A program made the position numbers and the translations under genes. A stretch of DNA of 43,043 nt, taken from NCBI GenBank assembly GCA_031386485.1, contig JANNCJ010000048.1, positions 1 through 43,043 on the forward strand. Direction: 5' to 3'. The notes below the pieces were generated by a model that saw only the letters and a list, made by a program, of their open reading frames with translations, was not told the origin of the DNA and did no database searches. The number at the start of each line of letters is the position of its first letter. Within the stretch, counting starts at the first letter, position 1. This stretch comes from a bacterium (GTDB lineage Bacteria > Patescibacteriota > Minisyncoccia > Phycocordibacterales > UBA5272). Below, one piece after another: positions 1 through 43,043 of this stretch.

Positions 1-187
1 ATACCAATGAGTGCCATTGATCTTCTTTTATTATTTAAAACTTTGTTTATGTCCATAATGTTAGTGAATATATACATTTTGTTATGTATATATTGTAACA
101 TGGGAGTTATTTACGGACAAGGTTAATGACCTGCAAATCAAATTGAGTCGCCAAACGGCGTCTGCTAATAAACCACACTGAAACCCT

Positions 188-451
188 TCAGAATCTGTTC
201 GCCCCTTCGTGTTCAGTCGGCAGCACAAGAGACACTCCACACTCACTTTGTATCTTGGATCTGAGGTATCCAGATTCTTCAAGAAGCTTGACCAATGCTT
301 GCTCATTCCTGGTGAGTAGATTCCGGTCTCTGAGAGCAAAGCATGTAGCTGCTTGAATGCAAATAGCCGCGTCATTTAGCCGCTGGTCGAATCCTGGGTC
401 CCAGTAGTTATTCCACGCTTTGACAAACTCATCAATCCTTTTTCCCATCAT
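188..451 (-). CDS. orphan small protein (87 aa) in GC-elevated island
   Basis: ATG-started ORF directly downstream of conserved leader copy A. No recognisable motifs. An alternative frame (82-375) overlaps it. Confidence 0.45.
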   Translation of the reverse strand: MMGKRIDEFVKAWNNYWDPGFDQRLNDAAICIQAATCFALRDRNLLTRNEQALVKLLEESGYLRSKIQSECGVSLVLPTEHEGANRF

Positions 452-465
452 GTACCCCTCAGGGT

Positions 466-522
466 TAGAAAAATGTTACCGGCGAATTTGCCACACTTTT
501 CTCACCAATAATCCTAGCATAA
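466..522 (-). promoter_or_regulatory. conserved 57-nt leader, copy A
   Basis: Ungapped match to 2344-2400 (46/57 identical by hand count). Lies 14 nt upstream of the ATG at 451. Confidence 0.6.
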
Positions 523-544
523 AATATATAAAATTGAAAGGGCT

Positions 545-1762
545 TTAGTCCAAAATAAAATCTGGGAGCTCTGTTGGAGTTTTGACACCCCAATCTTCAA
601 ATGACTTTTTAAAGCTTGCAAGTACAGCGGCTTTGAACTCTGTACTGTTTTTAGTAAAAGTGCTCATACCAGAGTCTGGTGGCCACATAATACCAATTTT
701 TACACCATCTAATTTTTTTATTAATTCTAACGATTCCCTTAATTGCCTTTTATTAACCAGACCTTTGGCAACAGCATTATAGCCGATAAGCTTGGCAATT
801 CTTGATCCTATCATCTGTTTCGTAGATGGCTTTATATTTTCTGTGAGCTCATAAGGCAGCTGAGGGAGAATTATCACATGAGTCGGTTTTACTTTGTCAA
901 TTATCTCTTGTATAGGACAAGCTGCGACAGCGCCGTCATAATACTGCTCACCATTAATTATACCAGCCTTACCAGTCATCTTAGGGCCGAGTGCCATAGA
1001 CGCTTTGACAGCTTCATCCAAGGAGGGGACTTCTGCTTGATTACGCGCATCAAGTAGCACGACTTCTGGATCCTTTACTCCGTCAGTCGGCTTTGTCACA
1101 ACATAGTACAGCTCAGTCTTAGAATTCCTAATTTTATCTTCATCTATTATGGGGCCTCTACTTGAACCTTTCAGCGCCCCCACAAGCCAGTCCAGATTAA
1201 CTACGCTTCCCCCTTTTACAACTCTTTTCGCATTAATAAAATCGTCGTCGCTCCCAGACTCTGCGAGGATTTTGCTTGCCTCTACTGTCTCTCGCTTGCC
1301 TGCGAGATATCCAGTAGCTACGACTGCTCCGCCTGATGCGCCCACTACCGCATCTACTTTATCTGCAGTTATTCCGATTGCATTGAGTGCCATAATCTGC
1401 CCTGCTGAATAGGCGCACTTCATACCACCACCGAGGATCACAATCAGAGTTTTAATATTCTGATTATCCGGATTAGAAGCTTTGTCTCTGAAGCCAGCTA
1501 TTGCTTCTTGAAGATTTACATTCCATGCGGGCGCCTCCTTGCTTATTCTCCTTTCAAAATCAGCGTCATCTCTTATGGCCTCTTCATGCATTATATGCTG
1601 CGGAGTCTTTCTTCTGAATCTTAGTAGATTCTTTAGTTGTAATGCATGCTCATTCCATTTTCTAATATGGAATTCTCTCTGTCTTTTTAGTGCTTCTTGT
1701 TCTGGGGTTAGAGGCGGGTTATTAGGCTCGGCATTACTTGGTGCTGCAGACATTGATTGCAT
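545..1762 (-). CDS. patatin-like phospholipase
   Basis: GGGMKCAY glycine-rich motif, GASGG (GxSxG) nucleophile elbow and YYDGA catalytic Asp motif, plus a ~110-aa N-terminal extension. Confidence 0.85.
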   Translation of the reverse strand: MQSMSAAPSNAEPNNPPLTPEQEALKRQREFHIRKWNEHALQLKNLLRFRRKTPQHIMHEEAIRDDADFERRISKEAPAWNVNLQEAIAGFRDKASNPDNQNIKTLIVILGGGMKCAYSAGQIMALNAIGITADKVDAVVGASGGAVVATGYLAGKRETVEASKILAESGSDDDFINAKRVVKGGSVVNLDWLVGALKGSSRGPIIDEDKIRNSKTELYYVVTKPTDGVKDPEVVLLDARNQAEVPSLDEAVKASMALGPKMTGKAGIINGEQYYDGAVAACPIQEIIDKVKPTHVIILPQLPYELTENIKPSTKQMIGSRIAKLIGYNAVAKGLVNKRQLRESLELIKKLDGVKIGIMWPPDSGMSTFTKNSTEFKAAVLASFKKSFEDWGVKTPTELPDFILD

Positions 1763-1805
1763 ATTTTTAATAGATTAATTATAAACCTATATGAATTATA
1801 TATCA

Positions 1806-1859
1806 CCCAAAACAAAATGCAAGCAGGTATTAAGAAGCTCATAACTTCTACCTGCTTGC
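1806..1859 (-). terminator. intrinsic terminator after ORF 1890-2336
   Basis: Perfect 11-bp stem gcaagcaggta/tacctgcttgc (1819-1829, 1849-1859) with an inner gaag/cttc extension. On the minus strand it is followed by ATTTTGTTTT. Confidence 0.7.
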
Positions 1860-1889
1860 GATATTCCATATTCCACCTGCAGCGACTAA

Positions 1890-2336
1890 TCAGTTAGGAA
1901 CTGGAAATCCGTAAATCGGATGAGGCGATGCTGAGACAAACATTGTATTGTGAATATTGTCCCAGATTACTCTCCACGGCTGAATTAGGGTCATCATCCT
2001 CTGATAAGCCTCACCCACTTCTCGCTCAATAAATCCAACAAGCAAATCCTGATCTCCATTAGAAAGTGTTAGGGTGATAGATGTTCCATATTCCGCGAGC
2101 ATCCGCTTAATATGATCGAGATCGAGCTTCTCAGGTCTTGATATGGTTCCTCTCTCTAACTCAGTCTGCAAACATTTTGCATTCAGAGCTATCAGCATGA
2201 TGCAGTTGATTCTGGATAAGGAGTTGAGAAAATCTGTTACGCGCTTGCTTTCAGGCACGAAATCAGGAAATTTGAATTGAATTTTTTGTCCTGTTGCACC
2301 AATAGCTGTAAGAGTTTGTGTCATGATTCTTTCCAT
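1890..2336 (-). CDS. orphan protein (148 aa) in GC-elevated island
   Basis: ORF preceded by leader copy B and followed by a strong terminator. No recognisable motifs. Confidence 0.5.
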   Translation of the reverse strand: MERIMTQTLTAIGATGQKIQFKFPDFVPESKRVTDFLNSLSRINCIMLIALNAKCLQTELERGTISRPEKLDLDHIKRMLAEYGTSITLTLSNGDQDLLVGFIEREVGEAYQRMMTLIQPWRVIWDNIHNTMFVSASPHPIYGFPVPN

Positions 2337-2343
2337 TCATAAG

Positions 2344-2400
2344 TAGAAAAAGTGGTACGGCGACTTTGCCACACTTTTCTCACAAATAATACTAACACAA
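2344..2400 (-). promoter_or_regulatory. conserved 57-nt leader, copy B
   Basis: Ungapped match to 466-522. Lies 7 nt upstream of the ATG at 2336. Confidence 0.6.
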
Positions 2401-2516
2401 TAATAATCACTTCGCAACTAGATGTCAGTCGTCTTATAGTTATATGAAAAAGAAGTAATTATAATTATTCACAGTATGAGTTTGTAAAATGTGATATCTA
2501 TTGATATAATAAAAGT

Positions 2517-3209
2517 ATGATAAATAATGCTGTGATCAATCCTATACCAATCATAGCAATAGACGGGCCAACAGCCTGCGGCAAAGGTACAATAGCGAGA
2601 ATGCTAGCTAAGCACTTTGGATACCATTATCTAAATGTGGGGTCACTTTATAGGCTGACAGCATACCTGGCCAAGCAAAAAAATATTGATGCAAAAAATA
2701 TAGTAGAGATAGTAAAAATTGGGGAATCGTTAAGAGGGGCTTCGGCTCCTCTTTTTATTGATGAGCAAGTTGTGATTGGCGGCATGGATGTGTGGGGAGA
2801 AATAAGCAAAGAAGAGATTGGTAAGCTGGCCTCACTCATCAGTCCTATCCGAGAGCTGCGCCAAGCTTTATACGACTTTGAAAGGTCACAAATTAAACTA
2901 CCAGGATTAGTAGCTGAAGGCAGAGATATGACTAGCGAAGTGTTTAAAGATGCGCATATTAAAATATATCTTGACGCATCTCCAGAAGAGCAAGCAAAGA
3001 GGAGGTGGAAGGACGAGCAGTCTAAAAATAGTGGTATCACTTTTGAAAGACTGGTACAAATAATGGAGGAGCGTAATAATTCTGACAAAAATAGAGAACA
3101 TGGTAAATTAGAAATAGTGCCTGAGGCATACTATATAGACACTTCTAATCTTGATGTTGAAGGGGTATTTAAATTAGCTTTAGATTATGCAAAGACAAGA
3201 TTGTCATGA
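2517..3209 (+). CDS. cmk: cytidylate kinase
   Basis: P-loop IAIDGPTACGKGT, NVGSLYR motif, and typical length of 230 aa. Confidence 0.9.
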   Translation: MINNAVINPIPIIAIDGPTACGKGTIARMLAKHFGYHYLNVGSLYRLTAYLAKQKNIDAKNIVEIVKIGESLRGASAPLFIDEQVVIGGMDVWGEISKEEIGKLASLISPIRELRQALYDFERSQIKLPGLVAEGRDMTSEVFKDAHIKIYLDASPEEQAKRRWKDEQSKNSGITFERLVQIMEERNNSDKNREHGKLEIVPEAYYIDTSNLDVEGVFKLALDYAKTRLS

Positions 3210-3219
3210 TGTTCCCTGT

Positions 3220-3262
3220 CCTTCCCTTAGGGAAGGTGGCGAAGCCGGAAGGGGTTAACTAA
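3220..3262. repeat. GC-rich hairpin repeat, copy 1 (ccttccc-tta-gggaagg ... ggaaggggttaactaa)
   Basis: About 88% identical to 20036-20080. Sits in the convergent gap between cmk and the ATPase gene and contains that gene's stop codon. Confidence 0.6.
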
Positions 3263-6030
3263 AACGCATACTTATTCATAATCTCATCCTCGACTTCTTG
3301 GCGTGGCCTACCGTACTTCTCATAACTTAACTTCTTAAGCATATCAGCCACGTCTTTATTGCCTCTACTATTATATGGTATATGTAGCGAAAATGGTTTT
3401 TGTGGTGTGCCTTTATTTAAAATTTTAACATATGCATTCAGGTTCTCTGTGCGCATCAGATCACTAGCCGTAAAAACTGGAGCAAACTGCTTCTCGAGAA
3501 AATGTGCATCATCAGGTCCTACTCTACATATACACATTGACCCCACATTACCAAAAACTGCTGTCTTAATATAATCAGGAAGCTGCCCTAAATGTTGATG
3601 GGCGATATTTAATGATAATCTAAACTTTCTCGCTTCAGAAAGAATAGTAGATATGCTCTCTGTAACTACATTTTGAAACTCATCCAAATATAAATAAAAA
3701 TCTGGCCTATGGTCACTACTTCCTCTCGCAAGTGCTGCTTGGGCAAACTTGCCAATTAATATAAGACCAATAAGATTAGCATTAATGTCACCGAGTCTAC
3801 CCTTAGATAGATTTACTAATAATATTTTTTTATTATCCATGATGTCTCTAATATTAAATGCTGACTGCTCTTGGGCTACTACTGGGCGCAAGATATCATT
3901 GGTTAGGAATGGATCTATTTTACTATTGATAAATGGCACCCAGTTAGAGAGGCCTTGCTCACCTGTGGTCGCTTCGGCATTTTTCCAATACTGATGTATT
4001 AGGGGATTCTTACACTTTGATAATTTGTAATCTCTAAAGTCTTTATCTGAGAGCACTCTTGAGATCTCAAGTAAGGTATTGCCACTCTCTGGATGCTCCA
4101 TCACTAGCTGAGTAGCATTACGGAACATCGCTTCGAATCCTGCCCCGCCACTTGTCTTCATGTCAAATAACTTATTGAATATTCCTAGCATCTCATTAAT
4201 CACTAATGTCTTAAGCTCTGGGAAATTCTTATCATACTCGAGCATATTTAATCCCATAGGCCTCTCTGTCTCTGCAGGGTCGAACCATATCACGTCATCG
4301 TATCTCTCAGGGGGGATATTAGCCAAGATCTCATTCACATCATCACCGAGCGGATCTATGAAGCAGCAGCCATCGCCATTTTTGATATCTTGTATTATAA
4401 GATTTTTAAGCGTGACTGTCTTACCTGTACCTGTCTGCCCTATGACATAGAGATGTCTCACTCTATCTTCGCGCCCCATATGTATTGGAGTCTTTGTGTC
4501 TCTATATTCATTGTACCCGAGTAGCACTCCATCGCTACCTAGATCAAGAGGTGCCGGGGCTGTAGCCATCTTAGAGAGCTTAACTTGATTATAGTCTTTA
4601 ACATAACCAGGTATATGATAGAGCGTGGCGAGCTCAGTCACATTAAGAGGCACCGACTCCTTATCGCTCCATAATCTATAGATATAATCATGAGCATGAT
4701 GTAGCATATTCTTAAGCTCATAATCAGCAAATTCTAAATGATTACCATTATTCTCAGAGTACTGCTTAAAGCTCGCCTTGATATCATTAATTATATATTT
4801 AGCTCTCTCGCTCGTAGTCGCACTCGCAAAGAGTCTGATATTAGTATCAAGTATAGTGGAAGATAACTTCTCATTGATTAATTTAATATGATCTTGATCG
4901 ACATAAGTCTTTTCTTTTTCTTTGGTCTTATCTAATTCTTCTTTACTTTTAAATGACTCTTTAAAATTAAGTAAGCCGCCGCCAAAAAAGCTTTGTCTCT
5001 CTAACGCCTTCTTAAAAGTATCGCCATCCTTTTGCATTCTATCTAAGACTTTGCCATACTCACTTTTAAATCTATCCCCTACAGGCTTCACGAGTATCTG
5101 TAGCCCGGCTCCCTCACCATCCCTACTTAGCTTAGCAAAAGAATTTATAATTACAGTGATTGGGTCACCTTCTAGGCTCTTATAAGTCTTAAGCGGTAAT
5201 ATCGGATCTTTACTCTGCCTTCCTATGGCCGCCACTTGATAACCTGAGTCGTGGAATATATTATAGTCTTCGTCTTTGGGCTTAACCTCAATACCAGGGA
5301 AATAGCCTTGTAAAGTCTTCTCCAGTATATTCTCTATTTCTCTCGGTACTGCTATATAAAATACAACTTCACTCGAGCCATTACTCATGGCGAGCTCAAG
5401 ACTATAATAGTTCTGATTACTATCACCATCAATCGAGATGCTTTGCAGTGCCGCATATAACTGCTCCATCATTTGTATAGTGCTCTTCGGATCACTCTTG
5501 CTGCTCGCTGGGTCATGGGCTGGGGGTACTATTTCAAAAAGTTTAAGATGAAGCGCTTTCCACTCTCTCTCATCTATCTTAACTTTCACATCATTATGAC
5601 CAGAGAGTAGATATGAGGAGAGGAATCTGTGGAAGTCGTCTTCGAGCTCAGGTAGACCAAGCTTACTCGCTATCTCTATGGCAAACTTCACACCGTCCCT
5701 ATTCATAACTCCTGCGAGCTCACTCACTTCACTCGAATAATGATTGTTTTTAAAATTATTAAGAGTATCTTTGATGCCAGCGTCGCGAAGTGTGACATCA
5801 GGAGAACCCACAGTAATCTGATTAGAGATGTGACTATCGATAGCAGATCTCACCCCTTCTTCTCTACTTATGCGTGGGCCGAAATTCTGCATCTCTACTT
5901 CCTTCTCTTTAATCTTAGACCTCAGATAATTTATCTCTTCTTCTGGTGTAGCAAAATGAAGTGGCTGCCCATTACTCTCGCCTTGATGAGTGACGCTTAA
6001 GCTCTTGTGTTCGGGTGAGGCATTATTCAT
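3259..6030 (-). CDS. VirD4/TraD-like (type IV coupling protein-like) P-loop ATPase with large uncharacterised N-terminal half
   Basis: Walker A VIGQTGTGKTV, Walker B FYLYLDEFQN, and RKFRLSLNIAHQHLGQL typical of TraD/TraG/VirD4-type ATPases. The N-terminal ~500 aa carry no recognised motifs. Confidence 0.65.
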   Translation of the reverse strand: MNNASPEHKSLSVTHQGESNGQPLHFATPEEEINYLRSKIKEKEVEMQNFGPRISREEGVRSAIDSHISNQITVGSPDVTLRDAGIKDTLNNFKNNHYSSEVSELAGVMNRDGVKFAIEIASKLGLPELEDDFHRFLSSYLLSGHNDVKVKIDEREWKALHLKLFEIVPPAHDPASSKSDPKSTIQMMEQLYAALQSISIDGDSNQNYYSLELAMSNGSSEVVFYIAVPREIENILEKTLQGYFPGIEVKPKDEDYNIFHDSGYQVAAIGRQSKDPILPLKTYKSLEGDPITVIINSFAKLSRDGEGAGLQILVKPVGDRFKSEYGKVLDRMQKDGDTFKKALERQSFFGGGLLNFKESFKSKEELDKTKEKEKTYVDQDHIKLINEKLSSTILDTNIRLFASATTSERAKYIINDIKASFKQYSENNGNHLEFADYELKNMLHHAHDYIYRLWSDKESVPLNVTELATLYHIPGYVKDYNQVKLSKMATAPAPLDLGSDGVLLGYNEYRDTKTPIHMGREDRVRHLYVIGQTGTGKTVTLKNLIIQDIKNGDGCCFIDPLGDDVNEILANIPPERYDDVIWFDPAETERPMGLNMLEYDKNFPELKTLVINEMLGIFNKLFDMKTSGGAGFEAMFRNATQLVMEHPESGNTLLEISRVLSDKDFRDYKLSKCKNPLIHQYWKNAEATTGEQGLSNWVPFINSKIDPFLTNDILRPVVAQEQSAFNIRDIMDNKKILLVNLSKGRLGDINANLIGLILIGKFAQAALARGSSDHRPDFYLYLDEFQNVVTESISTILSEARKFRLSLNIAHQHLGQLPDYIKTAVFGNVGSMCICRVGPDDAHFLEKQFAPVFTASDLMRTENLNAYVKILNKGTPQKPFSLHIPYNSRGNKDVADMLKKLSYEKYGRPRQEVEDEIMNKYAF

Positions 6031-6105
6031 CTCTTAATGATAGCATATTCCTACACCTTATTATCCTGTATAATCCACTTATTAATTTACCTTAATTTAT
6101 TTATA

Positions 6106-6321
6106 CTATTTCAAATTCCAAAACTCTTTATCTGATAAATCTATATCTTTTAAAATAGCCTTAAACAATCCGATCTTTAGCTGGTCATTATTATGAACTG
6201 GTACAACTATTGTAGTCTTATCCTTTTTCATAACTAAGTGACTTCCTCTTTGTCTGTCAAGATAAAATCCTAATGCCTCTAATACTTTTATCATTTCTTT
6301 TCCAGACGGTAGCTTTGCCAT
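6106..6321 (-). CDS. hicA: HicA-family mRNA interferase toxin
   Basis: 71 aa; KEMIKVLEALGF...RQRGSHLVM matches the HicA/YcfA signature. Lies 9 nt downstream of hicB. Confidence 0.85.
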   Translation of the reverse strand: MAKLPSGKEMIKVLEALGFYLDRQRGSHLVMKKDKTTIVVPVHNNDQLKIGLFKAILKDIDLSDKEFWNLK

Positions 6322-6330
6322 AACTTTATT

Positions 6331-6564
6331 TTATATAGCTAAACTTAAATTAAATGTGCTGACGAAAGTATTACTCGGCACTTCTTCCTTTGCACTTCTG
6401 ACTGACTCTAGATACAGCTCGCACGCTTCTTGCATATTCTTTACAACTTCTTCATATGTTTCGCCCTGAGTATAACAGCCCGAAAGAGCTGGTATGTAAG
6501 CGAAATACCCAGACTTCTCATCTTTCTCTATAACTGCAGTATAATTAAATATTCTCTTATTCAT
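6331..6564 (-). CDS. hicB: HicB-family antitoxin (UPF0150 fold)
   Basis: 77 aa; YTAVIEKDEKSGYFAYIPALSGCYTQGETYEEV is typical of the HicB N-terminal domain. Confidence 0.8.
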   Translation of the reverse strand: MNKRIFNYTAVIEKDEKSGYFAYIPALSGCYTQGETYEEVVKNMQEACELYLESVRSAKEEVPSNTFVSTFNLSLAI

Positions 6565-6681
6565 ATATAAATGATATCACGATTATAAATAAAACGCAAA
6601 ATTAGGATTTTAGGTTTCGTTTTTAAAGGGCGTAATACAGGTCTTATATATCAAGCTTTATTTAGCGAAATTTTCTAAAAT

Positions 6682-6746
6682 TTAGTTTCGCTGTGTCCCG
6701 TGTAGCCCTGCGCCGTATGGTGCGGAGCGTAGTGGGATTTATAATT
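6682..6746 (+). pseudogene. decayed copy of the 37004-37150 Cys-rich sORF / GC-rich hairpin element
   Basis: Shares ttagttt[c/t]gctgtgtc and cctgc[g/a]ccgtatggtgcgg with 37028-37089. In the homologous frame it has no ATG and two stops (..PCAVWCGA*). Confidence 0.5.
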
Positions 6747-6772
6747 TGACAAATCTCTCTCTCTGCTAATAT
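6746..6772 (+). promoter_or_regulatory. sigma70-like promoter for ORF 6840-7238
   Basis: TTGACA (6746-6751) and TGcTAATAT extended -10 (6767-6772), with a ~15-nt spacer. Confidence 0.45.
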
Positions 6773-6783
6773 GCACAATGTGG

Positions 6784-6799
6784 ATTGACGGTCGTCAAT
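6784..6799. promoter_or_regulatory. 7-bp inverted repeat attgacg-gt-cgtcaat (operator or 5' UTR hairpin)
   Basis: Perfect arms located between the predicted -10 and the ATG at 6840. Confidence 0.4.
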
Positions 6800-6839
6800 T
6801 CATAACAAGCAATCTCATATTGAATCTTAAGGACCAATC

Positions 6840-7238
6840 ATGATAGGCACAATAATCACTTACTCTCAGGCCAGCGACGTGCGGGTCATTCTGCATTTCG
6901 GAATGAGTAATGCTTTATTTACGGCATTCATATTTTCCTTACTCGTCTATTTCCACCACAACAATGCTCCTTCCGCTTGGCTTGCTGGAGTCTCCGTTTA
7001 CAGTCTTTACATGCTGCGCCAACATCGCAAGATGTTTGTGTTGCATCAAGCGCCGGACCTCACGTCAATTCACGCTGGCTACCGCGGAAGCAGCGAGGAT
7101 TTCTGGAACTTCGTTGCAGAATCAAAACTCACAATGCGGCAGATGGAAGTCTCATTCTGGAAACATTTCTGGGGTCCACCATTAATCGCAATAGGATTCG
7201 TCTTGCTTTTCTGGTTATTCCCTGCAGCGGGAAAGTGA
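6840..7238 (+). CDS. orphan membrane protein (132 aa, ~3 TM) in GC-rich island
   Basis: Hydrophobic segments ALFTAFIFSLLVYF, WLAGVSVYSLYML and LIAIGFVLLFWLF. Flanked by a promoter and a terminator. All three forward frames are open, as expected for high GC. Confidence 0.5.
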   Translation: MIGTIITYSQASDVRVILHFGMSNALFTAFIFSLLVYFHHNNAPSAWLAGVSVYSLYMLRQHRKMFVLHQAPDLTSIHAGYRGSSEDFWNFVAESKLTMRQMEVSFWKHFWGPPLIAIGFVLLFWLFPAAGK

Positions 7239-7261
7239 ACCCGGTGACCTCAACGAGCTCA

Positions 7262-7290
7262 CGCGGCACCAATCTGGTGCCACGTTTTTA
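7262..7290 (+). terminator. intrinsic terminator
   Basis: ggcacca-atc-tggtgcc stem-loop (7265-7281) followed by TTTTT, in a convergent gene gap. Confidence 0.75.
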
Positions 7291-7291
7291 A

Positions 7292-8437
7292 TTACATAAA
7301 ATCCATAAAATTATCGCGGTTAACAATTAGTAGTTTTGTATCGGCAAATCTTTGGTTAAAACTTTTAATAAGGCTATCCTTTATTTTATCCTCTCTCCAT
7401 TTACACTCAAGCCCCAAGAAATTACCATTTTCTTTTTCTAAAATATCCACCTCCTTACCGTCATAAGTGCGCCAGAAACACATGTCGACGAATTTGTTCT
7501 CGTGTTTATGTTTTTTGAGCCTCTCTATAAATACAAAATTCTCCCACAAGGCCCCAACATCACTACGGAGATCAAGCGGTGAAAAATTGCTTATTACCGA
7601 ATTACGAAAGCCAAGATCCACAAAATAGTATCTTTTATTCTTTCCTATTTCTTTCCTTTCATTCATTGTAGACACACTTTGTGAGCTAGCTATAATATAT
7701 GACTTCTCAAGTACAGAAAGGTAATTCTGAGCAGTAGCTCTGGAGAGATTAACCATATTTGCAATTTCATTTATCGACACATCATTACCAATTTGTAATG
7801 CTAACAACTTGAGAATGCTCCTTACTCCCTCATGATTCCTTATGCCTTCAAATTCTAAAACTTCTTTATACATGTATGCGTCAGCAAGCTCACGCACTAT
7901 GGACTCCTTCATTTTCTTATCACCCTCATTACAGACTGCGGGATATGACCCATATATTAATACACTCTCAACATAAGATAAAGAATGAACTCTACCAAAA
8001 GTGCTTTCGATCTCCCCCATATCTATTGGATAGAGATTGATATAGCTAGCCCTGCCAGTTAATGGCTCACTTGTATGATGTAGCAAACCAAACGCAGATG
8101 AGCCTGTAACTATAAATACCTTATCCTTATAAGTGTCTACTAAAAATTTTAAAGTTAACCCAACATGCTCTAGGTATTGAGCTTCGTCAATGATTACTAG
8201 CTTACTATCTCCAAGTATTGGTGATATTTTACCAACTGTTCTCGACTCTAATTCTTTCTTAAGTATCACATCATCTCCTTGCAGCCAGATTTTTTTGTCA
8301 GCACACTTATCATAATACTCTCGCAGCATTGTAGTCTTGCCTGACTGCCTCGGTCCATACACGACCAAAACTCGACCCGCTTTGGCAAAGTTATCTATAT
8401 TTTTATACTGCTTTCTTTTTATAAAAGATTTTGTCAT
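7292..8437 (-). CDS. P-loop ATPase + wHTH + PD-(D/E)xK protein (COG1373 / AAA_14-DUF4143-like), paralog 1
   Basis: Walker A GPRQSGKTT, Walker B VIIDEAQ, wHTH SINEIANMVNLSRATAQNYLSVLEKSYII, nuclease motif EVDILEK...GLECKW. Start moved to MTKSF (8437). Confidence 0.85.
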   Translation of the reverse strand: MTKSFIKRKQYKNIDNFAKAGRVLVVYGPRQSGKTTMLREYYDKCADKKIWLQGDDVILKKELESRTVGKISPILGDSKLVIIDEAQYLEHVGLTLKFLVDTYKDKVFIVTGSSAFGLLHHTSEPLTGRASYINLYPIDMGEIESTFGRVHSLSYVESVLIYGSYPAVCNEGDKKMKESIVRELADAYMYKEVLEFEGIRNHEGVRSILKLLALQIGNDVSINEIANMVNLSRATAQNYLSVLEKSYIIASSQSVSTMNERKEIGKNKRYYFVDLGFRNSVISNFSPLDLRSDVGALWENFVFIERLKKHKHENKFVDMCFWRTYDGKEVDILEKENGNFLGLECKWREDKIKDSLIKSFNQRFADTKLLIVNRDNFMDFM

Positions 8438-8454
8438 ATATTTAAATAATAATA

Positions 8455-8535
8455 CTAATAGCAATATTATACTCTAATAGCAATATTAAGTCAAATACTG
8501 CTATCGTACTAGCAATATTATGCCTAATATTGCTA
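8455..8535. repeat. iteron-like array of TAGCAATATTA (3 direct + 1 inverted)
   Basis: ctaatagcaatatta at 8455-8469 and 8474-8488. tagcaatatta at 8510-8520 and its reverse complement at 8525-8535 form an 11-bp perfect IR with a 4-nt spacer. Confidence 0.75.
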
Positions 8536-8537
8536 CT

Positions 8538-9821
8538 CTACATTTTATTATCCTGGAGCACCCACTTATTCTCTTTTACAAATAAAAATTTAAAGACAGC
8601 GATGAATATAAATATGGGGGCGATGAATGGATAGGCGAGGAAGTAAATCGGGAAATTGGGGAAAGTAGAAGTCTTATCCTCAGCTATATTCTTAGACACA
8701 AAGAGTACAAATATAAGTACAGTAATTAGAAATATAGACTGGAACAAAAGCACGTCAACCGTGAAATAGAATGGGTCAAAATTAAAATGGGGACGAGGCA
8801 CACCAACGCTTAGATATATCTGGATGCGATCAATCCAAAGCTGCAAGAATCTAATCACCATGTAACCCACTGCATACAAGACATAGAATATAAATATAGC
8901 CGCGATAGGTAGAGTGAATAATCCAAAATGCCCGTATTTCTTTTTAAAAAACATCTCTCTATAATCCCACGCATTGTGGAGGAATCCTCTTATCCATCTC
9001 ACTCTCTGATTAATTAGTCCTTTAAATGTATCAGGACCTATGGTGTAGACATAAGCTTTATGAGCATTGGCTATCTTGTAATGATTCTTATGTAATCTAA
9101 GCGTTATCTCAAAGTCCTCAGCATTATATGCGCTCTTATAATTACCAAGCTTCTCAAAAACTTCTTTCCTAAAAACCGAAAATGGACCAGGCATAACTTG
9201 TACCGCGTCGATACTCGAGTAGCTCTTCCTCCAGAATATGGATATCATGTACTCGACTGACTGCACCCTCTGCCAGAATGTCTTAATATCTCGCAGCTGC
9301 ATACAAGTAGCAAGCGCCATAATCTCTTTATTTTTAAAATATTGCATCGCAATACGAAGAGCATTAGGATGCAGTGTCGAGTCAACGTCAAGGCAGGCCA
9401 TATACTCAGTCTTGAGATGAGTGAGTCCGAGATTCATCGCGTGATGCTTACCCTGCTTCTCTTCAAAAAAGTATTCTATTCTACTTACCCCATTCTCCTC
9501 TTTTTCTTTTTGCATTTCTTTCATCACTATATCTCTCGTATAATCAGTGCTGTTGTTGTCTAAATAAAAAATTTTGATTTTATCTTTTGGATAATTGAGA
9601 TCTTGTATTGATTTTATTGTGGTAATGATATTCTTGCCTTCATTCCAACCCGGAAGCATAAATGTAATCTCTCCAAAATAGTTCTCACTCTCATCCTCTT
9701 CTTCTTTCATCTTTTTAAGCCCGATAAGAAAATTATAAAGCATAAATACTTGGAAATATAGAGATATAAATATAAATGGATATAATATACCTTCTGCCAG
9801 GCTACTGATGTGATAATTCAT
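8538..9821 (-). CDS. processive family-2 glycosyltransferase (membrane-embedded)
   Basis: DNNSTD and LDVDS acidic motifs, QRVRWIRG (QxxRW) motif, multiple TM helices. Confidence 0.85.
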   Translation of the reverse strand: MNYHISSLAEGILYPFIFISLYFQVFMLYNFLIGLKKMKEEEDESENYFGEITFMLPGWNEGKNIITTIKSIQDLNYPKDKIKIFYLDNNSTDYTRDIVMKEMQKEKEENGVSRIEYFFEEKQGKHHAMNLGLTHLKTEYMACLDVDSTLHPNALRIAMQYFKNKEIMALATCMQLRDIKTFWQRVQSVEYMISIFWRKSYSSIDAVQVMPGPFSVFRKEVFEKLGNYKSAYNAEDFEITLRLHKNHYKIANAHKAYVYTIGPDTFKGLINQRVRWIRGFLHNAWDYREMFFKKKYGHFGLFTLPIAAIFIFYVLYAVGYMVIRFLQLWIDRIQIYLSVGVPRPHFNFDPFYFTVDVLLFQSIFLITVLIFVLFVSKNIAEDKTSTFPNFPIYFLAYPFIAPIFIFIAVFKFLFVKENKWVLQDNKM

Positions 9822-9826
9822 TTGTT

Positions 9827-10552
9827 TTATTTCTTAGATTTAGTGCTGCTTGGGGTAGAAGAGGAAAGCTCTATAGAAGTGGAAGCTGTGCTTGTAGCTT
9901 CTCGCAGCGTATCTGGTAGTAATAGCTTAAGCTCAGCAAGCTTTTTGAGTCCATAATAAGTCTTGTCCTCTACGACCAGTATCGGGAAGGTGCTCGTGGC
10001 CTCAATCTTATAAATCTTTTTCATGGTATCTATTGGGGCTAAGCTTAGATCATAATCAAAAGTATAAACTCTAAGCTCAGGATAAGTTTGCCTCAGCTCA
10101 CTGATCACTGTAGCCTGCTTAGCACAATCCTCACAAAGACCTTTTTTGTTACTATACATATAGATCATGAATATTGGCTTATTGATATTGCCACATTTGT
10201 CTTGTATCTTTTTGCCTACAAGATAATCTTTGATTTGAAGTAGTGAATAATACTTTTTGAGATATATTACTGTATTATCATCAGCCCCGAGCTCTCCCTC
10301 AGCGTAGGTTAGTCTGTCGCCAAGATCATTGATCTGCCCAGCTACTGGGTTAAAGCTGTCATCACTGCAAGAAATTTCTTTAAGTAGGAACTGCGTCTCA
10401 TTCGACAGTATGTCGACAGAGATATTATTCTGTATACTGCTAATAGTATCAAGCTTCTTGTTGGTGAAGTATGATGAAGCATAAAATGTAGTAGTAAAAA
10501 TAGAAATAGTAATAATAAGTGCAACCAAGTATCTTGTGTAATCGTTGTTCAT
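9827..10552 (-). CDS. membrane-anchored thioredoxin-fold protein (CxxC)
   Basis: N-terminal TM helix, CEDC motif in a beta-alpha-beta context, Ser/Thr-rich tail. Confidence 0.45.
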   Translation of the reverse strand: MNNDYTRYLVALIITISIFTTTFYASSYFTNKKLDTISSIQNNISVDILSNETQFLLKEISCSDDSFNPVAGQINDLGDRLTYAEGELGADDNTVIYLKKYYSLLQIKDYLVGKKIQDKCGNINKPIFMIYMYSNKKGLCEDCAKQATVISELRQTYPELRVYTFDYDLSLAPIDTMKKIYKIEATSTFPILVVEDKTYYGLKKLAELKLLLPDTLREATSTASTSIELSSSTPSSTKSKK

Positions 10553-10569
10553 ACTCTTAATTATTAGGA

Positions 10570-10641
10570 GCCACCTGTCAGAATCGAACTGACGACCGAC
10601 GGTTTACAAAACCGTTGCTCTACCAACTGAGCTAAGGTGGC
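10570..10641 (-). tRNA. tRNA-Thr (UGU)
   Basis: Cloverleaf folded by hand: acceptor gccacct/aggtggc, anticodon loop tttgtaa, T-loop ttcgatt. CCA is not encoded. Confidence 0.9.
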
Positions 10642-10712
10642 AAATTATCTATCTGTATAATATATCACAAATAGCGAGCAAAAACAAGTTTGCAGATGTA
10701 TAACTTCTTACC

Positions 10713-11132
10713 CTATTTACTCTCTACGTATTTCTTAAAATTACCCAGTATAGCTTGCCAACCCTTCACCTGATCTTCTTTCTTGTTAATTTCTTCGGCT
10801 TCAAAAAATTCTGTAATCTGCACCCCGTTCTCTAATATGGTAAATATTACTTTGACCTTTCTCCCATCAATTATCTTATACTCAATGATTTTATATGGGT
10901 CAATATTTTCATATACGCCCTCAAAGTCAAAAGCCATTGAATCATCTCTCGCACTCATGGCAATTAAGAATTTACCTCCGACTGCAAGCTCAGCCTCAGC
11001 ACGCGGCGCATACCAATCGTCACTAGCAAAGTACCAATTCACAATGTGATCTGGATGGGTAAAGTACTCCCAGACTTTCTCGATATCAGCCTCTACCATT
11101 TCAAAAACTTCTAAAATATTATCTTGATTCAT
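10713..11132 (-). CDS. SRPBCC / AHSA1-like domain protein
   Basis: 139 aa; VWEYFTHPDHIVNWY...FDFEGVYENI...GWQAILGNFKKYVE pattern typical of the Aha1/START-like fold. Confidence 0.75.
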   Translation of the reverse strand: MNQDNILEVFEMVEADIEKVWEYFTHPDHIVNWYFASDDWYAPRAEAELAVGGKFLIAMSARDDSMAFDFEGVYENIDPYKIIEYKIIDGRKVKVIFTILENGVQITEFFEAEEINKKEDQVKGWQAILGNFKKYVESK

Positions 11133-11214
11133 AATCTATACTAGCATTTTGACTACACTTCCGTAAATCTTGACATTTTTAAGTTTAAAACTGCTTTTAT
11201 AAAACATATTTTAG

Positions 11215-12663
11215 ATGTATAATATAAAAATGAGAAAAAATAATTCACCTTGGTTACATCAACTTAAGAGAGAAAGAGAGCCAAATAAAATTACAAACAA
11301 TAAAAAAACAGATATTGTGATAGTTGGCGGCGGTATAGCTGGTATGTTAACAGCATATAATATACTTAAATTAACTAATAAAAATATAATAATGTTAGAA
11401 GCTAATCTTGTGGGTCATGGAGCAAGTGGTCATAATGCTGGTCAGCTCACTACCTACTTTGAGCGACCGCTCGCGGATATCGCTACAGAGTATGGCGTGA
11501 CGCTTGCTTGTGAAGGCCAAAAGAATGTCGAGTCTGCTTGGGAGGACTTAGAGAGCTTAGCGAGCGATATAAGCTTAGAGACTCCTGTATACAGATTTAC
11601 TGGTTATGCTGGCATGACTGAGCTCAAACATGTACTATTACATCTCGTGGATAATATGATAAGGTATGATGGTGGTATATCAGTGGAGAAAATGATAATA
11701 GCTAATAATTATAAATACTTAGACCAGATCCCAACTATATACTCTCACCTATATGAAGTAGCTGATCACGAGATGATACTTAATCTCCTCGAGACTAATA
11801 ATACAGATTATATCGCTACGCTCGCATATCCTAAGGGAGCTACTAATAGCGCTAAGATATGCGAGGAGTTAGCTAATTATTGTCTTAATAATTATGCAGC
11901 GAGATTCTCGCTCTATGAGATGTCGCCAGTTAATTCTATACAGCTTAACTCTACAGATGTGGAGACTATGATTAAATTTAATAAAAGTGACACGGAAGTT
12001 CTTGATATAAATTTGCCTCCTGATTTTAGAGTAAGTAGTAGCAAAATAATACTCTGCACTAATGGCTTCGAAGGATTTAAAATAATAAATAATTCAGGCG
12101 TAGATATTGATGGCAAATTTCATCACGAAGTCGGAGGCTTAATTAATTATATGTCAGCTTATCTCGACGAGAAGACTGAGGACCCTGTCGCAATATCATA
12201 TTTTCCTAAGAGCTCGACGCTCGTTAATCATGAGGAGAGTGAGATCTCAGGCGAGTCTTACTTCTACATGACTCGCCGTCCTCATAATCATGAAGGCAAG
12301 GAGCTCGGACTAATCTCAACAGGTGGTCCAGAGAGAATATTGGAAGTTGGTGAGCGCTATGACAGAGAAAGCTTGTGTGACATTGAGGCAGAAAAAGAAA
12401 TAGATAACTTCCTCAAGAATAATTATAGGAAGCATAAAGGTGACAAAATAGAATATGACTTCTGCTGGCATGGGCTACTCGGCTACACCACTACAGGCAT
12501 AAGGCTAATAGGAGAAGAACCAAATAATACAAATCTCCTTTATAATCTCGGCTGTAACGGTATCGGCATCATGCCATCTATATATGGTGCCAAGAAAATA
12601 GCGGGTCTAATTAATGGTGAAAAATTTGAAAAAAGTATCTTTGACCCGAGAGCAGGAGCATAA
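11215..12663 (+). CDS. FAD-dependent oxidoreductase
   Basis: Rossmann dinucleotide motif DIVIVGGGIAGM near the N-terminus; DAO-like length. Confidence 0.75.
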   Translation: MYNIKMRKNNSPWLHQLKREREPNKITNNKKTDIVIVGGGIAGMLTAYNILKLTNKNIIMLEANLVGHGASGHNAGQLTTYFERPLADIATEYGVTLACEGQKNVESAWEDLESLASDISLETPVYRFTGYAGMTELKHVLLHLVDNMIRYDGGISVEKMIIANNYKYLDQIPTIYSHLYEVADHEMILNLLETNNTDYIATLAYPKGATNSAKICEELANYCLNNYAARFSLYEMSPVNSIQLNSTDVETMIKFNKSDTEVLDINLPPDFRVSSSKIILCTNGFEGFKIINNSGVDIDGKFHHEVGGLINYMSAYLDEKTEDPVAISYFPKSSTLVNHEESEISGESYFYMTRRPHNHEGKELGLISTGGPERILEVGERYDRESLCDIEAEKEIDNFLKNNYRKHKGDKIEYDFCWHGLLGYTTTGIRLIGEEPNNTNLLYNLGCNGIGIMPSIYGAKKIAGLINGEKFEKSIFDPRAGA

Positions 12664-12664
12664 C

Positions 12665-13858
12665 TTATAGTATGTCTCCTCCCCATATATAAGTATCAAA
12701 ATTTGGAGACTTGTGTCTGCCTATAATATTTTTCTTTTCTACACCAGCCTTATCTGCCATACCTCTTAAAGTCGCAACATCACTTTCTGTTGGAGTTTCT
12801 TTTGCTTCAAAAGCGAATTTACCACTAAGAATAAAATCAATCTCTCGGCCATCTTTTAAAGAAAAATATTTGATTTCTGATTTATGTTTCAACTGACTAT
12901 ATAAAGCATTTTCAAATCTAGACCCGCTATCTATATCGCTGAGCACAGAGATAATCCCGTTGTCACCAAAATAAATTTTTTTAGCCTTCACTATTTCCCT
13001 GTCTCTATTTTTAGTATGCACTGGCACAAGTGATAACAAGTAAGTTTTTTCGAAAAGTGAAATATAACTTTGCACCGCTTGTCTTGAGAGACCAGTCAGG
13101 CGCGATAATTTTGAATAATCTAATTTGGTACCTACTCTGCTTGCTAACATCTTTACAAGATTAACAATAGCATCAGCATCCTTAAAATCTGCAATACTTT
13201 TTATATCTATGTTTATGTATGAGCTTATAATATCTTCTAAAATATCTTTCTTTTCTTTTATCGATGAAGCCAGTACAACTCTAGGGAAGCCTCCGTATTC
13301 AATATACTCTTCATAATAAGATTTTAATCTTTCATATTCGTGTAAATTGATATTCTTTAAATCTTCTAACTTGTGGTTAGGTTTGAAGTTAATACTTTTA
13401 AAAGTTAAAAACTCTCCGAAGTCTATAGGAGATAATTCAAATAGCTTTTTTCTACCAGACAGCGATTCGGTAAACAGATTCTTAAGATAATAAGAACTAG
13501 ATCCAGTCAAAATGAATTTTATATTATAGTGATCACTCAGGTATTTAACTACACTAGAAATATTTGGAAGAGTTTGTATTTCATCTACTGCAACATACAT
13601 TCTTTCGTTTTTGTTCAAGCCTTGTTTTTCTAATGCCAAAATAACGTTATCATAATTTTTATCTAAAAATATTTCTCTATTGGATATTTTCTCCAAGTCT
13701 AAAAAAACTTTGTTGCTAGAATGTATGTCTTCTAATAAATGCTGCACAAGAGTTGTCTTGCCAGTACGACGCATGCCAGTAATTATAGTTACATCATTAT
13801 TTTTTAGATGTTCTTTTACGTCTATGTAGATTTTTCTTTGAAAATACTCATTTCTCAT
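12665..13858 (-). CDS. P-loop ATPase + wHTH + PD-(D/E)xK protein, paralog 2 (most divergent)
   Basis: Walker A GMRRTGKTT, Walker B VAVDEIQ, wHTH LSRLTGLSRQAVQSYISLFEKTYLL, nuclease motif EIDFIL...FAFEAKE. Confidence 0.85.
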   Translation of the reverse strand: MRNEYFQRKIYIDVKEHLKNNDVTIITGMRRTGKTTLVQHLLEDIHSSNKVFLDLEKISNREIFLDKNYDNVILALEKQGLNKNERMYVAVDEIQTLPNISSVVKYLSDHYNIKFILTGSSSYYLKNLFTESLSGRKKLFELSPIDFGEFLTFKSINFKPNHKLEDLKNINLHEYERLKSYYEEYIEYGGFPRVVLASSIKEKKDILEDIISSYINIDIKSIADFKDADAIVNLVKMLASRVGTKLDYSKLSRLTGLSRQAVQSYISLFEKTYLLSLVPVHTKNRDREIVKAKKIYFGDNGIISVLSDIDSGSRFENALYSQLKHKSEIKYFSLKDGREIDFILSGKFAFEAKETPTESDVATLRGMADKAGVEKKNIIGRHKSPNFDTYIWGGDIL

Positions 13859-13879
13859 ACCTTTCCATTATATCAAAAT

Positions 13880-13917
13880 CTTTACTAAATGTAAAGCTGG
13901 CCTTACATTTAGTAAAG
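13880..13917. promoter_or_regulatory. perfect 15-bp inverted repeat ctttactaaatgtaa-N8-ttacatttagtaaag
   Basis: Starts 22 nt upstream of the paralog 2 ATG. No upstream same-strand gene exists for it to terminate. Confidence 0.7.
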
Positions 13918-14090
13918 AAATTTGTAGAATATTTTAACAAATACATAATTTCCCACATATAGATTATAGCTATAAATTTCATAAGCCGGGCAGAAGCTGA
14001 TCTATAGTCCAAGAGAGCGCTAGTGATGAAAATAAAATCGAAATATGCTATAATAAATTCCATAACTAATAAAATTAGTTAAATAAACAT

Positions 14091-14176
14091 GGAGACGTGG
14101 CTGAGTGGTCTAAGGCACCTCACTGCTAACGAGGCGACCCGTCAAAGGTCCGAGGGTTCGACTCCCTCCGTCTCCG
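14091..14176 (+). tRNA. tRNA-Ser (GCU)
   Basis: Acceptor ggagacg/cgtctcc, anticodon loop ctgctaa, long variable arm, T-arm gaggg-ttcgact-ccctc. CCA is not encoded. Confidence 0.9.
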
Positions 14177-14251
14177 CCTACGTCCGCTGAAGCGGACTAC
14201 GGCGGACAAAGTCCGCAAGTAGTTCGCGAAAGAGGATAAGATATTATAAAT

Positions 14252-14491
14252 ATGTTCTATGTATATATATTAAAATGTGCTGACGGAAAGCCGTATACTG
14301 GCTGTACAAATGATCTAAAAGATAGGGTTAAAAGGCATAAAGCTGGATATATTGACGCAACAAAATCTGGACTACCAGTTGAATTAGAAAACTATTTTGC
14401 ATTTAAAGATGAAAAGGTTGCTTTTAGATTTGAGAAATATTTAAAGTCAGGTTCTGGGAGAGCATTTGCTGTGAAGCATTTTGAGAAATAA
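14252..14491 (+). CDS. GIY-YIG nuclease family protein (79 aa)
   Basis: FYVYILKC...GKPYTGCTNDLKDRVKRH matches the GIY-(x10)-YTG and R-x3-H motifs of the short YhbQ/URI-type family. Confidence 0.85.
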   Translation: MFYVYILKCADGKPYTGCTNDLKDRVKRHKAGYIDATKSGLPVELENYFAFKDEKVAFRFEKYLKSGSGRAFAVKHFEK

Positions 14492-14501
14492 GACTTGTGA
14501 C

Positions 14502-14590
14502 CGACTCCCTCCGCTCCCCTCATACGCCTCGCTTTATCTCGGCTTCGGCGTGACACAGTCCGCCAAAACGAGCGATAAAGGGAAATAAAA
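14502..14590 (+). repeat. diverged direct repeat of the tRNA-Ser 3' end plus trailer
   Basis: cgactccctccg-ctcc (14502-14517) matches the tRNA at 14159-14175. The following cggcgtgacacagtccgcc...cgagcgataaaggg parallels cggcggacaaagtccgc...ttcgcgaaagagg at 14200-14235. Confidence 0.6.
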
Positions 14591-14635
14591 ATTATATCCA
14601 TAGTCTGCGATTTATAAATATGGTATAATGCTTAT

Positions 14636-15184
14636 ATGTTAGACATAGATGCATTGAGTAAAGAGAGGGCCTTAAAACTTTTTGATAGCGAGGAGCTTAA
14701 CTCTTTTGAAGTGGGTACTGCTAAGGGTTTACAGCAAATACACAAGTATCTTTTTAGCGATCTATATGACTTTGCAGGTATACTACGAACTGTAGACATT
14801 AGTAAGAGCGGATTTCGTTTTGCTTCACATCTTTACTTAAGTAAAGTATTAGAAGAGATCGAAAAGCTGCCGGAGAATAATATGGAAGAGATAGTTAAAA
14901 AATATGTAGAGATGAACATCGCTCACCCATTCCGTGAGGGTAATGGCAGATCTATGCGTATCTGGCTTGATTTAATATTAAAGAAAAATTGTAAGCAGTG
15001 TGTTGACTGGCAAAAGATAGACAAGCTGGCATATCTAAGCGCCATGGAGAGGAGTCCCGTGAATGATATTGAGATACGTGAGCTATTGCGTAGCGCCCTT
15101 ACTGATAAGATAAACGATAGAGATGTGTATATGAAAGGCATAGAGCAATCATATTATTATGAAGAGGTAGATTATTATAAGTAA
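14636..15184 (+). CDS. fic: Fic-family protein (AMPylase type)
   Basis: Catalytic [12 protein letters not shown] motif. The C-terminal [10 protein letters not shown] resembles the SxxxE inhibitory helix of class III Fic proteins. Confidence 0.9.
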
Positions 15185-15278
15185 TATACTATTAACCCGT
15201 GTCACATAGGAATGGCTAATATTGTTATATACTATATAACCCACATAAATATTAATAATAATATGGGTATATTAAAAT

Positions 15279-15968
15279 ATGTATAAGAAAATAATTCTGA
15301 CCCTTGCCTTTCTTTTAACCATTAGCTACAACACTATTCTAGCTAATCAGGATATAGATAGATATACTGCGCCTAATGTGAGCGATGTGACTGAAAGTAG
15401 TGCGACATTTATGGTGCCATATAAAGTCTCTGCACTCTTAGAGCTAGACGATAAGAGTCAGATATATTTCGAATACTATGAGACTAATCAGGTCTGTATT
15501 ATGATATACCCGACCCCAGAGTATTGCTTACCCAAAAAGACTAAGATTGGTGATCTGAGTGTTAAGATTAATAATCTCAAGGCTTCCACTTCTTATACTG
15601 TGGCATATAAAAGAGATAATAGTATAAGATGCATCACGACTCCATGCCCTACCAATGACTTTGCAAGTATTAGTACAGAATTCACAACTAAGGCTAACAC
15701 AAACAATTCAACCTCAACTTATAATAACAATATCCAAATCACCAAAAATCTCTGGTTAGGAAGTAGGGGGTCACAAGTCACTACACTTCAGAATGTACTC
15801 ATAGCACAGGGACATATGTCTGGCTCAGCAACTGGCTACTTTGGCATGATAACATTTAAAGCAGTTAAGAAATTCCAGAGGGCGCACAATATTCCTCCGA
15901 CCGGATTCGTAGGTAAGCTGACTAGAGCTGTACTGAATGAGATACTGACACCTGAAAGCTATAATTAA
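15279..15968 (+). CDS. secreted protein with C-terminal peptidoglycan-binding domain
   Basis: Signal peptide MYKKIILTLAFLLTISYNTILA. C-terminal LGSRGSQVTTLQNVL...GYFGMITFKAVKKFQ is typical of PG_binding_1. Confidence 0.7.
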   Translation: MYKKIILTLAFLLTISYNTILANQDIDRYTAPNVSDVTESSATFMVPYKVSALLELDDKSQIYFEYYETNQVCIMIYPTPEYCLPKKTKIGDLSVKINNLKASTSYTVAYKRDNSIRCITTPCPTNDFASISTEFTTKANTNNSTSTYNNNIQITKNLWLGSRGSQVTTLQNVLIAQGHMSGSATGYFGMITFKAVKKFQRAHNIPPTGFVGKLTRAVLNEILTPESYN

Positions 15969-16000
15969 ATAACAACGGTGAGAGTTGCTTGAAAGAAATT

Positions 16001-16435
16001 TTAATACTTCTTTAACCACTCGCTCATCATTTTCATTTCCCCTTCTTGAGCTGATATAATCCGATTAGCAAAAGCTTTGAGCTCCGCGCTAACTGTAGGA
16101 TCAGCAAGCAACTTCTTAGCCATAAGTACTGCCCCTTGATGATGTGGTATCATGCCTGTTATAAACTCTTTCTCTAAAGCTTTACCACTTTTACCATCCA
16201 TCATGCTCACCATATCATTCATGGTCATGCTATCCATAGCACTCTCCATACTATGGCCCATATTCATATCATCATTATCCATATTCATCATGTGAGAATT
16301 ATTAGACTCTCTCATGTTTATTCCAGTCATATCAGAATTGCTATACATAAACATGTTGTCCCATCCCCATGCATAAGTCACGATTAGTAAGAACGATAAT
16401 ATTAATGTAACGTATTTATAGTTTATGTTTTTCAT
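16001..16435 (-). CDS. DUF305 protein with Met/His-rich metal-binding region
   Basis: MIPHHQGAV...AQEGEMKMMSEWL is the DUF305 signature; it is preceded by a MNMDNDDMNMGHSMESAMDSMTMNDM tract. Confidence 0.8.
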   Translation of the reverse strand: MKNINYKYVTLILSFLLIVTYAWGWDNMFMYSNSDMTGINMRESNNSHMMNMDNDDMNMGHSMESAMDSMTMNDMVSMMDGKSGKALEKEFITGMIPHHQGAVLMAKKLLADPTVSAELKAFANRIISAQEGEMKMMSEWLKKY

Positions 16436-16486
16436 ATTTTTGATTTAATTATTTAATTAAATGTGATTTATAATATTTTACGATGC

Positions 16487-17113
16487 TCACATTAACATCA
16501 TAAAAAGTACCATGACTAGCATAAGGAAATTTTCTGAGAATGTAACCCAAGTCATAGGCAGCTTAAATATCGTGCCGAGACACACGCACTCTATCTCATC
16601 AGCGTGACCCATATACTTGTAAGCTGTATATGTCCCGATCAAAGAAAGTGCTAAGACTAATAGATTCTGCCACAAAAACATAAAGCCTGCTAAATATAGA
16701 ATTCCAAGCCCTATCTCGATAAATGGATAGGCGTAGCCATAAGACTTAAATCTTTTGGTAATTACATCATACATCTCAAACCCTTCGACAAAGCCTTTAA
16801 GATCTATTAATTTGAAAAGACCAAAAACTAAGAAGAAAATTCCCATGAAGTCCATCATGTATAACATCGGCTCAAAATTGCTAAAGTCTTGTCGTATTAA
16901 TGGGAATAGTGCAATAAAGGCAAAGACATACATTAGTGGTACGAGTCTCTTGTGTTTATTTATAGGAGGTAAACTGACGAGGTCAATACTCGGCTTACTT
17001 GCTACATTGAGTTTGTGATGATCACAAAAGTAGTGTTCTATATTATCACTGTCTCTTTCAACATGCGTCGCACTCATACTGCAAAGCTCACATTTTTGAT
17101 TTTGATTTTGCAT
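16487..17113 (-). CDS. MauE/DoxX-like membrane protein with N-terminal Cys/His cluster
   Basis: CELC...H...CDHH N-terminus followed by 4-5 TM helices. Start moved to MQNQNQ (17113) to avoid overlapping the upstream gene. Confidence 0.55.
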   Translation of the reverse strand: MQNQNQKCELCSMSATHVERDSDNIEHYFCDHHKLNVASKPSIDLVSLPPINKHKRLVPLMYVFAFIALFPLIRQDFSNFEPMLYMMDFMGIFFLVFGLFKLIDLKGFVEGFEMYDVITKRFKSYGYAYPFIEIGLGILYLAGFMFLWQNLLVLALSLIGTYTAYKYMGHADEIECVCLGTIFKLPMTWVTFSENFLMLVMVLFMMLM

Positions 17114-17117
17114 ATAT

Positions 17118-17609
17118 TTAATGGTAATCTCTTGATTGTGCTGAGGCTTCTCCGTGATTGTTTTCTCCCAGTAACGTGTCATCCATTATATAAACAGAAA
17201 AAAGAATTAAAAGGAAAGAGAATATTGCCAAAATAAAAATATTCTTAGTTTTAAGAACTGCTCTCTCTTTTATAAAGTAAGTGAGGTAGGTCCCAACTAG
17301 ACCGATACCAAGCAAGATACCAGCGTATGACGGATTATCCAGATAATGTTGAATACCCCCAGAAATAAAACCAGTAGCAAAAGAAAGTCCTGTTATTAGA
17401 AGTAGATAATCTAAGTTTATTTTCTGACCATTTTGTTTTGCTTCTAAAACATTACCAATTAACATTAGAATTAATCCAATTATCATTAAAACTATATACC
17501 TACCAAAACCATTCTGTAGTGCGCCAATATGCACTACAGAGCCAGCAATCAGTGCAACACCTAAGTATTTACCGATATAAATTAAAAAGTTTTTGTTTTC
17601 GTTCGACAT
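17118..17609 (-). CDS. integral membrane protein (163 aa), unknown function
   Basis: Five predicted hydrophobic helices. Lies between csoR and the MauE-like gene on the same strand. Confidence 0.5.
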   Translation of the reverse strand: MSNENKNFLIYIGKYLGVALIAGSVVHIGALQNGFGRYIVLMIIGLILMLIGNVLEAKQNGQKINLDYLLLITGLSFATGFISGGIQHYLDNPSYAGILLGIGLVGTYLTYFIKERAVLKTKNIFILAIFSFLLILFSVYIMDDTLLGENNHGEASAQSRDYH

Positions 17610-17611
17610 AA

Positions 17612-17884
17612 TTATTTTCTTTTTAATTTATATACTTTTACAATCTCTTTTTGCATTTCGGCTAATTTATTCTTGTTGCTATCTTTGTATAAACAATGAG
17701 ATAAGTGGCTTTCTAGCATTTCATCTTCAAGACTTGAAATAGCGCTTTTTATGGCACTGGTTTGAGTAATTATATCTATACAATACTTGTCATCAAGTAT
17801 CATTTTTTCTACACCATTTATCTGACCTTTTATTTTTTTGATACGATTAATTACTTTTTTATTGTCTATGTGTATACCGTGCAT
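17612..17884 (-). CDS. csoR: CsoR/RcnR-family metal-sensing repressor
   Basis: INRIKKIKGQINGVEKM helix and a C...H-x3-C ligand pattern (KYC ... SHLSHC). Start set at MHGIH so that the operator palindrome stays non-coding. Confidence 0.8.
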   Translation of the reverse strand: MHGIHIDNKKVINRIKKIKGQINGVEKMILDDKYCIDIITQTSAIKSAISSLEDEMLESHLSHCLYKDSNKNKLAEMQKEIVKVYKLKRK

Positions 17885-17895
17885 ATAATATATTG

Positions 17896-17914
17896 TATAC
17901 CCCCGTGGGGTATA
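17896..17914. promoter_or_regulatory. CsoR-type operator TATACCCC-cgt-GGGGTATA
   Basis: Perfect 8-bp inverted repeat with G/C tracts, 12 nt upstream of the csoR ATG. Resembles described CsoR operators. Confidence 0.7.
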
Positions 17915-17929
17915 AGTCAAGCGTATATT

Positions 17930-19420
17930 TTATGTTTCTTTCTTACAGAATTTAGCCACTATATCTTTATACTCGCCCTTCTTCTCTTCGCTCATCTTCG
18001 CATAATTAATACCAACAAATCCGAGTCTACCCTCCCTCGAGAGCAAATCATAATGCTTGCCTACAAAAGTCCAAAATAGAGCGTCCCAAATGAGAGACCA
18101 CTCTCCCTTCTTAAAGTTACTCATCTTAATAATGTAAGCTGAGCCAGATATATAAGGCTTAGTAGTGATAAGTCCTCCGTCTGCATAGAGTGCCATACTA
18201 TAGACATTAGGCACCATGACCCAGTCATATGCATCTATATACAACTCCATAAACCATTTATAGATATCGTCCGGTTTATACCCGCAGAGATTCATAAAGT
18301 TGCCCATCACCATGAGCCTGGTTATGTGATGAGAGTAGGCATATTTAAGCACTGCCTTAATAGTATCATCGACCGGGTCTATACCAGTCTCGCCATTCCA
18401 GAATGTTATAGGTAATTGACGGTACGCGTTGAAATAATTACCATTGCGTATCTTAACTCCATGATAGACATAGACGGCTCTTATATATTCACGCCAGCCA
18501 ATAAGCTGCCGGACGAATCCTTCGAGAGAATTAATTCTAACTTTACCCTTATTTATTTCTGCATAATTGAGAGTTTTCTCTAATACATATTCTGGGGTAA
18601 GTAGCCCAATATTAAGTAATGGTGAAAGTATGCTGTGATAAAGAGTAACACCGCCACTACTTATTGCATCTTCGTATGGACCAAAATGATCTAGCTTATT
18701 GATCAAAAAATCATCTAGCCACTTTTTTGCTTCTTTATGTGTAACAGGGTAAAAGAAGTTACCAGCTTCACCGTAATTATTCTTAAAGCTCTTCTCTACA
18801 TATTCTAGAGCTTCATAAATATACTCATTATGATTAGGCTCAGGGTCGCTTGGCAAAGTCATCTCTCTAGGTATTTTATCTCTATTATCCTCATCACATG
18901 ACCACTTACCTCCAATAGGACTACCGTCTTCTTCGAGCAATATGCCGAGCCTCTTCCTCTGCCATTCATAAAAGGTGCGCATCAAGAATTTCTTATTTTT
19001 TTCTATTAGTGGCCTAAAGAAAATATCTAAATCTTTTGTTCTAGTAAGAAATAGTGGGGTATCTAAGATGTTATATGTGATAGACTTTAGATCAAGAGCA
19101 CTCGTAAGCTTCTTACTCAGCCAATTATCAACTGGGTCATAGTAGGTGACATGACTAATATTGTAATCTGCAAGAATTGTGCTGATGTCTTCGGTTTTTT
19201 TGATCTCATGATAATTAATATAAATAACTTTATATTCATTTTTAATTAGAAAATCTTTGTAAGCTTGCATGCTTGCTCTGTGCAGCATTAGTTTTTGCTT
19301 GTGGAATCTTAACTCAGTAAAAAATAATGGCTCCTCGATCAAAAATACTGTAGCGTTCTTATCTATATTAGAAATATTTTCAAAAAGTTGATGGGGGTAA
19401 ATTAGAAAAGCCTGACTCAT
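17930..19420 (-). CDS. cryptochrome/photolyase-family protein, COG3046 (FeS-BCP / PhrB-like) type
   Basis: About 500 aa; LIGWREYIR and YIDAYDWVMVPNVYSM...GGLITTKPYISGSAYIIKMS motifs. Start moved to MSQAFLIYPHQLF. Confidence 0.75.
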   Translation of the reverse strand: MSQAFLIYPHQLFENISNIDKNATVFLIEEPLFFTELRFHKQKLMLHRASMQAYKDFLIKNEYKVIYINYHEIKKTEDISTILADYNISHVTYYDPVDNWLSKKLTSALDLKSITYNILDTPLFLTRTKDLDIFFRPLIEKNKKFLMRTFYEWQRKRLGILLEEDGSPIGGKWSCDEDNRDKIPREMTLPSDPEPNHNEYIYEALEYVEKSFKNNYGEAGNFFYPVTHKEAKKWLDDFLINKLDHFGPYEDAISSGGVTLYHSILSPLLNIGLLTPEYVLEKTLNYAEINKGKVRINSLEGFVRQLIGWREYIRAVYVYHGVKIRNGNYFNAYRQLPITFWNGETGIDPVDDTIKAVLKYAYSHHITRLMVMGNFMNLCGYKPDDIYKWFMELYIDAYDWVMVPNVYSMALYADGGLITTKPYISGSAYIIKMSNFKKGEWSLIWDALFWTFVGKHYDLLSREGRLGFVGINYAKMSEEKKGEYKDIVAKFCKKET

Positions 19421-19503
19421 AATTAATATAATTATAACATGGCAAAAAGAAAACCCCCGCATCTCCGCTGCATTACTGCAGCATTGATGCTAAGGGTCTT
19501 GGA

Positions 19504-19809
19504 TCAAAGATCCTCGGCGCTGAGCGCCTGGAAGCTCTGCGCTGGCAGCACTTCGGCCGACCACTCACTGACTTCATCGCCCTGCGATGTCACCCAGCGA
19601 CATTGCCGTACCCAATGCCAGCCATCCCAAACATTCCGGCACTGTTTCACCCTTTGAGGGGCGGCAAGTGCCCCAAGTACCACTCCGAGAACTGCACCAA
19701 CAACGGCATTTGCAGCCTGCTGTTGGCGACCTTCCGGAGTGTTTGCACACCCCATCAGAAAAGCCATCATCAAGAGTGATGTGACAGAGCGAAGAAAAGA
19801 AAAGTTCAT
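19504..19809 (-). CDS. small lipoprotein with glycine-zipper helix (101 aa), GC-rich island
   Basis: Lipobox FLMGC after a hydrophobic signal, AVVGAVLGVVLGALAA zipper, GGAGG Shine-Dalgarno 7 nt upstream of the ATG. Confidence 0.6.
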   Translation of the reverse strand: MNFSFLRSVTSLLMMAFLMGCANTPEGRQQQAANAVVGAVLGVVLGALAAPQRVKQCRNVWDGWHWVRQCRWVTSQGDEVSEWSAEVLPAQSFQALSAEDL

Positions 19810-19853
19810 GATGTTCCTCCAGGCTAGTTTTTAGCCCCTGTGAATATATCTAT

Positions 19854-19881
19854 ATTATACACAAAAATAAGAATTTGTCAA
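19854..19881 (-). promoter_or_regulatory. near-consensus sigma70 promoter
   Basis: On the minus strand: TTGACA (19876-19881), ~16-nt spacer, TGtTATAAT (19854-19859). Confidence 0.6.
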
Positions 19882-20035
19882 GATGAACAGTAGAATGATA
19901 ATAAAATCATAATGAAATCCTAAAACAAAGCATACTCAAAATACCCTTATAAAATAAGACTTATTTGATATAAAATTGAATACGAACCCCACTTCGCATA
20001 AAGCTACGTGGGGCAAGCCAAATGTGGCCACACTT

Positions 20036-20080
20036 CCTTCCCGTAGGGAAGGTGCTCGAAGAGCGGAAGGGGTTAACTAA
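20036..20080. repeat. GC-rich hairpin repeat, copy 2
   Basis: ccttccc-gta-gggaagg tgctcgaagagcggaaggggttaactaa, immediately after the SEDS gene stop codon. Confidence 0.6.
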
Positions 20081-20081
20081 G

Positions 20082-21200
20082 CTACTCTAACCCCAAGAAT
20101 TCATTCTTATAATCCTTTTTAAAATTAAAACTTCGCACTGCGAATGAGGAGACGAGGCCGAGCATGAGCGCTGCTGATATAAAGTGTGAGCCGCCATAAG
20201 ACATAAATGGTAGTGGTATACCCGTAACTGGTAGGACTCCAATATTCATACCAATATTAATCACACTATGAGTAAATATCCAACCAAAAGCGCCCACACA
20301 AATTAGTACAAAAAAGTTATCTTTAAGTACTGACGCGATGTAAATGATGCGGGAGAGTAAAAGTATGACAGTGCTAAGTAGTAACACCACGCCAATAAAT
20401 CCCCACTCCTCACTATATGCTGAGAATATAAAATCTGTCTCATGCTCAGGAAGATAATTAAGCCTCGACTGCGTACCATACCCTACGCCCTTACCAGTAA
20501 GTCCTCCAGAGCCGATAGCGATCTGAGACTGATAGACATTATAACCGCTACCTCGTATATCACGTAGTGGGTCAAGGAAATTAAGCAATCTATCCTTCTG
20601 ATACTGCTTAAAGATGCTAGTCCAAAGAATAGCAAATATAATTATAAAGACTCCGACCATGGCAAAGAAATGCTTCTTAGAAAGTCCTGACATCAATATC
20701 ATCACAAACCAAATAGCGAGTAGTACCATAGCCGACCCAAAGTCAGGCTGCTTGAGTGTAATAGCTACCGGCACTAAAGTGTATATAAAAGATATAATAA
20801 TATGTCTGATATTCTTAATCTCCACATGTCTCTTGGTAAAATACTTAGCAAGCAGTATAACAAGTGCCATCTTAGCAAAGTCTGCTGGCTGTAGTGAAAA
20901 TGCTCCAAAATCTATCCAGGCCTTAGACCCCTTGATAGAGCTACCAAAAATAAGAGTAGAGCCGAGTAGTAAATTAGTGAATATGTAAAAAATTAATACA
21001 CTCCTGGTGTCGCGAAGAAATGTATAATCAAAACGTGAGATAGTTATAAAAGCAATAAGCCCTATAATAATCCAAGTAGCTTGCTTTACCATATACTGAT
21101 CTCCAAGAGTAAAGGTGGACATTGTGAGTAATCCAAAAGTCGCCATAAAGGCTATAGCAAAAAATAATATTAGATCGAACTTTAATATCTTGCTTATCAT
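20082..21200 (-). CDS. SEDS-family peptidoglycan polymerase (FtsW/RodA)
   Basis: 10-TM profile; QPADFAKMALVILLAKY, GSGGLTGKGVGYG and ETDFIFSAYSEEWGFIG motifs. Confidence 0.9.
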   Translation of the reverse strand: MISKILKFDLILFFAIAFMATFGLLTMSTFTLGDQYMVKQATWIIIGLIAFITISRFDYTFLRDTRSVLIFYIFTNLLLGSTLIFGSSIKGSKAWIDFGAFSLQPADFAKMALVILLAKYFTKRHVEIKNIRHIIISFIYTLVPVAITLKQPDFGSAMVLLAIWFVMILMSGLSKKHFFAMVGVFIIIFAILWTSIFKQYQKDRLLNFLDPLRDIRGSGYNVYQSQIAIGSGGLTGKGVGYGTQSRLNYLPEHETDFIFSAYSEEWGFIGVVLLLSTVILLLSRIIYIASVLKDNFFVLICVGAFGWIFTHSVINIGMNIGVLPVTGIPLPFMSYGGSHFISAALMLGLVSSFAVRSFNFKKDYKNEFLGLE

Positions 21201-21202
21201 AA

Positions 21203-22006
21203 TTAATGGTAAATTGGGATAAGTGTGACTGTTGCAATGTCGGAATCTATCTCCTCACTCCAAGAGAAATATGAAGTGTAATTGCCTCCAGGATTTAAAT
21301 CTTCTATGTTCTGAGTAGCGTAATTTATAATATTCCCGAGGCTGTCTTTAAGCAAAACAAGCAAAACTATTCTCTCTTTTATATTACTGAGCGATTCATA
21401 ATTAACACGCAATTTTGAGATACTACCCTTTTCAAATTCAAAATCCTTTAGCCTTAGATTATAATTCTTCTCATTCTTATACATCTTGTAATCGCTAATC
21501 TTAGTACTTATCTTTGCTACTCTAGTCGCGACCTTGTAATTATTCGTTATCACTGGCACTACATTACCATGCGAGGCTGGAACTGTAATCACAATATCAT
21601 CAGCTCGACCACCCATATCATCGTAAAGCTCATAAGTGAGCGTGACTTCTCTCGGCGCGCTCTTACTGTTATCATTTTGAATGAGTGTAATGATATCATA
21701 AGTGCCGTCAGCATTAGCAAAATAATTACTATACTCTATAGTGAGGGGCTTATACTCACTCTTACATATAAGAGCGCACTCTCCTCCACAGTCTACTCCA
21801 TTTTCTAATCCATTCTTGATATCATCTGCACAAGTAGGGGCAACCTGAAGCGATCCATATATCTTAACCCCGACATAAGAGGATAATAAAATACAAATCA
21901 AAAATATCACCACTATGCGTCTGTTATGAGACCACTTACTATCAGTCGCTCTTATTTTCTTAACTTCTTGTAGCTCATTCTTTATTATATTTAGATTATC
22001 TACCAT
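21203..22006 (-). CDS. membrane-anchored hypothetical protein with Cys-rich module
   Basis: N-terminal TM helix, then CADDIKNGLENGVDCGGECALIC. Its stop lies 2 nt upstream of the SEDS gene start. Confidence 0.5.
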   Translation of the reverse strand: MVDNLNIIKNELQEVKKIRATDSKWSHNRRIVVIFLICILLSSYVGVKIYGSLQVAPTCADDIKNGLENGVDCGGECALICKSEYKPLTIEYSNYFANADGTYDIITLIQNDNSKSAPREVTLTYELYDDMGGRADDIVITVPASHGNVVPVITNNYKVATRVAKISTKISDYKMYKNEKNYNLRLKDFEFEKGSISKLRVNYESLSNIKERIVLLVLLKDSLGNIINYATQNIEDLNPGGNYTSYFSWSEEIDSDIATVTLIPIYH

Positions 22007-22082
22007 TAATGTATTATAACATACTAGACTAGAAATTATATTCCGAATATGTTATTATTAAATTCTTGGTAAGATTAAAGAG

Positions 22083-22130
22083 GCCCGGGTGGCGCCAGAT
22101 TTTAGTAGAGGTCGACGCACTGTGCGAAAG
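22083..22130 (+). pseudogene. degenerate 5'-half copy of tRNA-Leu
   Basis: gcccgggtggcg vs gcccagatggcg, and ggtcgacgcact vs ggtagacgcact of the intact gene 59 nt downstream. Confidence 0.45.
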
Positions 22131-22141
22131 TTAACAAAAAT

Positions 22142-22226
22142 GCCCAGATGGCGAAATTGGTAGACGCACTACCTTGAGGTGGTAGCGAGGCAACTCATGG
22201 AGGTTCAAATCCTCTTCTGGGCACCA
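22142..22226 (+). tRNA. tRNA-Leu (GAG), CCA encoded
   Basis: Acceptor gcccaga/tctgggc, anticodon loop ttgaggt, long variable arm, T-loop ttcaaat. Confidence 0.9.
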
Positions 22227-22248
22227 AATATAAAAGCTGTAAGGCTTT

Positions 22249-22713
22249 TTATTTTTTTAATTTATACTTTACTACCATTATTACCGATAAGACGCCAATC
22301 ATGATACCAGCTAGTATGTCTATCAAATAGTGCACGCCAAGATAAATTCTCGAGTATGACACGAGTGCGCACCACAATATGGCGAAGATATACAGAGTTA
22401 ATCTTAAACTCTTGCTCTTAATATGCATATTTGTAAAAGATATTACAAGAGTGGCAAGCACTGCGGCCATTGTCGCGTGCCCTGAGGGGAATCTGTAATC
22501 TCCAGCGCTTATAAGCATGTCTACCGGCCGCGGAACTTGCAGTATATACTTAAGCGAATATGTAAATATCATAGCCAAAGAAGAAGATACTAGTACAACC
22601 CCTGCTTCTAAATTCTTCTTTATAAAATATAAATAAAAACTTAGAAGAGTCACAAGGGTCGCCATGACCTTAGTGCTTGCAATATCTGATATGCTTATAT
22701 AAAACTCTAACAT
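22249..22713 (-). CDS. PAP2-family phosphatase (undecaprenyl-diphosphatase-like)
   Basis: KYILQVPRP, PSGHA and SRIYLGVHYLIDILAG match the three PAP2 signature motifs. Confidence 0.8.
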   Translation of the reverse strand: MLEFYISISDIASTKVMATLVTLLSFYLYFIKKNLEAGVVLVSSSLAMIFTYSLKYILQVPRPVDMLISAGDYRFPSGHATMAAVLATLVISFTNMHIKSKSLRLTLYIFAILWCALVSYSRIYLGVHYLIDILAGIMIGVLSVIMVVKYKLKK

Positions 22714-23181
22714 CTAATGATTATACCTCGGCTTATACATTTTATCAATCATAAACATTGGCCTTACATGCATTCTTTTCTCAATCTTGTCATGTAATGA
22801 CATTATGTCTATAAGATAAGAAAGTGAAATCATCAAAATTAACAAGAAGAATATACTAGCTAGCGCGGGCTTCTTATATATAAATGAGTAATTAGAGCGT
22901 AGCGTGTATGCAGAAATAATAAGTAAAGCAAAAAGACTCAGAATCATAAATGGCAAAGTCTCTAGACTAGTAAAAAGCTCATAGGCTTTGTGTGGGGGTA
23001 AAGTACGGCTTTTAAAAAGTAATATAGATATAAAAAGTATACATATTAAAAGAAGAAGCAAAAAACCTAGTGCATAAAGTGCGCCAATGGCCACAAAATA
23101 CCATTTAGGCCTTATCTTTAGCTCGCCGCTATTTATCATTTCTTTTATTTTACTTTCTAATTTTATTTTTGTTTCTTGCAT
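22714..23181 (-). CDS. membrane protein, possible anti-sigma factor
   Basis: Four TM helices. The assignment rests only on its position directly downstream of the ECF sigma gene. Confidence 0.35.
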   Translation of the reverse strand: MQETKIKLESKIKEMINSGELKIRPKWYFVAIGALYALGFLLLLLICILFISILLFKSRTLPPHKAYELFTSLETLPFMILSLFALLIISAYTLRSNYSFIYKKPALASIFFLLILMISLSYLIDIMSLHDKIEKRMHVRPMFMIDKMYKPRYNH

Positions 23182-23193
23182 ATTATTTAAATT

Positions 23194-23739
23194 TTACTTC
23201 TCACTTTTATTTATTATATCTTTAAGCTTCTCTTTGGCTCTTCTTATCCTTGTACCCACTGTGCTTATTGGGATTTTGAGTATTTCGGAGATTTCTTCAT
23301 ATGATAAATCTTCAAAGTAATTTAAGATTAATATTTCTTTATACTTAGCTCCAAGCTTGTCTAAGTTAAGCTCCATTTCTTTTTTGAGTTCTTGAGTCAA
23401 AGTGTGGGAGTCACTTTTTTCTTTAGAAAATAACTGTGGCGATATAATATCGAGCTCAAAAAAGCTTATACCAATTTTTTTATGCTTTTTAAGATAATTT
23501 ACGCTTTCATTGTGTGCGATGCGATATATCCATGAGTTAAAACTCTGATCCTTGTCAAAGCTATTTAAGTTTTGATACGCCTTGATAAACACATTTTGTA
23601 AAATGTCTTCTACGTCTTCTTTGGTAGCGATAAATCGATTTATATATCTACTTAATTTATTATTATAAATCTGCACAATGTCTCCATATGAATCTTTTTG
23701 ACCGTCAAGTACTTTACGAACTAGCTCTATTTCTAGCAT
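23194..23739 (-). CDS. ECF-type sigma-70 family RNA polymerase sigma factor
   Basis: Region 2 FNSWIYRIAHNESVNYLKK and region 4 LSYEEISEILKIPISTVGTRIRRAKEKL. Confidence 0.85.
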   Translation of the reverse strand: MLEIELVRKVLDGQKDSYGDIVQIYNNKLSRYINRFIATKEDVEDILQNVFIKAYQNLNSFDKDQSFNSWIYRIAHNESVNYLKKHKKIGISFFELDIISPQLFSKEKSDSHTLTQELKKEMELNLDKLGAKYKEILILNYFEDLSYEEISEILKIPISTVGTRIRRAKEKLKDIINKSEK

Positions 23740-23800
23740 AAATATTATTACAAAATTATTTTTATTTTATTTCAAATTTTGATATTAAAATATACACATT

Positions 23801-24574
23801 TTATTGAGTTAGTATCTCACCTCCATTTTTGGTGACTAAGACTGTGTGCTCAAAATGTGCTGACTTCTCTCCATCTGCCGTCACAAAGGTGTATCCATCA
23901 GCACATAGCTCAGCATCATCAGTGCCTAGATTAACCATGGGCTCTATGGCTATTACTAGCCCTTCTTCTAACCTGACTCCTCTTACTCCATCATAATAGT
24001 TAGGGACATAGGGCTCCTCATGCACTTTATATCCGACCCCATGACCTGATAAAATTTTTACTATTCCATACCCCTTGCCAATTTCCTTTTCTATAGCTTT
24101 GGAAATGTCACTTATATAATTACCTGCCTTAGCCGCTTTTATGCCTGCCGTCCTCGCTCTCTTAGTTACCTCCAAAAGCTCTTTCTCTTCTTTACTTATC
24201 TCGCCGACAGGGACAGTCATAGCATGGTCTACTATCAAACCATTATGAGTGAGACAAGAGTCTATTTTAACCAGGTCACCTTCCTTAATTATCACATCGC
24301 GCGACGGTATGCCGTGCACTATCTCATCGTTAAGACTAATACATATAGAAGCTGGGAATGGGTACTCAGCACCATAGGGCTGATAATTAAGCAAGCTTGG
24401 TGTGTCACCCCCTTCTATTACCATTTTGTTATAGATAGTATCTAGCTCATCTGTACTAATACCAACTTTAACATGTTCACTTAGCTCACGCATAATATTA
24501 GCGAGTCTCTTGCCTCCCTCTCTTAGATTCTTTATGTCTTCCTCACCTTTTAATTTTATTTTACTTTGGGACAT
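23801..24574 (-). CDS. map: type I methionine aminopeptidase
   Basis: Metal-ligand context DLVKIDS, GHGVG, IEPM and EHTVLVT. Confidence 0.95.
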   Translation of the reverse strand: MSQSKIKLKGEEDIKNLREGGKRLANIMRELSEHVKVGISTDELDTIYNKMVIEGGDTPSLLNYQPYGAEYPFPASICISLNDEIVHGIPSRDVIIKEGDLVKIDSCLTHNGLIVDHAMTVPVGEISKEEKELLEVTKRARTAGIKAAKAGNYISDISKAIEKEIGKGYGIVKILSGHGVGYKVHEEPYVPNYYDGVRGVRLEEGLVIAIEPMVNLGTDDAELCADGYTFVTADGEKSAHFEHTVLVTKNGGEILTQ

Positions 24575-24601
24575 GTTTTTATCAGTGGAAAATTTTCTTA
24601 T

Positions 24602-24703
24602 CTAACCTCTAGATTTTATATGACTTCCTTTTTGAGAAATAATTTCAAAACTATTCTTATTTAAAATTTTTAGAACATGCTTTGTGCTAAGAAGTCTAGG
24701 CAT
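24602..24703 (-). pseudogene. truncated HicA (33 codons)
   Basis: MPRLLSTKHVLKILNKNSFEIISQKGSHIKSRG* has the HicA N-terminal half only. Its ATG overlaps the HicB-like stop codon (ATGCCTAG). Confidence 0.6.
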
Positions 24704-24920
24704 ATGCTATTTCGCTAGTAAATAACTCTGGGCTCACAATCTTCGAGAGATTATCAAGAATATTCTGTTCATCTTCGTAGTAGAGCGAGAGAGCTTCATT
24801 CAGATTCTCAATTGCCTCGTTTTTGGTTAAACCAAAAGACGAGATGCTGTTTGTAAGCGACTTAGAAACATAAAAGCCTCCCTCTTTCCAGACAATATTT
24901 ACACTATTTAACTTCTTCAT
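24696..24920 (-). CDS. HicB-like antitoxin (UPF0150 fold)
   Basis: VWKEGGFYVSKSL...GLTKNEAIENLNEAL pattern. Start placed at MKKLNS. Confidence 0.65.
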   Translation of the reverse strand: MKKLNSVNIVWKEGGFYVSKSLTNSISSFGLTKNEAIENLNEALSLYYEDEQNILDNLSKIVSPELFTSEIAYA

Positions 24921-24950
24921 ATTTATATGATACCACAAAATAATTAATTC

Positions 24951-25571
24951 TCAAATGACCTTATCTAGCTTAACCTTAATCTCATCCGCTACCTCAGCTA
25001 CACTCTTTTCACCATTTACATGGATAAATTTATAATTCGGATCTTCACTATACCACTCTATCACAGGCATAACGTCAGAGTCAAACCAATTCATTTTATT
25101 TTGTACATCGTCTTTACTTTGATCATCTTCTCTACCCCTCTCACTTAGTCTCTCTGTGGCCCATTTACGACCAACATCAATATAGACTACAGTTGTCTTG
25201 AAGTTATAAAATTCTATTGCGCTCGCGAGTGCGTGCAGCTCAGCTAACCTACGTGGTGCACCATCTAAAATAATATTAGTATTGTCACCAGCTATATCAA
25301 TAAATATATTTGCCCAATTCCAAACAGCTAAGAACTCCGGCATTAGCTTGCCAGAGTTAATTAACTCGGATGCAATCTTAGCGCTTCTATTGTCTCTCTC
25401 GATGAAATCTCGAAAACCTCCTCCAGTCGTGAGATGTTTAAAATCTTTTTCTATATAATTTTCTTTTATTAGCGCAGCTTGGGTGCCTTTGCCACTCCCA
25501 CTTCTACCCAGTAATATTATAAGATGGTTTTTAGTTTGGGTTGTATTCATGATGTTTGCTTCGCTTGACAT
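24951..25571 (-). CDS. adk: adenylate kinase
   Basis: P-loop LGRSGSGKGTQ, ILDGAPRR, RGREDD. The start may instead be the internal Met at 25550. Confidence 0.9.
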   Translation of the reverse strand: MSSEANIMNTTQTKNHLIILLGRSGSGKGTQAALIKENYIEKDFKHLTTGGGFRDFIERDNRSAKIASELINSGKLMPEFLAVWNWANIFIDIAGDNTNIILDGAPRRLAELHALASAIEFYNFKTTVVYIDVGRKWATERLSERGREDDQSKDDVQNKMNWFDSDVMPVIEWYSEDPNYKFIHVNGEKSVAEVADEIKVKLDKVI

Positions 25572-25712
25572 ATTATTATTATTAGACTATAATTATACCA
25601 TACTTGACCTTCGGGTTTCTTTTTAGAGAAATCTAAAAAGTTAATAAAAAGTCTATGCAAGAAAATCTTGCATATACTTTTTAAGTTTTATATATTCACT
25701 TTATTCTACTGT

Positions 25713-26627
25713 TCACATTTGATACTTGACTCTTCTCACATCGAAAATGCGCACTTGAGAAGTGATTGCAAAATTAACGATGCTAGAATCTTTATTTTTA
25801 AGTTTTATAATCAATTCATGTATATTCTTGTCTTTCTTTTGCACAGAGCTAAGCGGCACACCTATAAAAGTAAATTTATTTATCTTTTTTAATATGACTA
25901 CAGGCCTTAAAAAACTTTCACCTTTACCGTCTTGTTCATGGCCAATATTCACACCCATCTCTAACCACCAAACCTCTCTTTCGCTAAAATAAAAATCTTC
26001 TACGTCGTTATCTGTTCGTATTGAGGATATTTTTTTAAGATTATTCCACGCATCAAAATTTTTGTTTTTATAATTTGATATAGAAATGTATTCTTTTATA
26101 AAGTATATGTGAGTTTTAAGATTAAGAAGAGTGTTTATATTTAATTCAATTTTGCTAAGCTTGGAATACTGCTCGCTAAGATTGAGCAGGGCTTCTTTAG
26201 CCGTTAGCCACATAATTTCGCCTTCCACCATATCACCCTTTATTTCTTCTACAAACTCACAAAGAATACAAATTACTTCGTATTTTTTATACTGACCTTC
26301 TTTGTCGACGTCCTTGAATGCAATGACTTTACCAATGCTTCCAACTATCCGAATATCAATTCCCAATTCTTCCCTAACTTCTCTTTTGATGCACTCTTCT
26401 AGACTCTCATCAGACTCTAGACCTCCGCCAGGCAACAAAGTATTTTTCATCTTGATCAAGGCAATCTTACCCTGATTTATAATTATAGCTTTAACCGTTC
26501 TCCTTTCTTTATATACCTCATCATTCACCGCTACGGCAAACTTAGGCACCACATTATCAGGTCTCAGCACTTTAATCAACTTAACATCATCTTTATCCAT
26601 ATCTAAATTATACCATGAAACATTCAA
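25713..26627 (-). CDS. NUDIX hydrolase fused to a C-terminal MazF/PemK-like domain
   Basis: Perfect Nudix box GGLESDESLEECIKREVREELGI. The C-terminal EVWWLEMGVNIGHEQDGKGESFLRPVVIL...GVPLSS...SQVRIFDVRR resembles PemK/MazF toxins. Confidence 0.65.
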   Translation of the reverse strand: MNVSWYNLDMDKDDVKLIKVLRPDNVVPKFAVAVNDEVYKERRTVKAIIINQGKIALIKMKNTLLPGGGLESDESLEECIKREVREELGIDIRIVGSIGKVIAFKDVDKEGQYKKYEVICILCEFVEEIKGDMVEGEIMWLTAKEALLNLSEQYSKLSKIELNINTLLNLKTHIYFIKEYISISNYKNKNFDAWNNLKKISSIRTDNDVEDFYFSEREVWWLEMGVNIGHEQDGKGESFLRPVVILKKINKFTFIGVPLSSVQKKDKNIHELIIKLKNKDSSIVNFAITSQVRIFDVRRVKYQM

Positions 26628-26668
26628 ATATTACTTCTGTATTTTGTTTTCGTTTTAATTTTACATAC

Positions 26669-26697
26669 AAAAAACCTTTATTGCGTAAAGGTTTTTT
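26669..26697. terminator. bidirectional intrinsic terminator after secY
   Basis: aaaaaaccttta-ttgcg-taaaggtttttt: a 12-bp stem whose A/T runs supply a U-tract on either strand. Confidence 0.75.
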
Positions 26698-26717
26698 GTT
26701 TTGTGTTTGGTTTGGGA

Positions 26718-27980
26718 TTAATACTCCCTCATTGTCAGCTGAGCGTCGATCTTTTTCATAAGATCAATAATTACAGATATAGCAATTAGGAGCGATGTGC
26801 CACCAACTGATAGAGCTTGGACTCCGGTTAAGCCAGATAATATAATCGGAAGTAGCGCGACTGTGCCGAGGAATATGGCTCCCACTGTTGTTGTTCTCAT
26901 CAGCACATTACTAATATACTCAGTTGTTGCTTCGCCTGGTCTGTGCCCGGGTACAAAAGCGCCTGATTTTTGTAAATTTTCTGAAGTCTTAACTGGGTCA
27001 AAAGTAACCATCGTATAAAAGAATGTAAACATTACTATAAGAGCAAAATAAATTACTCCATATATCCAGCTATTGCCGATTATCATGGCTATCTTCTGGG
27101 CTATCAGTTGTAATGTGGCTGAGTCTGAGCTCTGCATGAGCTGGGCTGCCATCTGAGGAAAGGTCATGAGTGAGACAGCAAAAATAATAGGTATTACTCC
27201 CGCTAAGGTAAGGCGGAGCGGTAAGTATGATGTGGTCAGGCCTGTTGTCGTATACCCTCTTGATTGCTTAGCGTAAGTCACTTCTATCGGCCTCTCGGCC
27301 TCAGTCACTGCAACGATGCCCATTAGAACCAATATAAATGTTATAAATAGTGCTATATACATTGGAATTTGCGATGGGTCCACAGTGCCCATTATTGACC
27401 AGAGCTTAGCAGGGAGAGTTGCAACTATTCCTGAGAATATTATCAAAGAAATGCCGTTGCCGATACCCTTTTCATTAATTACTTCACCGAGCCACATCAT
27501 AAGCATTGACCCTGCAGTAATTATAATTATGTTTGTGGTAAACTCTGTCTTAGTCATGGCCTCTATCACACCCTGCTTAACAAAGAGCGTGAGGAGACCA
27601 ATTGCCTGTAGCACTGCAAGTGGTGGCGTCAACCATCTTGTATACTTGGCATACTTACGTCTACCAATCTCACCCTCTTCTTGCTGCATCTCTTTTAGCT
27701 TAGGGTAGAGCACAGCTACTAGCTGCATTATAATACTCGCAGTAATATATGGCTGTACTCCAAGCATAACAAATGACATTGAGGATAAGCCCCCACCCGA
27801 GAATATATTAAGCATGCCGAGGAATTGATTATCGCTTACAAATGAAGCTAGGTCCTTGCCGCTTACAGAAGGTATCGGTACTATAGATAGTATTCTAGTA
27901 ATTAATAATATTGCGAGCACAAAAAAGATTCTATTTCTTATGGCTGCATCAAGCATCACAGATTTTAAGTATTTAAACAT
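26718..27980 (-). CDS. secY: preprotein translocase subunit SecY
   Basis: 10-TM profile; LGVQPYITASIIMQL, GEVINEKGIGNGISLIIF. Confidence 0.95.
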   Translation of the reverse strand: MFKYLKSVMLDAAIRNRIFFVLAILLITRILSIVPIPSVSGKDLASFVSDNQFLGMLNIFSGGGLSSMSFVMLGVQPYITASIIMQLVAVLYPKLKEMQQEEGEIGRRKYAKYTRWLTPPLAVLQAIGLLTLFVKQGVIEAMTKTEFTTNIIIITAGSMLMMWLGEVINEKGIGNGISLIIFSGIVATLPAKLWSIMGTVDPSQIPMYIALFITFILVLMGIVAVTEAERPIEVTYAKQSRGYTTTGLTTSYLPLRLTLAGVIPIIFAVSLMTFPQMAAQLMQSSDSATLQLIAQKIAMIIGNSWIYGVIYFALIVMFTFFYTMVTFDPVKTSENLQKSGAFVPGHRPGEATTEYISNVLMRTTTVGAIFLGTVALLPIILSGLTGVQALSVGGTSLLIAISVIIDLMKKIDAQLTMREY

Positions 27981-28216
27981 ATATGCAATTATATCATAAA
28001 ATTAATCAAATAAAAACAGTCAAACTGAAGGGCTTGACGGCTTTTAGATATACAGTATTTTACCTTTACTTTAACGTAAAGTGGAAACAGAAAGCCAAGC
28101 GCCAAGGCGGATGAACAATATCTGTATTATCCTAAAAATTAATATTCAGATAAATACTGCATATCTATAGTTATTATACTATATAAATTAAAAGATGCCA
28201 ATTATGATATAAAGTA

Positions 28217-28954
28217 TTATTTTTTTAAGCTCTCGTAAATCTCTACAAATCTGTTAATGCTGCTGGTAATAATAATATAGTCTTTGTTATAATACCCATA
28301 TACAAAAGCTCCACTCTCTCCATCAGCAACTCTCATATTAATATTCTTTATACTAACATCATTAAAAGTGCTTAAATTAAAATACTTAAATTTATTCTTG
28401 GCTAAGCCTTTAAAGACATTTTCGTCTTCTAATATTGCTTGGTACAAATTGTCAAAATTACTAATGCGAATTACGATAGAGTCGTCTGTGGATGTGGCCT
28501 CGCTAGTGTAGCTAAAAAGCTTCTTACTTATGGGGTCATTCCAGACGTCTAGCACAGTATACTTTGGAGCTTCTACTTTTACTTCTTCTATTATGACTGG
28601 CTTTTTATAAACTAAGAAATAGTAAGCTGCAGCCCCGCATATAAGAAGCAAAAAGATTGCTAATCCGGCTATTACTATTAAGCGTTTTCTCTTTATAACA
28701 TTATCAGCTTCGAATGTGTTGCCGCTGGTATCCATTTGACCGCTTAAGATCTTAATCTTATTAATATTGTCTTTACGAATATTATCATAGACATCGCTCT
28801 CCATAGTATGTATCACTGGTATATCTCCTGACTTTTTGGTCAGCATGTGCAGCCTTTCTTCTTCCCTCTTTTCTTGCTCTAACTTCTCTTCGAGGCTAGG
28901 CTCTTCACCAATTGTAGCGTCATTAATATTTATAATTTTATCTTTATTGTCCAT
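28217..28954 (-). CDS. hypothetical single-pass membrane protein
   Basis: Acidic N-terminus, TM helix LIVIAGLAIFLLLICGAAAYYFLVY. Overlaps the NYN gene by 11 nt. Confidence 0.5.
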   Translation of the reverse strand: MDNKDKIININDATIGEEPSLEEKLEQEKREEERLHMLTKKSGDIPVIHTMESDVYDNIRKDNINKIKILSGQMDTSGNTFEADNVIKRKRLIVIAGLAIFLLLICGAAAYYFLVYKKPVIIEEVKVEAPKYTVLDVWNDPISKKLFSYTSEATSTDDSIVIRISNFDNLYQAILEDENVFKGLAKNKFKYFNLSTFNDVSIKNINMRVADGESGAFVYGYYNKDYIIITSSINRFVEIYESLKK

Positions 28955-29522
28955 TTTCTAATTCTACTACATTTACAGATTTTTTGTAAGGTCTTTTTGC
29001 AGGTTTACGGGTTAACTTACTTATTAATAGATATTTCTTAGGGTCGTCATCAAGGTCAAGGAAGGCTTCAGTGCTCTCCTTAAGCTTACTAGACGTCGAC
29101 CTACCAAATGAAACTACTTCAACTTGTACTCCTAGACTTTTAAGCTGCTCAACGAGCGGCACGAAGTCACCATCTCCGGTAGCTAAGACTATAGTGTCCA
29201 CTTTACTTGCAAGTCTAAGAGCGTCAACTGTGATGCCAACATCCCAGTCTGCTTTTTTGTTACCACCATGAAATATCTGCAGGTCTTTACTCTTCGTTTC
29301 TATCCCCATTTTTAAAAGAGCGTCGAAAAACTGAGCCTCGTCCTGAGCTTCTGTTGTTATGAGATAGGCTATTGCTCTTACTAACTTTCTTTCTCCTACT
29401 GCGGAGTCGAGTACGTTGCTAAAATTGACTCTTGAGTTATAGATGTTACGTGCACTGTGATATAGATTTTGCGTATCTATTAAGACCGCCACTCTTTGTG
29501 AGGTATGTTGTATTACTGACAT
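28944..29522 (-). CDS. NYN-domain (LabA/DUF88-like) protein
   Basis: VAVLIDTQNLYHSARN ... DWDVGITVDAL ... IVLATGDGDFVPLVEQLK acidic-residue pattern of NYN ribonuclease-like domains. Confidence 0.8.
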   Translation of the reverse strand: MSVIQHTSQRVAVLIDTQNLYHSARNIYNSRVNFSNVLDSAVGERKLVRAIAYLITTEAQDEAQFFDALLKMGIETKSKDLQIFHGGNKKADWDVGITVDALRLASKVDTIVLATGDGDFVPLVEQLKSLGVQVEVVSFGRSTSSKLKESTEAFLDLDDDPKKYLLISKLTRKPAKRPYKKSVNVVELENGQ

Positions 29523-29718
29523 ATTTTAAATTTGAATTATTTGAATTAATATTTAAACTTGATTAATAAAATAATTATTTTATATTAATTAATCACCTAT
29601 ATATTATATTACTTTGCTCGCATAATAGCAAATCTTAGCCTGCTCCCCCACGGAGTTATACCCAAATAAAATACCCATATTCACATGAGCATTTTATCTT
29701 TGAGCGTTTCGATTACCC

Positions 29719-29985
29719 TTATGCCTTAAGTCCAACCTTTTTAGATATGTCTTTAAGTCTCTTGGTAGACTGTCTGCCTATATATTTGAGATGTGATCTG
29801 CGATCTGAGACCATCTTGATGAGGCCGCGGCGTGAGTGATTATCTTTCTTGTGTGTTTTAAGATGGCTTGTGAGCTCTTCTATACGTCTCGAAAGAATAC
29901 CGACCTGAACTTCTGGTGATCCAGTATCTTCGCCGTGAAGCTGTACATTCTTGATAACGTTTAATTTTTTCCTTGTGGTTAACAT
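29719..29985 (-). CDS. rpsO: 30S ribosomal protein S15
   Basis: GSPEVQVGILSRRIEELTSHLKTHKKDNHSRRGL signature. Confidence 0.95.
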   Translation of the reverse strand: MLTTRKKLNVIKNVQLHGEDTGSPEVQVGILSRRIEELTSHLKTHKKDNHSRRGLIKMVSDRRSHLKYIGRQSTKRLKDISKKVGLKA

Positions 29986-30046
29986 GGCTGTATTATAACA
30001 TAATCTTAGCTCTTACGCAAGTCGTAATTAGCCTTATGTAGTAAGC

Positions 30047-31093
30047 TTATTTTACATAATTCACCTCTCTTTCTAGCTTAATACCAGTCTCTTTATAAAC
30101 TTTATCAATAATTTTTTGTGAAAATTTATCCATTTCTTCTGCGTCAGCCTTTTCATAATTCACCAAGATCAGTGGCTGCTTTTCGTAGGTGCCGACATTA
30201 CCCTCTCTTACTCCCTTCATCTTGGCTATATGCTCTATCAGCCACGCAGCTGAGGTTTTGTATTTATCTTCATATTTATAAATAGGAATATTTGTATACT
30301 TTGCGACTAGGCTCTCTTTTAAATCTTTGCTAATAAGAGGATTTTTAAAAAATGAGCCTGCATTTGGGAGTAAATTATAGTCTGGGATTTTGGATTTTCT
30401 TGTTTCTATTATTATATTTCTGATTTCTCTTACATTATATGTTTTATTTTTGTCTAAAATATTTAATGGTGCATAGGTGAGGGTTGGTTTATACTGCTTA
30501 GATAATTTGATATTAATACTGAGAATTATATATTTATCTGATTCAGTAGAATCACCTACTGGGTTAGACTTTTTGAAAATTGAATCTCGATAAGAGAATT
30601 CGCATTCTTTATTCTCTAATATCTCTATTTGATTACTTTCTCTATTTAAAACTTCTACGCTCACAAGAGTGTCGCATATCTCTACCCCATATGCTCCGAT
30701 ATTCTGCACTGGCCCGGCGCCTACGGCGCCGGGCACCCATGACAAATTCTCTATTCCCCACCACCCTCTCTCTACTGTATACTTGACCACGTCGTCCCAG
30801 GTCTCACCAGCATAAGCTTTAATAATAACGCCTTCTTCTCCCTCATCCTGCACCGTCTGGTGCGGGACTATTTCTATACCTTTCATTTCAATTTTTACCA
30901 CAAGTAATTCCTTAATATTATTAGAAAAGAAAGAATTGGTACCCTGCCCTAAAATAAAAATCTTTTTATTATTTATTTTAATATACTCCAATACGTCAAG
31001 TAACTCCTCAGTGCTAGCGACTCTCACCATCACACACTCCCCGCCCACCCTAAGCGAAGTGTAATCCCTCATGCTCACTTGCTCAATTTTCAT
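30047..31093 (-). CDS. murB: UDP-N-acetylenolpyruvoylglucosamine reductase
   Basis: FAD-binding N-terminal domain (LRVGG, GQGTN), VPGAVGAGPVQNIGAYG, and C-terminal NAGSFFKNP. Confidence 0.9.
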   Translation of the reverse strand: MKIEQVSMRDYTSLRVGGECVMVRVASTEELLDVLEYIKINNKKIFILGQGTNSFFSNNIKELLVVKIEMKGIEIVPHQTVQDEGEEGVIIKAYAGETWDDVVKYTVERGWWGIENLSWVPGAVGAGPVQNIGAYGVEICDTLVSVEVLNRESNQIEILENKECEFSYRDSIFKKSNPVGDSTESDKYIILSINIKLSKQYKPTLTYAPLNILDKNKTYNVREIRNIIIETRKSKIPDYNLLPNAGSFFKNPLISKDLKESLVAKYTNIPIYKYEDKYKTSAAWLIEHIAKMKGVREGNVGTYEKQPLILVNYEKADAEEMDKFSQKIIDKVYKETGIKLEREVNYVK

Positions 31094-31222
31094 AAACTAA
31101 TTATAGCATAAGCTGAGATGTGTAGCGAAAACAAATTTTTCTCTACGCTTCTCCAAATAGTACCAATTTATAAGGTTATTTTGGAGAGTAATTTAATATA
31201 ATACAAAACATTCACCATTTAC

Positions 31223-31873
31223 CTAATCTTCAACATTTAACCCAAGCAATGAAGCAAGATAGATAGCTTGTCCAGTGTTTACAGTTAAGCTTGTATAAGA
31301 TTCTTTATCTATGGCTATGCCCTCTATCTGAGAGCCCCTAAAGCTTACATTTTTAAATGACGTTTGAGAGAACTGTGTATTTTTTAAAATACAATTTTCA
31401 AAAGTGACATTTTCTAAACTTGACCCTAGAAAATCAGCATCCGAGAGATCACATTCTGAGAAATGAACATTTTTTAACTTTCCAAATCTAAATGAAACAT
31501 CTGCACATTTTGAAGTTTGTACCGATACATCTTTCACTGTAGCATCTCCAAACTGTGTCCCTTGTAATCTGCATTTAGAAAAAGTGCAACGTAAAAAATA
31601 GCTTTTTGAAAAAACTGTCCCAGTTAGATTAATGTTATCAAAGCTAACATCTGACGAGCTAATCTCACCCACTTTTGAAAGTTGAAAAGATATTTTATTG
31701 ATGACACTTTCATTAATTTTAATTTCAAGATAAGTCCCGCCTTCAAAAATTCCATAATTCACAATAGCGTTATCAATTTCAAAAGAATTTGAATCTTCTT
31801 TTGATTCTTCTAAAGCAATCTCCCTGAGATTCTTTTTATCAATAATTGGTTTTTTGATTTCCTTTAAAGCCAT
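31223..31873 (-). CDS. pentapeptide-repeat protein
   Basis: Tandem A(D/N)(L/F)xx-type repeats from about residue 70 to 185, e.g. ADVSFRFGKLKNVHFSECDLSDADFLGSSLENVTFENCIL. Confidence 0.8.
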   Translation of the reverse strand: MALKEIKKPIIDKKNLREIALEESKEDSNSFEIDNAIVNYGIFEGGTYLEIKINESVINKISFQLSKVGEISSSDVSFDNINLTGTVFSKSYFLRCTFSKCRLQGTQFGDATVKDVSVQTSKCADVSFRFGKLKNVHFSECDLSDADFLGSSLENVTFENCILKNTQFSQTSFKNVSFRGSQIEGIAIDKESYTSLTVNTGQAIYLASLLGLNVED

Positions 31874-31890
31874 AAGACATTATATCATTT

Positions 31891-31992
31891 CTAGAGTTTT
31901 CTGGCTTTAATTATCAAATAAGCGGGTTTACTCAACTCTTCATCCCACATTTCGGGAAAAGATCTGAGGTCGTATTCTTTTATGTTGCTCAT
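31891..31992 (-). CDS. possible 33-codon sORF
   Basis: MSNIKEYDLRSFPEMWDEELSKPAYLIIKARKL*. Ends 17 nt before the pentapeptide gene ATG. No other support. Confidence 0.2.
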   Translation of the reverse strand: MSNIKEYDLRSFPEMWDEELSKPAYLIIKARKL

Positions 31993-32042
31993 GGTTATAT
32001 TATATCAATTTATGTCTTAATTCAAAACCAACCCAAAATTTT

Positions 32043-32061
32043 ACACTTTCTCACCAGATAA
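32043..32061 (-). promoter_or_regulatory. partial third copy of the conserved leader core
   Basis: acactttctcaccagataa vs acacttttctcaccaataa at 493-512 (one indel, one mismatch). Confidence 0.4.
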
Positions 32062-32114
32062 GTCTTTATTTACAAAGATATTTTGCGGGCGATAAAGTTA
32101 ATAACCCAAAAAAA

Positions 32115-32660
32115 TTAACTCTTCCTAAATTCCCTCACTTTTATATTTTTATATTTAGGTATTTTAATTTTATTTTTCAATAAATAATGTATGTACCCCG
32201 CCCACAAATCCGCTATACTAACTCCATAAACCTCATCTGTTCTCGCTTCTCTAAACGATATTTTTATATTCTTTTTTTTATAAAGCCTTCTAACTTTATC
32301 AAACATTTTACCTAAATGATCTCCGGTATACACGACTGTATCGCCATTTTGTACTTCACCAAACACAAATATCGACAAATCAAAATACATTTTTTTGTCA
32401 TTTATATATTTGCTTTTATCTACATACCCGACGTTAACCCTATAGCTAACATCCCCAGCAATTTTATAAAATATTTCTTTCTGTGATTTTTTTAACGAGT
32501 TCCATTTATAGTCTTTTTTCGTTATTCCTAATTTCTCTTTTATTAAGAAGTAATCATTTTTAAGTGATATAGCGTCAGCTCCAACAATACTAACTACAAA
32601 AAACTCTGTTGAAGAATTTTCCATTGTCCCTTCGTCGCCACTTTCATCCAAAAATATCAT
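32115..32660 (-). CDS. DUF3800-like protein
   Basis: N-terminal MIFLDESGDEG motif typical of DUF3800. Start moved to this Met from the ORF-track start at 32756. Confidence 0.6.
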   Translation of the reverse strand: MIFLDESGDEGTMENSSTEFFVVSIVGADAISLKNDYFLIKEKLGITKKDYKWNSLKKSQKEIFYKIAGDVSYRVNVGYVDKSKYINDKKMYFDLSIFVFGEVQNGDTVVYTGDHLGKMFDKVRRLYKKKNIKISFREARTDEVYGVSIADLWAGYIHYLLKNKIKIPKYKNIKVREFRKS

Positions 32661-32752
32661 TTGTATATGATAACATATTTTGCTTGACTTTATGTTGAGT
32701 TTTGATATAATTAGCTTAAGGATATATTGACAAGGCTGCCCTCGGTAGCTTT

Positions 32753-32770
32753 CCACAACTTAAGTTGTGG
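32753..32770. repeat. perfect 18-bp palindrome ccacaactt|aagttgtgg
   Basis: Read directly from the sequence. Lies about 95 nt upstream of the DUF3800 ATG. Confidence 0.7.
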
Positions 32771-32830
32771 ATACGATGTATTCCTCCAATAAAATGGAAA
32801 CAAGATTGTGGTAACGCATTCCTCTGTTAC

Positions 32831-32864
32831 AAAATAAATCTCACAGCAATGTGGGATTTATTTT
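32831..32864 (-). terminator. intrinsic terminator after ATPase paralog 3
   Basis: 15-bp stem aaaataaatctcaca / tgtgggatttatttt with a 4-nt loop and a T-rich 3' arm. Confidence 0.7.
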
Positions 32865-32880
32865 TTGTTTAAAGCTGTAT

Positions 32881-34035
32881 TTAGGAAGAAGTAAGACTCT
32901 CTCTATAATTCTCTGTGGTTACTACTTTAAAAGCAATATTTAGATTTTTGTTATTTTGAATAAAGATTTTGGGGTTCTTTTTTCTTTTTATATTTCCTGT
33001 TGTGATCTCAAAAGCTTCCACCTCAGTATTCCACTTTTCTAAATAATCAATCTCTTTACCATCAACATTACGCCAAAAGTACGCCTGCTTAAAATTATTT
33101 TTGTATGAATTAGCTTTTAGCTTTTCTACTATAAAATAATTCTCAAACAATGCACCCACATCTCTCCTTGCCACTTTATGAGTACCGATATTAATCTCAC
33201 TAAAATCGTTGATTAGAGCATTCCTGATGCCAACGTCATAAAAATAGAATTTACTTTTCTTGGTGATCTCACCTCTAGCATTATTACTGTAACTTTTAAG
33301 TCTAAATATAACAAAAGACTGCATAAGTAAGTCAATGTATCTCTCTATGGTCTTGCTTGTAGTTCCTAGCTCTTGGCTTATTTTGTTTATACTGACTTCA
33401 CTGCCTAGCTGATATGCCAGGGTCTTTAATAAATTGATTAATAATTCTGGTTTTTTTAAATTATCAAATTTTAATATGTCTTTAAGTAAAAAGGAATCGG
33501 TGAGAGATTTTATTTTAATTATTTTATCTTCTACACTAATCTTTGTAACAACCTCAGGATAAGAACCAAATCGGAGAGTGTAATCAAGGTGCGACTGTGG
33601 GTCAAAGTATTGCGACTCTCTTATTTCTTTGTCAGTTAGTGGGTAGAGATTGAGTAGTATATTGCGTCCCATAAGGGGCTCGCCTATTTGCCCGGCAAGT
33701 TCAAATGAAGATGAGCCGGTTACAATAATTTGCAAATCCTTATAATTATCTATAATTAACTTTAGATTTATCCCTATATTTTTGATGTTCTGAGCTTCGT
33801 CTATAAAGAGTAAGTCGAGACCTTCGACATACTCTTTTAGTTTTTCTAATCTTTGTGAAGAGAATATCTCTTGTGCTGTTAGACTGTCTCCTATATAGAC
33901 TCTATATTTACCTTTAAAATTAGCAAGATAGCTATTAATTATAGTAGTTTTACCCACTTGTCTTGGCCCATAGACAATAAGCACTTTACCTTTTTCTATG
34001 TAATCACCTATTTTAATTTGTCTTTTTACTAGCAT
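32881..34035 (-). CDS. P-loop ATPase + wHTH + degenerate PD-(D/E)xK protein, paralog 3
   Basis: Walker A GPRQVGKTT, Walker B LFIDEAQ, wHTH SINKISQELGTTSKTIERYIDLLMQSFVI. Nuclease motif EIDYLEK...AFEITT lacks the Lys. Confidence 0.85.
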   Translation of the reverse strand: MLVKRQIKIGDYIEKGKVLIVYGPRQVGKTTIINSYLANFKGKYRVYIGDSLTAQEIFSSQRLEKLKEYVEGLDLLFIDEAQNIKNIGINLKLIIDNYKDLQIIVTGSSSFELAGQIGEPLMGRNILLNLYPLTDKEIRESQYFDPQSHLDYTLRFGSYPEVVTKISVEDKIIKIKSLTDSFLLKDILKFDNLKKPELLINLLKTLAYQLGSEVSINKISQELGTTSKTIERYIDLLMQSFVIFRLKSYSNNARGEITKKSKFYFYDVGIRNALINDFSEINIGTHKVARRDVGALFENYFIVEKLKANSYKNNFKQAYFWRNVDGKEIDYLEKWNTEVEAFEITTGNIKRKKNPKIFIQNNKNLNIAFKVVTTENYRESLTSS

Positions 34036-34054
34036 TTTACCTTTTTATTATACT

Positions 34055-34090
34055 CCAAGTACAAAAATATGTCAATATTCTTGTACTTGT
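34055..34090. promoter_or_regulatory. 16-bp imperfect inverted repeat (14/16) with 4-nt loop
   Basis: ccaagtacaaaaatat-gtca-atattcttgtacttgt, starting 20 nt upstream of the paralog 3 ATG. A further gtacaag follows at 34092-34098. Confidence 0.6.
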
Positions 34091-34109
34091 GGTACAAGAA
34101 GAAAGAGTT

Positions 34110-34802
34110 TTACGAGTAAAAATCAAAATCAAAGATTCTTTTTGGTGTTTTATACTGCATTCCTTTATTTTTGAATAGCCATACAATCTCTTCTGTCATA
34201 AAACCTCTTGTGCTAAATTCTTCATAGAGAAGGCAAAGGGTTTTGTAAATTGATGCCGGCATTCTATCTAAATAAAGTCTTCTTTTATTGCTTAGTTCAT
34301 ATTTTTTAAGCAGAACCACGAGTCTTTCTAAAATATCTTTTCTTTCTGGCTCGACCTCTCCTGCTTCTATCATTTTATTTGGGTTTCTGAAATCTTGTTT
34401 AAAACTTCGAGAAAAGTTAAGGCGAAGATTATTAAATGCTCTTCTTGTACTTTCTCTTATTTTGCCATCTTCTTCTTCAATATTTTTAAAATAAAATTCA
34501 AGCAATAATACAAAGCTATCAGCGGACACAAACAACAAACCCTTCGTAACAATACTAAGAAAATATAACTTGTTATCTTTACTCATCTCACCATAATCAT
34601 CTAAATATTTAAGTAAAAAATGATGTTTGACTATATCATGATTTGAATAGTGTATATTCTTATGAGCGAGTAAATTTGCTATCTCATCCTTAAGTATTTT
34701 CTTTTTTAGAATATCTCTCTCAGTGAGAAGTGCTGTCATTATTTTTTGCACCTCATAATCAGCTTCTTCTATTTGCTGCTTGGTTAATTTTTCTCTTTTC
34801 AT
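34110..34802 (-). CDS. orphan protein (230 aa, predicted helical)
   Basis: Long ORF 12 nt downstream of ORF 34815-35642. No recognisable motifs. Confidence 0.55.
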   Translation of the reverse strand: MKREKLTKQQIEEADYEVQKIMTALLTERDILKKKILKDEIANLLAHKNIHYSNHDIVKHHFLLKYLDDYGEMSKDNKLYFLSIVTKGLLFVSADSFVLLLEFYFKNIEEEDGKIRESTRRAFNNLRLNFSRSFKQDFRNPNKMIEAGEVEPERKDILERLVVLLKKYELSNKRRLYLDRMPASIYKTLCLLYEEFSTRGFMTEEIVWLFKNKGMQYKTPKRIFDFDFYS

Positions 34803-34814
34803 ATTTTAATTTTA

Positions 34815-35642
34815 TCATAAAGACTTTGCAGCAATTTTACTCATGTCTACCATAAAATAATAACCCTTCTCGTCCTTTTCGAATATATATTTTCTTTTCT
34901 TACCTTCAGCCTCACTTTTTACTTTTTCTACTGCACTTCCAAATTTTTCCTTTAAGAACTCGTAATAGAGTAATGTTCTTTGATACATTTTATTTTCGGT
35001 TGTAGATTTGCTACTTGAAACTATGTTTAATATAAAGTGTCTGATTTTGTCCATTGGCCCACTGTCTCTTTTAAGTATATATACTAACTCATCAAAATCT
35101 TTATCTAAATAAAACTGTTTAGATTCGCCTCCTTTCGTAATCGTAACGAATTCTTTTGCAAATTCTACTTTAAGTCCATCCACACCTTCCACTGATTCAC
35201 CAACCAATTTAGAGTATTCAGATTTTAGCAATCCAGAAAATTTCTCGTATTCACCTATGCTATATCTTGCGTCTGTGCCACCTACTTCAACTCTAGCATT
35301 CGGATGTAGTCTTGCAAATTCTAAAAAGGCATTTTCTGTTCTCGTGCCGAACTCTTTTTGCTCATCTTCATGTAAGCCTAATAAAGGTGTCACGTGTCTC
35401 TCCCCTTTTAATCCAAAGCCAAAATTATACGTCCCAGTCATATTCTTTAACTCTTCAAAAAATAAACTGCACTCGAATCTTCCTAATTGTCCTAGTTTGA
35501 AGCTGCTTTTATATACTGTTAATCCATTAACATTAGCAACTTCAAATTTGGTCTCTACGACTGCTGCTCTAACATTATCAAGTAGATTAAAACTTGGAAC
35601 ACTATTGCTTGTTGCTGGTTGAGGAGAAAAATTACCATCCAT
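34815..35642 (-). CDS. orphan protein (275 aa)
   Basis: Long ORF with TATAAT and a short GC hairpin just upstream. No recognisable motifs. Confidence 0.55.
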   Translation of the reverse strand: MDGNFSPQPATSNSVPSFNLLDNVRAAVVETKFEVANVNGLTVYKSSFKLGQLGRFECSLFFEELKNMTGTYNFGFGLKGERHVTPLLGLHEDEQKEFGTRTENAFLEFARLHPNARVEVGGTDARYSIGEYEKFSGLLKSEYSKLVGESVEGVDGLKVEFAKEFVTITKGGESKQFYLDKDFDELVYILKRDSGPMDKIRHFILNIVSSSKSTTENKMYQRTLLYYEFLKEKFGSAVEKVKSEAEGKKRKYIFEKDEKGYYFMVDMSKIAAKSL

Positions 35643-35645
35643 ATT

Positions 35646-35677
35646 GCTTGTGTCCCGTCGAACGGGATATTATAATT
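35646..35677 (+). repeat. minimal remnant of the GC-rich sORF/hairpin element
   Basis: gcttgtgtcccgt-cgaa-cgggatattataatt shares both flanks with 6690-6746 (gctgtgtcccgt...gggatttataatt). Confidence 0.5.
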
Positions 35678-35750
35678 AAGTATAGCATAAATAATACTAC
35701 GCTACATAATCAAAACTAAATCAAATTTCGCTTTTTTCAAGACTGACACA

Positions 35751-36881
35751 CTAGACATTAATACTTGGATCAATAAAATCTTCTATAGACAACACTCTGG
35801 TAGCTGACTCTGGGTATAACTTTAAAAACTGCTTAAAAGATACATCTTCCTTTTTCCATTTGCATTCAGTCGCTACTATTTTATCATTTTTATGTTCGAT
35901 AAAATCAATCTCTAGCTTTGTGTCAGTTCTCCAGAAATAAACTTTGCTTGGGAGATTTTCTAAGTTCGATTTTTTAAGTATTTCAAGAAACACAAAATTT
36001 TCAAACAGCGCTCCTTTATCTTTTCTATTTTCAACCAAGTCAAAGTTGTCGACTATGGCATTCCTGATTCCCAGGTCAAGAAAAAATATTTTAAAAGACT
36101 TTTTCAGTTCATTCCTTCCATTTCTAGAGTAAGATCCAATTTTTTTAATTATGTATGCTTGCTCTAAAAGTTTTAGATATTTCTGTACACTGTCACGGCT
36201 TATGCCTACTGCTTGGGCGATTTCATTTATAGAGACTATTTGACCTATTTGAAATGCTAGCATCCTAATAACATCCTCAAAGATTTGAGGATTGCGTATT
36301 GATTCATAAATATAAATATCTTTATACAAATAATTCGTGGCTATATTTTTTAAAATCTGAGTTTTGACCATTACATTACTTTCTCGCACCACTTCAGGAT
36401 ATTGGCCGCTCCTTAGCATTTCACTGATATCCTCTTTTTTTATTTCTTTACTGCCTCTAACTTCTTCTAGACTGAGTGGGTATAAAGTAAATTCAAATGA
36501 TCTCCCGGTCAGAGGCTCATTAATTTTATTTGCGAGATCAAAAGAAGATGAACCTGTGGCGATAATTTGTACATCCTTATATGTGTCGAGATAAAGTTTT
36601 AATATAGCTCCAATGTTTTGTATAGTCTGAGCTTCGTCAAGGACCACAATTTTTTTATTTTTGAACATTTGGTGAAGCGGCTTTGGGTCACCAAGAATAA
36701 AATTATTCCTAACCTCGATACTTTCACAGTTAAAATACTCCCCATCTCCACCATAATCTTTTACAAGCTTTTTAGCGAGAGTGGTTTTTCCTGCTTGCCT
36801 TGGCCCAAATACTAAAATAGCTTTACCTCTAAAAAGAAGCTCCCTAATATTTTTCTCTATTGTCCTCTCAAAAATTACCAT
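35751..36881 (-). CDS. P-loop ATPase + wHTH + PD-(D/E)xK protein, paralog 4
   Basis: Walker A GPRQAGKTT, Walker B VVLDEAQ, wHTH SINEIAQAVGISRDSVQKYLKLLEQAYII, nuclease motif EIDFIEH...ATECKW. Confidence 0.85.
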   Translation of the reverse strand: MVIFERTIEKNIRELLFRGKAILVFGPRQAGKTTLAKKLVKDYGGDGEYFNCESIEVRNNFILGDPKPLHQMFKNKKIVVLDEAQTIQNIGAILKLYLDTYKDVQIIATGSSSFDLANKINEPLTGRSFEFTLYPLSLEEVRGSKEIKKEDISEMLRSGQYPEVVRESNVMVKTQILKNIATNYLYKDIYIYESIRNPQIFEDVIRMLAFQIGQIVSINEIAQAVGISRDSVQKYLKLLEQAYIIKKIGSYSRNGRNELKKSFKIFFLDLGIRNAIVDNFDLVENRKDKGALFENFVFLEILKKSNLENLPSKVYFWRTDTKLEIDFIEHKNDKIVATECKWKKEDVSFKQFLKLYPESATRVLSIEDFIDPSINV

Positions 36882-36893
36882 ATCTACTATTAT

Positions 36894-36923
36894 AGACTAT
36901 TGCGGAAAAAAACGCAATAGTCT
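36894..36923. promoter_or_regulatory. perfect 11-bp inverted repeat agactattgcg-N8-cgcaatagtct
   Basis: Starts 13 nt upstream of the paralog 4 ATG. Confidence 0.7.
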
Positions 36924-37003
36924 GTTTTTCTTATTATAACCTTATAATGTAAGGCTTAAAAATAGGGTAAATTTTTAATTATTAACTCATTAAAATAACG
37001 AAA

Positions 37004-37150
37004 ATGAAATGTCTCTCTTGTTTGGTTTTAGTTTTGCTGTGTCTTCTTAGCGCGTGCACCGCGCAGTCCTGCACCGTATGGTGCGGGACGAAGTGGTGTG
37101 CCGTCGTGGAGGATGTTAGAACTAAGTTTAGCATAAAGTGTCATGGGTAA
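37004..37150 (+). CDS. possible 48-codon Cys-rich prelipoprotein-like sORF (alternatively a GC-rich structured element)
   Basis: MKCLSCLVLVLLCLLSAC|TAQSCTVWCGTKWCAVVEDVRTKFSIKCHG*. Lipobox LSAC. No clear Shine-Dalgarno. Overlaps two strong GC hairpins (37050-37064, 37066-37089). Confidence 0.35.
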   Translation: MKCLSCLVLVLLCLLSACTAQSCTVWCGTKWCAVVEDVRTKFSIKCHG

Positions 37151-37212
37151 TTTATCTACGTTACTTAAACACTAAATGAAGAAATCTATGAAGTTTTTAG
37201 CGGATTTAAAAA

Positions 37213-38355
37213 TTATCTGAAACCAAAGATATCTTTATAATTTACGCAGTATTCTGGCATACTAATAACTTTTGTTTTTGCTTTGCTATAGAGAGCCAGG
37301 AATTTGTTAAAAACAACTTCCTGGTTACTCCACTTACATTCATAAGCTTTTATCTCCTCATTTTTATTCAAAACAAAATCTACTTCTATCTGTTCTTTTG
37401 TTCTCCAGAAATATATTTTTGTTGCCCAGAAGTCCAGCGACTCTCTTTTTAGAAGCTCCATAAAAATATAATTTTCAAAAAGAAAACCTTTATCTGCTCT
37501 ATCTTCTACTAGGCCAAAAGAATCAATGACAGCGTTACGAACGCCAAGATCAATAAAATATATTTTAAATGATTTTTTTAATTCGTTACGCTGATTTGTA
37601 TTAAACGAATTTACTCTTTTGATAACATATGACTGTTCTAATAGTCTTAAATACTTGTCTACGGTAAGCCTACTTATTCCAAGAGTTTTAGATAATTCAT
37701 TTACAGAAACCATTTGACCTATTTGATGTGCGAGGAGCTTGAGTAAATTTTCAAAAATTGTGGGATTTTTAATATTTTCAAAAATATAAATATCTTTGTA
37801 CAGATAATTAGTCGTTATGTTACGAAGTATGTTTATTGCTAAATCTTTATCGTTTTCTGCTACCACACTCGGATAATTACCTAACCTTAATAGTTCAAAA
37901 AATTTATCTTTTGTTGGTGTCGTAAGCTCTATCTCTTCTGTAGAAAGTGGGTATAAAGTGAATTCAAATGACCTTCCTGTTAGCGGCTCATTGATTTTAT
38001 TTGCCAGATCAAAAGAAGATGATCCTGTGGCTATTATTTGCACATCTTTATATGTGTCTATAAAAACTTTTAAAATAAAACCTATATTCATTACTGTCTG
38101 AGCTTCGTCTAAAACTACAATTTTCTTATTGCCTATTAAATTTTTAAGAAGCTCGGGCCTACCCTCTTGCATTGCAGACCTGACGTCCATCAGCTCACAG
38201 TTAAGATAAAGACCTTTTTCTCCGTATTCTTCTACAATCTTTTTAGCAAGAGTGGTTTTGCCTGCCTGCCTTGGGCCAAAAATTAAAATTGCCTTCCCCT
38301 TAAACAGTAGTGGTTTTATTCTGTCTTCGAGTTTCCTTTTAAATATTTTTTTCAT
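37213..38355 (-). CDS. P-loop ATPase + wHTH + PD-(D/E)xK protein, paralog 5 (tandem duplicate of paralog 4)
   Basis: A 39-aa block DTYKDVQIIATGSSSFDLANKINEPLTGRSFEFTLYPLS is identical to paralog 4. Nuclease motif EVDFVLN...AYECKW. Confidence 0.85.
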   Translation of the reverse strand: MKKIFKRKLEDRIKPLLFKGKAILIFGPRQAGKTTLAKKIVEEYGEKGLYLNCELMDVRSAMQEGRPELLKNLIGNKKIVVLDEAQTVMNIGFILKVFIDTYKDVQIIATGSSSFDLANKINEPLTGRSFEFTLYPLSTEEIELTTPTKDKFFELLRLGNYPSVVAENDKDLAINILRNITTNYLYKDIYIFENIKNPTIFENLLKLLAHQIGQMVSVNELSKTLGISRLTVDKYLRLLEQSYVIKRVNSFNTNQRNELKKSFKIYFIDLGVRNAVIDSFGLVEDRADKGFLFENYIFMELLKRESLDFWATKIYFWRTKEQIEVDFVLNKNEEIKAYECKWSNQEVVFNKFLALYSKAKTKVISMPEYCVNYKDIFGFR

Positions 38356-38555
38356 GGTTTGAGTTTATGTAAACAGGTCTAATATTACTATTATAACTTT
38401 TTGCTCAGAAAAAAGCAAATGTTTGAAACAGATAATATATCCTTATCTTACAAGGGTATATCAGTAAACCATTTTCCATAAATTGCCTGAAATTACTTAA
38501 TTAACACGGAAGAAGCAAAAGCGCTTTGTTCTGATTTTTAATGCTTGTAAAGTTA

Positions 38556-39197
38556 TTAGATTGTATTCAGCTCAATGACGCTCTCTAGCTCAAGCACAGA
38601 CTCAGTAATTGCTATCAGATTCTCGCTCTTACTATTTTTAAAATCATCCTTGTTATGCACTCCCCAGGTTACTGCGATAGTTTTTATACCCACTTCTTTC
38701 GCCTCCCTTACGTCCCCAAGAGAGTCAGTGATAAACAAGACATCATCTTTGCTAGTCCCATATTTTTCTTGAATAAGCTTAAACTTTTCTGTTTTATTTT
38801 TTGAAATCTCTGAAGTCCCAATAAAATCAAAAAATCTTGCTATTTTAGCTTTATGTAAAATTGGAACAGTATCATCATTAGACGCTGAGGTGTTGAGAAT
38901 TAAAATATACCCCTTCTTTTTAAGGTTTTCTAATAGATTAATAACTCCTGGAAAAATTAAGGCGTTTAACTTTTTCTCTGAATACAACTTTCTACGAATG
39001 ATCTTTTCATCTTCTGATTCCTTTCTTTGGGGGTAAGCAAGTCTGGCTTTGACAAGTGCTTCGTGAAAATTCTCATTGTGCATATCTTTAAAATAATCCT
39101 CTGTCATCCCTGGAAAAAGTCTTAATACCTCATCTCTAGCAAGATTCAAAGAATCTACAATAACACCGTCCATATCAAAAATAATAATTTTTTTCAT
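38556..39197 (-). CDS. HAD-superfamily hydrolase (phosphatase-like)
   Basis: Motif I IIFDMDGVIVDS, motif II LNTSAS, motif IV FITDSLGD. Confidence 0.85.
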   Translation of the reverse strand: MKKIIIFDMDGVIVDSLNLARDEVLRLFPGMTEDYFKDMHNENFHEALVKARLAYPQRKESEDEKIIRRKLYSEKKLNALIFPGVINLLENLKKKGYILILNTSASNDDTVPILHKAKIARFFDFIGTSEISKNKTEKFKLIQEKYGTSKDDVLFITDSLGDVREAKEVGIKTIAVTWGVHNKDDFKNSKSENLIAITESVLELESVIELNTI

Positions 39198-39251
39198 AAT
39201 TAAACTCTAACACAAAATAATAAATTTCCACAATCTTCATTTAAAATTCTT

Positions 39252-39545
39252 CTAGGCTTTTATTGTTCTCAAATACTGCTTGGTGCTCTGCCGCTTCTTA
39301 ACCTGCCTTTTAGTATTAGGCCCCACTTCAACCATTTTAGTCAACTGACTAAAATGGTTTTCTGCAATCTGGCCAGCATTCACAGCCGATTTTATGGCAC
39401 GAGCAACCACATCATCAAATGCTTGCCACGTTGAATATCCAAACAAAGGAAACATCTCTCTGGCGGACCAAAACTCAACACCATTTTCATCAATGTGTTT
39501 TATGTCTTCAAATCTTTTATTTGGTCCTGTTGTAGATAATTCCAT
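39252..39545 (-). CDS. DinD-like protein, N-terminal domain only (97 aa)
   Basis: FEDIKHIDENGVEFWSAREMFPLFGY...ENHF...MVEVGPNTKR parallels the N-terminus of DNA-damage-inducible protein D, which is normally about 270 aa. Confidence 0.6.
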   Translation of the reverse strand: MELSTTGPNKRFEDIKHIDENGVEFWSAREMFPLFGYSTWQAFDDVVARAIKSAVNAGQIAENHFSQLTKMVEVGPNTKRQVKKRQSTKQYLRTIKA

Positions 39546-39551
39546 AAAATA

Positions 39552-39923
39552 TTACTTACCCGAAAATATTGTTTTTGAATCAACAAAACACAAAGGGTTT
39601 TCAAAAGGATCATTAAAGTAAAAGGATTTTTCGCCCCATGGCTGGGTTTCAATCTCCGAAAGATTCTCTACATTTAGTATTTTAGCTCGTTTAAAAACAT
39701 CTTCTAACTCATCTGTTGAAATATAAATATATTCAGGATTTGGTTTTGAAATTAATTCATCTCCATCAGCGAGCGCGTCAAAGCAAGCAAAAGTAGTTCC
39801 GTCACAATCAAAATAGTGACGCCCAGGTGAGACTCTTGTCCCTTCAAAACCAAATAAGGTTTCATAGAAATTCTGGGCAGCCGAAATATTTGAAACTGGA
39901 ACTATAATACGAAATATTTTCAT
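39552..39923 (-). CDS. VOC/glyoxalase-family protein
   Basis: MKIFRIIVPVSNISAAQNFYETLFGFEG beta-alpha-beta-beta-beta start. The ORF-track start at 39941 is a non-ATG codon, so the Met at 39923 is preferred. Confidence 0.7.
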   Translation of the reverse strand: MKIFRIIVPVSNISAAQNFYETLFGFEGTRVSPGRHYFDCDGTTFACFDALADGDELISKPNPEYIYISTDELEDVFKRAKILNVENLSEIETQPWGEKSFYFNDPFENPLCFVDSKTIFSGK

Positions 39924-39990
39924 AAACATATTATACAACAACTTCAGCTAATCACAAAAGCCTGAACATTGTTCATGATTTTGTTACTTG

Positions 39991-40063
39991 TGTGGCTACC
40001 GGGATTTGAACCCGGGCTGAGAGTTCCACAAACTCTAGTGCTAACCGCTACACTATAGCCACC
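39991..40063 (-). tRNA. tRNA-His (GUG) with encoded G-1
   Basis: g-gtggcta...tagccac-a, anticodon loop ttgtgga, T-loop ttcaaat. The discriminator reads A. CCA is not encoded. Confidence 0.85.
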
Positions 40064-40067
40064 ATCT

Positions 40068-40124
40068 CTAGTTACTAGTTATGGGTTTCTAGTTGCTAGT
40101 CTCCCCTCTCTTTGGGAGAGGGGG
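40068..40124. repeat. four CTAGT[T/C] direct repeats followed by GC-rich hairpin cccctctc-tttgg-gagagggg
   Basis: ctagtt at 40068, 40075 and 40089; ctagtc at 40096; hairpin at 40103-40123. Confidence 0.6.
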
Positions 40125-40242
40125 CAGGGGGTGAGGCCCGTATCTGCTTCATACATAATAACATATTGTGAGCTATATGTGAAGATGTATAACTTTATCT
40201 TCTTTCTGTTTTATTTTGTTATAATCAAGATATAATAAATAC

Positions 40243-41937
40243 ATGATAATAGATGATGTTGTAGATGTAAAAATAAAACAAAAACTCGCTGACCTCGGGA
40301 CAGATGATGATGAGCGGCGGGCTATGTATCTCTCAGATCAAAGCGGTCTCCCATATATTGACCTGCGTATACATACGCCCGAGATGGCGGCACTTATGAA
40401 GATTGATCTAAATAGCGCAAAGAAATATAACTTGGCTCCATTTAAAATTAGCGACAAAATCTTACATATTGCCCTCTTAAATCCAAGTGATGAGGGTACG
40501 GTAGAGTATTTAAAATCTTATATAAAAGAGAATGATAGACCACTCTTATATATAGCTTCTAAAACTTCTCTTGACCATATTTATAAAAGATATGCTGATG
40601 TAGACGGGTCTAGTGTGCTCCTTAAAGGCATAGTCGACATAAGTAACGAAAATATTAATATCTTAACTTCTAAAATAGAAACCCTAGACTCGGTGCATAC
40701 TCTGGTCGAGGATGTGGTCGCTAATGAGAAGAGGGAGAAAATATCAAGGTTGGTGGAAATTATCATGGCCGGAGCTATTAAATTTAAAGCGAGCGACATA
40801 CATCTTGAGCCTGAGGAGAAATTAGTTAGAGTAAGGTACAGAATAGACGGTAACTTGGTTGATATATTTAAAGTTGATAATAAAATATACAGCTTAATAG
40901 CTAGCAGATTTAAAATTCTTTCTGGCCTTAAGATTTCAAATCAAGCGAGAGCCCAAGACGGTAGATTTACTATTGATTATAATGGCGTTAATATCGAGAT
41001 GCGTGTCTCTCTTGTCCCTGGGGCTTATGGCGAGAGCTTTGTTATGAGACTTCTTAACCCGTCTGATGCCAACGTAGATATCGCTGCACTCGGCATGAAT
41101 AGTGTGATCTTAGATAAGCTGGACACCGCGCTCCGTAAGCCTTTTGGCATGATACTTACTACGGGTCCGACTGGGTCAGGCAAGTCGACTACTCTCTACT
41201 CTTGTCTTAAAAAGTCTTACACCCCTGAAGTTAAAATACTAACCATAGAGGACCCGATAGAATATCATATGCCCGGTATTATACAAACACAAGTTAATCT
41301 AAAGCAAGATTATACTTTCTTAACCGGTCTTCGTGCTGCCCTACGTCAAGATCCGGATATTATTATGGTGGGAGAGATTCGTGATGAGGATACGGCCAAA
41401 GTAGCCTCACAAGCGGCGCTCACAGGTCATATCGTACTCTCAACCTTGCATACTAACTCCGCGGCTGGTACCATACCAAGATTAATATCTCTTGGCGTTG
41501 ATACCAAAACTCTTGGTTCATCTTTGTCTCTAATTATAGCGCAGAGACTTTGTCGTAAGCTCTGCACTTATTGTAAAATAGAGTCTGTGAGTGACGAAAG
41601 GGAAAGTAAATTAATAACCAACGTGCTCGGTGACATGCTCTCTGATAACAAGATGACCAAATACGTAGCTCGTAACTCATATACCATATTCAAAGCTAAT
41701 GGGGATGGTTGTATGCATTGTGTAAAGGGTTATAAAGGTCGTATCGGTATCTATGAGGGTATAGTAATGGATAAAAGTATCGAAGAAGTAAGTATCAAGG
41801 GCTCAGAAAGAGAAATCAAAGAAGTGGCTCGTAAACAAATGATACCCACTATGCGCGAAGACGGCATAGTCAAGCTCCTCGACGGTATAATCTCGTTTGA
41901 AGAGTTAGAAGAGGTGGTGGATATACTAGAAAACTAA
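40243..41937 (+). CDS. type II/IV secretion ATPase (PilB/GspE family)
   Basis: Walker A GPTGSGKSTT, Asp box, Walker B IIMVGEIRD, His box LSTLHTN, tetracysteine CRKLC...C..C motif. Confidence 0.9.
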   Translation: MIIDDVVDVKIKQKLADLGTDDDERRAMYLSDQSGLPYIDLRIHTPEMAALMKIDLNSAKKYNLAPFKISDKILHIALLNPSDEGTVEYLKSYIKENDRPLLYIASKTSLDHIYKRYADVDGSSVLLKGIVDISNENINILTSKIETLDSVHTLVEDVVANEKREKISRLVEIIMAGAIKFKASDIHLEPEEKLVRVRYRIDGNLVDIFKVDNKIYSLIASRFKILSGLKISNQARAQDGRFTIDYNGVNIEMRVSLVPGAYGESFVMRLLNPSDANVDIAALGMNSVILDKLDTALRKPFGMILTTGPTGSGKSTTLYSCLKKSYTPEVKILTIEDPIEYHMPGIIQTQVNLKQDYTFLTGLRAALRQDPDIIMVGEIRDEDTAKVASQAALTGHIVLSTLHTNSAAGTIPRLISLGVDTKTLGSSLSLIIAQRLCRKLCTYCKIESVSDERESKLITNVLGDMLSDNKMTKYVARNSYTIFKANGDGCMHCVKGYKGRIGIYEGIVMDKSIEEVSIKGSEREIKEVARKQMIPTMREDGIVKLLDGIISFEELEEVVDILEN

Positions 41938-42026
41938 AACCCATAAGTCTTTATACAATCTCTTGGTGAAGAATAACTCAGCATAAGGAGAGCTACAGGG
42001 TCAACAATTTGCAAAATTAATAATCG

Positions 42027-42977
42027 CTATGCATAACCGTAAGACAGATTTCTATACAAATTTGTAATTGATTTTTCATCTTTAACGTAAACCAAAGCCC
42101 ATCTTTTGTTCGATAGAAACGCTTTATCCAGTACCCACATCTCAAATACATCCTCGCCCAACGTAAATCTATATCTTTCGTAATATGTAAAATGTCTTAA
42201 ATTTGACCCATTCTGAACTTCTGCAGTTCCGACACGCTCAGCATTCAAGGCTTTCAGAATCAAATCGCGTGCTGGCTCCTCGGCTGATTTTGGATATTGT
42301 ATCTTATCTTTTAATTCTCTTGGTATAAATTCTGAGGTATCAATTAGCGCTTTTGTAATAACCCCATTTTTACGCGCGGAGGCTTCCATTAAAAATGTCG
42401 CTAACATAGAGTTTGTCACTTCTTCTGAAAGAATTTCATTGTCCGCAACTCTCGCTGCCAGTGTTTTGAGGTGGTCTTTAGTATAAATGTCATTTTGCTG
42501 CAACAAGCTAAATTTATCGTAATACTTCGCTGTCGCATCATTATACTCCTCCTCAAGTCCTTTAACCTGACTTAGCTCGACATTAAGAGCACCAGCCATT
42601 TCTTTATTTAATTTTGCTTCAGAATAATTTTTAAGTACAACAGGCATAGCTATTTTTAATAGATTTAAAGTTACAGCCCTCTTATTGGAAGCCGTATATT
42701 TTACCCCGTCTATTTTAAAATCAACACTTTTAGCCATTTCAGTAGGATCATAGTCATGCCAATACTTACACTCAATCAAAACATCATACCCTTCGAATGT
42801 AAACTCTATTTTTGTACTTTTAACCCCTTGCCAATATTCATCCTTAGATAAAACCTTAGCGCCAACAGGGAATTCTTGAATCTCTAATAACTTGTTGCCT
42901 ATCTGAACTAACTTTTCTGGCATTACCGCTTTTTCAACTTTGGGCACTTTTTGCACTCCTCCAATCGCATCTAACAT
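42027..42977 (-). CDS. hypothetical protein (316 aa)
   Basis: Long ORF with no secure motif. Confidence 0.5.
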   Translation of the reverse strand: MLDAIGGVQKVPKVEKAVMPEKLVQIGNKLLEIQEFPVGAKVLSKDEYWQGVKSTKIEFTFEGYDVLIECKYWHDYDPTEMAKSVDFKIDGVKYTASNKRAVTLNLLKIAMPVVLKNYSEAKLNKEMAGALNVELSQVKGLEEEYNDATAKYYDKFSLLQQNDIYTKDHLKTLAARVADNEILSEEVTNSMLATFLMEASARKNGVITKALIDTSEFIPRELKDKIQYPKSAEEPARDLILKALNAERVGTAEVQNGSNLRHFTYYERYRFTLGEDVFEMWVLDKAFLSNKRWALVYVKDEKSITNLYRNLSYGYA

Positions 42978-43022
42978 ATATTTATATTTTAATTAATTAT
43001 TAGTATTTACATTTTAATTATA

Positions 43023-43043
43023 ATATATATATATATATATATA
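43023..43043. repeat. (AT)n microsatellite at window end
   Basis: atatatatatatatatatata runs to the last base of the window. Confidence 0.9.

Follow-up and report, generated by a model that had tools for sequence, protein, structure and literature searches.

A recurring promoter block with a predicted leader hairpin upstream of three unrelated genes in a Patescibacteria genome

Putative mobile promoters (PMPs) were reportedly described by Matus-Garcia, Nijveen and van Passel (NAR 2012). As summarized in PMC3575422, PMPs are highly similar 5′ non-coding sequences that precede non-homologous genes within one genome, and they are defined by their location (positions −150 to −50) and by an identity of at least 80% over at least 50 nt. 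A second related system is found in T4-type phages, namely their promoter-early stem-loop (PeSL) cassettes (Arbiol et al. 2010; PMC2839356; PMC4122927). Stabilization by a 5′-terminal stem-loop is established for the ompA and aprE-type leaders (review PMC3997798), and RNase J, a 5′-to-3′ exonuclease, is generally retained in CPR bacteria (PMC12641178). Little is understood of how these bacteria, with their tiny genomes, take up new genes and express them. Here, we describe a block that is probably a reused promoter/5′-UTR expression cassette, serving three independent single-gene accessory transcription units.

The module of ~60–85 bases, comprising a promoter, a leader predicted to fold and a ribosome-binding site, is present in the genome in exactly three copies. 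The initial annotation of the window (the whole 43,043-nt stretch of DNA that was analyzed) had aligned minus-strand positions 466–522 and 2344–2400, and this gapless match of 46/57 positions was reproduced. The conserved block is longer than first noted and covers 462–527 (copy a, promoter and hairpin; nhmmer E 1.2e-19, covariance model 91 bits) and 2340–2405 (copy b, the whole module; nhmmer E 2.8e-18, covariance model 85 bits), both on the minus strand. A full-length third copy (copy c) lies on a different contig of this genome, at G000:C6:682-748(+). A third copy had indeed been claimed, but as a partial one at 32043–32061 of the window. The sequence there is at chance level and was not recovered by nhmmer even at E ≤100; its 13-mer occurs within one edit at 8 genome sites, 5 of them outside the real copies, and its flanks contain no promoter-like or further hairpin-like sequence. 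With nhmmer, the three real copies were found at E 1e-18 to 1e-19, and the next match at E 0.86.

Pairwise identity over 59 nt was 92% for a–c, 80% for b–c and 78% for a–b. The block thus reaches 78–92% identity, compared to 35–50% in its flanks, and the view that it is a shared cis-acting expression element placed before unrelated genes was strengthened by this much better conservation. Each copy is oriented alike relative to its own downstream ORF (3/3). The 26-nt core, GTGAGAAAAGTGTGGCAAAKTCGCCG, occurs at two sites in the window (480–505 and 2358–2383), where shuffled sequences (n = 100) lead one to expect 0, and 24–26 of its 26 positions are identical among the copies. Variable columns account for 3/31 of the critical −10 positions and stem and for 9/25 of the positions elsewhere (Fisher p = 0.023, post hoc). 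The high identity among the copies most likely reflects copying within this lineage and not deep conservation. However, selection and recent copying are not cleanly separable, because there are only three near-identical copies from one population.

The core was absent from 40 relatives when up to 3 mismatches were allowed. An exact degenerate 20-mer gave only chance matches (Pirellula and an Actinomycetota contig) in genome, metagenome and viral collections. Among 96 family genomes, the covariance model scored at most 28 bits elsewhere vs 85–93 bits for the real copies, and the best of these other matches were ordinary terminators or the start of a leaderless gene. Rfam returned nothing at the block, neither at the gathering threshold nor at E ≤10, and BLAST of phage and plasmid collections gave nothing meaningful. 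The congeners are distant (their cmk is just 49–65% identical), so that not finding the block in them reveals little of its age.

The block had initially been read as a leader. As a conserved cis element it stands, but a large part of it is the promoter itself, with a housekeeping-type extended −10 box. This box, TGyTAGkAT, is of the TGnTAnnnT type, the promoter signal that dominates in this genome and is strongly enriched 5′ of genes. In 41/316 upstream regions, exactly 6 nt separate the end of TGnTAnnnT from the ATG, an arrangement that indicates leaderless mRNAs. Application of this 6-nt rule to the block places its predicted transcription start at GTGAG. Judged from these sequences, the genome would be largely leaderless and the block-bearing genes would be leadered exceptions. 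In copy a, the extended −10 box, TGCTAGGAT (511–519, minus strand), matches the dominant genome signal, and the predicted start is one of the G/T/G of GTGAG at 503–505 (minus strand). The corresponding predicted starts of copies b and c are at 2381–2383 (minus strand) and C6:704-706. The identical TGCTAGGAT is found in a relative, 6 nt before a leaderless ATG. The corresponding box of copy b, TGTTAGTAT (2389–2397, minus strand), was assigned from the sequence together with the genome-wide promoter statistics; TTGCGA, 17 nt upstream of it, is a possible −35 element. Of note, copy a has an A-to-T change at 515 in the strain variant L015. The base affected is the critical −11 A of TAGGAT, and this change counts against the reused-cassette reading.

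Downstream of the predicted start, the initial annotation had proposed that AGAAAA pairs with TTTTCT around a short GC stem, and this A-run/U-run pairing, with GGC/GCC as the stem, proved to be the minimum-free-energy (MFE) fold in all copies. The initial ~40 nt of the transcript would fold into a hairpin of 13–16 bp that starts 0–3 nt from the predicted 5′ end, with ΔG of −12.8 to −13.8 kcal/mol and z of −2.8 to −3.3 for the three copies. In copy a, the predicted hairpin (AGAAAAGUGUGGC / GCC..ACAUUUUUCU) spans 467–502 on the minus strand (MFE −12.8 kcal/mol, z −3.28), and 0/200 shuffled sequences folded equally well. The predicted hairpin of copy b spans 2343–2383 on the minus strand (MFE −13.4 kcal/mol, z −2.78). 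Its 3′ arm carries TACCAC in place of GTAACA, the sole divergent hairpin segment, and still pairs, with the register shifted by one base. A terminator consensus scan listed the hairpin of copy b as terminator-like and listed no other copy. Intrinsic terminators have a G+C-rich stem with a U-tract immediately behind it; here, the stem by the U-run is made up of GGC/GCC and 3–4 weak pairs, and the U-run is paired with the A-run.

A Shine-Dalgarno (SD) sequence and an ATG follow ~10–20 nt downstream of the hairpin. In copy a, the SD sequence is read as GAGGGG (455–460, minus strand) and is followed, at distances of 3 and 6 nt, by tandem ATGs at 451 and 448. For copy b, the annotated ORF start at ATG 2336 gave way to ATG 2324 (144 aa, as in public gene sets). 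The latter is likelier because the SD sequence GGAAAG (2329–2334, minus strand) lies 4 nt upstream of it and because a gapless alignment pairs it with the start codon on C6. Between the end of the block and the ATG, copies b and c match at 16/26 positions with the same spacing (p about 8.5e-4). In longer predicted folds, the U-rich 3′ arm can pair instead with the SD or start region and thereby mask it: removal of the 5′ arm lowered the unpaired probability of this region from ~0.5 to 0.11–0.16 in copies b and c. Such alternative pairing, as modeled, would fit a regulatory switch.

These alternative folds are in line with an explanation that we consider unlikely, though it survives better than the others, namely that the core GTGAGAAAAGTGTGGCAAAKTCGCCG or its hairpin is the site of one dedicated regulator by which the three genes are switched together. 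The regulator could act on DNA, as a repressor at +1, or bind the leader as an RNA-binding protein. Near-perfect conservation of the 26-nt core, loop-proximal bases included, appears from the sequence to exceed what a simple stabilizer hairpin needs, and the core lies at exactly +1 to +26 from the predicted start, the classic position for a repressor. Palindromes directly after promoters are also common here: of 66 predicted leadered starts, 24% fold with a z below −2. However, none of the copies has a candidate regulator encoded beside it, and no DNA- or RNA-binding domain was matched by the three small proteins themselves. The one-base register shift in the right arm suits RNA pairing but is less well suited to a dimeric DNA-binding protein, and relatives offer no copies for comparative support.

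The genes behind the copies encode proteins of 87, 144 and 65 aa. As the initial annotation had stated for the two in the window, these proteins are mutually dissimilar, with no significant pairwise BLASTP match among the three. For all three ORFs, their own frame was the best in the codon model, and their GC content is 0.40–0.475 vs a gene mean of 0.373. Standard homologue searches with the three ORFs returned only themselves and strain variants, and none of the three was found in 95 family genomes. The orphan ORF behind copy a (ORF87; 188–451, minus strand; GC 0.475; 86 aa if the start is at 448) had no Pfam match and no homologue in these 95 genomes or in a set of 5.8 billion proteins, where the sole match was a 99% identical strain variant. 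ORF144 (1890–2324, minus strand) belongs to a rare protein family. Among 1.8 billion representatives it has four distant homologues (E 3e-14 to 4e-7), which share with it the motif PWRxxWxN...PHPIYGxPV; 400 genomes from the order yielded none, and no loci of these homologues were found in the genome or viral collections searched. PHROG and PADLOC matches were marginal, and single-sequence AlphaFold models of ORF144 (pLDDT 41) and ORF87 (pLDDT 50) were too poor to use.

The copies in the window sit in an accessory island. A gene for a patatin-like phospholipase (545–1762, minus strand; Pfam PF01734, E 4e-13) is located between them and has its own promoter, without the block. Neither this gene (12 congeners searched) nor the three ORFs were found in congeners, which carry pheS or L25 beside cmk where the window carries the island. 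ORF144 is followed by a strong terminator (1808–1859, minus strand; hairpin of −23.4 kcal/mol and then a U-run), which overlaps the promoter of the patatin gene (TTGCAT). The island is bordered by an IS-like repeat end (1–126, minus strand) present in at least 5 copies; 125–141 nt of it are 100% identical at the ends of contigs C4, C61, C71 and C104, each time with a different outer flank. The block-bearing contigs are cellular, with cmk and the 16S rRNA gene as neighbors.

This setting also bears on the quite improbable explanation that the block is a recombination handle or small mobile element, a site of homologous or of site-specific exchange that moves gene cassettes in the manner of PeSLs or att-type repeats. 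As direct repeats, copies a and b bracket a 1.9-kb segment (ORF144 and the patatin gene), which could loop out; the IS end adjoins them, the genome is rich in small repeats, and PeSLs behave in this way in T4-type phages. Against this, the block has no associated integrase or transposase, and as a whole it has neither terminal inverted repeats nor target-site duplications. There are only three copies, all of them placed and oriented correctly for expression. The arrangement is unchanged in L015 and L016, the only other assemblies of this population, and look-ups of the exact proteins for alternative arrangements returned only the same two Logan contigs.

An alternative-sigma promoter within the core, with the start just past TTTTTCT, is highly improbable. 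The initial annotation had raised this explanation for the ECF sigma factor, which is encoded in the window at 23194–23739 with a putative anti-sigma partner, and sigma-54 was considered as well. The core contains TGGCA and GC dinucleotides, and TGAGAA-N17-CGTA is present in copy b. However, the core is without a GGAAC/CGT-type motif and without an AAC/CGT-type one at conserved spacing. ECF sigma genes are usually autoregulated, but the region upstream of this ECF gene (23740–23800) is unlike the block, and the ECF proposal was abandoned. Sigma-54 promoters have GG-N10-GC elements, in which the GG-to-GC spacing is 12, compared to 9 in the core, and no Sigma54_DBD match was found in the 91%-complete genome. 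The would-be −10 region is the sole variable part of the core, and a good housekeeping extended −10 box is already rightly placed in the block. Equally improbable is that the block has no function of its own and either marks the border of a recent segmental duplication or arose by chance: all copies come from one population and their common descent by copying is certain, but there are three of them rather than two, their placement relative to the SD sequence and ATG is alike, the similarity ends sharply on both sides without entering coding sequence, and chance is excluded by the shuffles (0 expected) and nhmmer E-values.

Two repeat classes were rejected. REP/MITE-type repeats are recognized by terminal inverted repeats across the element, a target-site duplication and many copies that lie in either orientation. 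In the block, by contrast, the inverted repeat is internal, a further 25 conserved nt are found on just one side of it, and the three copies have unrelated flanks and one orientation relative to genes. An integron attC reading was also considered and rejected.

We therefore return to the reused expression cassette as the preferred explanation. The sigma-70-type extended −10 box TGyTAGkAT would drive transcription from GTGAG, and the 5′-terminal hairpin would most likely shield the mRNA 5′ end from RNase J. Two RNase J paralogues are present in the genome, and RNase Y was not found in it. The hairpin and its U-run may also damp read-through from upstream. In this manner, the cassette would equip recently acquired, GC-elevated genes with a promoter of the host type as well as with a leader and a ribosome-binding site, in a genome that is predicted to be mostly leaderless. 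Reuse of promoters and leaders is a known and fairly ordinary phenomenon, and nothing here points to a riboswitch or to a special sigma site.

At this locus, three unrelated accessory genes share one type of host-like promoter and a predicted structured leader. If the module is portable, it could serve as a promoter/5′-UTR part for Patescibacteria, which lack genetic tools, and would also mark recently acquired genes. A more far-reaching interpretation, which we regard as quite improbable, is that the block is one case of a Patescibacteria-specific cassette system that captures, expresses and exchanges orphan and accessory genes by means of conserved promoter–hairpin modules, a cellular counterpart of PeSLs whose core is recognized by a dedicated factor for recombination or regulation. 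Taken alone, with three copies in one population, the block is a modest example of promoter and leader reuse, and a fairly ordinary one.

The block resembles PMPs in its highly similar upstream sequence before non-homologous downstream genes and in having no recognizable link to an IS or MITE; in both cases, the identity may stem from selection or from recent copying. The block differs from PMPs, as they are defined, in its location at about −85 to −20, where it spans the −10 box and 5′ UTR, and in that two of the three pairs reach just 78–80% identity over 59 nt.

The composite by which PeSLs are recognized, a sigma-70-like promoter with a stem-loop (here predicted), an SD sequence and an ATG, is also found at the block, repeated like PeSLs before unrelated orphan genes in plastic regions, and in one PeSL subclass the stem-loop likewise lies 3′ of the −10 box. 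However, T4-type phage genomes carry dozens of PeSL copies, in hyperplastic regions, whereas the block occurs in three copies in a cellular chromosome and has no match in phage collections. PeSL stems are G/C-rich and were shown to terminate transcription, whereas the block stem is A/U-rich and lies inside the predicted transcript. PeSLs were also shown to recombine into mini-circles; no recombination product of the block was seen in the assemblies. The stabilizer stem-loops of E. coli ompA and papA and of B. subtilis aprE and ermC (PMC3997798) are individual leaders with half-life data, in contrast to the block, whose 5′ end and effect are predicted. Like them, the block would have a hairpin a few nucleotides from the mRNA 5′ end and then a ribosome-binding site, in a host that encodes the 5′ exonuclease RNase J.

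Minus-strand positions 466-522 and 2344-2400 of the window had been paired without gaps in the initial annotation, with 46 of 57 nucleotides identical, and this pairing was reproduced. The window contains the 26-nt core of the block, GTGAGAAAAGTGTGGCAAAKTCGCCG, exactly two times, and none of 100 dinucleotide shuffles contained it. A search of the entire assembly (742 kb, 105 contigs, 36.6% GC, 91% complete) found a third full copy with one core mismatch on another contig (C6:682-748, plus strand; copy c). Together with copy a (window 462-527, minus strand) and copy b (window 2340-2405, minus strand), it aligns across ~66 nt as TTTATG-y-TAG-k-ATTATT-k-GTGAGAAAAGTGTGGCAA-wk-TCGCCG-[GTAACA / TACCAC]-TTTTTCT. 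The copies are 78-92% identical within the block compared to 35-50% in the flanks, and the edges are sharp. An nhmmer model of the three copies scored them at E 1e-18 to 1e-19, with the next genome match at E 0.86. Therefore, the block family has exactly three members. The partial copy initially annotated at 32043-32061 was missed by nhmmer even at E ≤ 100. Its 13-mer occurs eight times in the genome within one edit, five of these away from the real copies, and its surroundings have nothing in common with the block; we treat it as a chance match. The block itself is a real, non-random three-copy module of promoter plus leader located before unrelated accessory genes.

The downstream proteins are indeed unrelated, as first proposed for the two in the window: ORF87 (188-451, after copy a), ORF144 (after copy b), and the ORF after copy c encode 87, 144, and 65 aa without mutual similarity. 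With a codon model trained on this genome, each ORF scored best in its own frame, and their GC content was 0.40-0.475 (gene mean, 0.373 ± 0.042). Pfam gave nothing for any of the three, no homologue was found among 95 other genomes of the family, and the only matches in a set of 5.8 billion proteins were the ORFs themselves and their strain variants. When 1.8 billion representatives were scanned in full with HMMER, four distant metagenomic homologues of ORF144 emerged (25-38% identity); they have a conserved C-terminal motif and share EVGExY...PWRxxWxN...PHPIYGxPV. This makes ORF144 a genuine gene, though a rare one, and a search of 400 genomes of the order did not turn it up. The family of ORF144 (1890-2324, minus strand) is unnamed, with weak matches to phrog_5519 (E 0.005) and DUF6173 (E 0.07).

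On the minus strand, block b is followed by ORF144, a strong terminator (-23.4 kcal/mol), a patatin-like phospholipase gene with its own TTGCAT promoter, block a, ORF87, and an IS-like repeat end (window 1-126, minus strand, at least five copies). This repeat end begins TTAACCTTGTCCGTAAATAACTCCC, with an ORF from 101 (MDINKVLNNKRRSMALIGMNKEK...), and recurs unchanged at the ends of contigs C4, C61, C71, and C104, where the outer flanks all differ; the body of the element is absent from the bin. The patatin gene is missing in all 12 congeners, and the divergent neighbor of cmk in congeners (L039, L040, L041, and L043) is pheS or the gene for ribosomal protein L25. Therefore, window 1-2400 is an accessory insertion, and the orphan/patatin island at 1-2400 is, as judged from these genomes, specific to this species. 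Copy c on C6 has a ParE-type toxin-antitoxin pair on one side and the 16S rRNA gene on the other. Another small instance of shared promoter sequence is the 16-mer CTTGCATTTTGTTTTG (-35 TTGCAT plus T-rich spacer), identical at window 1808-1823 (minus strand; patatin gene promoter) and C6:1065-1080 (presumed 16S rRNA promoter). SecY places the organism in Patescibacteria, Paceibacterota/Nomurabacteria type. A GC-rich palindromic element of ~105 nt, AACCCCTTC...CTTCCCnnnGGGAAG...GAAGGGGTT, is present ~50 times in the genome (G000; among others at C1:840-945, C104:227-338, C104:13511-13616, and C27:1081-1162), and a ~40-nt repeat, CCCCTCTCCnnnGGAGAGGGG..GGGGTGAGGCC, 18 times, a combined load unusually heavy for 0.74 Mb.

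A pattern search of 40 relatives found no copy of the block. A covariance model run on 96 family genomes scored at best 28 bits elsewhere, compared to 85-93 bits for the real copies, and these best matches proved to be either terminators or the promoter of a leaderless gene. Searches of genome, metagenome, and viral collections returned chance matches only, phage and plasmid sets held no block, and Rfam had no match for it. Because the congeners are distant (cmk 49-65% identical), the absence of the block from them gives no age. The arrangement is the same in two Logan contigs of this population; one of them, L015 (SRR20217181), differs by 5 SNPs in 3150 nt, and one of these, at window 515, puts T in place of the conserved -11 A in the TAGGAT of copy a.

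The left part of the block is an extended -10 promoter reading TGyTAGkAT. In 316 upstream regions of this genome, TGnTAnnnT is strongly enriched, the hexamer ends exactly 6 nt ahead of the ATG in 41 and abuts the start in 77, and an SD-like motif is present in only 35. These counts indicate that TGnTAnnnT is the main promoter, and the whole genome, cmk at window 2517 included, appears largely leaderless. The cmk genes of congeners have the same TGnTATAAT-N6-ATG arrangement. In a relative, an identical TGCTAGGAT lies 6 nt ahead of a leaderless start codon. Transcription in this genome would start ~7 nt past the hexamer, and by this rule the predicted start within the block is the G/T/G of GTGAG (window 503-505 and 2381-2383).

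The pairing of A-run and U-run noted earlier was recovered in the predicted RNA fold, where AGAAAAGUGU pairs with ACAUUUUUCU beneath a GGC/GCC top stem and a hexaloop (-12.8 to -13.8 kcal/mol; z -2.8 to -3.3; 0-4 of 200 shuffles equally stable). The predicted 5′ end lies 0-3 nt ahead of the stem, and copy b was terminator-like in a consensus scan. The SD sequences GAGGGG, GGAAAG, and GGAG follow ~10 nt past the hairpin, and then the ATG. From block end to ATG, copies b and c are identical at 16 of 26 positions with equal spacing (p about 8.5e-4); the homologous module thus spans ~85 nt, from -10 box to start codon. The same spacing and public gene calls favor ATG 2324 (144 aa) over the originally assigned start at ATG 2336. 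Variation is confined to 12 of the 56 block columns: in the promoter, the n of TGn, the -10 position under least constraint, and the discriminator; in the hairpin, two bases of the loop and the bulge/3′-arm segment. Only 3 of the 31 critical -10 and stem columns vary, compared to 9 of the other 25 (Fisher p=0.023, post hoc), and the three stem changes of copy b (TACCAC for GTAACA) re-pair after a one-base shift in register. The pattern weakly supports constraint on both promoter and pairing, and it is better explained by a folded strand than by a rigid dimeric operator.

We propose that the block is a reused promoter/5′-UTR cassette, which would equip three recently acquired genes with a host-type promoter, leader, and SD. 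For the hairpin, the most economical role would be protection of the mRNA against 5′-end-dependent decay, and its U-run may attenuate read-through. Extreme 5′ stem-loops are an established shield from such decay, as in the ompA, papA, and aprE leaders (reviewed in PMC3997798). Two RNase J paralogues were found in the genome and no RNase Y was detectable; RNase J is generally kept by CPR bacteria (PMC12641178).

A regulatory role of the hairpin or core is kept alive by two observations. The core is more uniform than a stabilizer requires. In longer folds, the SD/start region can replace the 5′ arm as the partner of the U-rich 3′ arm, and when the 5′ arm was removed, predicted SD accessibility in copies b and c dropped from ~0.5 to 0.11-0.16. 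Furthermore, 16 of 66 predicted leadered transcripts (24%) start with a stable hairpin or palindrome (z<-2), so palindromes close to promoters are a recurrent feature here. Examples of structured or palindromic +1 regions lie at window ~6770-6839, C103:1702, and C79:3809. Alternative sigma factors fared worse: the upstream region of the ECF sigma gene (23194-23739), initially suggested as the cognate factor, has no similarity to the block, no Sigma54_DBD is encoded in the 91%-complete genome and the GG/GC spacing of the core is wrong for sigma-54, and the would-be -10 of a promoter inside the core is its only variable part.

Like the promoter-early stem-loop (PeSL) cassettes of T4-type phages (PMC2839356), the block module combines promoter, stem-loop, SD, and ATG ahead of ORFans. 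Unlike PeSL, it resides in a cellular chromosome in three copies, its stem is A/U-rich and transcribed, and there is no evidence of recombination at the block. Although it does not strictly meet the positional definition of putative mobile promoters, the block fits this generic class (PMC3575422).

Follow-up and report, generated by a model that had tools for sequence, protein, structure and literature searches.

The C proteins of restriction-modification systems, such as C.PvuII and C.AhdI, are helix-turn-helix (HTH) proteins of ~80–100 aa that act through C-box operators, activating first and then repressing. DnaA autoregulates via boxes in its own promoter, and archaeal orc1/cdc6 genes adjoin their ORB repeats. 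The ATPase–nuclease family listed in PADLOC as PDC-S01 (AAA_14 + DUF4143; COG1373) was nominated as a defence system on the basis of genomic embedding (bioRxiv 10.1101/2024.01.29.577857). One representative gave no protection from T4, T5, and T7 (bioRxiv 10.1101/2024.09.26.614923), and the defence role is a candidate one, still unproven. PDC-S01 genes are single-gene units, often solitary, frequently carried by plasmids (529 records) and abundant in small-genome lineages, e.g., Patescibacteria (PMC12988326). Neither promoter-embedded palindromes nor DNA sequence specificity was described for PDC-S01 in the literature searched.

We analyzed a patescibacterial DNA stretch of 43,043 nt (hereafter, the window). 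The five ORFs that the original prediction had grouped by common architecture were recovered at the same positions, all on the minus strand (P1–P5, Table 1), and share the domain order ATPase, winged HTH (wHTH), PD-(D/E)xK nuclease. Pfam scores were far over the gathering cut-offs for both AAA_14 (87–102 bits) and DUF4143 (81–142 bits). E-values were 2.7e-25 and 1.1e-34, respectively, for P1 and 2.2e-29 and 1e-22 for P2, which also matched nSTAND3 (2.9e-8). All five matched PDC-S01 over their full length, with E-values down to 9e-128 (P1, 4.9e-123; P2, 2.9e-63); the earlier description of the family as functionally unassigned was nearly right. Pairwise identity ranged from 26% to 59%, the most divergent copy being P2 and the upper value belonging to the tandem pair P4 and P5. 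Walker A (G-x-R-x-x-GKTT) and Walker B (h-DE-(A/I)-Q) were invariant in all five. The C-terminal motif E-(I/V)-D ... E-x-K, predicted for every copy, was seen in P1, P2, P4, and P5 but not in P3, which reads E-I-T and has the E-x-K lysine replaced. The five genes were not embedded in RM, BREX, or DISARM loci.

Table 1. Positions of the paralogous genes and associated elements in the window.
Feature	Position	Strand	Details
P1 CDS	7292..8437	-	381 aa; AAA_14 ATPase, wHTH, DUF4143 PD-(D/E)xK nuclease
P1 candidate operator array and promoter	8459..8535	-	four 11-mer copies, -35, -10
P2 CDS	12665..13858	-	397 aa
P2 inverted repeat and promoter	13867..13918	-	16-bp arms 13879-13894 and 13903-13918
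Third exact TTGC-N10-GCAA-N5-TATAAT copy	29603..29631	-	80 nt upstream of NYN-domain gene 28944-29522
Stem-loop with flanking T/A runs	32831..32864	.	just 3' of P3 stop codon
P3 CDS	32881..34035	-	384 aa; Pfam and PADLOC profiles
P3 candidate operator and promoter	34047..34100	-	12/12 promoter match
P4 CDS	35751..36881	-	376 aa; Pfam and PADLOC profiles, AF2 model
P4 candidate operator and promoter	36889..36923	-	AGACTATTGCG-N8-CGCAATAGTCT at 36894-36923
P5 CDS	37213..38355	-	380 aa; Pfam and PADLOC profiles
P5 candidate operator core	38390..38419	-	TTGC-N10-GCAA (38401-38418), N5, TATAAT (38390-38395)

The predicted palindromes were all located, strong in four of the five paralogs and just upstream of the gene. 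Upstream inverted repeats scoring 11 or more were found for 4/5 paralogs versus 3/37 other genes of the window (Fisher p = 0.0015), and the exact half-sites had no further occurrence anywhere in the window. Every repeat overlapped a promoter, a feature the original prediction had missed: near-consensus sigma-70 promoters enclose the repeats, which cover the -35, the -10, or the spacer between them. On the minus strand, the highest-scoring promoter-like matches were precisely those preceding P1 (11/12), P2 (11/12), and P3 (12/12). As TATAAT 5–7 nt before ATG is a genome-wide layout here, these -10 assignments can be trusted, which places the repeats in the untranscribed core promoter.

The arrangement of the sites varied between paralogs. 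At P1, where the inverted repeat is 11 bp and perfect (8510-8520/8525-8535), the 11-mer TAGCAATATTA occurs four times: direct at 8459-8469, 8478-8488, and 8510-8520, and inverted at 8525-8535. The -35 is TTGACT (8489-8494) and the -10 TATAAT (8466-8471); the spacer between them is occupied by one copy, another extends over the -10 and start site, and the palindrome is upstream of the -35. This four-copy array had been overlooked. The arrangement was ~90% conserved in L107, a 68%-identical P1 ortholog from a different neighbourhood. At P2, the promoter-proximal arm overlaps the -35 (TTTACA, 13890-13895), the -10 (TATAAT, 13867-13872) is 8 nt before ATG, and the dyad centre is near -39 to -41, a position that activators also use. 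At the -35, P2 orthologs L103–L106 retain the half-site TTTACAT(T/A)T(A/G)GTA, of which they have extra copies in other arrangements. The P3 arms CAAGTACAA (34081-34089 and 34056-34064; 9 bp perfect, extendable) flank a perfect -35 (TTGACA, 34070-34075), with the -10 (TATAAT) at 34047-34052 and a third, previously missed half-site at 34092-34100. The stem-loop beyond the P3 stop codon is likely the terminator closing the P3 transcription unit.

The P4 repeat is 11 bp and perfect (36894-36904/36913-36923), with TTGC as the -35, a 17-nt spacer, a T-rich centre, and the -10 TATAAT (36889-36894) 7 nt before ATG, i.e., a leaderless layout. The 73%-identical P4 ortholog L097 has an identical operator. 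P5 does possess the predicted 6-bp repeat (38400-38419), but what had been called weak is the conserved core TTGC-N10-GCAA in the same geometry as in P4. The claim that every palindrome is different therefore held for P1, P2, and P3 but not for P4 and P5, which, having a common core and geometry, may cross-regulate. The pattern TTGC-N10-GCAA-N5-TATAAT had three matches in the window and none in 100 shuffles. The copy preceding the NYN-domain gene may be an additional P4/P5 target or else a relic promoter, and it shows that the motif also occurs outside PDC-S01 family genes.

Across 80 loci spanning many phyla, we compared family genes to other genes of the same loci. Significant inverted repeats within 40 nt of the start were present in 33% of family genes versus 8% of others (29/87 and 44/521; OR 5.4, p = 6e-9), or in 26/82 and 43/495 when the window genes were removed (p = 1.4e-7). 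A raw score of at least 11 was reached by 23/77 family versus 27/521 other genes (p = 1e-9), and the shuffle-normalised frequencies were 27.6% and 8.8%. By the simple ungapped repeat metric, only about 30–40% of family genes carried a significant inverted repeat. Palindromes were thus not equally common at unrelated genes, and the enrichment supports their being functional cis-elements tied to the PDC-S01 gene family.

Among P4/P5-clade genes, TTGC-N10-GCAA-N5-(-10) stood just before ATG in 15/18, part of the core conservation (TTG) being explained by the -35 itself. In the fetched loci, 1.3 Mb in all, the strict 29-nt pattern matched exactly only at positions directly before a family gene. 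The outer arms in this clade showed compensatory substitutions: arm complementarity was 83% of cells versus 67.5% in shuffles (0/500) and 35–42% with a slid partner, with double changes at 8/13 positions. Between orthologs in unrelated neighbourhoods, nucleotide homology began exactly at the palindrome outer edge (at 8535 for P1 and at 13893-13896 for P2). Conserved, covarying, and with homology starting at the palindrome, the sites are thus cis-elements inherited with the gene. Half-sites occurred in direct as well as inverted copies at P1, L107, L108, and L017, which favours protein sites over hairpins.

The AF2 model of P4 (pLDDT 92) comprises an AAA+ core, a helical lid, a wHTH (~198–267), and a nuclease (~270–376); the wHTH string quoted in the original prediction is found in this protein. 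The wHTH of the family resembles DNA-binding regulators: it matched Pfam HTH_11 (~1e-4) and the HTH regions of Csa3 and CasR, and its top PDB profile matches, although sub-threshold, were TtgV, CRP/FNR, and ArsR, aligned over the recognition helix. A recognition helix starting with SRD pairs with TTGCG in P4, L097, and L101; in the equally close L094, the helix is SRL and the half-site TTGCT. Helix SRTT..YLT pairs with GGAATTTGC, and DKNT(V/I)EKY with TTCAC(G/A)AA in six Bacteroidota genes. This helix–operator correlation, drawn from few and phylogenetically related sequences, could reflect co-inheritance.

We consider it probable that the winged helix of each paralog acts on the promoter dyads to switch off its own gene. 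Paralog-specific autoregulation, as originally proposed, is partly supported: the sites are in the promoter, family-enriched, symmetric through compensatory change, and inherited with the gene. P4 and P5 depart from it by sharing a core, and we infer both the identity of the binder, each gene's own product, and its repressive effect. Each paralog would be an autonomous single-gene cassette that has its own terminator and is transcribed from a sigma-70-type promoter with a leaderless or short-leader start. The half-sites in the -35, spacer, or -10 region, dyad-symmetric and sometimes reiterated, would be bound by a CRP/IclR-like wHTH as a dimer or higher oligomer, occluding RNA polymerase. Such self-repression would keep a potentially toxic ATP-dependent nuclease low and buffered. 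Outer half-site bases and recognition helices would have diverged together, so that P1, P2, and P3 would be insulated from each other, whereas the core retained by P4 and P5 might extend their regulation to the NYN-nuclease operon.

The repeats could instead serve as operators for some other regulator acting in trans, whether a global host factor or the product of a neighbouring gene, with the winged helix as a STAND-type regulatory domain that does not read them. The fold does resemble a STAND/ORC NBD-lid-WH core (matches to Apaf-1, MalT (8bob), Avs5, and Orc1/Cdc6 on origin DNA (2qby_B)), and in such folds the winged helix can serve intramolecular regulation rather than DNA binding. The PDB profile similarity of the wHTH was sub-threshold, and an exact motif copy precedes the unrelated NYN gene. 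We nevertheless regard this reading as unlikely: sites differ between paralogs of one genome yet recur with orthologs across phyla and unrelated neighbourhoods, no conserved neighbouring regulator gene was seen, in the fetched loci the strict motif was otherwise confined to family promoters, and related helices pair with related sites.

A similarly low probability applies to the palindrome being a mobile cassette end, or the cognate target that the encoded PD-(D/E)xK domain cleaves or nicks, with any transcriptional effect secondary. Homology starting at the palindrome edge amid differing flanking genes, occurrence on plasmids, multi-copy paralogs, and the nuclease within the protein would fit. 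However, the 3' ends of all paralogs were without a second copy or terminal inverted repeat, the Pfam scan yielded no recombinase or transposase domain, insertion contexts had no common target, and the fixed -35/-10 register in the 15 orthologs suits a promoter element rather than an element end.

A role of the repeats as intrinsic terminators, or as RNA hairpins of upstream transcripts, is very improbable. A consensus scan flagged 13879-13918 (minus) and 36892-36925 (plus) as terminator-like, and P1 and P3 are just downstream of co-oriented genes. Against this, P2 and the plus-strand side of P4 have no same-strand gene reading in; the features preceding P2 (tRNA-Ser, a small ORF, a Fic gene) are all plus-strand, in agreement with the earlier argument about the 13880 palindrome. 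Family arms are AT-rich (22% GC versus 39% in control repeats) with few T-tails, repeats are alike in frequency with divergent (7/16) or co-oriented (26/65) upstream genes, they sit between -35 and -10, 10–14 nt from ATG, direct-repeat copies exist, and in L107 the terminator is a distinct GC-rich element that precedes the conserved operator array. Chance palindromes, which upstream regions of 20–30% GC would promote by raising inverted-repeat scores, were rejected with near certainty by dinucleotide-shuffle and same-locus gene controls, ortholog conservation, and compensatory covariation.

Autorepression by the paralogs would be ordinary regulatory logic, undescribed for this very abundant family in the literature searched, and provides PDC-S01 with a testable candidate DNA target. 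DnaA, MalT, and Orc1/Cdc6 share with these proteins a P-loop AAA+/STAND-like core, a helical lid, and a C-terminal (winged) helix domain. They differ in that TM-scores are low (~0.3) and sequence-level membership is absent, and in having no nuclease, while the five paralogs have no sensor repeats; five origin-like sites within 43 kb of a bacterial chromosome are implausible. The only solved structure significantly matched was PDB 2FNA (E 4.5e-10), an archaeal ATPase_2/Arch_ATPase + DUF234 protein. Such proteins follow the same ATPase–wHTH–nuclease logic, DUF234 having also been placed in PD-(D/E)xK (PMC3424549), but belong to other Pfam families and are distantly related. Compared to C proteins, the HTH is fused within the ATPase–nuclease instead of being a separate protein, and the paralogs have no methyltransferase partner. 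In common with C proteins and C-boxes are a dyad-symmetric operator over the -35 of the own promoter, leaderless transcripts, mutually insulated specificity groups, and autoregulation that limits nuclease expression, which here is predicted.

The five paralogs (P1–P5) were found on the minus strand exactly where the original prediction had placed them (see table), with pairwise identities of 26–59%. They are full-length members of PDC-S01, a phage defence candidate family of PADLOC: profile PDLC04789 matched P1–P5 with E = 4.9e-123, 2.9e-63, 3e-123, 6.3e-127 and 9.1e-128, respectively, covering approximately positions 2–370 of 375 (2–337 for P2). Pfam domains AAA_14 and DUF4143 followed each other in that order in all five (87–102 bits with a cut-off of 27, and 81–142 bits with a cut-off of 28.1, respectively), and nSTAND3 scored above its cut-off in P2 alone. 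The shared architecture held up for the ATPase and the predicted central helix-turn-helix (HTH), found in every paralog together with Walker A G-x-R-x-x-GKTT (G28, R30, G33, K34, T35 and T36 invariant) and Walker B h-DE-(A/I)-Q (D84, E85 and Q87 invariant). It did not extend to the nuclease in full: the C-terminal PD-(D/E)xK motif, E-(I/V)-D ... E-x-K, was present in P1, P2, P4 and P5, and at residues ~335–345 of P3 E-I-T replaces E-x-K, leaving this protein without the nuclease lysine. Judged by this replacement, P3 may be catalytically inactive, a DNA-binding ATPase or regulator only. The nearest relatives in species-level genomes belonged to metagenome-assembled genomes of Patescibacteria (CPR), at no more than 63% identity.

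An AlphaFold2 model of P4 (pLDDT 92, pTM 0.91) comprised an AAA+ core, a helical lid, a three-helix winged helix (residues ~198–267) and an alpha/beta nuclease domain. Foldseek returned no full-length solved homologue for it, only generic AAA+/STAND/ORC cores with TM ~0.3, including Orc1/Cdc6 on origin DNA and MalT. The sole significant PDB sequence match was the uncharacterised 2FNA.

All palindromes described upstream of the paralogs were located. In the window (GC content 31–41%), the upstream inverted-repeat score reached 11 or more in four of five paralogs vs three of the 37 other genes (Fisher p-value = 0.0015). Every repeat was interleaved with a near-consensus sigma-70 promoter that the original prediction had overlooked, so that a dyad-symmetric site overlaps the gene's own core promoter, as is characteristic of autorepressors such as those of the TA type. 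P1 has four copies of TAGCAATATTA: two make up the palindrome upstream of −35, one lies in the spacer and one covers the −10 and the start site. The promoter-proximal arm of P2 covers the −35. In P3, CAAGTACAA arms flank the −35 on both sides, and upstream of them lies a third half-site. The promoters of P4 and P5 both read TTGC-N10-GCAA-N5-TATAAT, where TTGC occupies the exact position of a −35 with a 17-nt spacer. Beyond their own promoters, the exact half-sites have no copy in the window. The proposed privacy of the palindromes stands for P1, P2 and P3, but P4 and P5 have a common core. The contig is also present in one public run.

Paralogs, their promoters and other features of the window discussed in the text
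Feature	Positions	Strand	Remarks
P1 gene	7292-8437	minus	
P1 promoter	8494..8466	minus	TTGACT-17-TATAAT
P2 gene	12665-13858	minus	
P2 promoter	13895..13867	minus	TTTACA-17-TATAAT
tRNA-Ser(GCT)	14091-14178	plus	followed by GC-rich hairpins
Small ORF, ~80 aa	~14251-14500	plus	N-terminus GIY-YIG-like by eye
Fic/DOC gene	14636-15184	plus	divergent from P2
Third exact TTGC-N10-GCAA-N5-TATAAT	29603-29631	minus	upstream of NYN-domain nuclease gene 28944-29522
P3 gene	32881-34035	minus	
P3 promoter	34075..34047	minus	perfect TTGACA-17-TATAAT
P4 gene	35751-36881	minus	
GC-rich island, ~110 nt	37020-37130		within 330-nt P5-P4 spacer
P5 gene	37213-38355	minus	

A TATAAT-like hexamer ending 5–7 nt before the start codon was seen in ~17 of the 42 window genes (for example, at starts 2517, 14636, 22006, 22713, 27980, 31093, 31873 and 40243), and a Shine–Dalgarno-like motif in just four. 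Because this placement is common and Shine–Dalgarno motifs are rare, leaderless transcription would be the local norm, and this Patescibacteria genome appears to use leaderless mRNAs by default. Given such a norm, the −10 assignments are credible, and the repeats fall within promoter DNA that is not transcribed. As the layout is genome-wide, leaderless starts were rejected as a hallmark of the family.

We then assessed the upstream repeats across relatives of P1–P5. The search was queried with four paralogs (the five-paralog alignment held no sufficiently conserved stretch) and yielded 80 loci from many phyla, carrying relatives of 38–63% identity, which were fetched with 10-kb flanks. Genes were called mechanically, a profile HMM identified 91 family members, the window's five counted in, and the best ungapped inverted repeat within 100 nt before each start was scored. 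Among genes whose upstream spacer measured 60 nt or more, raw scores of 11 or more were obtained for 23 of 77 family genes vs 27 of 521 other genes (p-value = 1e-9). After normalisation to 100 dinucleotide shuffles per upstream region, 27.6% of family genes vs 8.8% of controls had p ≤ 0.02; leaving out the window genes, the counts were 20/82 vs 44/495 (p-value = 1.5e-4). Unrelated genes are therefore not preceded by such palindromes as often as family genes; equal frequency was the outcome that the original prediction had named as refuting it. A significant repeat lay within 40 nt of the start in 29/87 family genes vs 44/521 others (odds ratio 5.4, p-value = 6e-9), and in 26/82 vs 43/495 with the window excluded (p-value = 1.4e-7). 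The median distance from repeat to start was 12.5 nt in the family vs 35.5 nt in controls.

The conservation of the sites was examined in the P4/P5 clade (n = 18, made up of P4, P5, nine genome loci and a further seven found by exact-protein look-up). A single metagenome scan gave 12 loci, two of which were close relatives; since the further orthologs came from 12 exact-protein look-ups, the covariation sample is limited. Exact TTGC-N10-GCAA, with a T-rich centre, was present in 15 of the 18 genes, with one mismatch in another (locus L005). In most motif-bearing genes, 5 nt separated it from a −10-like hexamer, which itself lay 6–9 nt before the ATG; leaders of P5 and L101 measured ~35 nt. The strict 29-nt pattern occurred three times in the window vs 0.00 expected (none in 100 shuffles), and beyond these copies, in 1.3 Mb of fetched loci, solely right before family genes. 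The outer arm bases vary among orthologs yet remain complementary: in a 16-sequence alignment, 83% of cells were complementary vs 67.5% after shuffling (0/500), and the value fell to 35–42% when the partner arm was slid. Double changes were found at eight of 13 arm positions, with a covariation score of 0.40 vs 0.14 (0/500 shuffles). By these alignments, the putative operator is under selection, its position being conserved and its symmetry kept by compensatory changes.

Sites of the other paralogs were retained as well. A P1 ortholog (L107, 68% identical) keeps the entire four-site array at ~90% nucleotide identity, and a 64%-identical one has two direct repeats with ATATTTGCT, 32 nt apart. 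Four P2 orthologs retain TTTACAT(T/A)T(A/G)GTA as the half-site covering the −35, with extra copies arranged in other ways. In two close orthologs, L014 and L017, half-site-plus-−10 units are duplicated in tandem ~80 nt ahead of the family gene (at ~9920–10000 of the locus), where a compensatory half-site change (TAGGTTA/TAACCTA vs TAAGTCA/TGACCTA) marks another clade-specific operator type.

Taken together, the repeats are very probably a functional cis-element co-inherited with the gene, and they probably serve as an operator for the gene's own product, although we infer the identity of the binder. Within the protein, the candidate binder is the HTH segment, which has winged-helix (wHTH) topology at P4 residues 198–267 in the AlphaFold2 model. 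This segment matched HTH_11 and HTH_29 below the Pfam gathering score, and Csa3 and CasR below threshold; used as the sole query in a profile search of the PDB, the wHTH gave TtgV, CRP/FNR and ArsR at sub-threshold E-values of 0.06–1, a hint only. Over the turn and recognition helix the alignment reads G-x-SR-x-(T/S)-V-x-(K/R)-Y-L; the corresponding segment of CRP is GCSRETVGRIL. Recognition helices vary among the paralogs (SRATAQN, SRQAVQS, TSKTIER, SRDSVQK and SRLTVDK). Across loci, the SRD helix pairs with TTCGC-type cores reading TTGCG (P4, L097 and L101), whereas the equally close L094 has an SRL helix with TTGCT. An SRTT..YLT helix pairs with GGAATTTGC (L002, L082 and L100), a DKNT(V/I)EKY helix with TTCAC(G/A)AA palindromes in six Bacteroidota genes, and an LDN(E/Q)T helix with TTGCG-N8-CGCAA in three distant genes. 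Related helices with related sites are what autoregulation predicts, in a small sample uncorrected for shared ancestry. That a different regulator reads the repeats is unlikely.

We give an equally small probability to the repeats being a mobility site or nuclease target that came to lie at the cassette edge by chance, which would be compatible with operator function. Nucleotide homology between orthologs starts at the outer edge of the palindrome for P1 (8535) and P4 (36923) and at the −35-proximal arm for P2, and the genes beside orthologous cassettes vary by genome; for example, L107 adjoins ribosomal protein L5 and P1 a glycosyltransferase. Operator, promoter and gene are therefore inherited and moved as one unit. 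A cassette with terminal inverted repeats was ruled out, as half-sites lie solely upstream of each gene. Searches of viral contigs with the full P4, P1 and P2 palindromes gave zero, one and zero matches, respectively, and were uninformative; the sole match, to P1 TAGCAATATTA-N4-TAATATTGCTA, fell within a small ORF (L109, IMGVR_UViG_3300014913_000098, 2687–2712) with no family gene nearby, a frequency close to chance.

A terminator or RNA hairpin is very unlikely. An intrinsic terminator would have a GC-rich stem, a T-tract and a co-oriented gene upstream, but the family repeats averaged 22% GC in their arms (39% in control repeats) and had T-tails in 12% of cases, and P2, as the original prediction had recognised, and several orthologs have divergent neighbours. 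Repeat frequency was alike with divergent (7/16) and co-oriented (26/65) upstream genes, and L107 carries its own GC-rich terminator, separately, further upstream of the operator array. Rfam matches at gathering score in the window comprised four tRNAs only, with nothing credible at E ≤ 1 around the P2 and P4 upstream regions. From the enrichment, the AT-rich arms and the few T-tails, we regard the repeats as family-linked and not terminator-like; that they are chance palindromes can practically be set aside.

Autoregulation, as originally proposed, thus survived the enrichment comparison and gained comparative support, with sites less private than claimed. Under this mechanism, the protein, as a dimer or oligomer, would bind through its winged helix to half-sites over the −35, spacer or −10 and repress its own promoter, buffering an ATP-dependent nuclease at a low level. 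Sites within the spacer and on the −10, as in P1, P3, P4 and P5, favour repression; with its dyad centred around −39 to −41, P2 may be activated. Divergent helices and sites would insulate P1, P2 and P3 from each other, and the common core of P4 and P5 could allow cross-regulation.

The surroundings of the paralogs were mixed. Neighbours included housekeeping genes (cytidylate kinase, MurB, PilB-type ATPase and ribosomal protein S15) and accessory genes (patatin, Fic, NYN, DUF3800 and a pentapeptide-repeat protein). The Fic/DOC gene matched PADLOC PDC-S04 (E = 3.9e-91), so at least six phage defence candidate genes lie in 43 kb of a reduced genome. Embedding in RM, BREX, DISARM or Hma loci was not seen, the Fic gene and a weak NYN match being all that came up, with 16 window ORFs (15279–27980 and 42027–42977) unscanned; such embedding served to nominate the family and is not required of each member. 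Homologues were found in 529 plasmid records vs only 21 phage records. The third exact copy of the P4/P5 pattern sits between an S15-like ribosomal protein ORF (29719–29985) and the NYN gene, and may mark an extra member of the P4/P5 regulon or be what is left of the promoter of a paralog since lost. The GC-rich island between P5 and P4, in a region of otherwise 33% GC, had no Rfam match at E ≤ 1 and folded only modestly better than shuffles (z = −1.8). At 14091–14600, in the divergent spacer upstream of P2, the tRNA-Ser gene, the hairpins and the small ORF are followed by a partial repeat of the tRNA 3' end near 14520–14545, which suggests that a small element has inserted at this tRNA gene.

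PDC-S01 was nominated as a single-gene phage defence candidate through homologues embedded in defence loci (bioRxiv 10.1101/2024.01.29.577857). It is reported to rank fourth in abundance among defence-type loci of prokaryotes, with ~29,500 bacterial and ~10,000 archaeal instances, and lineages with small genomes, Patescibacteria among them, are noted to be enriched in such single-gene candidates (PMC12988326). In rumen genomes, it is the most frequent single locus (PMC13356809). A representative tested in E. coli B failed to protect against T4, T5 or T7 (10.1101/2024.09.26.614923), and DUF4143 counts among the PD-(D/E)xK domains whose function is unknown (PMC3424549). Literature on DUF4143, COG1373, PF13173 and PF13635 contained classification-level mentions only, and in the papers searched we found neither upstream palindromes nor DNA specificity described for the AAA_14/DUF4143 family.

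The family has so far lacked a known ligand, a trigger and a phenotype. The dyad sites in its genes' own promoters, conserved and co-evolving, provide a concrete candidate DNA ligand of the winged helix and make an unassigned domain a testable DNA-binding candidate. As the promoters are near-consensus sigma-70, a simple assay in E. coli should be feasible. If native cassettes limit their own expression, this could explain failures of heterologous tests, and orthogonal sites suggest how several paralogs could coexist without cross-talk in a ~1-Mb-class reduced genome. We also consider, as a quite improbable extension, that PDC-S01 proteins are sequence-specific ATP-dependent nucleases with a promoter titration sensor or, alternatively, ATP-dependent transcription factors. 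As nucleases, they may owe their specificity to the fast-evolving recognition helix, and the cognate site in their own promoter may sense invading DNA bearing many such sites. Titration, or else an ATP-dependent activation signal, may free the repressor from the promoter, and its release may cause a nuclease burst against those sites; the five-paralog array may then be a panel of orthogonal specificities. If true, this would be a methylation-independent, self-inducing analogue of restriction, and an operator that is also nuclease target or sensor would constitute a new immune logic. As transcription factors, they may form a very large, overlooked ATP-dependent class that is not defence.

The proposed autoregulatory logic is familiar, but we found no earlier description of it for the abundant, uncharacterised AAA_14/DUF4143 family. 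Controller (C) proteins of restriction–modification systems bind a dyad operator over the −35, have leaderless transcripts and control nuclease dosage. The P1–P5 arrangement is functionally similar, a likeness of mechanism only: C proteins are small stand-alone Xre-type HTH proteins, whereas the HTH of P1–P5 is internal to an effector of ~380 aa that has neither a methyltransferase nor a restriction enzyme encoded next to it. DnaA and MalT share the NTPase–HTH regulator logic, but P1–P5 fall outside those families and are without sensor repeats. Likewise, the core resembles STAND NTPases (Apaf-1/MalT/Avs) in fold; unlike these, P1–P5 end after the nuclease at ~380 aa, without a C-terminal repeat domain.

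What the first reader, a model, noticed from the sequence alone, without database searches (positions are those of the whole stretch)
25713..26627. NUDIX hydrolase fused to a MazF/PemK-like domain, inserted between secY and adk
The N-terminal ~150 aa carry a perfect Nudix box (G-x5-E-x7-REVREELGI). The C-terminal ~110 aa (EVWWLEMGVNIGHEQDGKGESFLRPVVILKK...IGVPLSS...ITSQVRIFDVRRV) look like the SH3-like barrel of PemK/MazF endoribonuclease toxins. The gene has its own terminators on both sides (26669-26697 and a tgcaaga-aaa-tcttgca hairpin near 25650). It interrupts the secY-adk linkage, which is usually contiguous. No separate antitoxin ORF is adjacent. A covalently attached NUDIX domain could act as a cis-antitoxin, as a nucleotide- or alarmone-sensing switch, or as an RNA 5'-end/cap processing partner. 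I am not aware of this fusion having been characterised.
Basis: partly seen in the sequence, partly recalled or inferred. Interest (0 to 1): 0.6.

Follow-up and report, generated by a model that had tools for sequence, protein, structure and literature searches.

The report
Nudix–MazF fusion with partner small RNA
A tiny uncultured bacterium carries a real but rare gene that joins a Nudix hydrolase to a MazF-type RNA-cutting toxin; the toxin half has lost its last helix, and an overlooked small RNA gene facing it, not the Nudix half, is the likely antidote.

Summary
One ORF, best read as 25713-26600 (-), 295 aa, encodes a Nudix domain with a perfect Nudix box joined without a linker to a MazF/PemK domain. 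Both domains pass Pfam's cut-offs, both folds are supported, and two other metagenome contigs carry the same junction.

1. The MazF domain is cut short. A TGA and a TAA remove the roughly 20-aa C-terminal helix that relatives keep. The decayed codons are still readable up to the ancestral stop.
2. A conserved small RNA gene of about 90 nt faces the gene. It has a perfect sigma-70 promoter and three hairpins, and its terminator overlaps the ancestral MazF stop. This scan has already found such an RNA beside this antitoxin-less "long MazF" family on other DNA. I confirmed it here and at 37 of 38 related places.
3. In relatives the long-MazF module is multi-copy and fused in frame to many unrelated enzymes: TGT, malic enzyme, GNAT, a C39-like peptidase, VOC and others.

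The Nudix half is therefore most likely a captured host gene, not a cis-antitoxin. This copy looks like a decaying toxin with its RNA partner and Nudix half intact. The fusion is rare (three members) and I found no description of it. Its function is untested.

The parts
26667..26699 (.). Palindromic hairpin (14-nt arms, 100% complementary) between the secY stop and the cassette; bidirectional terminator-like site, most simply the secY terminator
   Evidence: I7
26607..26615 (-). TGgTATAAT extended -10 box 6 nt before ATG 26600; predicts a leaderless mRNA (inferred)
   Evidence: L001 has TGtTATAAT-N6-ATG at the same place
25713..26600 (-).
26091..26504 (-). Nudix hydrolase domain plus the helical C-terminal extension typical of its stand-alone relatives (about aa 33-170); Nudix box at 26358-26426
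   Evidence: (31% identity over 163 aa to the stand-alone 180-aa Nudix P0139)
25716..26069 (-). 'Long' MazF/PemK module (aa 178-295): N-terminal NFDAWN..KK helix, EREVWW strand, G-N-G-E-DGK loop, catalytic-type Arg (RPV, R232) and Ser (PLSS, S251); ends before the C-terminal helix
25653..25715 (-). Decayed 3' end of the MazF reading frame: TGA (25713-15, Gly in homologues), TVE, TAA (25701-03, Glu in homologues), SEYIKLKKYMQDFLA, ancestral TAG (25653-55)
   Evidence: (PF02452 match reaches 106/109 and 30.2 bits when read through '1 TGA, 1 TAA')
25565..25593 (+). Perfect sigma-70 consensus TTGACA-17-TATAAT facing the fusion gene; promoter of the small RNA
   Evidence: 12 of 12; conserved in L001 and L002
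25600..25688 (+). Candidate small RNA (~90 nt): HP1 GACC-UUCG-GGUU (25606-17), HP2 CUUUUUAGA-GAAA-UCUAAAAAG (25619-40), HP3/terminator (25645-83) overlapping the ancestral MazF stop
   Evidence: 32 pairs, 5 with compensatory change; MFE -28 kcal/mol, z -6.6; no Rfam match

Best explanation
A cassette of about 1.05 kb sits between secY and adk. It holds (a) a gene, probably leaderless and self-promoted, for a Nudix hydrolase joined end to end with a 'long', solitary-type MazF/PemK endoribonuclease, and (b) a convergent structured small RNA gene of about 90 nt whose terminator overlaps the end of the MazF frame.

Shown here:
- both domains and both folds;
- the conserved fusion junction;
- the small RNA's conservation and compensatory base changes;
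- its presence beside nearly all relatives of this MazF subfamily;
- the loss of the MazF C-terminal helix through two nonsense codons.

Inferred:
- The MazF module is an RNase toxin held in check by the small RNA rather than by a protein or by the Nudix domain.
- The fusion arose when a MazF+sRNA cassette landed directly behind an ordinary chromosomal Nudix gene and the stop codon between them was lost. The composite then persisted and moved as a unit.
- The two domains act largely independently.
- In this genome the toxin half is inactivated or weakened, while the Nudix half and the RNA are intact. That is the usual end state of a decaying toxin-antitoxin locus.
For: Domains and folds:
- Pfam matches over the cut-off for both domains.
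- Foldseek places the intact homologue's C-terminal domain on S. aureus, B. subtilis and E. coli MazF (TM by target 0.70-0.78). It places the window's N-terminal domain on Nudix enzymes.
- A profile alignment puts the family's RPV Arg on B. subtilis MazF R25 and the first Ser of PLSS on T48.

Rarity and junction:
- In 1.84 billion representative proteins, only P0001 and P0003 (P0002 is not listed separately) have this domain order.
- The Nudix C-terminus abuts the MazF N-terminus with no linker.

Truncation:
- Homologues continue ...YQLGTVKEVEFMKIKKSIQDILV. The window reads ...YQM*TVE*SEYIKLKKYMQDFLA*.
- The six-frame PF02452 match extends to position 106 of 109 through 1 TGA and 1 TAA.
- The genome uses the standard code.
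- About 138 of the 148 MazF-containing proteins among the best 150 hits keep the helix.

Small RNA:
- Perfect promoter.
- By eye about 80-85% nucleotide identity among the three fusion loci, against 49-68% protein identity.
- 5 compensatory pairs and z = -6.6.
- The same convergent promoter-plus-hairpin architecture occurs at 21 of 38 long-MazF places by a strict pattern, and at 16 of the other 17 by a relaxed one.
- The best non-self hit of model R1 lies convergent on the 3' end of a MazF gene in G012.

Promiscuous fusion:
- The MazF module is fused in frame to TGT (twice), malic enzyme, GNAT, C39-like peptidase, VOC and DUF1653.
- It is also fused to YdjC, a cytidylyltransferase, an unassigned 200-aa N-terminal region, and Nudix in the reverse order.

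Neighbouring locus: next door, an intact HicB-like gene sits beside a HicA cut to 33 codons.
Against: - No expression or activity data exist for the protein or the RNA. The antitoxin role of the RNA rests on association alone.
- Nudix and long MazF were joined at least twice independently, once in each order and with different Nudix subfamilies. Each fusion survived to 31-49% identity. That hints at some benefit of the pairing.
- The decayed tail is no more diverged than the rest of the protein. The truncation may therefore be recent, polymorphic or tolerated.
- AlphaFold confidence is moderate (mean pLDDT 65-69), and the arrangement between domains is not interpretable.
Confidence: 0.6

Rival explanations
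1. The Nudix domain is functionally coupled to the RNase or its RNA partner. For example, it could be an RppH/NudC-like 5'-pyrophosphohydrolase or decapping enzyme acting on the 5' end of the small RNA (a primary transcript with about 6 unpaired 5' nucleotides) or on MazF substrates. The fusion would then be a three-part toxin / RNA-antitoxin / RNA-end-processing switch.
For: - Two independent Nudix/long-MazF fusions exist, in opposite orders, and both are long-lived.
- The Nudix box is intact in the window and in P0002.
- Sub-threshold Nudt16-like (RNA decapping) hits appear in all Nudix partners.
- RppH is among the structural matches.
Against: - The Nudt16-like and RppH matches are no better than matches to MutT, Ap4A or ADP-ribose enzymes, so the substrate cannot be told.
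- The same MazF module is fused to enzymes unrelated to RNA ends, such as malic enzyme, VOC, YdjC, GNAT and a peptidase.
- None of the stand-alone long-MazF loci examined has a Nudix neighbour.
Confidence: 0.2
2. One reading: the Nudix domain is a covalently attached cis-antitoxin or nucleotide-sensing switch that replaces a missing antitoxin.
For: No protein antitoxin gene is adjacent in any of the three fusion loci. Single-chain toxin-antitoxins do exist (own knowledge: EzeT, CapRel).
Against: - Stand-alone members lack both a protein antitoxin and a Nudix domain, yet they are common and multi-copy.
- The fusion loci retain the family's conserved small RNA.
- Fusion partners are highly variable.
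Confidence: 0.06
3. The truncated MazF is still functional (an attenuated or adapted RNase), or the two stops are assembly or minor-variant artefacts, so the locus is a working module rather than a decaying one.
For: - The catalytic-type Arg and Ser and the whole beta-barrel are kept.
- The Pfam match still passes the cut-off.
- The tail codons are barely diverged.
- The promoter, the small RNA and the Nudix box are all intact.
Against: - There are two independent nonsense substitutions, not one.
- The helix is present in roughly 93% of family hits and in the Pfam model.
- In the truncated model the first MazF strand region (aa 192-226) drops below pLDDT 50. The first-strand block (aa 201-210) scores about 90 in the intact homologue. 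This is only a weak hint.
- A second toxin (HicA) is truncated 1 kb away.
Confidence: 0.2
4. The cassette is an anti-phage, abortive-infection-type defence gene in which Nudix is a second effector or sensor.
For: - The Nudix half matches PADLOC's candidate single-gene system PDC-S07 (E about 1e-10).
- Some stand-alone long-MazF loci sit beside Bro-N or ORF6N phage-type genes.
- MazF-type toxins can act in phage exclusion (general knowledge).
Against: - The PADLOC hit covers only the generic Nudix fold.
- No MazF-side defence model matched.
- No relatives were found in viral contigs.
- No defence island surrounds the locus.
Confidence: 0.12

Closest known systems
MazF / PemK / Kid / EndoA endoribonuclease toxins of type II toxin-antitoxin systems (PF02452)
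   Same: Same fold by prediction (Foldseek TM 0.70-0.78 for the intact homologue). It passes the Pfam cut-off. The Arg and Ser/Thr that align with B. subtilis MazF R25 and T48 are conserved.
   Different: - No MazE/PemI-type protein antitoxin.
- An extra N-terminal helix (NFDAWN..KK) and a 5-residue insertion in the loop before the RPV Arg (called the beta1-beta2 loop from own knowledge).
- Fused to a Nudix enzyme.
- This copy lacks the C-terminal helix.
- Paired with a convergent small RNA.
Nudix hydrolases (PF00293; MutT, RppH, NudC, ADP-ribose and Ap4A pyrophosphatases)
   Same: Perfect Nudix box, Pfam match at 52.8 bits, predicted Nudix fold. The closest relative is a stand-alone 180-aa Nudix (P0139, 31% identity) that shares the helical C-terminal extension.
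   Different: No equivalog-level match to any characterised subfamily, so the substrate is unknown. Joined directly to an RNase toxin domain.
Long MazF + convergent small RNA cassettes noted repeatedly by this scan on other DNA (e.g. e1-5157673, e1-798740, e1-3786934)
   Same: Same MazF subfamily. Same convergent consensus promoter. A 5' tetraloop hairpin followed by a second hairpin. The terminator overlaps the toxin's stop codon. Confirmed here on 37 of 38 places.
   Different: Here the toxin carries an N-terminal Nudix domain and its own promoter, the RNA is the three-hairpin subtype, and the toxin frame is truncated.
Type III (ToxIN, CptIN, TenpIN, AbiQ) and type I convergent (txpA/RatA-like) toxin-antitoxin systems
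   Same: A protein RNase toxin with an RNA partner (type III). A convergent RNA overlapping the toxin gene's 3' end (type I).
   Different: No tandem repeat array upstream on the same strand as in type III. The toxin is not a small membrane peptide as in type I. Neither RNA-protein binding nor antisense action has been tested.
Single-chain fused toxin-antitoxins (EzeT, CapRel SJ46; from own knowledge)
   Same: A toxin domain covalently linked to another domain in one polypeptide, with no separate protein antitoxin.
   Different: No evidence that the Nudix domain neutralises MazF. Partner domains of this MazF module vary widely.

Membership tests
Nudix hydrolase superfamily (PF00293) | Nudix box GX5EX7REUXEEXGU | tested here: met
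   G59-GLESD-E65-SLEECIK-R73EVREELGI81, read from the translation
Nudix hydrolase superfamily (PF00293) | Profile match above the curated cut-off, and an alpha/beta/alpha Nudix fold | tested here: met
   52.8 bits against 21.1. In the model the domain scores pLDDT 70-90. Foldseek gives 448 PDB matches at E<=1e-3, and all 50 listed are Nudix enzymes.
Nudix hydrolase superfamily (PF00293) | Assignable substrate class (equivalog-level family) | tested here: not met
   All NCBIfam equivalog hits fall far below their cut-offs (best 25.8 bits against 95)
MazF/PemK toxin (PF02452) | Profile match above the curated cut-off | tested here: met
   25.0 bits against 23.1 for the ORF as it stands; 30.2 bits when read through the two stops
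MazF/PemK toxin (PF02452) | SH3-like barrel fold of MazF/Kid | tested here: met
   Intact homologue P0002: the MazF part scores pLDDT 80-93, and the top Foldseek hits are MazF of S. aureus, B. subtilis and E. coli, with TM by target 0.70-0.78
MazF/PemK toxin (PF02452) | Catalytic Arg and Ser/Thr (B. subtilis R25/T48; E. coli R29/T52) | tested here: met
   The profile alignment places RPV on R25-P-V and the first Ser of PLSS on T48. R232 is invariant in the family alignment.
MazF/PemK toxin (PF02452) | Complete domain including the C-terminal alpha-helix | tested here: not met
   The ORF ends at profile position 86 of 109. TGA and TAA interrupt the helix codons.
Type II MazEF/PemIK toxin-antitoxin system | Adjacent gene for a protein antitoxin (MazE/PemI, AbrB or RHH type) | tested here: not met
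   No such ORF is next to the gene here or in L001, L002 and the stand-alone loci
Type III toxin-antitoxin (ToxIN-like) | Tandem-repeat RNA antitoxin array upstream of, and co-transcribed with, the toxin | tested here: not met
   The RNA is a single convergent unit downstream. No tandem repeats in 25300-27000.
Long MazF + convergent sRNA cassette (this scan's recurrent family) | Long-MazF N-terminal motif, plus a convergent promoter followed by a tetraloop hairpin and a second hairpin directly after the toxin's 3' end | tested here: met
Long MazF + convergent sRNA cassette (this scan's recurrent family) | The RNA neutralises the toxin | not testable with these tools
   Association only. Needs co-expression and binding assays.

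The most novel reading that the evidence does not exclude
The Nudix domain is an RNA 5'-end pyrophosphohydrolase or decapping enzyme. It would act on the 5' end of the convergent small RNA, the putative RNA antitoxin, and so set that RNA's lifetime. A nucleotide-hydrolysing domain would then decide when the MazF RNase is released. This would be a three-component toxin / RNA-antitoxin / RNA-end-processing switch in one cassette.
Probability: 0.12. Interest if true: 0.75.

Novelty: new variant of a known kind. Interest (0 to 1): 0.45.

Why it matters
The fusion itself is a rare, undescribed domain architecture of two very well-known families. Three further points have wider value.

- It is another, independent instance of a MazF subfamily that lacks a protein antitoxin and instead travels with a conserved small RNA. 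This instance has a perfect promoter and compensatory base changes. If the RNA is the antidote, this is a way of controlling MazF that I did not find described.
- In these tiny genomes the MazF module is multi-copy and repeatedly ends up fused in frame to housekeeping enzymes. In some cases the reading frame runs straight through the antisense RNA gene. This is a caution against reading every toxin-enzyme fusion as a regulatory design. It is also a possible model for how selfish cassettes lodge behind host genes.
- The locus shows a toxin decaying while its partners persist, next to a second example (HicA/HicB).

Tried and rejected
- TGA recoding (code 25, Gly): rejected. Table 11 gives 401 ORFs of at least 200 aa and about 80% coding. 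secY, adk and map are intact, and a TAA follows four codons later anyway.
- More fusion members: pattern scans of genome, metagenome and viral contig collections found only stand-alone MazF relatives or nothing.
- Flanking target-site duplications around the cassette: none beyond chance-size repeats.
- A general covariance model for the small RNA: MAFFT could not keep the tetraloops in register. I used pattern-and-fold scans instead. A narrow model built from the three fusion loci (R1) finds only this locus strongly.
- Domain-domain geometry from AlphaFold: pTM is 0.44-0.51, too low to interpret.
- Nudix subfamily or substrate: sequence and fold matches are non-specific.
- Literature: no paper pairs Nudix with MazF as a fusion, and none describes MazF in Patescibacteria in this sense.
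- PADLOC: only a generic Nudix candidate (PDC-S07) matched.
Full report
**1. The observation**

An open frame runs 25713..26627 on the minus strand, 304 aa from a TTG. The database gene call (P0001) and the sequence favour ATG 26600, giving 295 aa. A TGgTATAAT extended -10 box lies at 26615-26607, six bases before that ATG. The homologue in L001 has TGtTATAAT-N6-ATG at the same place. This suggests a self-promoted, leaderless mRNA, which is an inference.

The Nudix box G59-x5-E-x7-REVREELGI81 is perfect. Pfam gives NUDIX 52.8 bits (cut-off 21.1) for aa 42-152 of the 304-aa frame. It gives PemK_toxin 25.0 bits (cut-off 23.1) for aa 217-300, covering only profile positions 3-86 of 109. NCBIfam and PDB sequence searches hit only generic Nudix enzymes, far below any equivalog cut-off.

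Neighbours on the same strand are secY (26718-27980), adk (24951-25571), an 80-aa HicB-like ORF and map.

**2. A real fusion, and a rare one**

The word-indexed search of 5.8 billion proteins found only two other proteins with the same architecture. P0002 is 311 aa, 49% identical, and carries both Pfam domains. P0003 is cut off by its contig end but still begins ...RECKEE, which is the Nudix box. Three independent assemblies with the same junction exclude a frameshift or mis-join.

An exhaustive profile search of 1.84 billion representative proteins found only three hits at E <= 1e-30. Two are the fusion clusters P0001 and P0003. The third, P0011, is a stand-alone MazF. Pattern scans of one genome per species, of JGI metagenomes and of viral contigs added no further member.

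The three members sit in different neighbourhoods: secY/adk here, a penicillin-binding-protein-like gene (my reading of the translation) and a Mur ligase in L001, and exonuclease III in L002. None of 40 relatives from the same genus, family or order has the fusion. The fused gene is therefore patchy, and probably moves as a unit.

**3. Folds and catalytic residues**

With a 31-row alignment, the intact homologue P0002 modelled at mean pLDDT 65, with the MazF part at 80-93. Its best PDB matches are MazF of S. aureus, B. subtilis (EndoA/YdcE) and E. coli, plus MoxT and Kid, with probability 1.0 and TM by target 0.70-0.78.

The window's own protein modelled at mean pLDDT 69, with the Nudix part at 70-90. 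Its best matches are Nudix enzymes of many specificities: MutT-like, Ap4A, YmfB, ADP-ribose, RppH and plant-pathogen decapping effectors. The fold is confirmed but the substrate is not.

A profile of the family aligned to B. subtilis MazF puts the invariant RPV arginine on R25 and the first serine of PLSS on T48. It also shows a 5-residue insertion (GK-x-x-F) in the loop just before that arginine; calling it the beta1-beta2 loop rests on my own knowledge of MazF structures (invariant columns).

**4.

P0002 and P0003 continue ...RRIKYQLGTVKEVEFMKIKKSIQDILV. The window's protein stops at ...RRVKYQM. Translating on in frame gives M*TVE*SEYIKLKKYMQDFLA*. A TGA stands where the homologues have Gly, a TAA where they have Glu, and the ancestral stop is at 25653-55.

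The six-frame Pfam search of the genome reads through "1 TGA, 1 TAA". It then reaches profile position 106 of 109 with a higher score, 30.2 bits. The profile of the three fusions matches positions 2-310 the same way.

The genome uses the standard code. Under table 11 there are 401 ORFs of at least 200 aa, with stops TAA 263, TAG 102 and TGA 36, and about 80% coding. Even with TGA read as Gly, the TAA follows four codons later.

The lost segment aligns with the C-terminal helix of B. subtilis MazF. About 138 of the 148 MazF-containing proteins among the best 150 hits keep it. In the truncated model the first MazF strand region (aa 192-226) falls below pLDDT 50. The first-strand block (aa 201-210) scores about 90 in the intact homologue. 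That is only a hint.

**5.

The plus strand carries a perfect TTGACA-17-TATAAT at 25565-25593, facing the fusion gene. Notes from earlier sessions of this scan say that antitoxin-less long MazF genes are always followed by a small convergent RNA gene. I treated these as leads and tested them.

Among the window, L001 and L002, the promoter and about 90 nt downstream are by eye about 80-85% identical at the nucleotide level. The proteins are 49-68% identical. The three sequences fold into the same three hairpins:
- HP1 GACC-UUCG-GGUU, which becomes GGCU-UUCG-AGCU in the other two loci;
- HP2 CUUUUUAGA-GAAA-UCUAAAAAG;
- HP3, a long terminator.

There are 32 predicted pairs, 5 of them with compensatory changes. 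The window's RNA folds at -28 kcal/mol, z = -6.6 against shuffles. No Rfam family matches it, and it is single-copy in this genome.

It is built from the last codons of the ancestral MazF frame (MQDFLA*) and serves both strands.

Another 16 of the remaining 17 have a promoter with at least 10 of 12 matches, followed by a tetraloop hairpin and a GC-rich second hairpin. Only L010/L011 lack it.

The best non-self hit of a narrow covariance model built from the three fusion loci is in G012, convergent on the 3' end of a MazF gene.

The conserved "C-terminal tail peptide" I first saw in longer family members (..SSEPEG....PPYGGNSQAPYG..) is the reverse complement of this RNA gene read as protein.

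**6. The MazF module is promiscuous**

The stand-alone form is about 128-135 aa with an N-terminal NFDAWN..KK helix. It dominates the profile search, where 1,255 proteins reach E <= 1e-10, a few of them Nudix-only proteins. In 40 relatives with genomes of 0.5-1 Mb it is often multi-copy, with up to 12 profile matches per genome (a few of these are Nudix-only).

It is fused in frame to many partners:
- tRNA-guanine transglycosylase (twice), malic enzyme, a GNAT acetyltransferase, a C39-like peptidase, a VOC/glyoxalase domain and DUF1653;
- YdjC, a cytidylyltransferase and an unassigned 200-aa N-terminal domain;
- Nudix in the reverse order (P0036, P0072).

When MazF is the N-terminal partner, the frame runs through the antisense RNA gene into the next gene.

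P0036 and P0072 are homologous to each other over their whole length (31% identity). Their Nudix domain shares only the Nudix-box region with the window's. The window's Nudix domain instead belongs with a stand-alone 180-aa Nudix (P0139, 31% over 163 aa, including the helical C-terminal extension). Homologues of that Nudix are ordinary separate genes in relatives.

In the fusion, the Nudix C-terminus abuts the first residues of the MazF module with no linker. Earlier first-reader notes describe the same MazF gene starting 4-5 nt after unrelated host genes; I did not test these.

The simplest reading is that a MazF+sRNA cassette landed directly behind a Nudix gene and the stop codon between them was lost.

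**7. Genomic position**

secY and adk are adjacent in about 9 of 21 relatives examined. In the others the junction holds other genes, which I identified by eye from the translations: cytidylate-kinase-like, guanylate kinase, membrane or secreted proteins, and rodA-type. Or secY is elsewhere. The junction is a variable spot in this lineage, and only this genome has a MazF cassette there.

Stand-alone long-MazF genes also sit inside ribosomal-protein operons in three loci representing two distinct placements. One is between rplB and rpsS in L007 (genes read from the translations). The other is between rpsH and rplF in L010/L011.

**8. Mechanism**

Shown: the domains, the folds, the conserved junction, the truncation, and the conserved structured RNA with its promoter.

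Inferred:
- The MazF module is an RNase toxin restrained by the RNA. Whether this works by binding or by 3' antisense overlap is open.
- The Nudix domain is a catalytically competent but independent passenger.
- This copy's toxin is disabled or weakened, while the RNA and the Nudix half persist.

The neighbouring locus shows the same pattern. An intact HicB-like gene is followed by a HicA frame cut to 33 codons, matching HicA_toxin positions 2-24 of 58 at E = 3e-4.

Rivals:
- The Nudix domain processes the RNA's 5' end or the toxin's substrates. This is supported only by the two independent, long-lived Nudix pairings.
- The Nudix domain is a cis-antitoxin. This is unnecessary given the RNA, and is contradicted by the variety of partners.
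- The truncated protein still works, or the stops are not fixed.
- The cassette has a defence role. The PADLOC hit is to the generic Nudix candidate PDC-S07 only.

**9. Novelty**

I found no paper describing a Nudix-MazF fusion or this MazF/small-RNA pairing in the library searched. The MazF/small-RNA pairing has, however, been found many times by this scan on other DNA, so it is not new to the scan.

New here:
- the Nudix-bearing variant with its own promoter;
- the truncation;
- the breadth of in-frame fusions of this module;
- the explanation of the family's "tail" as an RNA gene read backwards.

Noticed in passing
window 24602-24938 (-): An intact 80-aa HicB-like ORF (DUF7387, E 9e-6, below the cut-off) overlaps the start of a HicA frame that stops after 33 codons (MPRLLSTKHVLKILNKNSFEIISQKGSHIKSRG*; HicA_toxin positions 2-24 of 58, E 3e-4). 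This is a second truncated toxin with its antitoxin kept, between adk and map.
   Followed up: partly
L027 596-2386 (-), L029 5437-7206 (+) and 8812-10578 (+), L028 1397-2551 (-), L031 1494-2603 (-), L033 1287-2141 (+), L034 1729-2478 (+): In relatives the long-MazF module is fused in frame to tRNA-guanine transglycosylase (twice), malic enzyme, a C39-like peptidase, a GNAT, a VOC/glyoxalase domain and DUF1653. When MazF is N-terminal, the open frame runs through the antisense small-RNA gene.
   Followed up: partly
L007 459-842; L010/L011 2501-2890: Stand-alone long-MazF genes are inserted inside ribosomal-protein operons (between rplB and rpsS; between rpsH and rplF, together with a 532-aa unknown gene). 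Including the window's secY-adk site, that makes three distinct placements (four loci) in or beside the ribosomal-protein/secY gene cluster among roughly ten contexts examined. This is more than the small share of a genome that this cluster should occupy (my estimate).
   Followed up: no
window 25586-25600: The small RNA's -10 box lies in the palindromic TATAATTATA. On the minus strand this gives TGgTATAAT (25600-25592), about 20 nt before the adk ATG, so it is a possible adk promoter overlapping the small-RNA promoter back to back. This arrangement is not conserved in L001 or L002.
   Followed up: no
secY-adk junction in L048, L053, L056, L057 and upstream of adk in L037, L039, L040, L042, L045-L047: The secY-adk junction is variable in this order. 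Judged by eye from the translations, some relatives hold a cytidylate-kinase-like gene (on either strand), a guanylate kinase, membrane or secreted proteins or rodA there, and G033 has two tandem adk copies.
   Followed up: partly
L005 2733-3457: What looks by eye like a HEPN / nucleotidyltransferase toxin-antitoxin pair lies about 450 bp downstream of the stand-alone long-MazF gene in a Nomurabacteria contig.
   Followed up: no
window 28944-29522 (-): A NYN-domain (LabA-like RNase) gene and a 245-aa gene with no Pfam match lie upstream of secY, where rplO would be expected.
   Followed up: no

Follow-up and report, generated by a model that had tools for sequence, protein, structure and literature searches.

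The window analyzed here, a stretch of 43,043 nt from a Patescibacteria-type genome of ~0.75 Mb (742 kb), contains five open reading frames (ORFs) within the 5,475 nt from position 32881 to position 38355, all of them on the minus strand. Three encode proteins of the COG1373 (PDC-S01) family, namely, paralog 5 (380 amino acids [aa]; 37213..38355), paralog 4 (376 aa; 35751..36881), and paralog 3 (384 aa; 32881..34035). The other two, a 275-aa orphan gene (P0001; 34815..35642) and a 230-aa orphan gene (P0003; 34110..34802), lie between paralogs 4 and 3 and are separated from each other by 12 nt, so that the layout given in the original prediction was recovered in full. Profile matches also upheld the identities proposed for the flanking minus-strand genes, i.e., a HAD phosphatase (38556-39197; HAD_2, E 1e-21) and an N-terminal DinD fragment (39252-39545; NCBIfam PRK11525, E 4.7e-23, model positions 10-85 of 288) on one side and a DUF3800 gene (32115-32756; 28.4 bits against a cut-off of 21) and a pentapeptide-repeat gene (31223-31873) on the other.

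The segment is bounded by tRNA-His and a glyoxalase gene at one end and by murB at the other. Its GC3 is 0.23-0.29 (0.38 in the DinD-like fragment), lower than the 0.34-0.40 of the housekeeping flanks. None of the 12 other species of the genus has COG1373, which is present in 12 of 96 genomes of the family. Moreover, in a second strain (strain B), the allele of the 275-aa gene has been exchanged and the pentapeptide-repeat gene carries a nonsense codon. Because the GC3 lies below that of the flanks, the distribution of COG1373 is patchy, and the strains differ within the segment, these results support the first part of the original prediction, that this is an accessory, conflict-flavored island; its further parts, growth of the ATPase family by duplication and a role of the orphans as cargo or effectors, were not supported. 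Integration at the tRNA was not borne out, as no repeat of tRNA-His (39991-40062) longer than 13 nt was found in 25000-39970, no integrase domain was detected with Pfam in the island ORFs scanned, and the lower GC3 was the sole island mark in that comparison. The neighbors of murB were not conserved across five genomes of the same genus.

Paralogs 3, 4, and 5 each matched AAA_14 (E 1e-24 to 1e-29) and DUF4143 (E 1e-35 to 1e-41) above the Pfam gathering cut-offs, and each gave a full-length match to the PADLOC model PDLC04789 (PDC-S01; E 3e-123, 6e-127, and 9e-128), covering ~370 of 375 model positions. Paralog 5 combines an AAA_14 ATPase, a wHTH, and a DUF4143 nuclease-like domain, and the Walker A (GxxxxGKT), Walker B (DE), and TGSS motifs were present in all nine COG1373 copies of the genome. 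In domains, model coverage, and these motifs, the three paralogs are thus like PDC-S01 at large, in which AAA_14 is joined to DUF4143, a domain of the PD-(D/E)xK superfamily; the E-x-K motif is likewise retained as E-C-K in paralogs 4 and 5. Paralog 3, 38% identical to paralog 4, differs in reading E-I-T and is probably nuclease-inactive because the lysine of the motif has been replaced. The patchy distribution, the multiple copies, and the single-gene units also agree with what has been described for the family (PMC12988326, PMC3424549), whereas the extreme load of nine copies in 742 kb sets this genome apart. PDC-S01 is enriched in defense islands and was put forward as a "guilt-by-embedding" candidate (PMC12988326), PADLOC treats it as a single-gene candidate, and one representative failed to protect Escherichia coli B from T7, T5, or T4 (bioRxiv 10.1101/2024.09.26.614923). 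An antiphage role of PDC-S01 is therefore that of a candidate, negative in the one test found.

Paralogs 5 and 4 had been taken for tandem duplicates on the strength of an identical 39-aa block, an overall identity of about 60%, and a local nucleotide identity near 85%. The measurements themselves were reproduced, in that the two proteins are 59% identical over 367 aa, share the block DTYKDVQIIATGSSSFDLANKINEPLTGRSFEFTLYPLS, and have a nucleotide identity of 0.80-0.90 within it. Nevertheless, to call them tandem duplicates is misleading, since the proportion of synonymous differences (pS) between them is 0.70 overall, i.e., synonymous sites are saturated, and ~40 proteins of other Patescibacteria ranked nearer to paralog 4 than paralog 5 does. 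Within the identical block, pS is still 0.42-0.55, and therefore, the block is kept by purifying selection and not by recent duplication or conversion. In a phylogenetic tree, paralog 4 grouped with five outside proteins (SH-aLRT 99), and this group fell inside a clade with 18 outside proteins from which paralog 5 was excluded; the other seven genomic copies occupied long separate branches. Paralogs 4 and 5 are thus not sisters and the remaining copies are very distant, which contradicts the proposed expansion by duplication. The nearest outside homologues of paralog 4 are solitary genes amid housekeeping genes.

A different palindrome precedes each of the three ATPase genes, just upstream of the start codon. 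That of paralog 5 (candidate operator and promoter, 38386..38425, minus strand; TTTGCT-N8-AGCAAA, direct repeat family D4) was found by a palindrome scan just before a TATAAT, and that of paralog 4 (candidate operator and promoter, 36885..36924, minus strand; AGACTATTGCG-N8-CGCAATAGTCT) runs into a TATAAT located 12 nt before the start codon. In the control region of paralog 3 (34047..34100, minus strand), the palindrome TTCTTGTAC-N5-GTACAAGAA (34078-34100) abuts a perfect TTGACA-17-TATAAT (34075-34047), a sigma-70 promoter with a 12/12 consensus match. The same scan revealed exact-arm palindromes upstream of eight of the nine genomic COG1373 copies; those of paralogs 3, 4, and 5 may presumably each be bound by the wHTH of the respective ATPase. 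One of the upstream palindromes (C7) resembles a terminator of the preceding gene. Downstream of paralog 3, a hairpin with a 15-bp stem flanked by A and T runs (32831..32864) forms a bidirectional terminator-like site. The nearer outside homologues, the pS of 0.70, the solitary homologues, the separate palindromes, the promoter of paralog 3, and the nine copies here versus none in 12 congeners together show that the ATPase genes are independent of one another, apparently as stand-alone cassettes grouped within one variable island. The three genes would have arrived separately or be very old.

A GC-rich element lies at one of the junctions and a weak match to it at another. Between paralogs 5 and 4 (36990..37180), the element has a hairpin core at ~37059-37096, which occurs in five copies in the genome and has a consensus fold with compensatory changes. 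The spacer that separates paralog 4 from the 275-aa gene (35643..35750, minus strand) contains what may be a decayed 5' part of the element, an extended -10-like site, TGCTATACT, recognized by eye, and the hairpin CCCGT-TCG-ACGGG; no T-tract terminator was found there by a terminator scan. The original prediction had placed copies of the element at both junctions, one of them decayed. The supposed decayed copy in the spacer amounts to no more than a weak match (42 nt, 78.6% identity, 35650-35691 versus 37096-37137, E ~1e-3 by blastn). The matching segments lie at comparable distances downstream, ~60 nt past the stop codon of paralog 4 and ~76 nt past that of paralog 5.

These results bear directly on the proposal that the orphans are cargo or effectors tied to the flanking ATPases, the whole being one multigene defense or selfish system expanding through local duplication. 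All of the genes share one strand and are closely spaced, no terminator was detected in the spacer upstream of the 275-aa gene, paralog 3, directly downstream, lacks the nuclease lysine and could serve as a regulatory partner, and PDC-S01 is a family enriched in defense islands (PMC12988326). However, no other genome carries the orphans, whereas at least 7933 COG1373 relatives do without them, the closest homologues of paralog 4 are solitary, each of the three ATPase genes has its own palindrome, with a perfect promoter in the case of paralog 3, paralogs 4 and 5 do not pair as sisters and the remaining copies lie very far off, and the family is listed by PADLOC as a single gene. We thus found no evidence in support of the cargo proposal and regard it as quite improbable. 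Co-occurrence of the orphans with COG1373 across genomes cannot be shown, because one species alone carries the orphans. Co-transcription of the two orphans, or read-through from paralog 4, is putative.

The orphans had been described as having no recognizable domains, and this was confirmed. Domain searches of both proteins against Pfam, PHROGs, PADLOC, and NCBIfam, up to E = 10, returned nothing, nor did a sequence search of the PDB. Relatives were sought among 5.8-15 billion proteins. A word-indexed search of 5.8e9 proteins recovered a second allele of the 275-aa gene (allele B) as the sole relative, and HMMER over 1.84e9 cluster representatives recovered the same allele plus one tandem-repeat artifact. 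The latter, P0004, was dismissed as a homologue, being the translation of a perfect tandem repeat with 19 weak stretches. Neither orphan was found in 95 genomes of the same family, in JGI metagenome, GTDB, or IMG/VR contigs, or in phage genomes, and no further copy was found within the genome itself. Both are true orphans, restricted to one species.

In AlphaFold2 (AF2) models, the 230-aa protein was all-helical (pLDDT 49) and the 275-aa protein (pLDDT 54) was confident at residues ~140-200 only; the fold search that had been suggested, run with Foldseek on the latter model (pLDDT 54) against the PDB, gave no match at E <= 0.001. By eye, the 275-aa protein contains no signal peptide or transmembrane segment, and for this reason, its interpretation as a surface antigen lacks support. 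Descent from a degenerate COG1373 nuclease-like domain was rejected for the 275-aa protein (hhalign probability 0.85%, E 0.065, catalytic positions unconserved), and the 230-aa protein gave nothing against the profile of that domain. The 275-aa gene did not match Methylase_S, the domain expected in a type I restriction-modification (R-M) HsdS, or any other Pfam or NCBIfam model at E <=10, and its neighbors are not methylase or restriction genes. As a pair, the orphans matched no toxin-antitoxin or defense system in PADLOC, Pfam, PHROGs, NCBIfam, or the PDB.

When the contig of strain B was aligned over 16.2 kb, 317 differences were counted, of which 286 fell in 34750-35750. Outside the 275-aa gene there were 31 single-nucleotide polymorphisms (SNPs), with none in the 230-aa gene, which is identical in both strains, and none in paralog 4. 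A further 7.4 kb of strain B was 99.93% identical, so that over ~23 kb outside the allele swap, the two strains are 99.8-99.9% identical. Allele A and allele B, in contrast, share 54% amino-acid identity, with a near-identical N-terminal 37 aa and C-terminal tail. The first ~110 nt of the gene are constant and the divergent tract (34823-35530) reaches to within ~6 nt of the stop codon. In the divergent core, pS is 0.66 (saturated), pN is 0.34, and dN/dS is ~0.28, and the alleles differ by indels of 9, 6, 3, and 12 nt, all in frame; an ORF antisense to the gene is lost in allele B. A third sample contained exactly allele A. No silent cassette for allele B was found in the assembled genome. Just two alleles are known, drawn from two or three metagenomes, and the same two-sequence picture would result from one neutral import out of an unsampled lineage. 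Judged from the allele comparison, the 275-aa gene is genuinely protein-coding and under coding constraint.

We considered the possibility that the strain B contig is a chimera, in which a gene of a different organism was spliced into the backbone, since metagenome unitig and contig assemblers may take either branch of a bubble. Such a bubble requires identical k-mers on both sides, however, and allele B indeed matches this locus exactly over the first ~110 nt and again downstream; because both flanks are identical as the bubble requires, the genome carrying allele B must have the same locus. Together with the lack of any other homologue of the 275-aa gene in the databases searched, this renders an assembly artifact very improbable. 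Patescibacteria often carry diversity-generating retroelements, and the genome has one reverse-transcriptase gene (C42:1364-1975), so that targeted hypermutation by such an element, or by something similar, might also be invoked. Yet every type of substitution is represented among the differences between the alleles, along with four indels, saturation of synonymous sites extends over ~700 nt, the assembled genome has no template-repeat copy of the gene, and the sole reverse transcriptase is on another contig. We give this explanation almost no credence, and the substitution spectrum together with the indels in effect rules out the 275-aa gene as a retroelement target.

A less easily dismissed alternative is that the orphan pair is a neutral or decaying remnant of mobile-element or phage DNA with no host function, the allele difference stemming from a single unselected import from an unsampled related lineage. 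The restriction of the genes to one species, their position within an island of low GC3, next to a phage-like Bro-N/DinD fragment and other decaying genes, including the pentapeptide-repeat gene with its nonsense codon in strain B, and the fact that two alleles only are known all fit this account. Against it, both alleles are open over 271-275 codons despite ~35% nucleotide divergence and four in-frame indels, at a dN/dS of ~0.28, and since the frames are kept, the indels are in frame, and this ratio is low, the protein has been under long-standing purifying selection. Moreover, the divergent tract does not extend beyond a single gene, its 3' end falling at the stop codon, and by our own estimate, a 230-codon open frame would arise by chance at ~30% GC with a probability of ~5e-9 per frame. 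We therefore consider the remnant account unlikely.

The reading that we favor, with somewhat more confidence than doubt, is that the segment is a patchwork island of independent modules in which an old dimorphism of the 275-aa gene, probably a component of a conflict or recognition function, is swapped by recombination. Under this reading, the segment would be an accessory patchwork and not a single system, and the 275-aa gene would be kept as at least two ancient alleles, exchanged between near-identical genomes by homologous recombination that may be anchored in the constant first ~110 nt and in the invariant downstream 230-aa gene. Long-term balancing (negative frequency-dependent) selection would best explain so sharp a dimorphism confined to one gene. 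The 275-aa protein might then be the component that recognizes, or is targeted, in a conflict or interaction with phage, host, or competitor, with the invariant helical 230-aa protein as its putative constant partner. We infer the selection regime, as well as any partnership of the orphans and any role in defense; balancing selection in particular is read from the pattern of two alleles and not from population frequencies. More specifically, and as a tentative proposal that we hold to be doubtful, the pair could form a new two-part system for conflict or recognition in ultra-small episymbiotic bacteria. The 275-aa protein would then act as its polymorphic subunit for specificity or sensing, or else be what a phage or host factor targets; its alleles would be under negative frequency-dependent selection and shuffled via the constant ends, and the helical protein would be an effector or scaffold.

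Polymorphic loci with constant ends under balancing selection include the target-recognition domains of type I R-M HsdS, the central domains of flagellin, and the comQXP and agr pherotype loci. The 275-aa gene resembles them in its alleles with saturated synonymous divergence, its near-identical genomic backgrounds, its sharp boundaries, its conserved ends able to anchor recombination, and its invariant putative partner gene. It differs in that no sequence or fold relation to those families was found, in being known from two alleles only, and in the lack (by eye) of an export signal. That near-clonal strains should carry two ancient alleles of one orphan gene is both new and unexpected. Ancient alleles in near-clonal genomes usually mark molecules at the phage-host or cell-cell front line, and two genes with two alleles offer a small, concrete target for learning what such organisms fight over. 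The view of a system with cargo, attractive but unsupported, is replaced by a testable picture of apparently stand-alone cassettes. Although the genomes of Patescibacteria are minimal, this one devotes ~1.4% of its DNA to the nine copies of a candidate defense gene. DUF3800 is present in the same genome in a further 8 or 9 copies.

The window is contig C9 of a 742-kb genome of 105 contigs that is 91% complete, and homologues of its genes found by protein search carried the source names "Patescibacteria group," "Candidatus Staskawiczbacteria," and "Paceibacterota"; both the genome size and these names indicate a member of the Candidate Phyla Radiation. All genes considered here lie on the minus strand. 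In transcription order, a HAD phosphatase gene (38556-39197) comes first, followed by the ATPase genes paralog 5 (380 aa; 37213-38355) and paralog 4 (376 aa; 35751-36881), two orphan ORFs of 275 aa (34815-35642) and 230 aa (34110-34802) with a 12-nt gap between them, and the ATPase gene paralog 3 (384 aa; 32881-34035). A GC-rich element (approximately 36990-37180) separates paralogs 5 and 4, and a terminator-like hairpin (32831-32864) follows paralog 3, ahead of a DUF3800 gene (32115-32756) and a Qnr/HalA-like pentapeptide-repeat gene (31223-31873). Paralogs 3, 4, and 5 encode full-length AAA_14 plus DUF4143 proteins according to Pfam and matched the PADLOC PDC-S01 model (E values of about 1e-123 to 1e-128); the lysine of the E-x-K motif was missing from paralog 3 alone (E-I-T). 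DUF4143 belongs to the PD-(D/E)xK superfamily and is of unknown function (PMC3424549). PDC-S01 is a very common, unvalidated single-gene candidate (PMC12988326), one representative of which gave Escherichia coli B no protection against T7, T5, or T4 (bioRxiv 10.1101/2024.09.26.614923). The accessory, defense-like setting ascribed to the cluster in the original prediction was supported. Three PDC-S01 genes, DUF3800, the Qnr/HalA-like pentapeptide protein, and a phage-like DinD/Bro-N fragment, all conflict-type genes, share the island. Stand-alone DUF3800 genes make up another multi-copy family, the second in the 742-kb genome (eight matches above the Pfam cut-off and one below); one copy lies about 1.3 kb from a COG1373 gene on contig C85, and of the two on contig C65, one closely follows a GC-rich hairpin copy.

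The genome contains nine copies of the COG1373 ATPase family, four on other contigs and five in the window, where the two further copies lie at 7292-8464 and 12665-13858. The resemblance first described between paralogs 5 and 4 was accurate (59% identity, an identical block of 39 aa, and local nucleotide identity of about 85%); the proposal that the family is expanding by local duplication was not supported. Synonymous sites between the two genes are saturated (pS = 0.70), and pS still reached 0.42 to 0.55 within the identical 39-aa block, indicating that selection, rather than a recent duplication or conversion event, maintains the block. Among 5.8e9 proteins searched, about 40 from other organisms were 60 to 74% identical to paralog 4, and paralog 5 ranked only about 42nd among its relatives. 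The nearest outside homologues (proteins P0011 and P0008) are encoded by solitary genes amid housekeeping genes. In a maximum-likelihood tree, paralog 4 and five outside proteins formed one group (SH-aLRT, 99), nested in a clade with 18 outside proteins from which paralog 5 was excluded, and the remaining seven genomic copies sat on long, separate branches. The outside rows of this tree were picked by similarity to paralog 4, a sampling bias that leaves intact the conclusion that both paralog 4 and paralog 5 have nearer relatives than their neighbor. The ATPase family was not found in any of the 12 congeneric species, compared with nine copies here. Across the taxonomic family, just 12 of 96 genomes carried it, and expansions to nine, seven, and five copies were scattered among them.

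Neither orphan matched any model in Pfam, PHROGs, PADLOC, or NCBIfam at E values up to 10 or any PDB sequence, and no relatives of either were found in 95 same-family genomes, in JGI metagenome, GTDB genome, or IMG/VR contigs, or among 50,697 phage genomes. The only true relative, recovered from a word-indexed set of 5.8e9 proteins and by HMMER (an exhaustive scan of 1.84e9 cluster representatives), was P0002 (271 aa), which shares 54% identity with the 275-aa ORF. AlphaFold2 models were weak (pLDDT of 54 for the 275-aa protein and 49 for the 230-aa protein), and the alignments behind them were shallow because the orphans lack homologues. The 230-aa protein was predicted to be all-helical and the 275-aa protein to combine a disordered N terminus with an alpha/beta body; a Foldseek comparison of the 275-aa model with the PDB yielded no match (E <= 0.001). 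The original prediction had also cast the pair as cargo or effectors of the ATPase family that encloses them. Such a functional tie found no support. The ATPase family turns up thousands of times without the orphans, and the proposed co-occurrence comparison comes down to the single species (n = 1) from which the orphans are known. The enclosure looks instead like co-location within an insertion-prone island. Weak homology in blastn between 35650-35691 and 37096-37137, together with a 40-mer common to the upstream regions of paralogs 4 and 5 (the direct-repeat family D4), suggests that the two ATPase units formerly had similar flanks. It also suggests that the 3' flank of paralog 4 now ends abruptly 8 nt ahead of the ATG of the orphan pair, which begins at this break, an arrangement consistent with insertion beside a cassette.

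P0002 does not come from another species; it is encoded at this very locus in a second strain, represented by a Logan contig of SRR20217181 (strain B) whose gene order is identical to that of the window between the T2SSE and sigma-factor genes. Over 16.2 kb of alignment, 286 of the 317 differing columns fell within 34750-35750. Outside the 275-aa gene (about 15.3 kb) there were only 31 SNPs, with none in paralog 4 or the 230-aa gene, and a second SRR20217181 contig was 99.93% identical across a further 7.4 kb that includes paralog 1, another copy of the ATPase gene. A third sample, SRR20217212, carried exactly the window's allele (allele A). The first approximately 110 nt of the 275-aa gene are identical in allele A and the strain B version (allele B); past this constant start, divergence climbs to about 40% and lasts until a few bases before the stop codon. 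All four indels between the alleles (9, 6, 3, and 12 nt) are in frame, core codons gave a pS of 0.66 (saturated; dS of about 1.6) and a pN of 0.34 (dN/dS of about 0.28), and allele B disrupts the 121-codon antisense ORF present in allele A. Together, these features indicated that the 275-aa ORF truly encodes a protein and is subject to purifying selection. The divergence likewise indicated that both alleles predate the genomes carrying them by a wide margin, and this dimorphism of the orphan is the new element here. Assembly chimerism was rejected as the source of the pattern, as the flanks of allele B exactly match the locus. Hypermutation of the retroelement type was also rejected, as was cassette conversion by a silent copy within the assembly, given that all substitution types and indels are represented and that the genome has no second copy. 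The genome's single reverse-transcriptase (RVT_1) gene lies at C42:1364-1975, within a 333-codon open frame.

The constant 5' segment and the invariant downstream gene, which bound the divergent tract, most likely serve as homology anchors through which homologous recombination between lineages would exchange the core of the 275-aa gene. Ancient alleles restricted to one gene in near-clonal backgrounds are the classical signature of balancing selection, usually negative frequency-dependent, as is known for pherotype loci, for specificity subunits, and for proteins that act as sensors or at the surface. Because no export signal was seen by eye in the 275-aa protein and the island holds conflict-type genes, we favor, at low confidence, a model in which this protein would act in the cytoplasm within a conflict function, as its recognition component or as a component that is targeted, and would have the invariant 230-aa protein as partner; co-translation or co-transcription of the two is suggested by the 12-nt spacing. 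The main rival, that the pair is a functionless lineage-specific remnant that by chance received one foreign tract, draws on there being only two known alleles but is weakened by the preserved open frame and low dN/dS. The description itself, of independent ATPase cassettes, true orphans, and ancient swapped alleles, is likely to be correct.

The strains differed elsewhere as well. A C-to-A change at window position 31608 converts Ser88 to a stop in strain B, which breaks its copy of the pentapeptide-repeat gene; the window's copy is intact. Strain B lacks a 375-nt segment (24578-24952) containing a HicB-like/truncated HicA remnant and about 100 nt of a NUDIX-fusion gene (25693-25794; 276 versus 304 aa), and the map/sigma-factor stretch (23615-24577) was 95.1% identical between strains compared with 99.8% elsewhere. 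The missing segments and the 95.1% stretch show that recombination or indels have made the two strains mosaic at these places too.

The GC-rich element between paralogs 5 and 4 contains a hairpin of about 45 nt (CCCACUwCGUCCnGYACCAUACGGURCAGGACUwCGCGGG) present in five copies in the genome (window 37059-37096 and 6698-6735; C65:878-924; C59:1570-1607; C11:2565-2600), with compensatory C-G/U-A changes in its inner stem and no Rfam match at the gathering threshold. Since extended ORFs surround only the 37-kb copy, the hairpin looks like a repeated structured element and not a small ORF. At that copy, a 48-codon plus-strand ORF (37004-37150) has several Cys residues and a signal resembling that of a lipoprotein (...LLSAC...); the C11 copy lies about 55 to 70 nt after another COG1373 gene. 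A palindrome scan found exact-arm palindromes, all different, upstream of eight of the nine COG1373 copies. These are candidate operators private to each copy, through which each cassette would regulate itself. That of paralog 4 is AGACTATTGCG-N8-CGCAATAGTCT, continuing into TATAAT; that of paralog 5 is TTTGCT-N8-AGCAAA; and that of paralog 3 is TTCTTGTAC-N5-GTACAAGAA, adjoining a perfect TTGACA-17-TATAAT. Palindromes of the other copies have arms of 10 to 16 bp, except on contig C7, where a 9-bp GC-rich hairpin looks like the terminator of the upstream gene.

Follow-up and report, generated by a model that had tools for sequence, protein, structure and literature searches.

We read the GC-rich block at positions 37029-37124 of the plus strand not as a peptide gene but as two nested copies, in part decayed, of a short selfish hairpin repeat that is widespread in Patescibacteria and would be nicked by a GIY-YIG nuclease, and we give this reading as a whole a probability of roughly 0.7. 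The block is one nested copy of a large hairpin-repeat family and a real structured element, and the 48-codon ORF that crosses it is an accident, not a small secreted-protein gene. Here, the window denotes the whole stretch of DNA analysed, namely the 43,043 nt of contig C9, which belongs to a genome of 742 kb in 105 contigs (36.6% GC, estimated to be 91% complete). By the relatives of its pyrG, this genome falls within Patescibacteria, class Paceibacteria/Parcubacteria. The dispersed family was revealed by BLAST and nhmmer searches against the organism's own genome; 31 repeat copies were aligned (alignment A1), and a covariance model (R1) was derived. For comparison, we used 60 genomes of the same order, including 12 congeners, as well as a phylum-wide set of 80 stretches (579 kb in total) of CPR loci with the motif. 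Note that a strict pattern matched nothing in 40 of the relatives, and the covariance model was needed to detect copies there.

The ORF at 37004-37150 (plus strand, 48 aa, MKCLSCLV...KCHG and a stop) exists and reads as given in the original prediction, which had offered two interpretations: a secreted Cys-rich lipoprotein precursor whose other copies are its pseudogenes, or, with slight preference, a dispersed REP-like structured element that is open by accident in one copy. The second is what the copies support, and we judged the ORF to be a chance open frame across the repeat. The size of the family, its insertions within genes and beside start codons, its fusions to tRNA genes and its association with GIY-YIG genes were not part of the original prediction. 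A lipoprotein gene would fit the ATG-initiated 48 codons with a hydrophobic N-terminus and the motif LSAC, as well as a TAAAAT hexamer, seen by eye at -13 to -8 of the ATG, near the leaderless promoter geometry of this genome. However, the product has no homologue among 5.8 billion clustered proteins, and of 68 copies of the element, only 11 keep the equivalent frame open along its length, the other 57 being interrupted. In the register of the sORF, most copies have a TAG stop because the consensus GCG-TAG reads GCG-CAG only in the 37-kb copy. What had been taken for a signal peptide, the hydrophobic segment, results from reading as Leu, Val and Cys codons the conserved, T-rich 5' flank TTTTGCTGTGTC that all copies share. 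In addition, the better-conserved copies are the closed ones, and the family members that are translated use the opposite strand. A conserved ORF with signal peptide and lipobox that is open in relatives or paralogues, as expected of a bacterial prelipoprotein gene, was not found, and a lipoprotein precursor is already close to refuted, with hardly any probability left to it. When coding was compared with structure in the copies of this genome, along the lines suggested earlier, the frame was mostly closed and the stems covaried strongly.

The plus strand of 37028-37125 folds into one nested hairpin of 98 nt with 38 pairs, 11 of which are G.U, at a dG of -52.1 kcal/mol (z -7.5), and none of 200 shuffles folded as well. 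The minus strand of the block reached only -27.5 kcal/mol (z -2.5). Within this nested double hairpin (37029-37124), a decayed outer copy surrounds a complete inner copy at 37047-37101 (plus strand), which has P1 GCACCGC/GUGGUGU, the loops GCA/GAA, a 10-bp P2 and a GUAU loop, and which is matched by R1 with 23.3 bits (E = 5e-4 in the window, E = 0.009 genome-wide). In our reading, the outer copy consists of the 5' half TTTTGCTGTGTCTTCTTAG and the 3' half CGTCGTGGAGGA, assigned by eye against other nested copies. Two hairpins had been proposed for this DNA. The 10-bp one, GTCCTGCACC-GTAT-GGTGCGGGAC at 37066-37089, is real; the other, gcgcg-tgcac-cgcgc, is absent from the best fold, in which TGCACCGCG pairs with GTGGTGTGC, so that the gcgcg/cgcgc hairpin is not used. 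The block lies between two minus-strand paralogues encoding ATPases with AAA_14 and DUF4143 domains (Pfam): in mRNA sense, the stop codon of the gene at 37213-38355 is 111 nt upstream of the element, and the gene at 35751-36881 is 165 nt downstream. A candidate tRNA 3'-half remnant upstream of the 37-kb copy was rejected, as it aligned with a score of 16, below the mean of 17.4 for shuffled sequences, and so was not significant.

On the folding strand, the unit of the family can be written as TTTT(G/A)CTGTG-UCCCGCG-W-AG-(variable inner hairpin, 6-40 nt)-CG-W-AGUGGGAUU, and its parts are, in order, a 5' flank, the stem P1 (UCCCGC/GUGGGA), a symmetric 3x3 loop G-W-A/G-W-A, a variable inner stem-loop P2 and a T-rich tail. 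Units are 28-55 nt in length, or 98 nt when nested, as in some copies where one copy sits within the loop of another. A two-half pattern matched 42 times in the genome, compared with 4 times for its reversed control. In A1, 96.4% of the cells are paired, compensatory changes occur in 6 of 8 pairs, and 29 cells are double-sided; this level of pairing and covariation was reached by none of 500 shuffles. The alignment supports P1, the 3x3 loop and the closing pairs of P2. R1 gave 78 matches in the 742-kb genome at E <= 1 and 65-68 at E <= 0.01, while the 60 relatives have 0-7 copies each and 11 of the 12 congeners have none. Rfam 15, at gathering and E-value thresholds, gave no match to the element over the window, the locus and 8 contigs with canonical copies, and our literature searches found no description of this CPR repeat. 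The family thus looks undescribed in the literature searched, though repeats of its kind are known (RPE, REP, Ssn/NTS). A LOOT RNA (RF03000) was recognised separately on the minus strand of locus L017 (contig C81; 11947-12078) with 52.1 bits, above the gathering score. Two sets of candidates were excluded from the family: exact 20-mer matches inside long ORFs (VPHQTVQD, PAPxGAG) are coding coincidences, and a 57-nt leader family at 466-522 and 2344-2400 (minus strand; GTGAGAAAAGTGTGGCAAA.TCGCCG..) is unrelated to the hairpin repeat.

Besides the 37-kb block, the window holds several copies, only some of which had been listed before. The copy near 6.7 kb (6686-6740, plus strand), UUUCGCUGUGUCCCGUGUAG-P2-CGUAGUGGGAUUU with a long P2, had been called decayed, whereas it is a canonical member (R1 40.7 bits, E = 1.5e-8, against 5e-4 for the 37-kb copy). 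From these R1 scores in the window, it is therefore the 37-kb copy that is the weak, nested member. The compensatory change from T-A to C-G that had been noted in the copy near 6700 is correct, as read off the sequences. The third stretch listed, at about 35646-35677, does keep UGUGUCCC...GGGAU, but nothing more, and its membership is marginal: the remnant UGUGUCCCG-UCGAA-CGGGAU at 35643-35670 (plus strand) reaches E = 1.7, which is not significant, and it abuts the ATG of the ORF at 34815-35642 on the opposite strand. Two further copies, both on the minus strand, had been missed. One is a canonical short copy, UGCCCCACGUAGCUUUAUGCGAAGUGGGG, at 19984-20023 (48.9 bits, E = 1e-10), downstream of an FtsW/RodA gene (20082-21200, Pfam). 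The other, at 14170-14216 (E = 5e-5), is fused in tRNA sense to the 3' end of the tRNA-Ser(GCT) gene at 14091-14178 (plus strand), whose last bases, TCCGCC, form one arm of the hairpin stem. A gene for a 79-aa single-domain GIY-YIG nuclease, the candidate partner of the repeat, comes next at 14252-14491 (plus strand; PF01541, E = 3e-12). After its stop codon, at 14494-14580 (plus strand), we recognised by eye a decayed second unit, consisting of a repeat of the tRNA-Ser 3' end and a degenerate hairpin, which was not significant with the model.

Orthologous sites in relatives were informative as to how copies arise. The pyrG gene carries an in-frame insertion of about 30 nt (..FDPTSLKLRGAGTK..) that is absent from 7 relatives, and the rpsQ/rplN and rplN/rplX junctions and the region upstream of rpsR are short and free of the element in congeners. 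The reverse was seen at recJ, where congener G012 has a copy and the genome analysed has plain TGTTATAAT-N6-ATG. The empty sites at pyrG, rpsQ/rplN, rplN/rplX and rpsR therefore identify the copies as insertions, and, at the level of these comparisons, new copies are shown to arise in this way. No target-site duplication was found at the pyrG, rplN, rplX and rpsR insertion sites. Upstream of tyrS, congeners carry an AT-rich leader of similar length instead of the element. Some congeners have unrelated, AT-rich hairpins upstream of tyrS (G011, G005) and of rplN (G012, G007), with about 12 nt of A-rich sequence between hairpin and ATG; these hairpins hint at either a recurrent leader of hairpin plus A-rich spacer or heavily decayed old copies.

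Six copies lie in frame inside long ORFs of the genome analysed (pyrG, a sigma-factor-like gene, a uvrB-like gene, a PPIase, an integrase-like gene and a 733-aa protein), and further copies form C-terminal tails. The exact core CGCGWAGCTTTA(N)GCGWAGT (19/20-mer) was present in more than 118 stretches among the matches listed, almost all of them labelled CPR, and the many classes represented among these matches include several Parcubacteria and Microgenomates groups, Berkelbacteria and Peribacteria. In 17 of the 80 CPR stretches, the motif is spanned by an ORF that continues for 60 or more codons in either direction; 13 of these 17 ORFs are in the same sense, with the recurrent peptides ..PTSLKLRG.. 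or ..HFAKATRGK... Judging by eye from the flanking protein sequence, the host proteins of such in-frame copies look like TsaD, aaRS, TrmD, KsgA, MiaA and TypA. In other CPR stretches, the motif precedes uvrC, rplT, rpsC, tsf and the gene for the CCA-adding enzyme.

A second recurrent location is the 3' end of tRNA genes. The hairpin is fused to this end in 6 of 33 tRNA genes, in tRNA sense (contigs C9, C27, C55, C71 and C82), and since the terminal bases of the tRNA make up one stem arm, its 3' end has its complement in the opposite arm. All three GIY-YIG loci of the genome analysed adjoin tRNA genes with copies nearby. In the window, the order is tRNA-Ser, copy and GIY-YIG; on contig C85 it is tRNA-Val, copy and GIY-YIG; and at about 1166-1900 of contig C15 a copy lies immediately upstream of tRNA-Gln, which is followed by two tandem small GIY-YIG genes. 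The 80 CPR motif loci (579 kb) contain 6 GIY-YIG homologues, all of them within about 110 nt of the motif, and a layout of tRNA 3' end, copy, spacer, inverted copy, TATAAT and GIY-YIG recurs among these loci. A GIY-YIG homologue was found in 12 of 15 element-positive and in 18 of 45 element-negative relatives, counts that come from kindred and not independent genomes; the exceptions to the link are thus three element-positive relatives without a homologue and 18 element-negative relatives with one. For the 79-aa protein of the window, the best solved relatives are the UPF0213 proteins 1ZG2 and 1YWL. From these gene neighbourhoods, the repeat is probably partnered with a tiny GIY-YIG nuclease.

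The folding strand was more stable than its complement in 64 of 68 copies (mean values of -11.3 and -7.7 kcal/mol, respectively), and genes tend to be read from the other strand: flanking genes are antisense to the folding strand in 51 cases and in the same sense in 29, and copies within crude ORF calls are antisense in 18 of 20. These counts bear on whether the hairpins could be ordinary intrinsic terminators that merely share sequence. A T-rich stretch does follow the stem on the folding strand, and a few gene-co-oriented copies lie just past stop codons, for example on C11 and C71 and at 19984-20023 of the window. However, besides the mostly antisense orientation, many copies are located within ORFs or separate a -10 box from an ATG, and neither the internal loop nor the 5' flank, both conserved, is typical of terminators, so that we regard terminators as very improbable.

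In mRNA sense, the unit reads (A)AUCCCAC-UWC-GC..GC-UWC-GCGGGACACAG(Y)AAAA, and in 9 copies its 3' end, ...GGGACACAG(Y)AAAA, is 0-2 nt from an ATG. The genes concerned are rplN, rpsR, tyrS, uvrC, a PPIase, a DHH protein and others, and the spacing to the ATG is similar in other genera. The 16S rRNA 3' end (GGATTAATTCC / GGATTAATTCCAAATTGG; locus L021 on contig C6, 2725-2760) has no CCUCC anti-SD; loss of the anti-SD has been published for a subgroup of Parcubacteria (PMC9297842), and we found no paper that links it to leaderless promoters. Over 655 crude gene starts, TGnTATAAT was found at -15 to -7, with T at -1, depletion of G and an SD-like word in about 9%; the promoter position, the T at -1 and the scarcity of SD words therefore point to mostly leaderless mRNAs, which this organism appears to use. 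Outside the window, copies of a TATAAT subfamily start exactly at the last T of the extended -10 box (TGTTATAAT followed by ACYWC-TACG..) and precede recA, uvrC, topA, greA, thrS, lemA-like genes and others (contigs C50, C52, C54, C68, C38, C102, C73 and C70). Removing the element in silico at several of the loci restored TATAAT-N5/6-ATG. Insertion may target the boundary between the -10 box and the spacer in strong leaderless promoters; alternatively, the repeat may carry the promoter with it. The idea that the subfamily, with recA and uvrC in it, represents LexA operators was rejected, since the genome has no LexA and the covariation of the stem opposes it.

The regular spacing between tail and ATG counts against the selfish reading, as it could mean a function in expression rather than tolerance. 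On this account, the element would function in cis as an RNA in mRNA sense, serving as a leader, for stabilisation or for processing; it would have spread because it is useful and would allow expression of genes without a leaderless promoter of their own in an organism whose 16S rRNA lacks the anti-SD. The near-constant distance to ATGs across genera and the copies inside the ribosomal-protein operon would fit such a role, as would the rarity of SD words at genes most of which have TGnTATAAT at -15 to -7. Nevertheless, the strand that would have to act is the one that folds worse in 64 of 68 copies, and a transcript of the TATAAT subfamily starting about 7 nt past the -10 box would drop the 5' stem arm. 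Moreover, the unit is found in frame within pyrG and further ORFs as well as in C-terminal tails, the genes concerned are expressed in congeners that lack it, and the copy number varies from 0 to about 70 among close relatives. A cis-acting RNA is thus unlikely, though it is less so than terminators.

As a further possibility, an HUH Y1 transposase, either a RAYT or a TnpA of the IS200/IS605 kind, could mobilise the repeat as an element of the REP or PATE type. The strand-specific hairpin, a GTAG-like word beside the stem and the lack of target duplication are as for REPs, and an IS200-like Y1_Tnp gene is present at C63:4246-4614, with fragments at two contig ends. However, the hairpins that flank this gene are not those of the element by sequence; copies without any Y1_Tnp are seen in G012, G056 and G059, whereas G034 has four Y1-like genes and no copy; and the gene that adjoins copies in many CPR genomes is a GIY-YIG and not a Y1 gene. 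We therefore consider mobilisation by a Y1 transposase quite improbable. As for a TnpB-type partner (PF07282), only sub-threshold matches were obtained, and this candidate was dropped. The 146-aa Y1 transposase of the IS200-like element (locus L031 on C63, 1459-1899, minus strand) has its own subterminal hairpins and adjoins a markedly GC-rich stretch, and partial copies at two contig ends (C17:1-96 and C91:5684-5746) therefore indicate that this IS is present in several copies, at which the assembly breaks. The IS appears to be unrelated to the hairpin family. In addition, many genomes of the order, such as G040, G034 and G055, encode proteins of 220-250 aa with partial matches to Y1_Tnp (profile positions about 30-119), up to five per genome.

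In the reading that we prefer, a selfish repeat served by a GIY-YIG nuclease, the strand-specific fold suggests that the element acts as a single strand, most likely of DNA. The small single-domain GIY-YIG nucleases beside the tRNA-gene copies would recognise and nick this single-stranded repeat, a step modelled on SsnA of Neisseria, which binds and cuts NTS hairpins as ssDNA only. Purifying selection would then keep the orientation in which the mRNA-sense transcript folds weakly and is free of stops, and such selection would explain why copies are found upstream of ATGs, behind tRNAs and in frame, mostly antisense. More speculatively, and with only a modest chance of being right, the system could be CPR-wide and Ssn-like, with tRNA-lodged GIY-YIG ssDNA nucleases and a conserved 28-nt hairpin driven into essential genes and between -10 box and ATG, the hairpins gating incoming ssDNA or tuning leaderless initiation. 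If so, the hairpins would be more than junk: they would gate the survival of incoming ssDNA at uptake in bacteria that depend on scavenged DNA or, alternatively, would be template-strand structures that tune initiation at leaderless promoters.

These results remove a false small-protein candidate and assign much of the GC-rich, seemingly structured intergenic DNA of an AT-rich reduced genome to a single repeat family, which should be masked in gene calling and ncRNA screens. The family also adds loops of 10-18 residues to essential CPR proteins such as those of pyrG and uvrB, aaRS and TsaD, and because it splits leaderless promoters from start codons, it bears on the tolerance of insertions in SD-less, leaderless CPR bacteria. 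If the link to GIY-YIG holds, CPR would provide a large natural set of pairs of site-specific ssDNA nuclease and hairpin, of the Ssn/NTS kind.

Several known systems resemble the family in part. Like MITEs (Correia, ERIC and Chunjie among others), the repeat is non-autonomous, small and hairpin-forming, would be co-transcribed with its neighbours and is tolerated in operons; unlike typical MITEs, it has no terminal inverted repeats that match a resident IS and no target-site duplication, and it is far smaller. With REP/REPIN sequences and their RAYTs it shares short, strand-specific dispersed hairpins, sometimes in inverted doublets beside a presumed mobilising gene, and the lack of target duplication, but the associated gene encodes a GIY-YIG protein and not an HUH Y1 transposase. 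No RAYT that is flanked by, and co-occurs with, the repeat was found; the genome analysed has only the IS200-like TnpA with its different end hairpins, and the presence of Y1_Tnp did not track the element across the 60 relatives. Rickettsia palindromic elements (RPE) are described as sequences of about 100-150 bp found in frame in unrelated genes (Ogata et al. 2000, as summarised in PMC10969869). As far as that summary goes, they are likewise palindromic repeats of a reduced genome that lie in frame in housekeeping genes, to which they add a conserved peptide, and also between genes, and the CPR repeat shares with them the in-frame insertion in unrelated genes (pyrG; 6 ORFs here; 17 of 80 other CPR stretches). 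It differs from the elements so described in its unit of 28-55 nt (98 nt nested) instead of about 100-150 bp, in its unrelated sequence, its Patescibacteria host and phylum-wide spread, and its candidate partner nuclease.

The Ssn/NTS system shows further likeness. The GIY-YIG protein SsnA of Neisseria meningitidis (94 aa) binds the hairpin repeat NTS, CGTCATTCCCGCGMAVGCGGGAATCYRG, and cleaves next to it (Chenal et al. 2025, PMC11893778); it acts on ssDNA only and on one strand only, and 71% of SsnA homologues have such motifs in the surrounding regions (PMC11893778). Both systems have a single-domain GIY-YIG gene of about 80-95 aa flanked by a dispersed hairpin repeat of 20-50 nt in tens to hundreds of copies, and in both the repeat is orientation-specific with a conserved, non-palindromic flank. 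Correspondingly, what is expected of an Ssn/SRM system was found here in that copies of the hairpin repeat are far above chance and small single-domain GIY-YIG genes, such as the 79-aa one of the window, have copies beside them. By eye, the CPR 5' arm TCCCGCG(A)AG is also nearly the same word as NTS ...TTCCCGCGMAVG. On the other hand, the CPR repeat has a second CGWAG word and an internal 3x3 loop, its cassettes are at tRNA 3' ends, and its copies lie in frame in genes and between -10 box and ATG. The published SRM pattern HGTCWY..RNCYNB gave three matches in the genome, none of which overlaps the element (shuffled genomes gave 0-5). Since this pattern is unmatched and the best relatives of the nuclease are UPF0213 proteins, we call the CPR repeat and its putative nuclease, as compared by their sequences, an analogue of Ssn/NTS and not a member of it.
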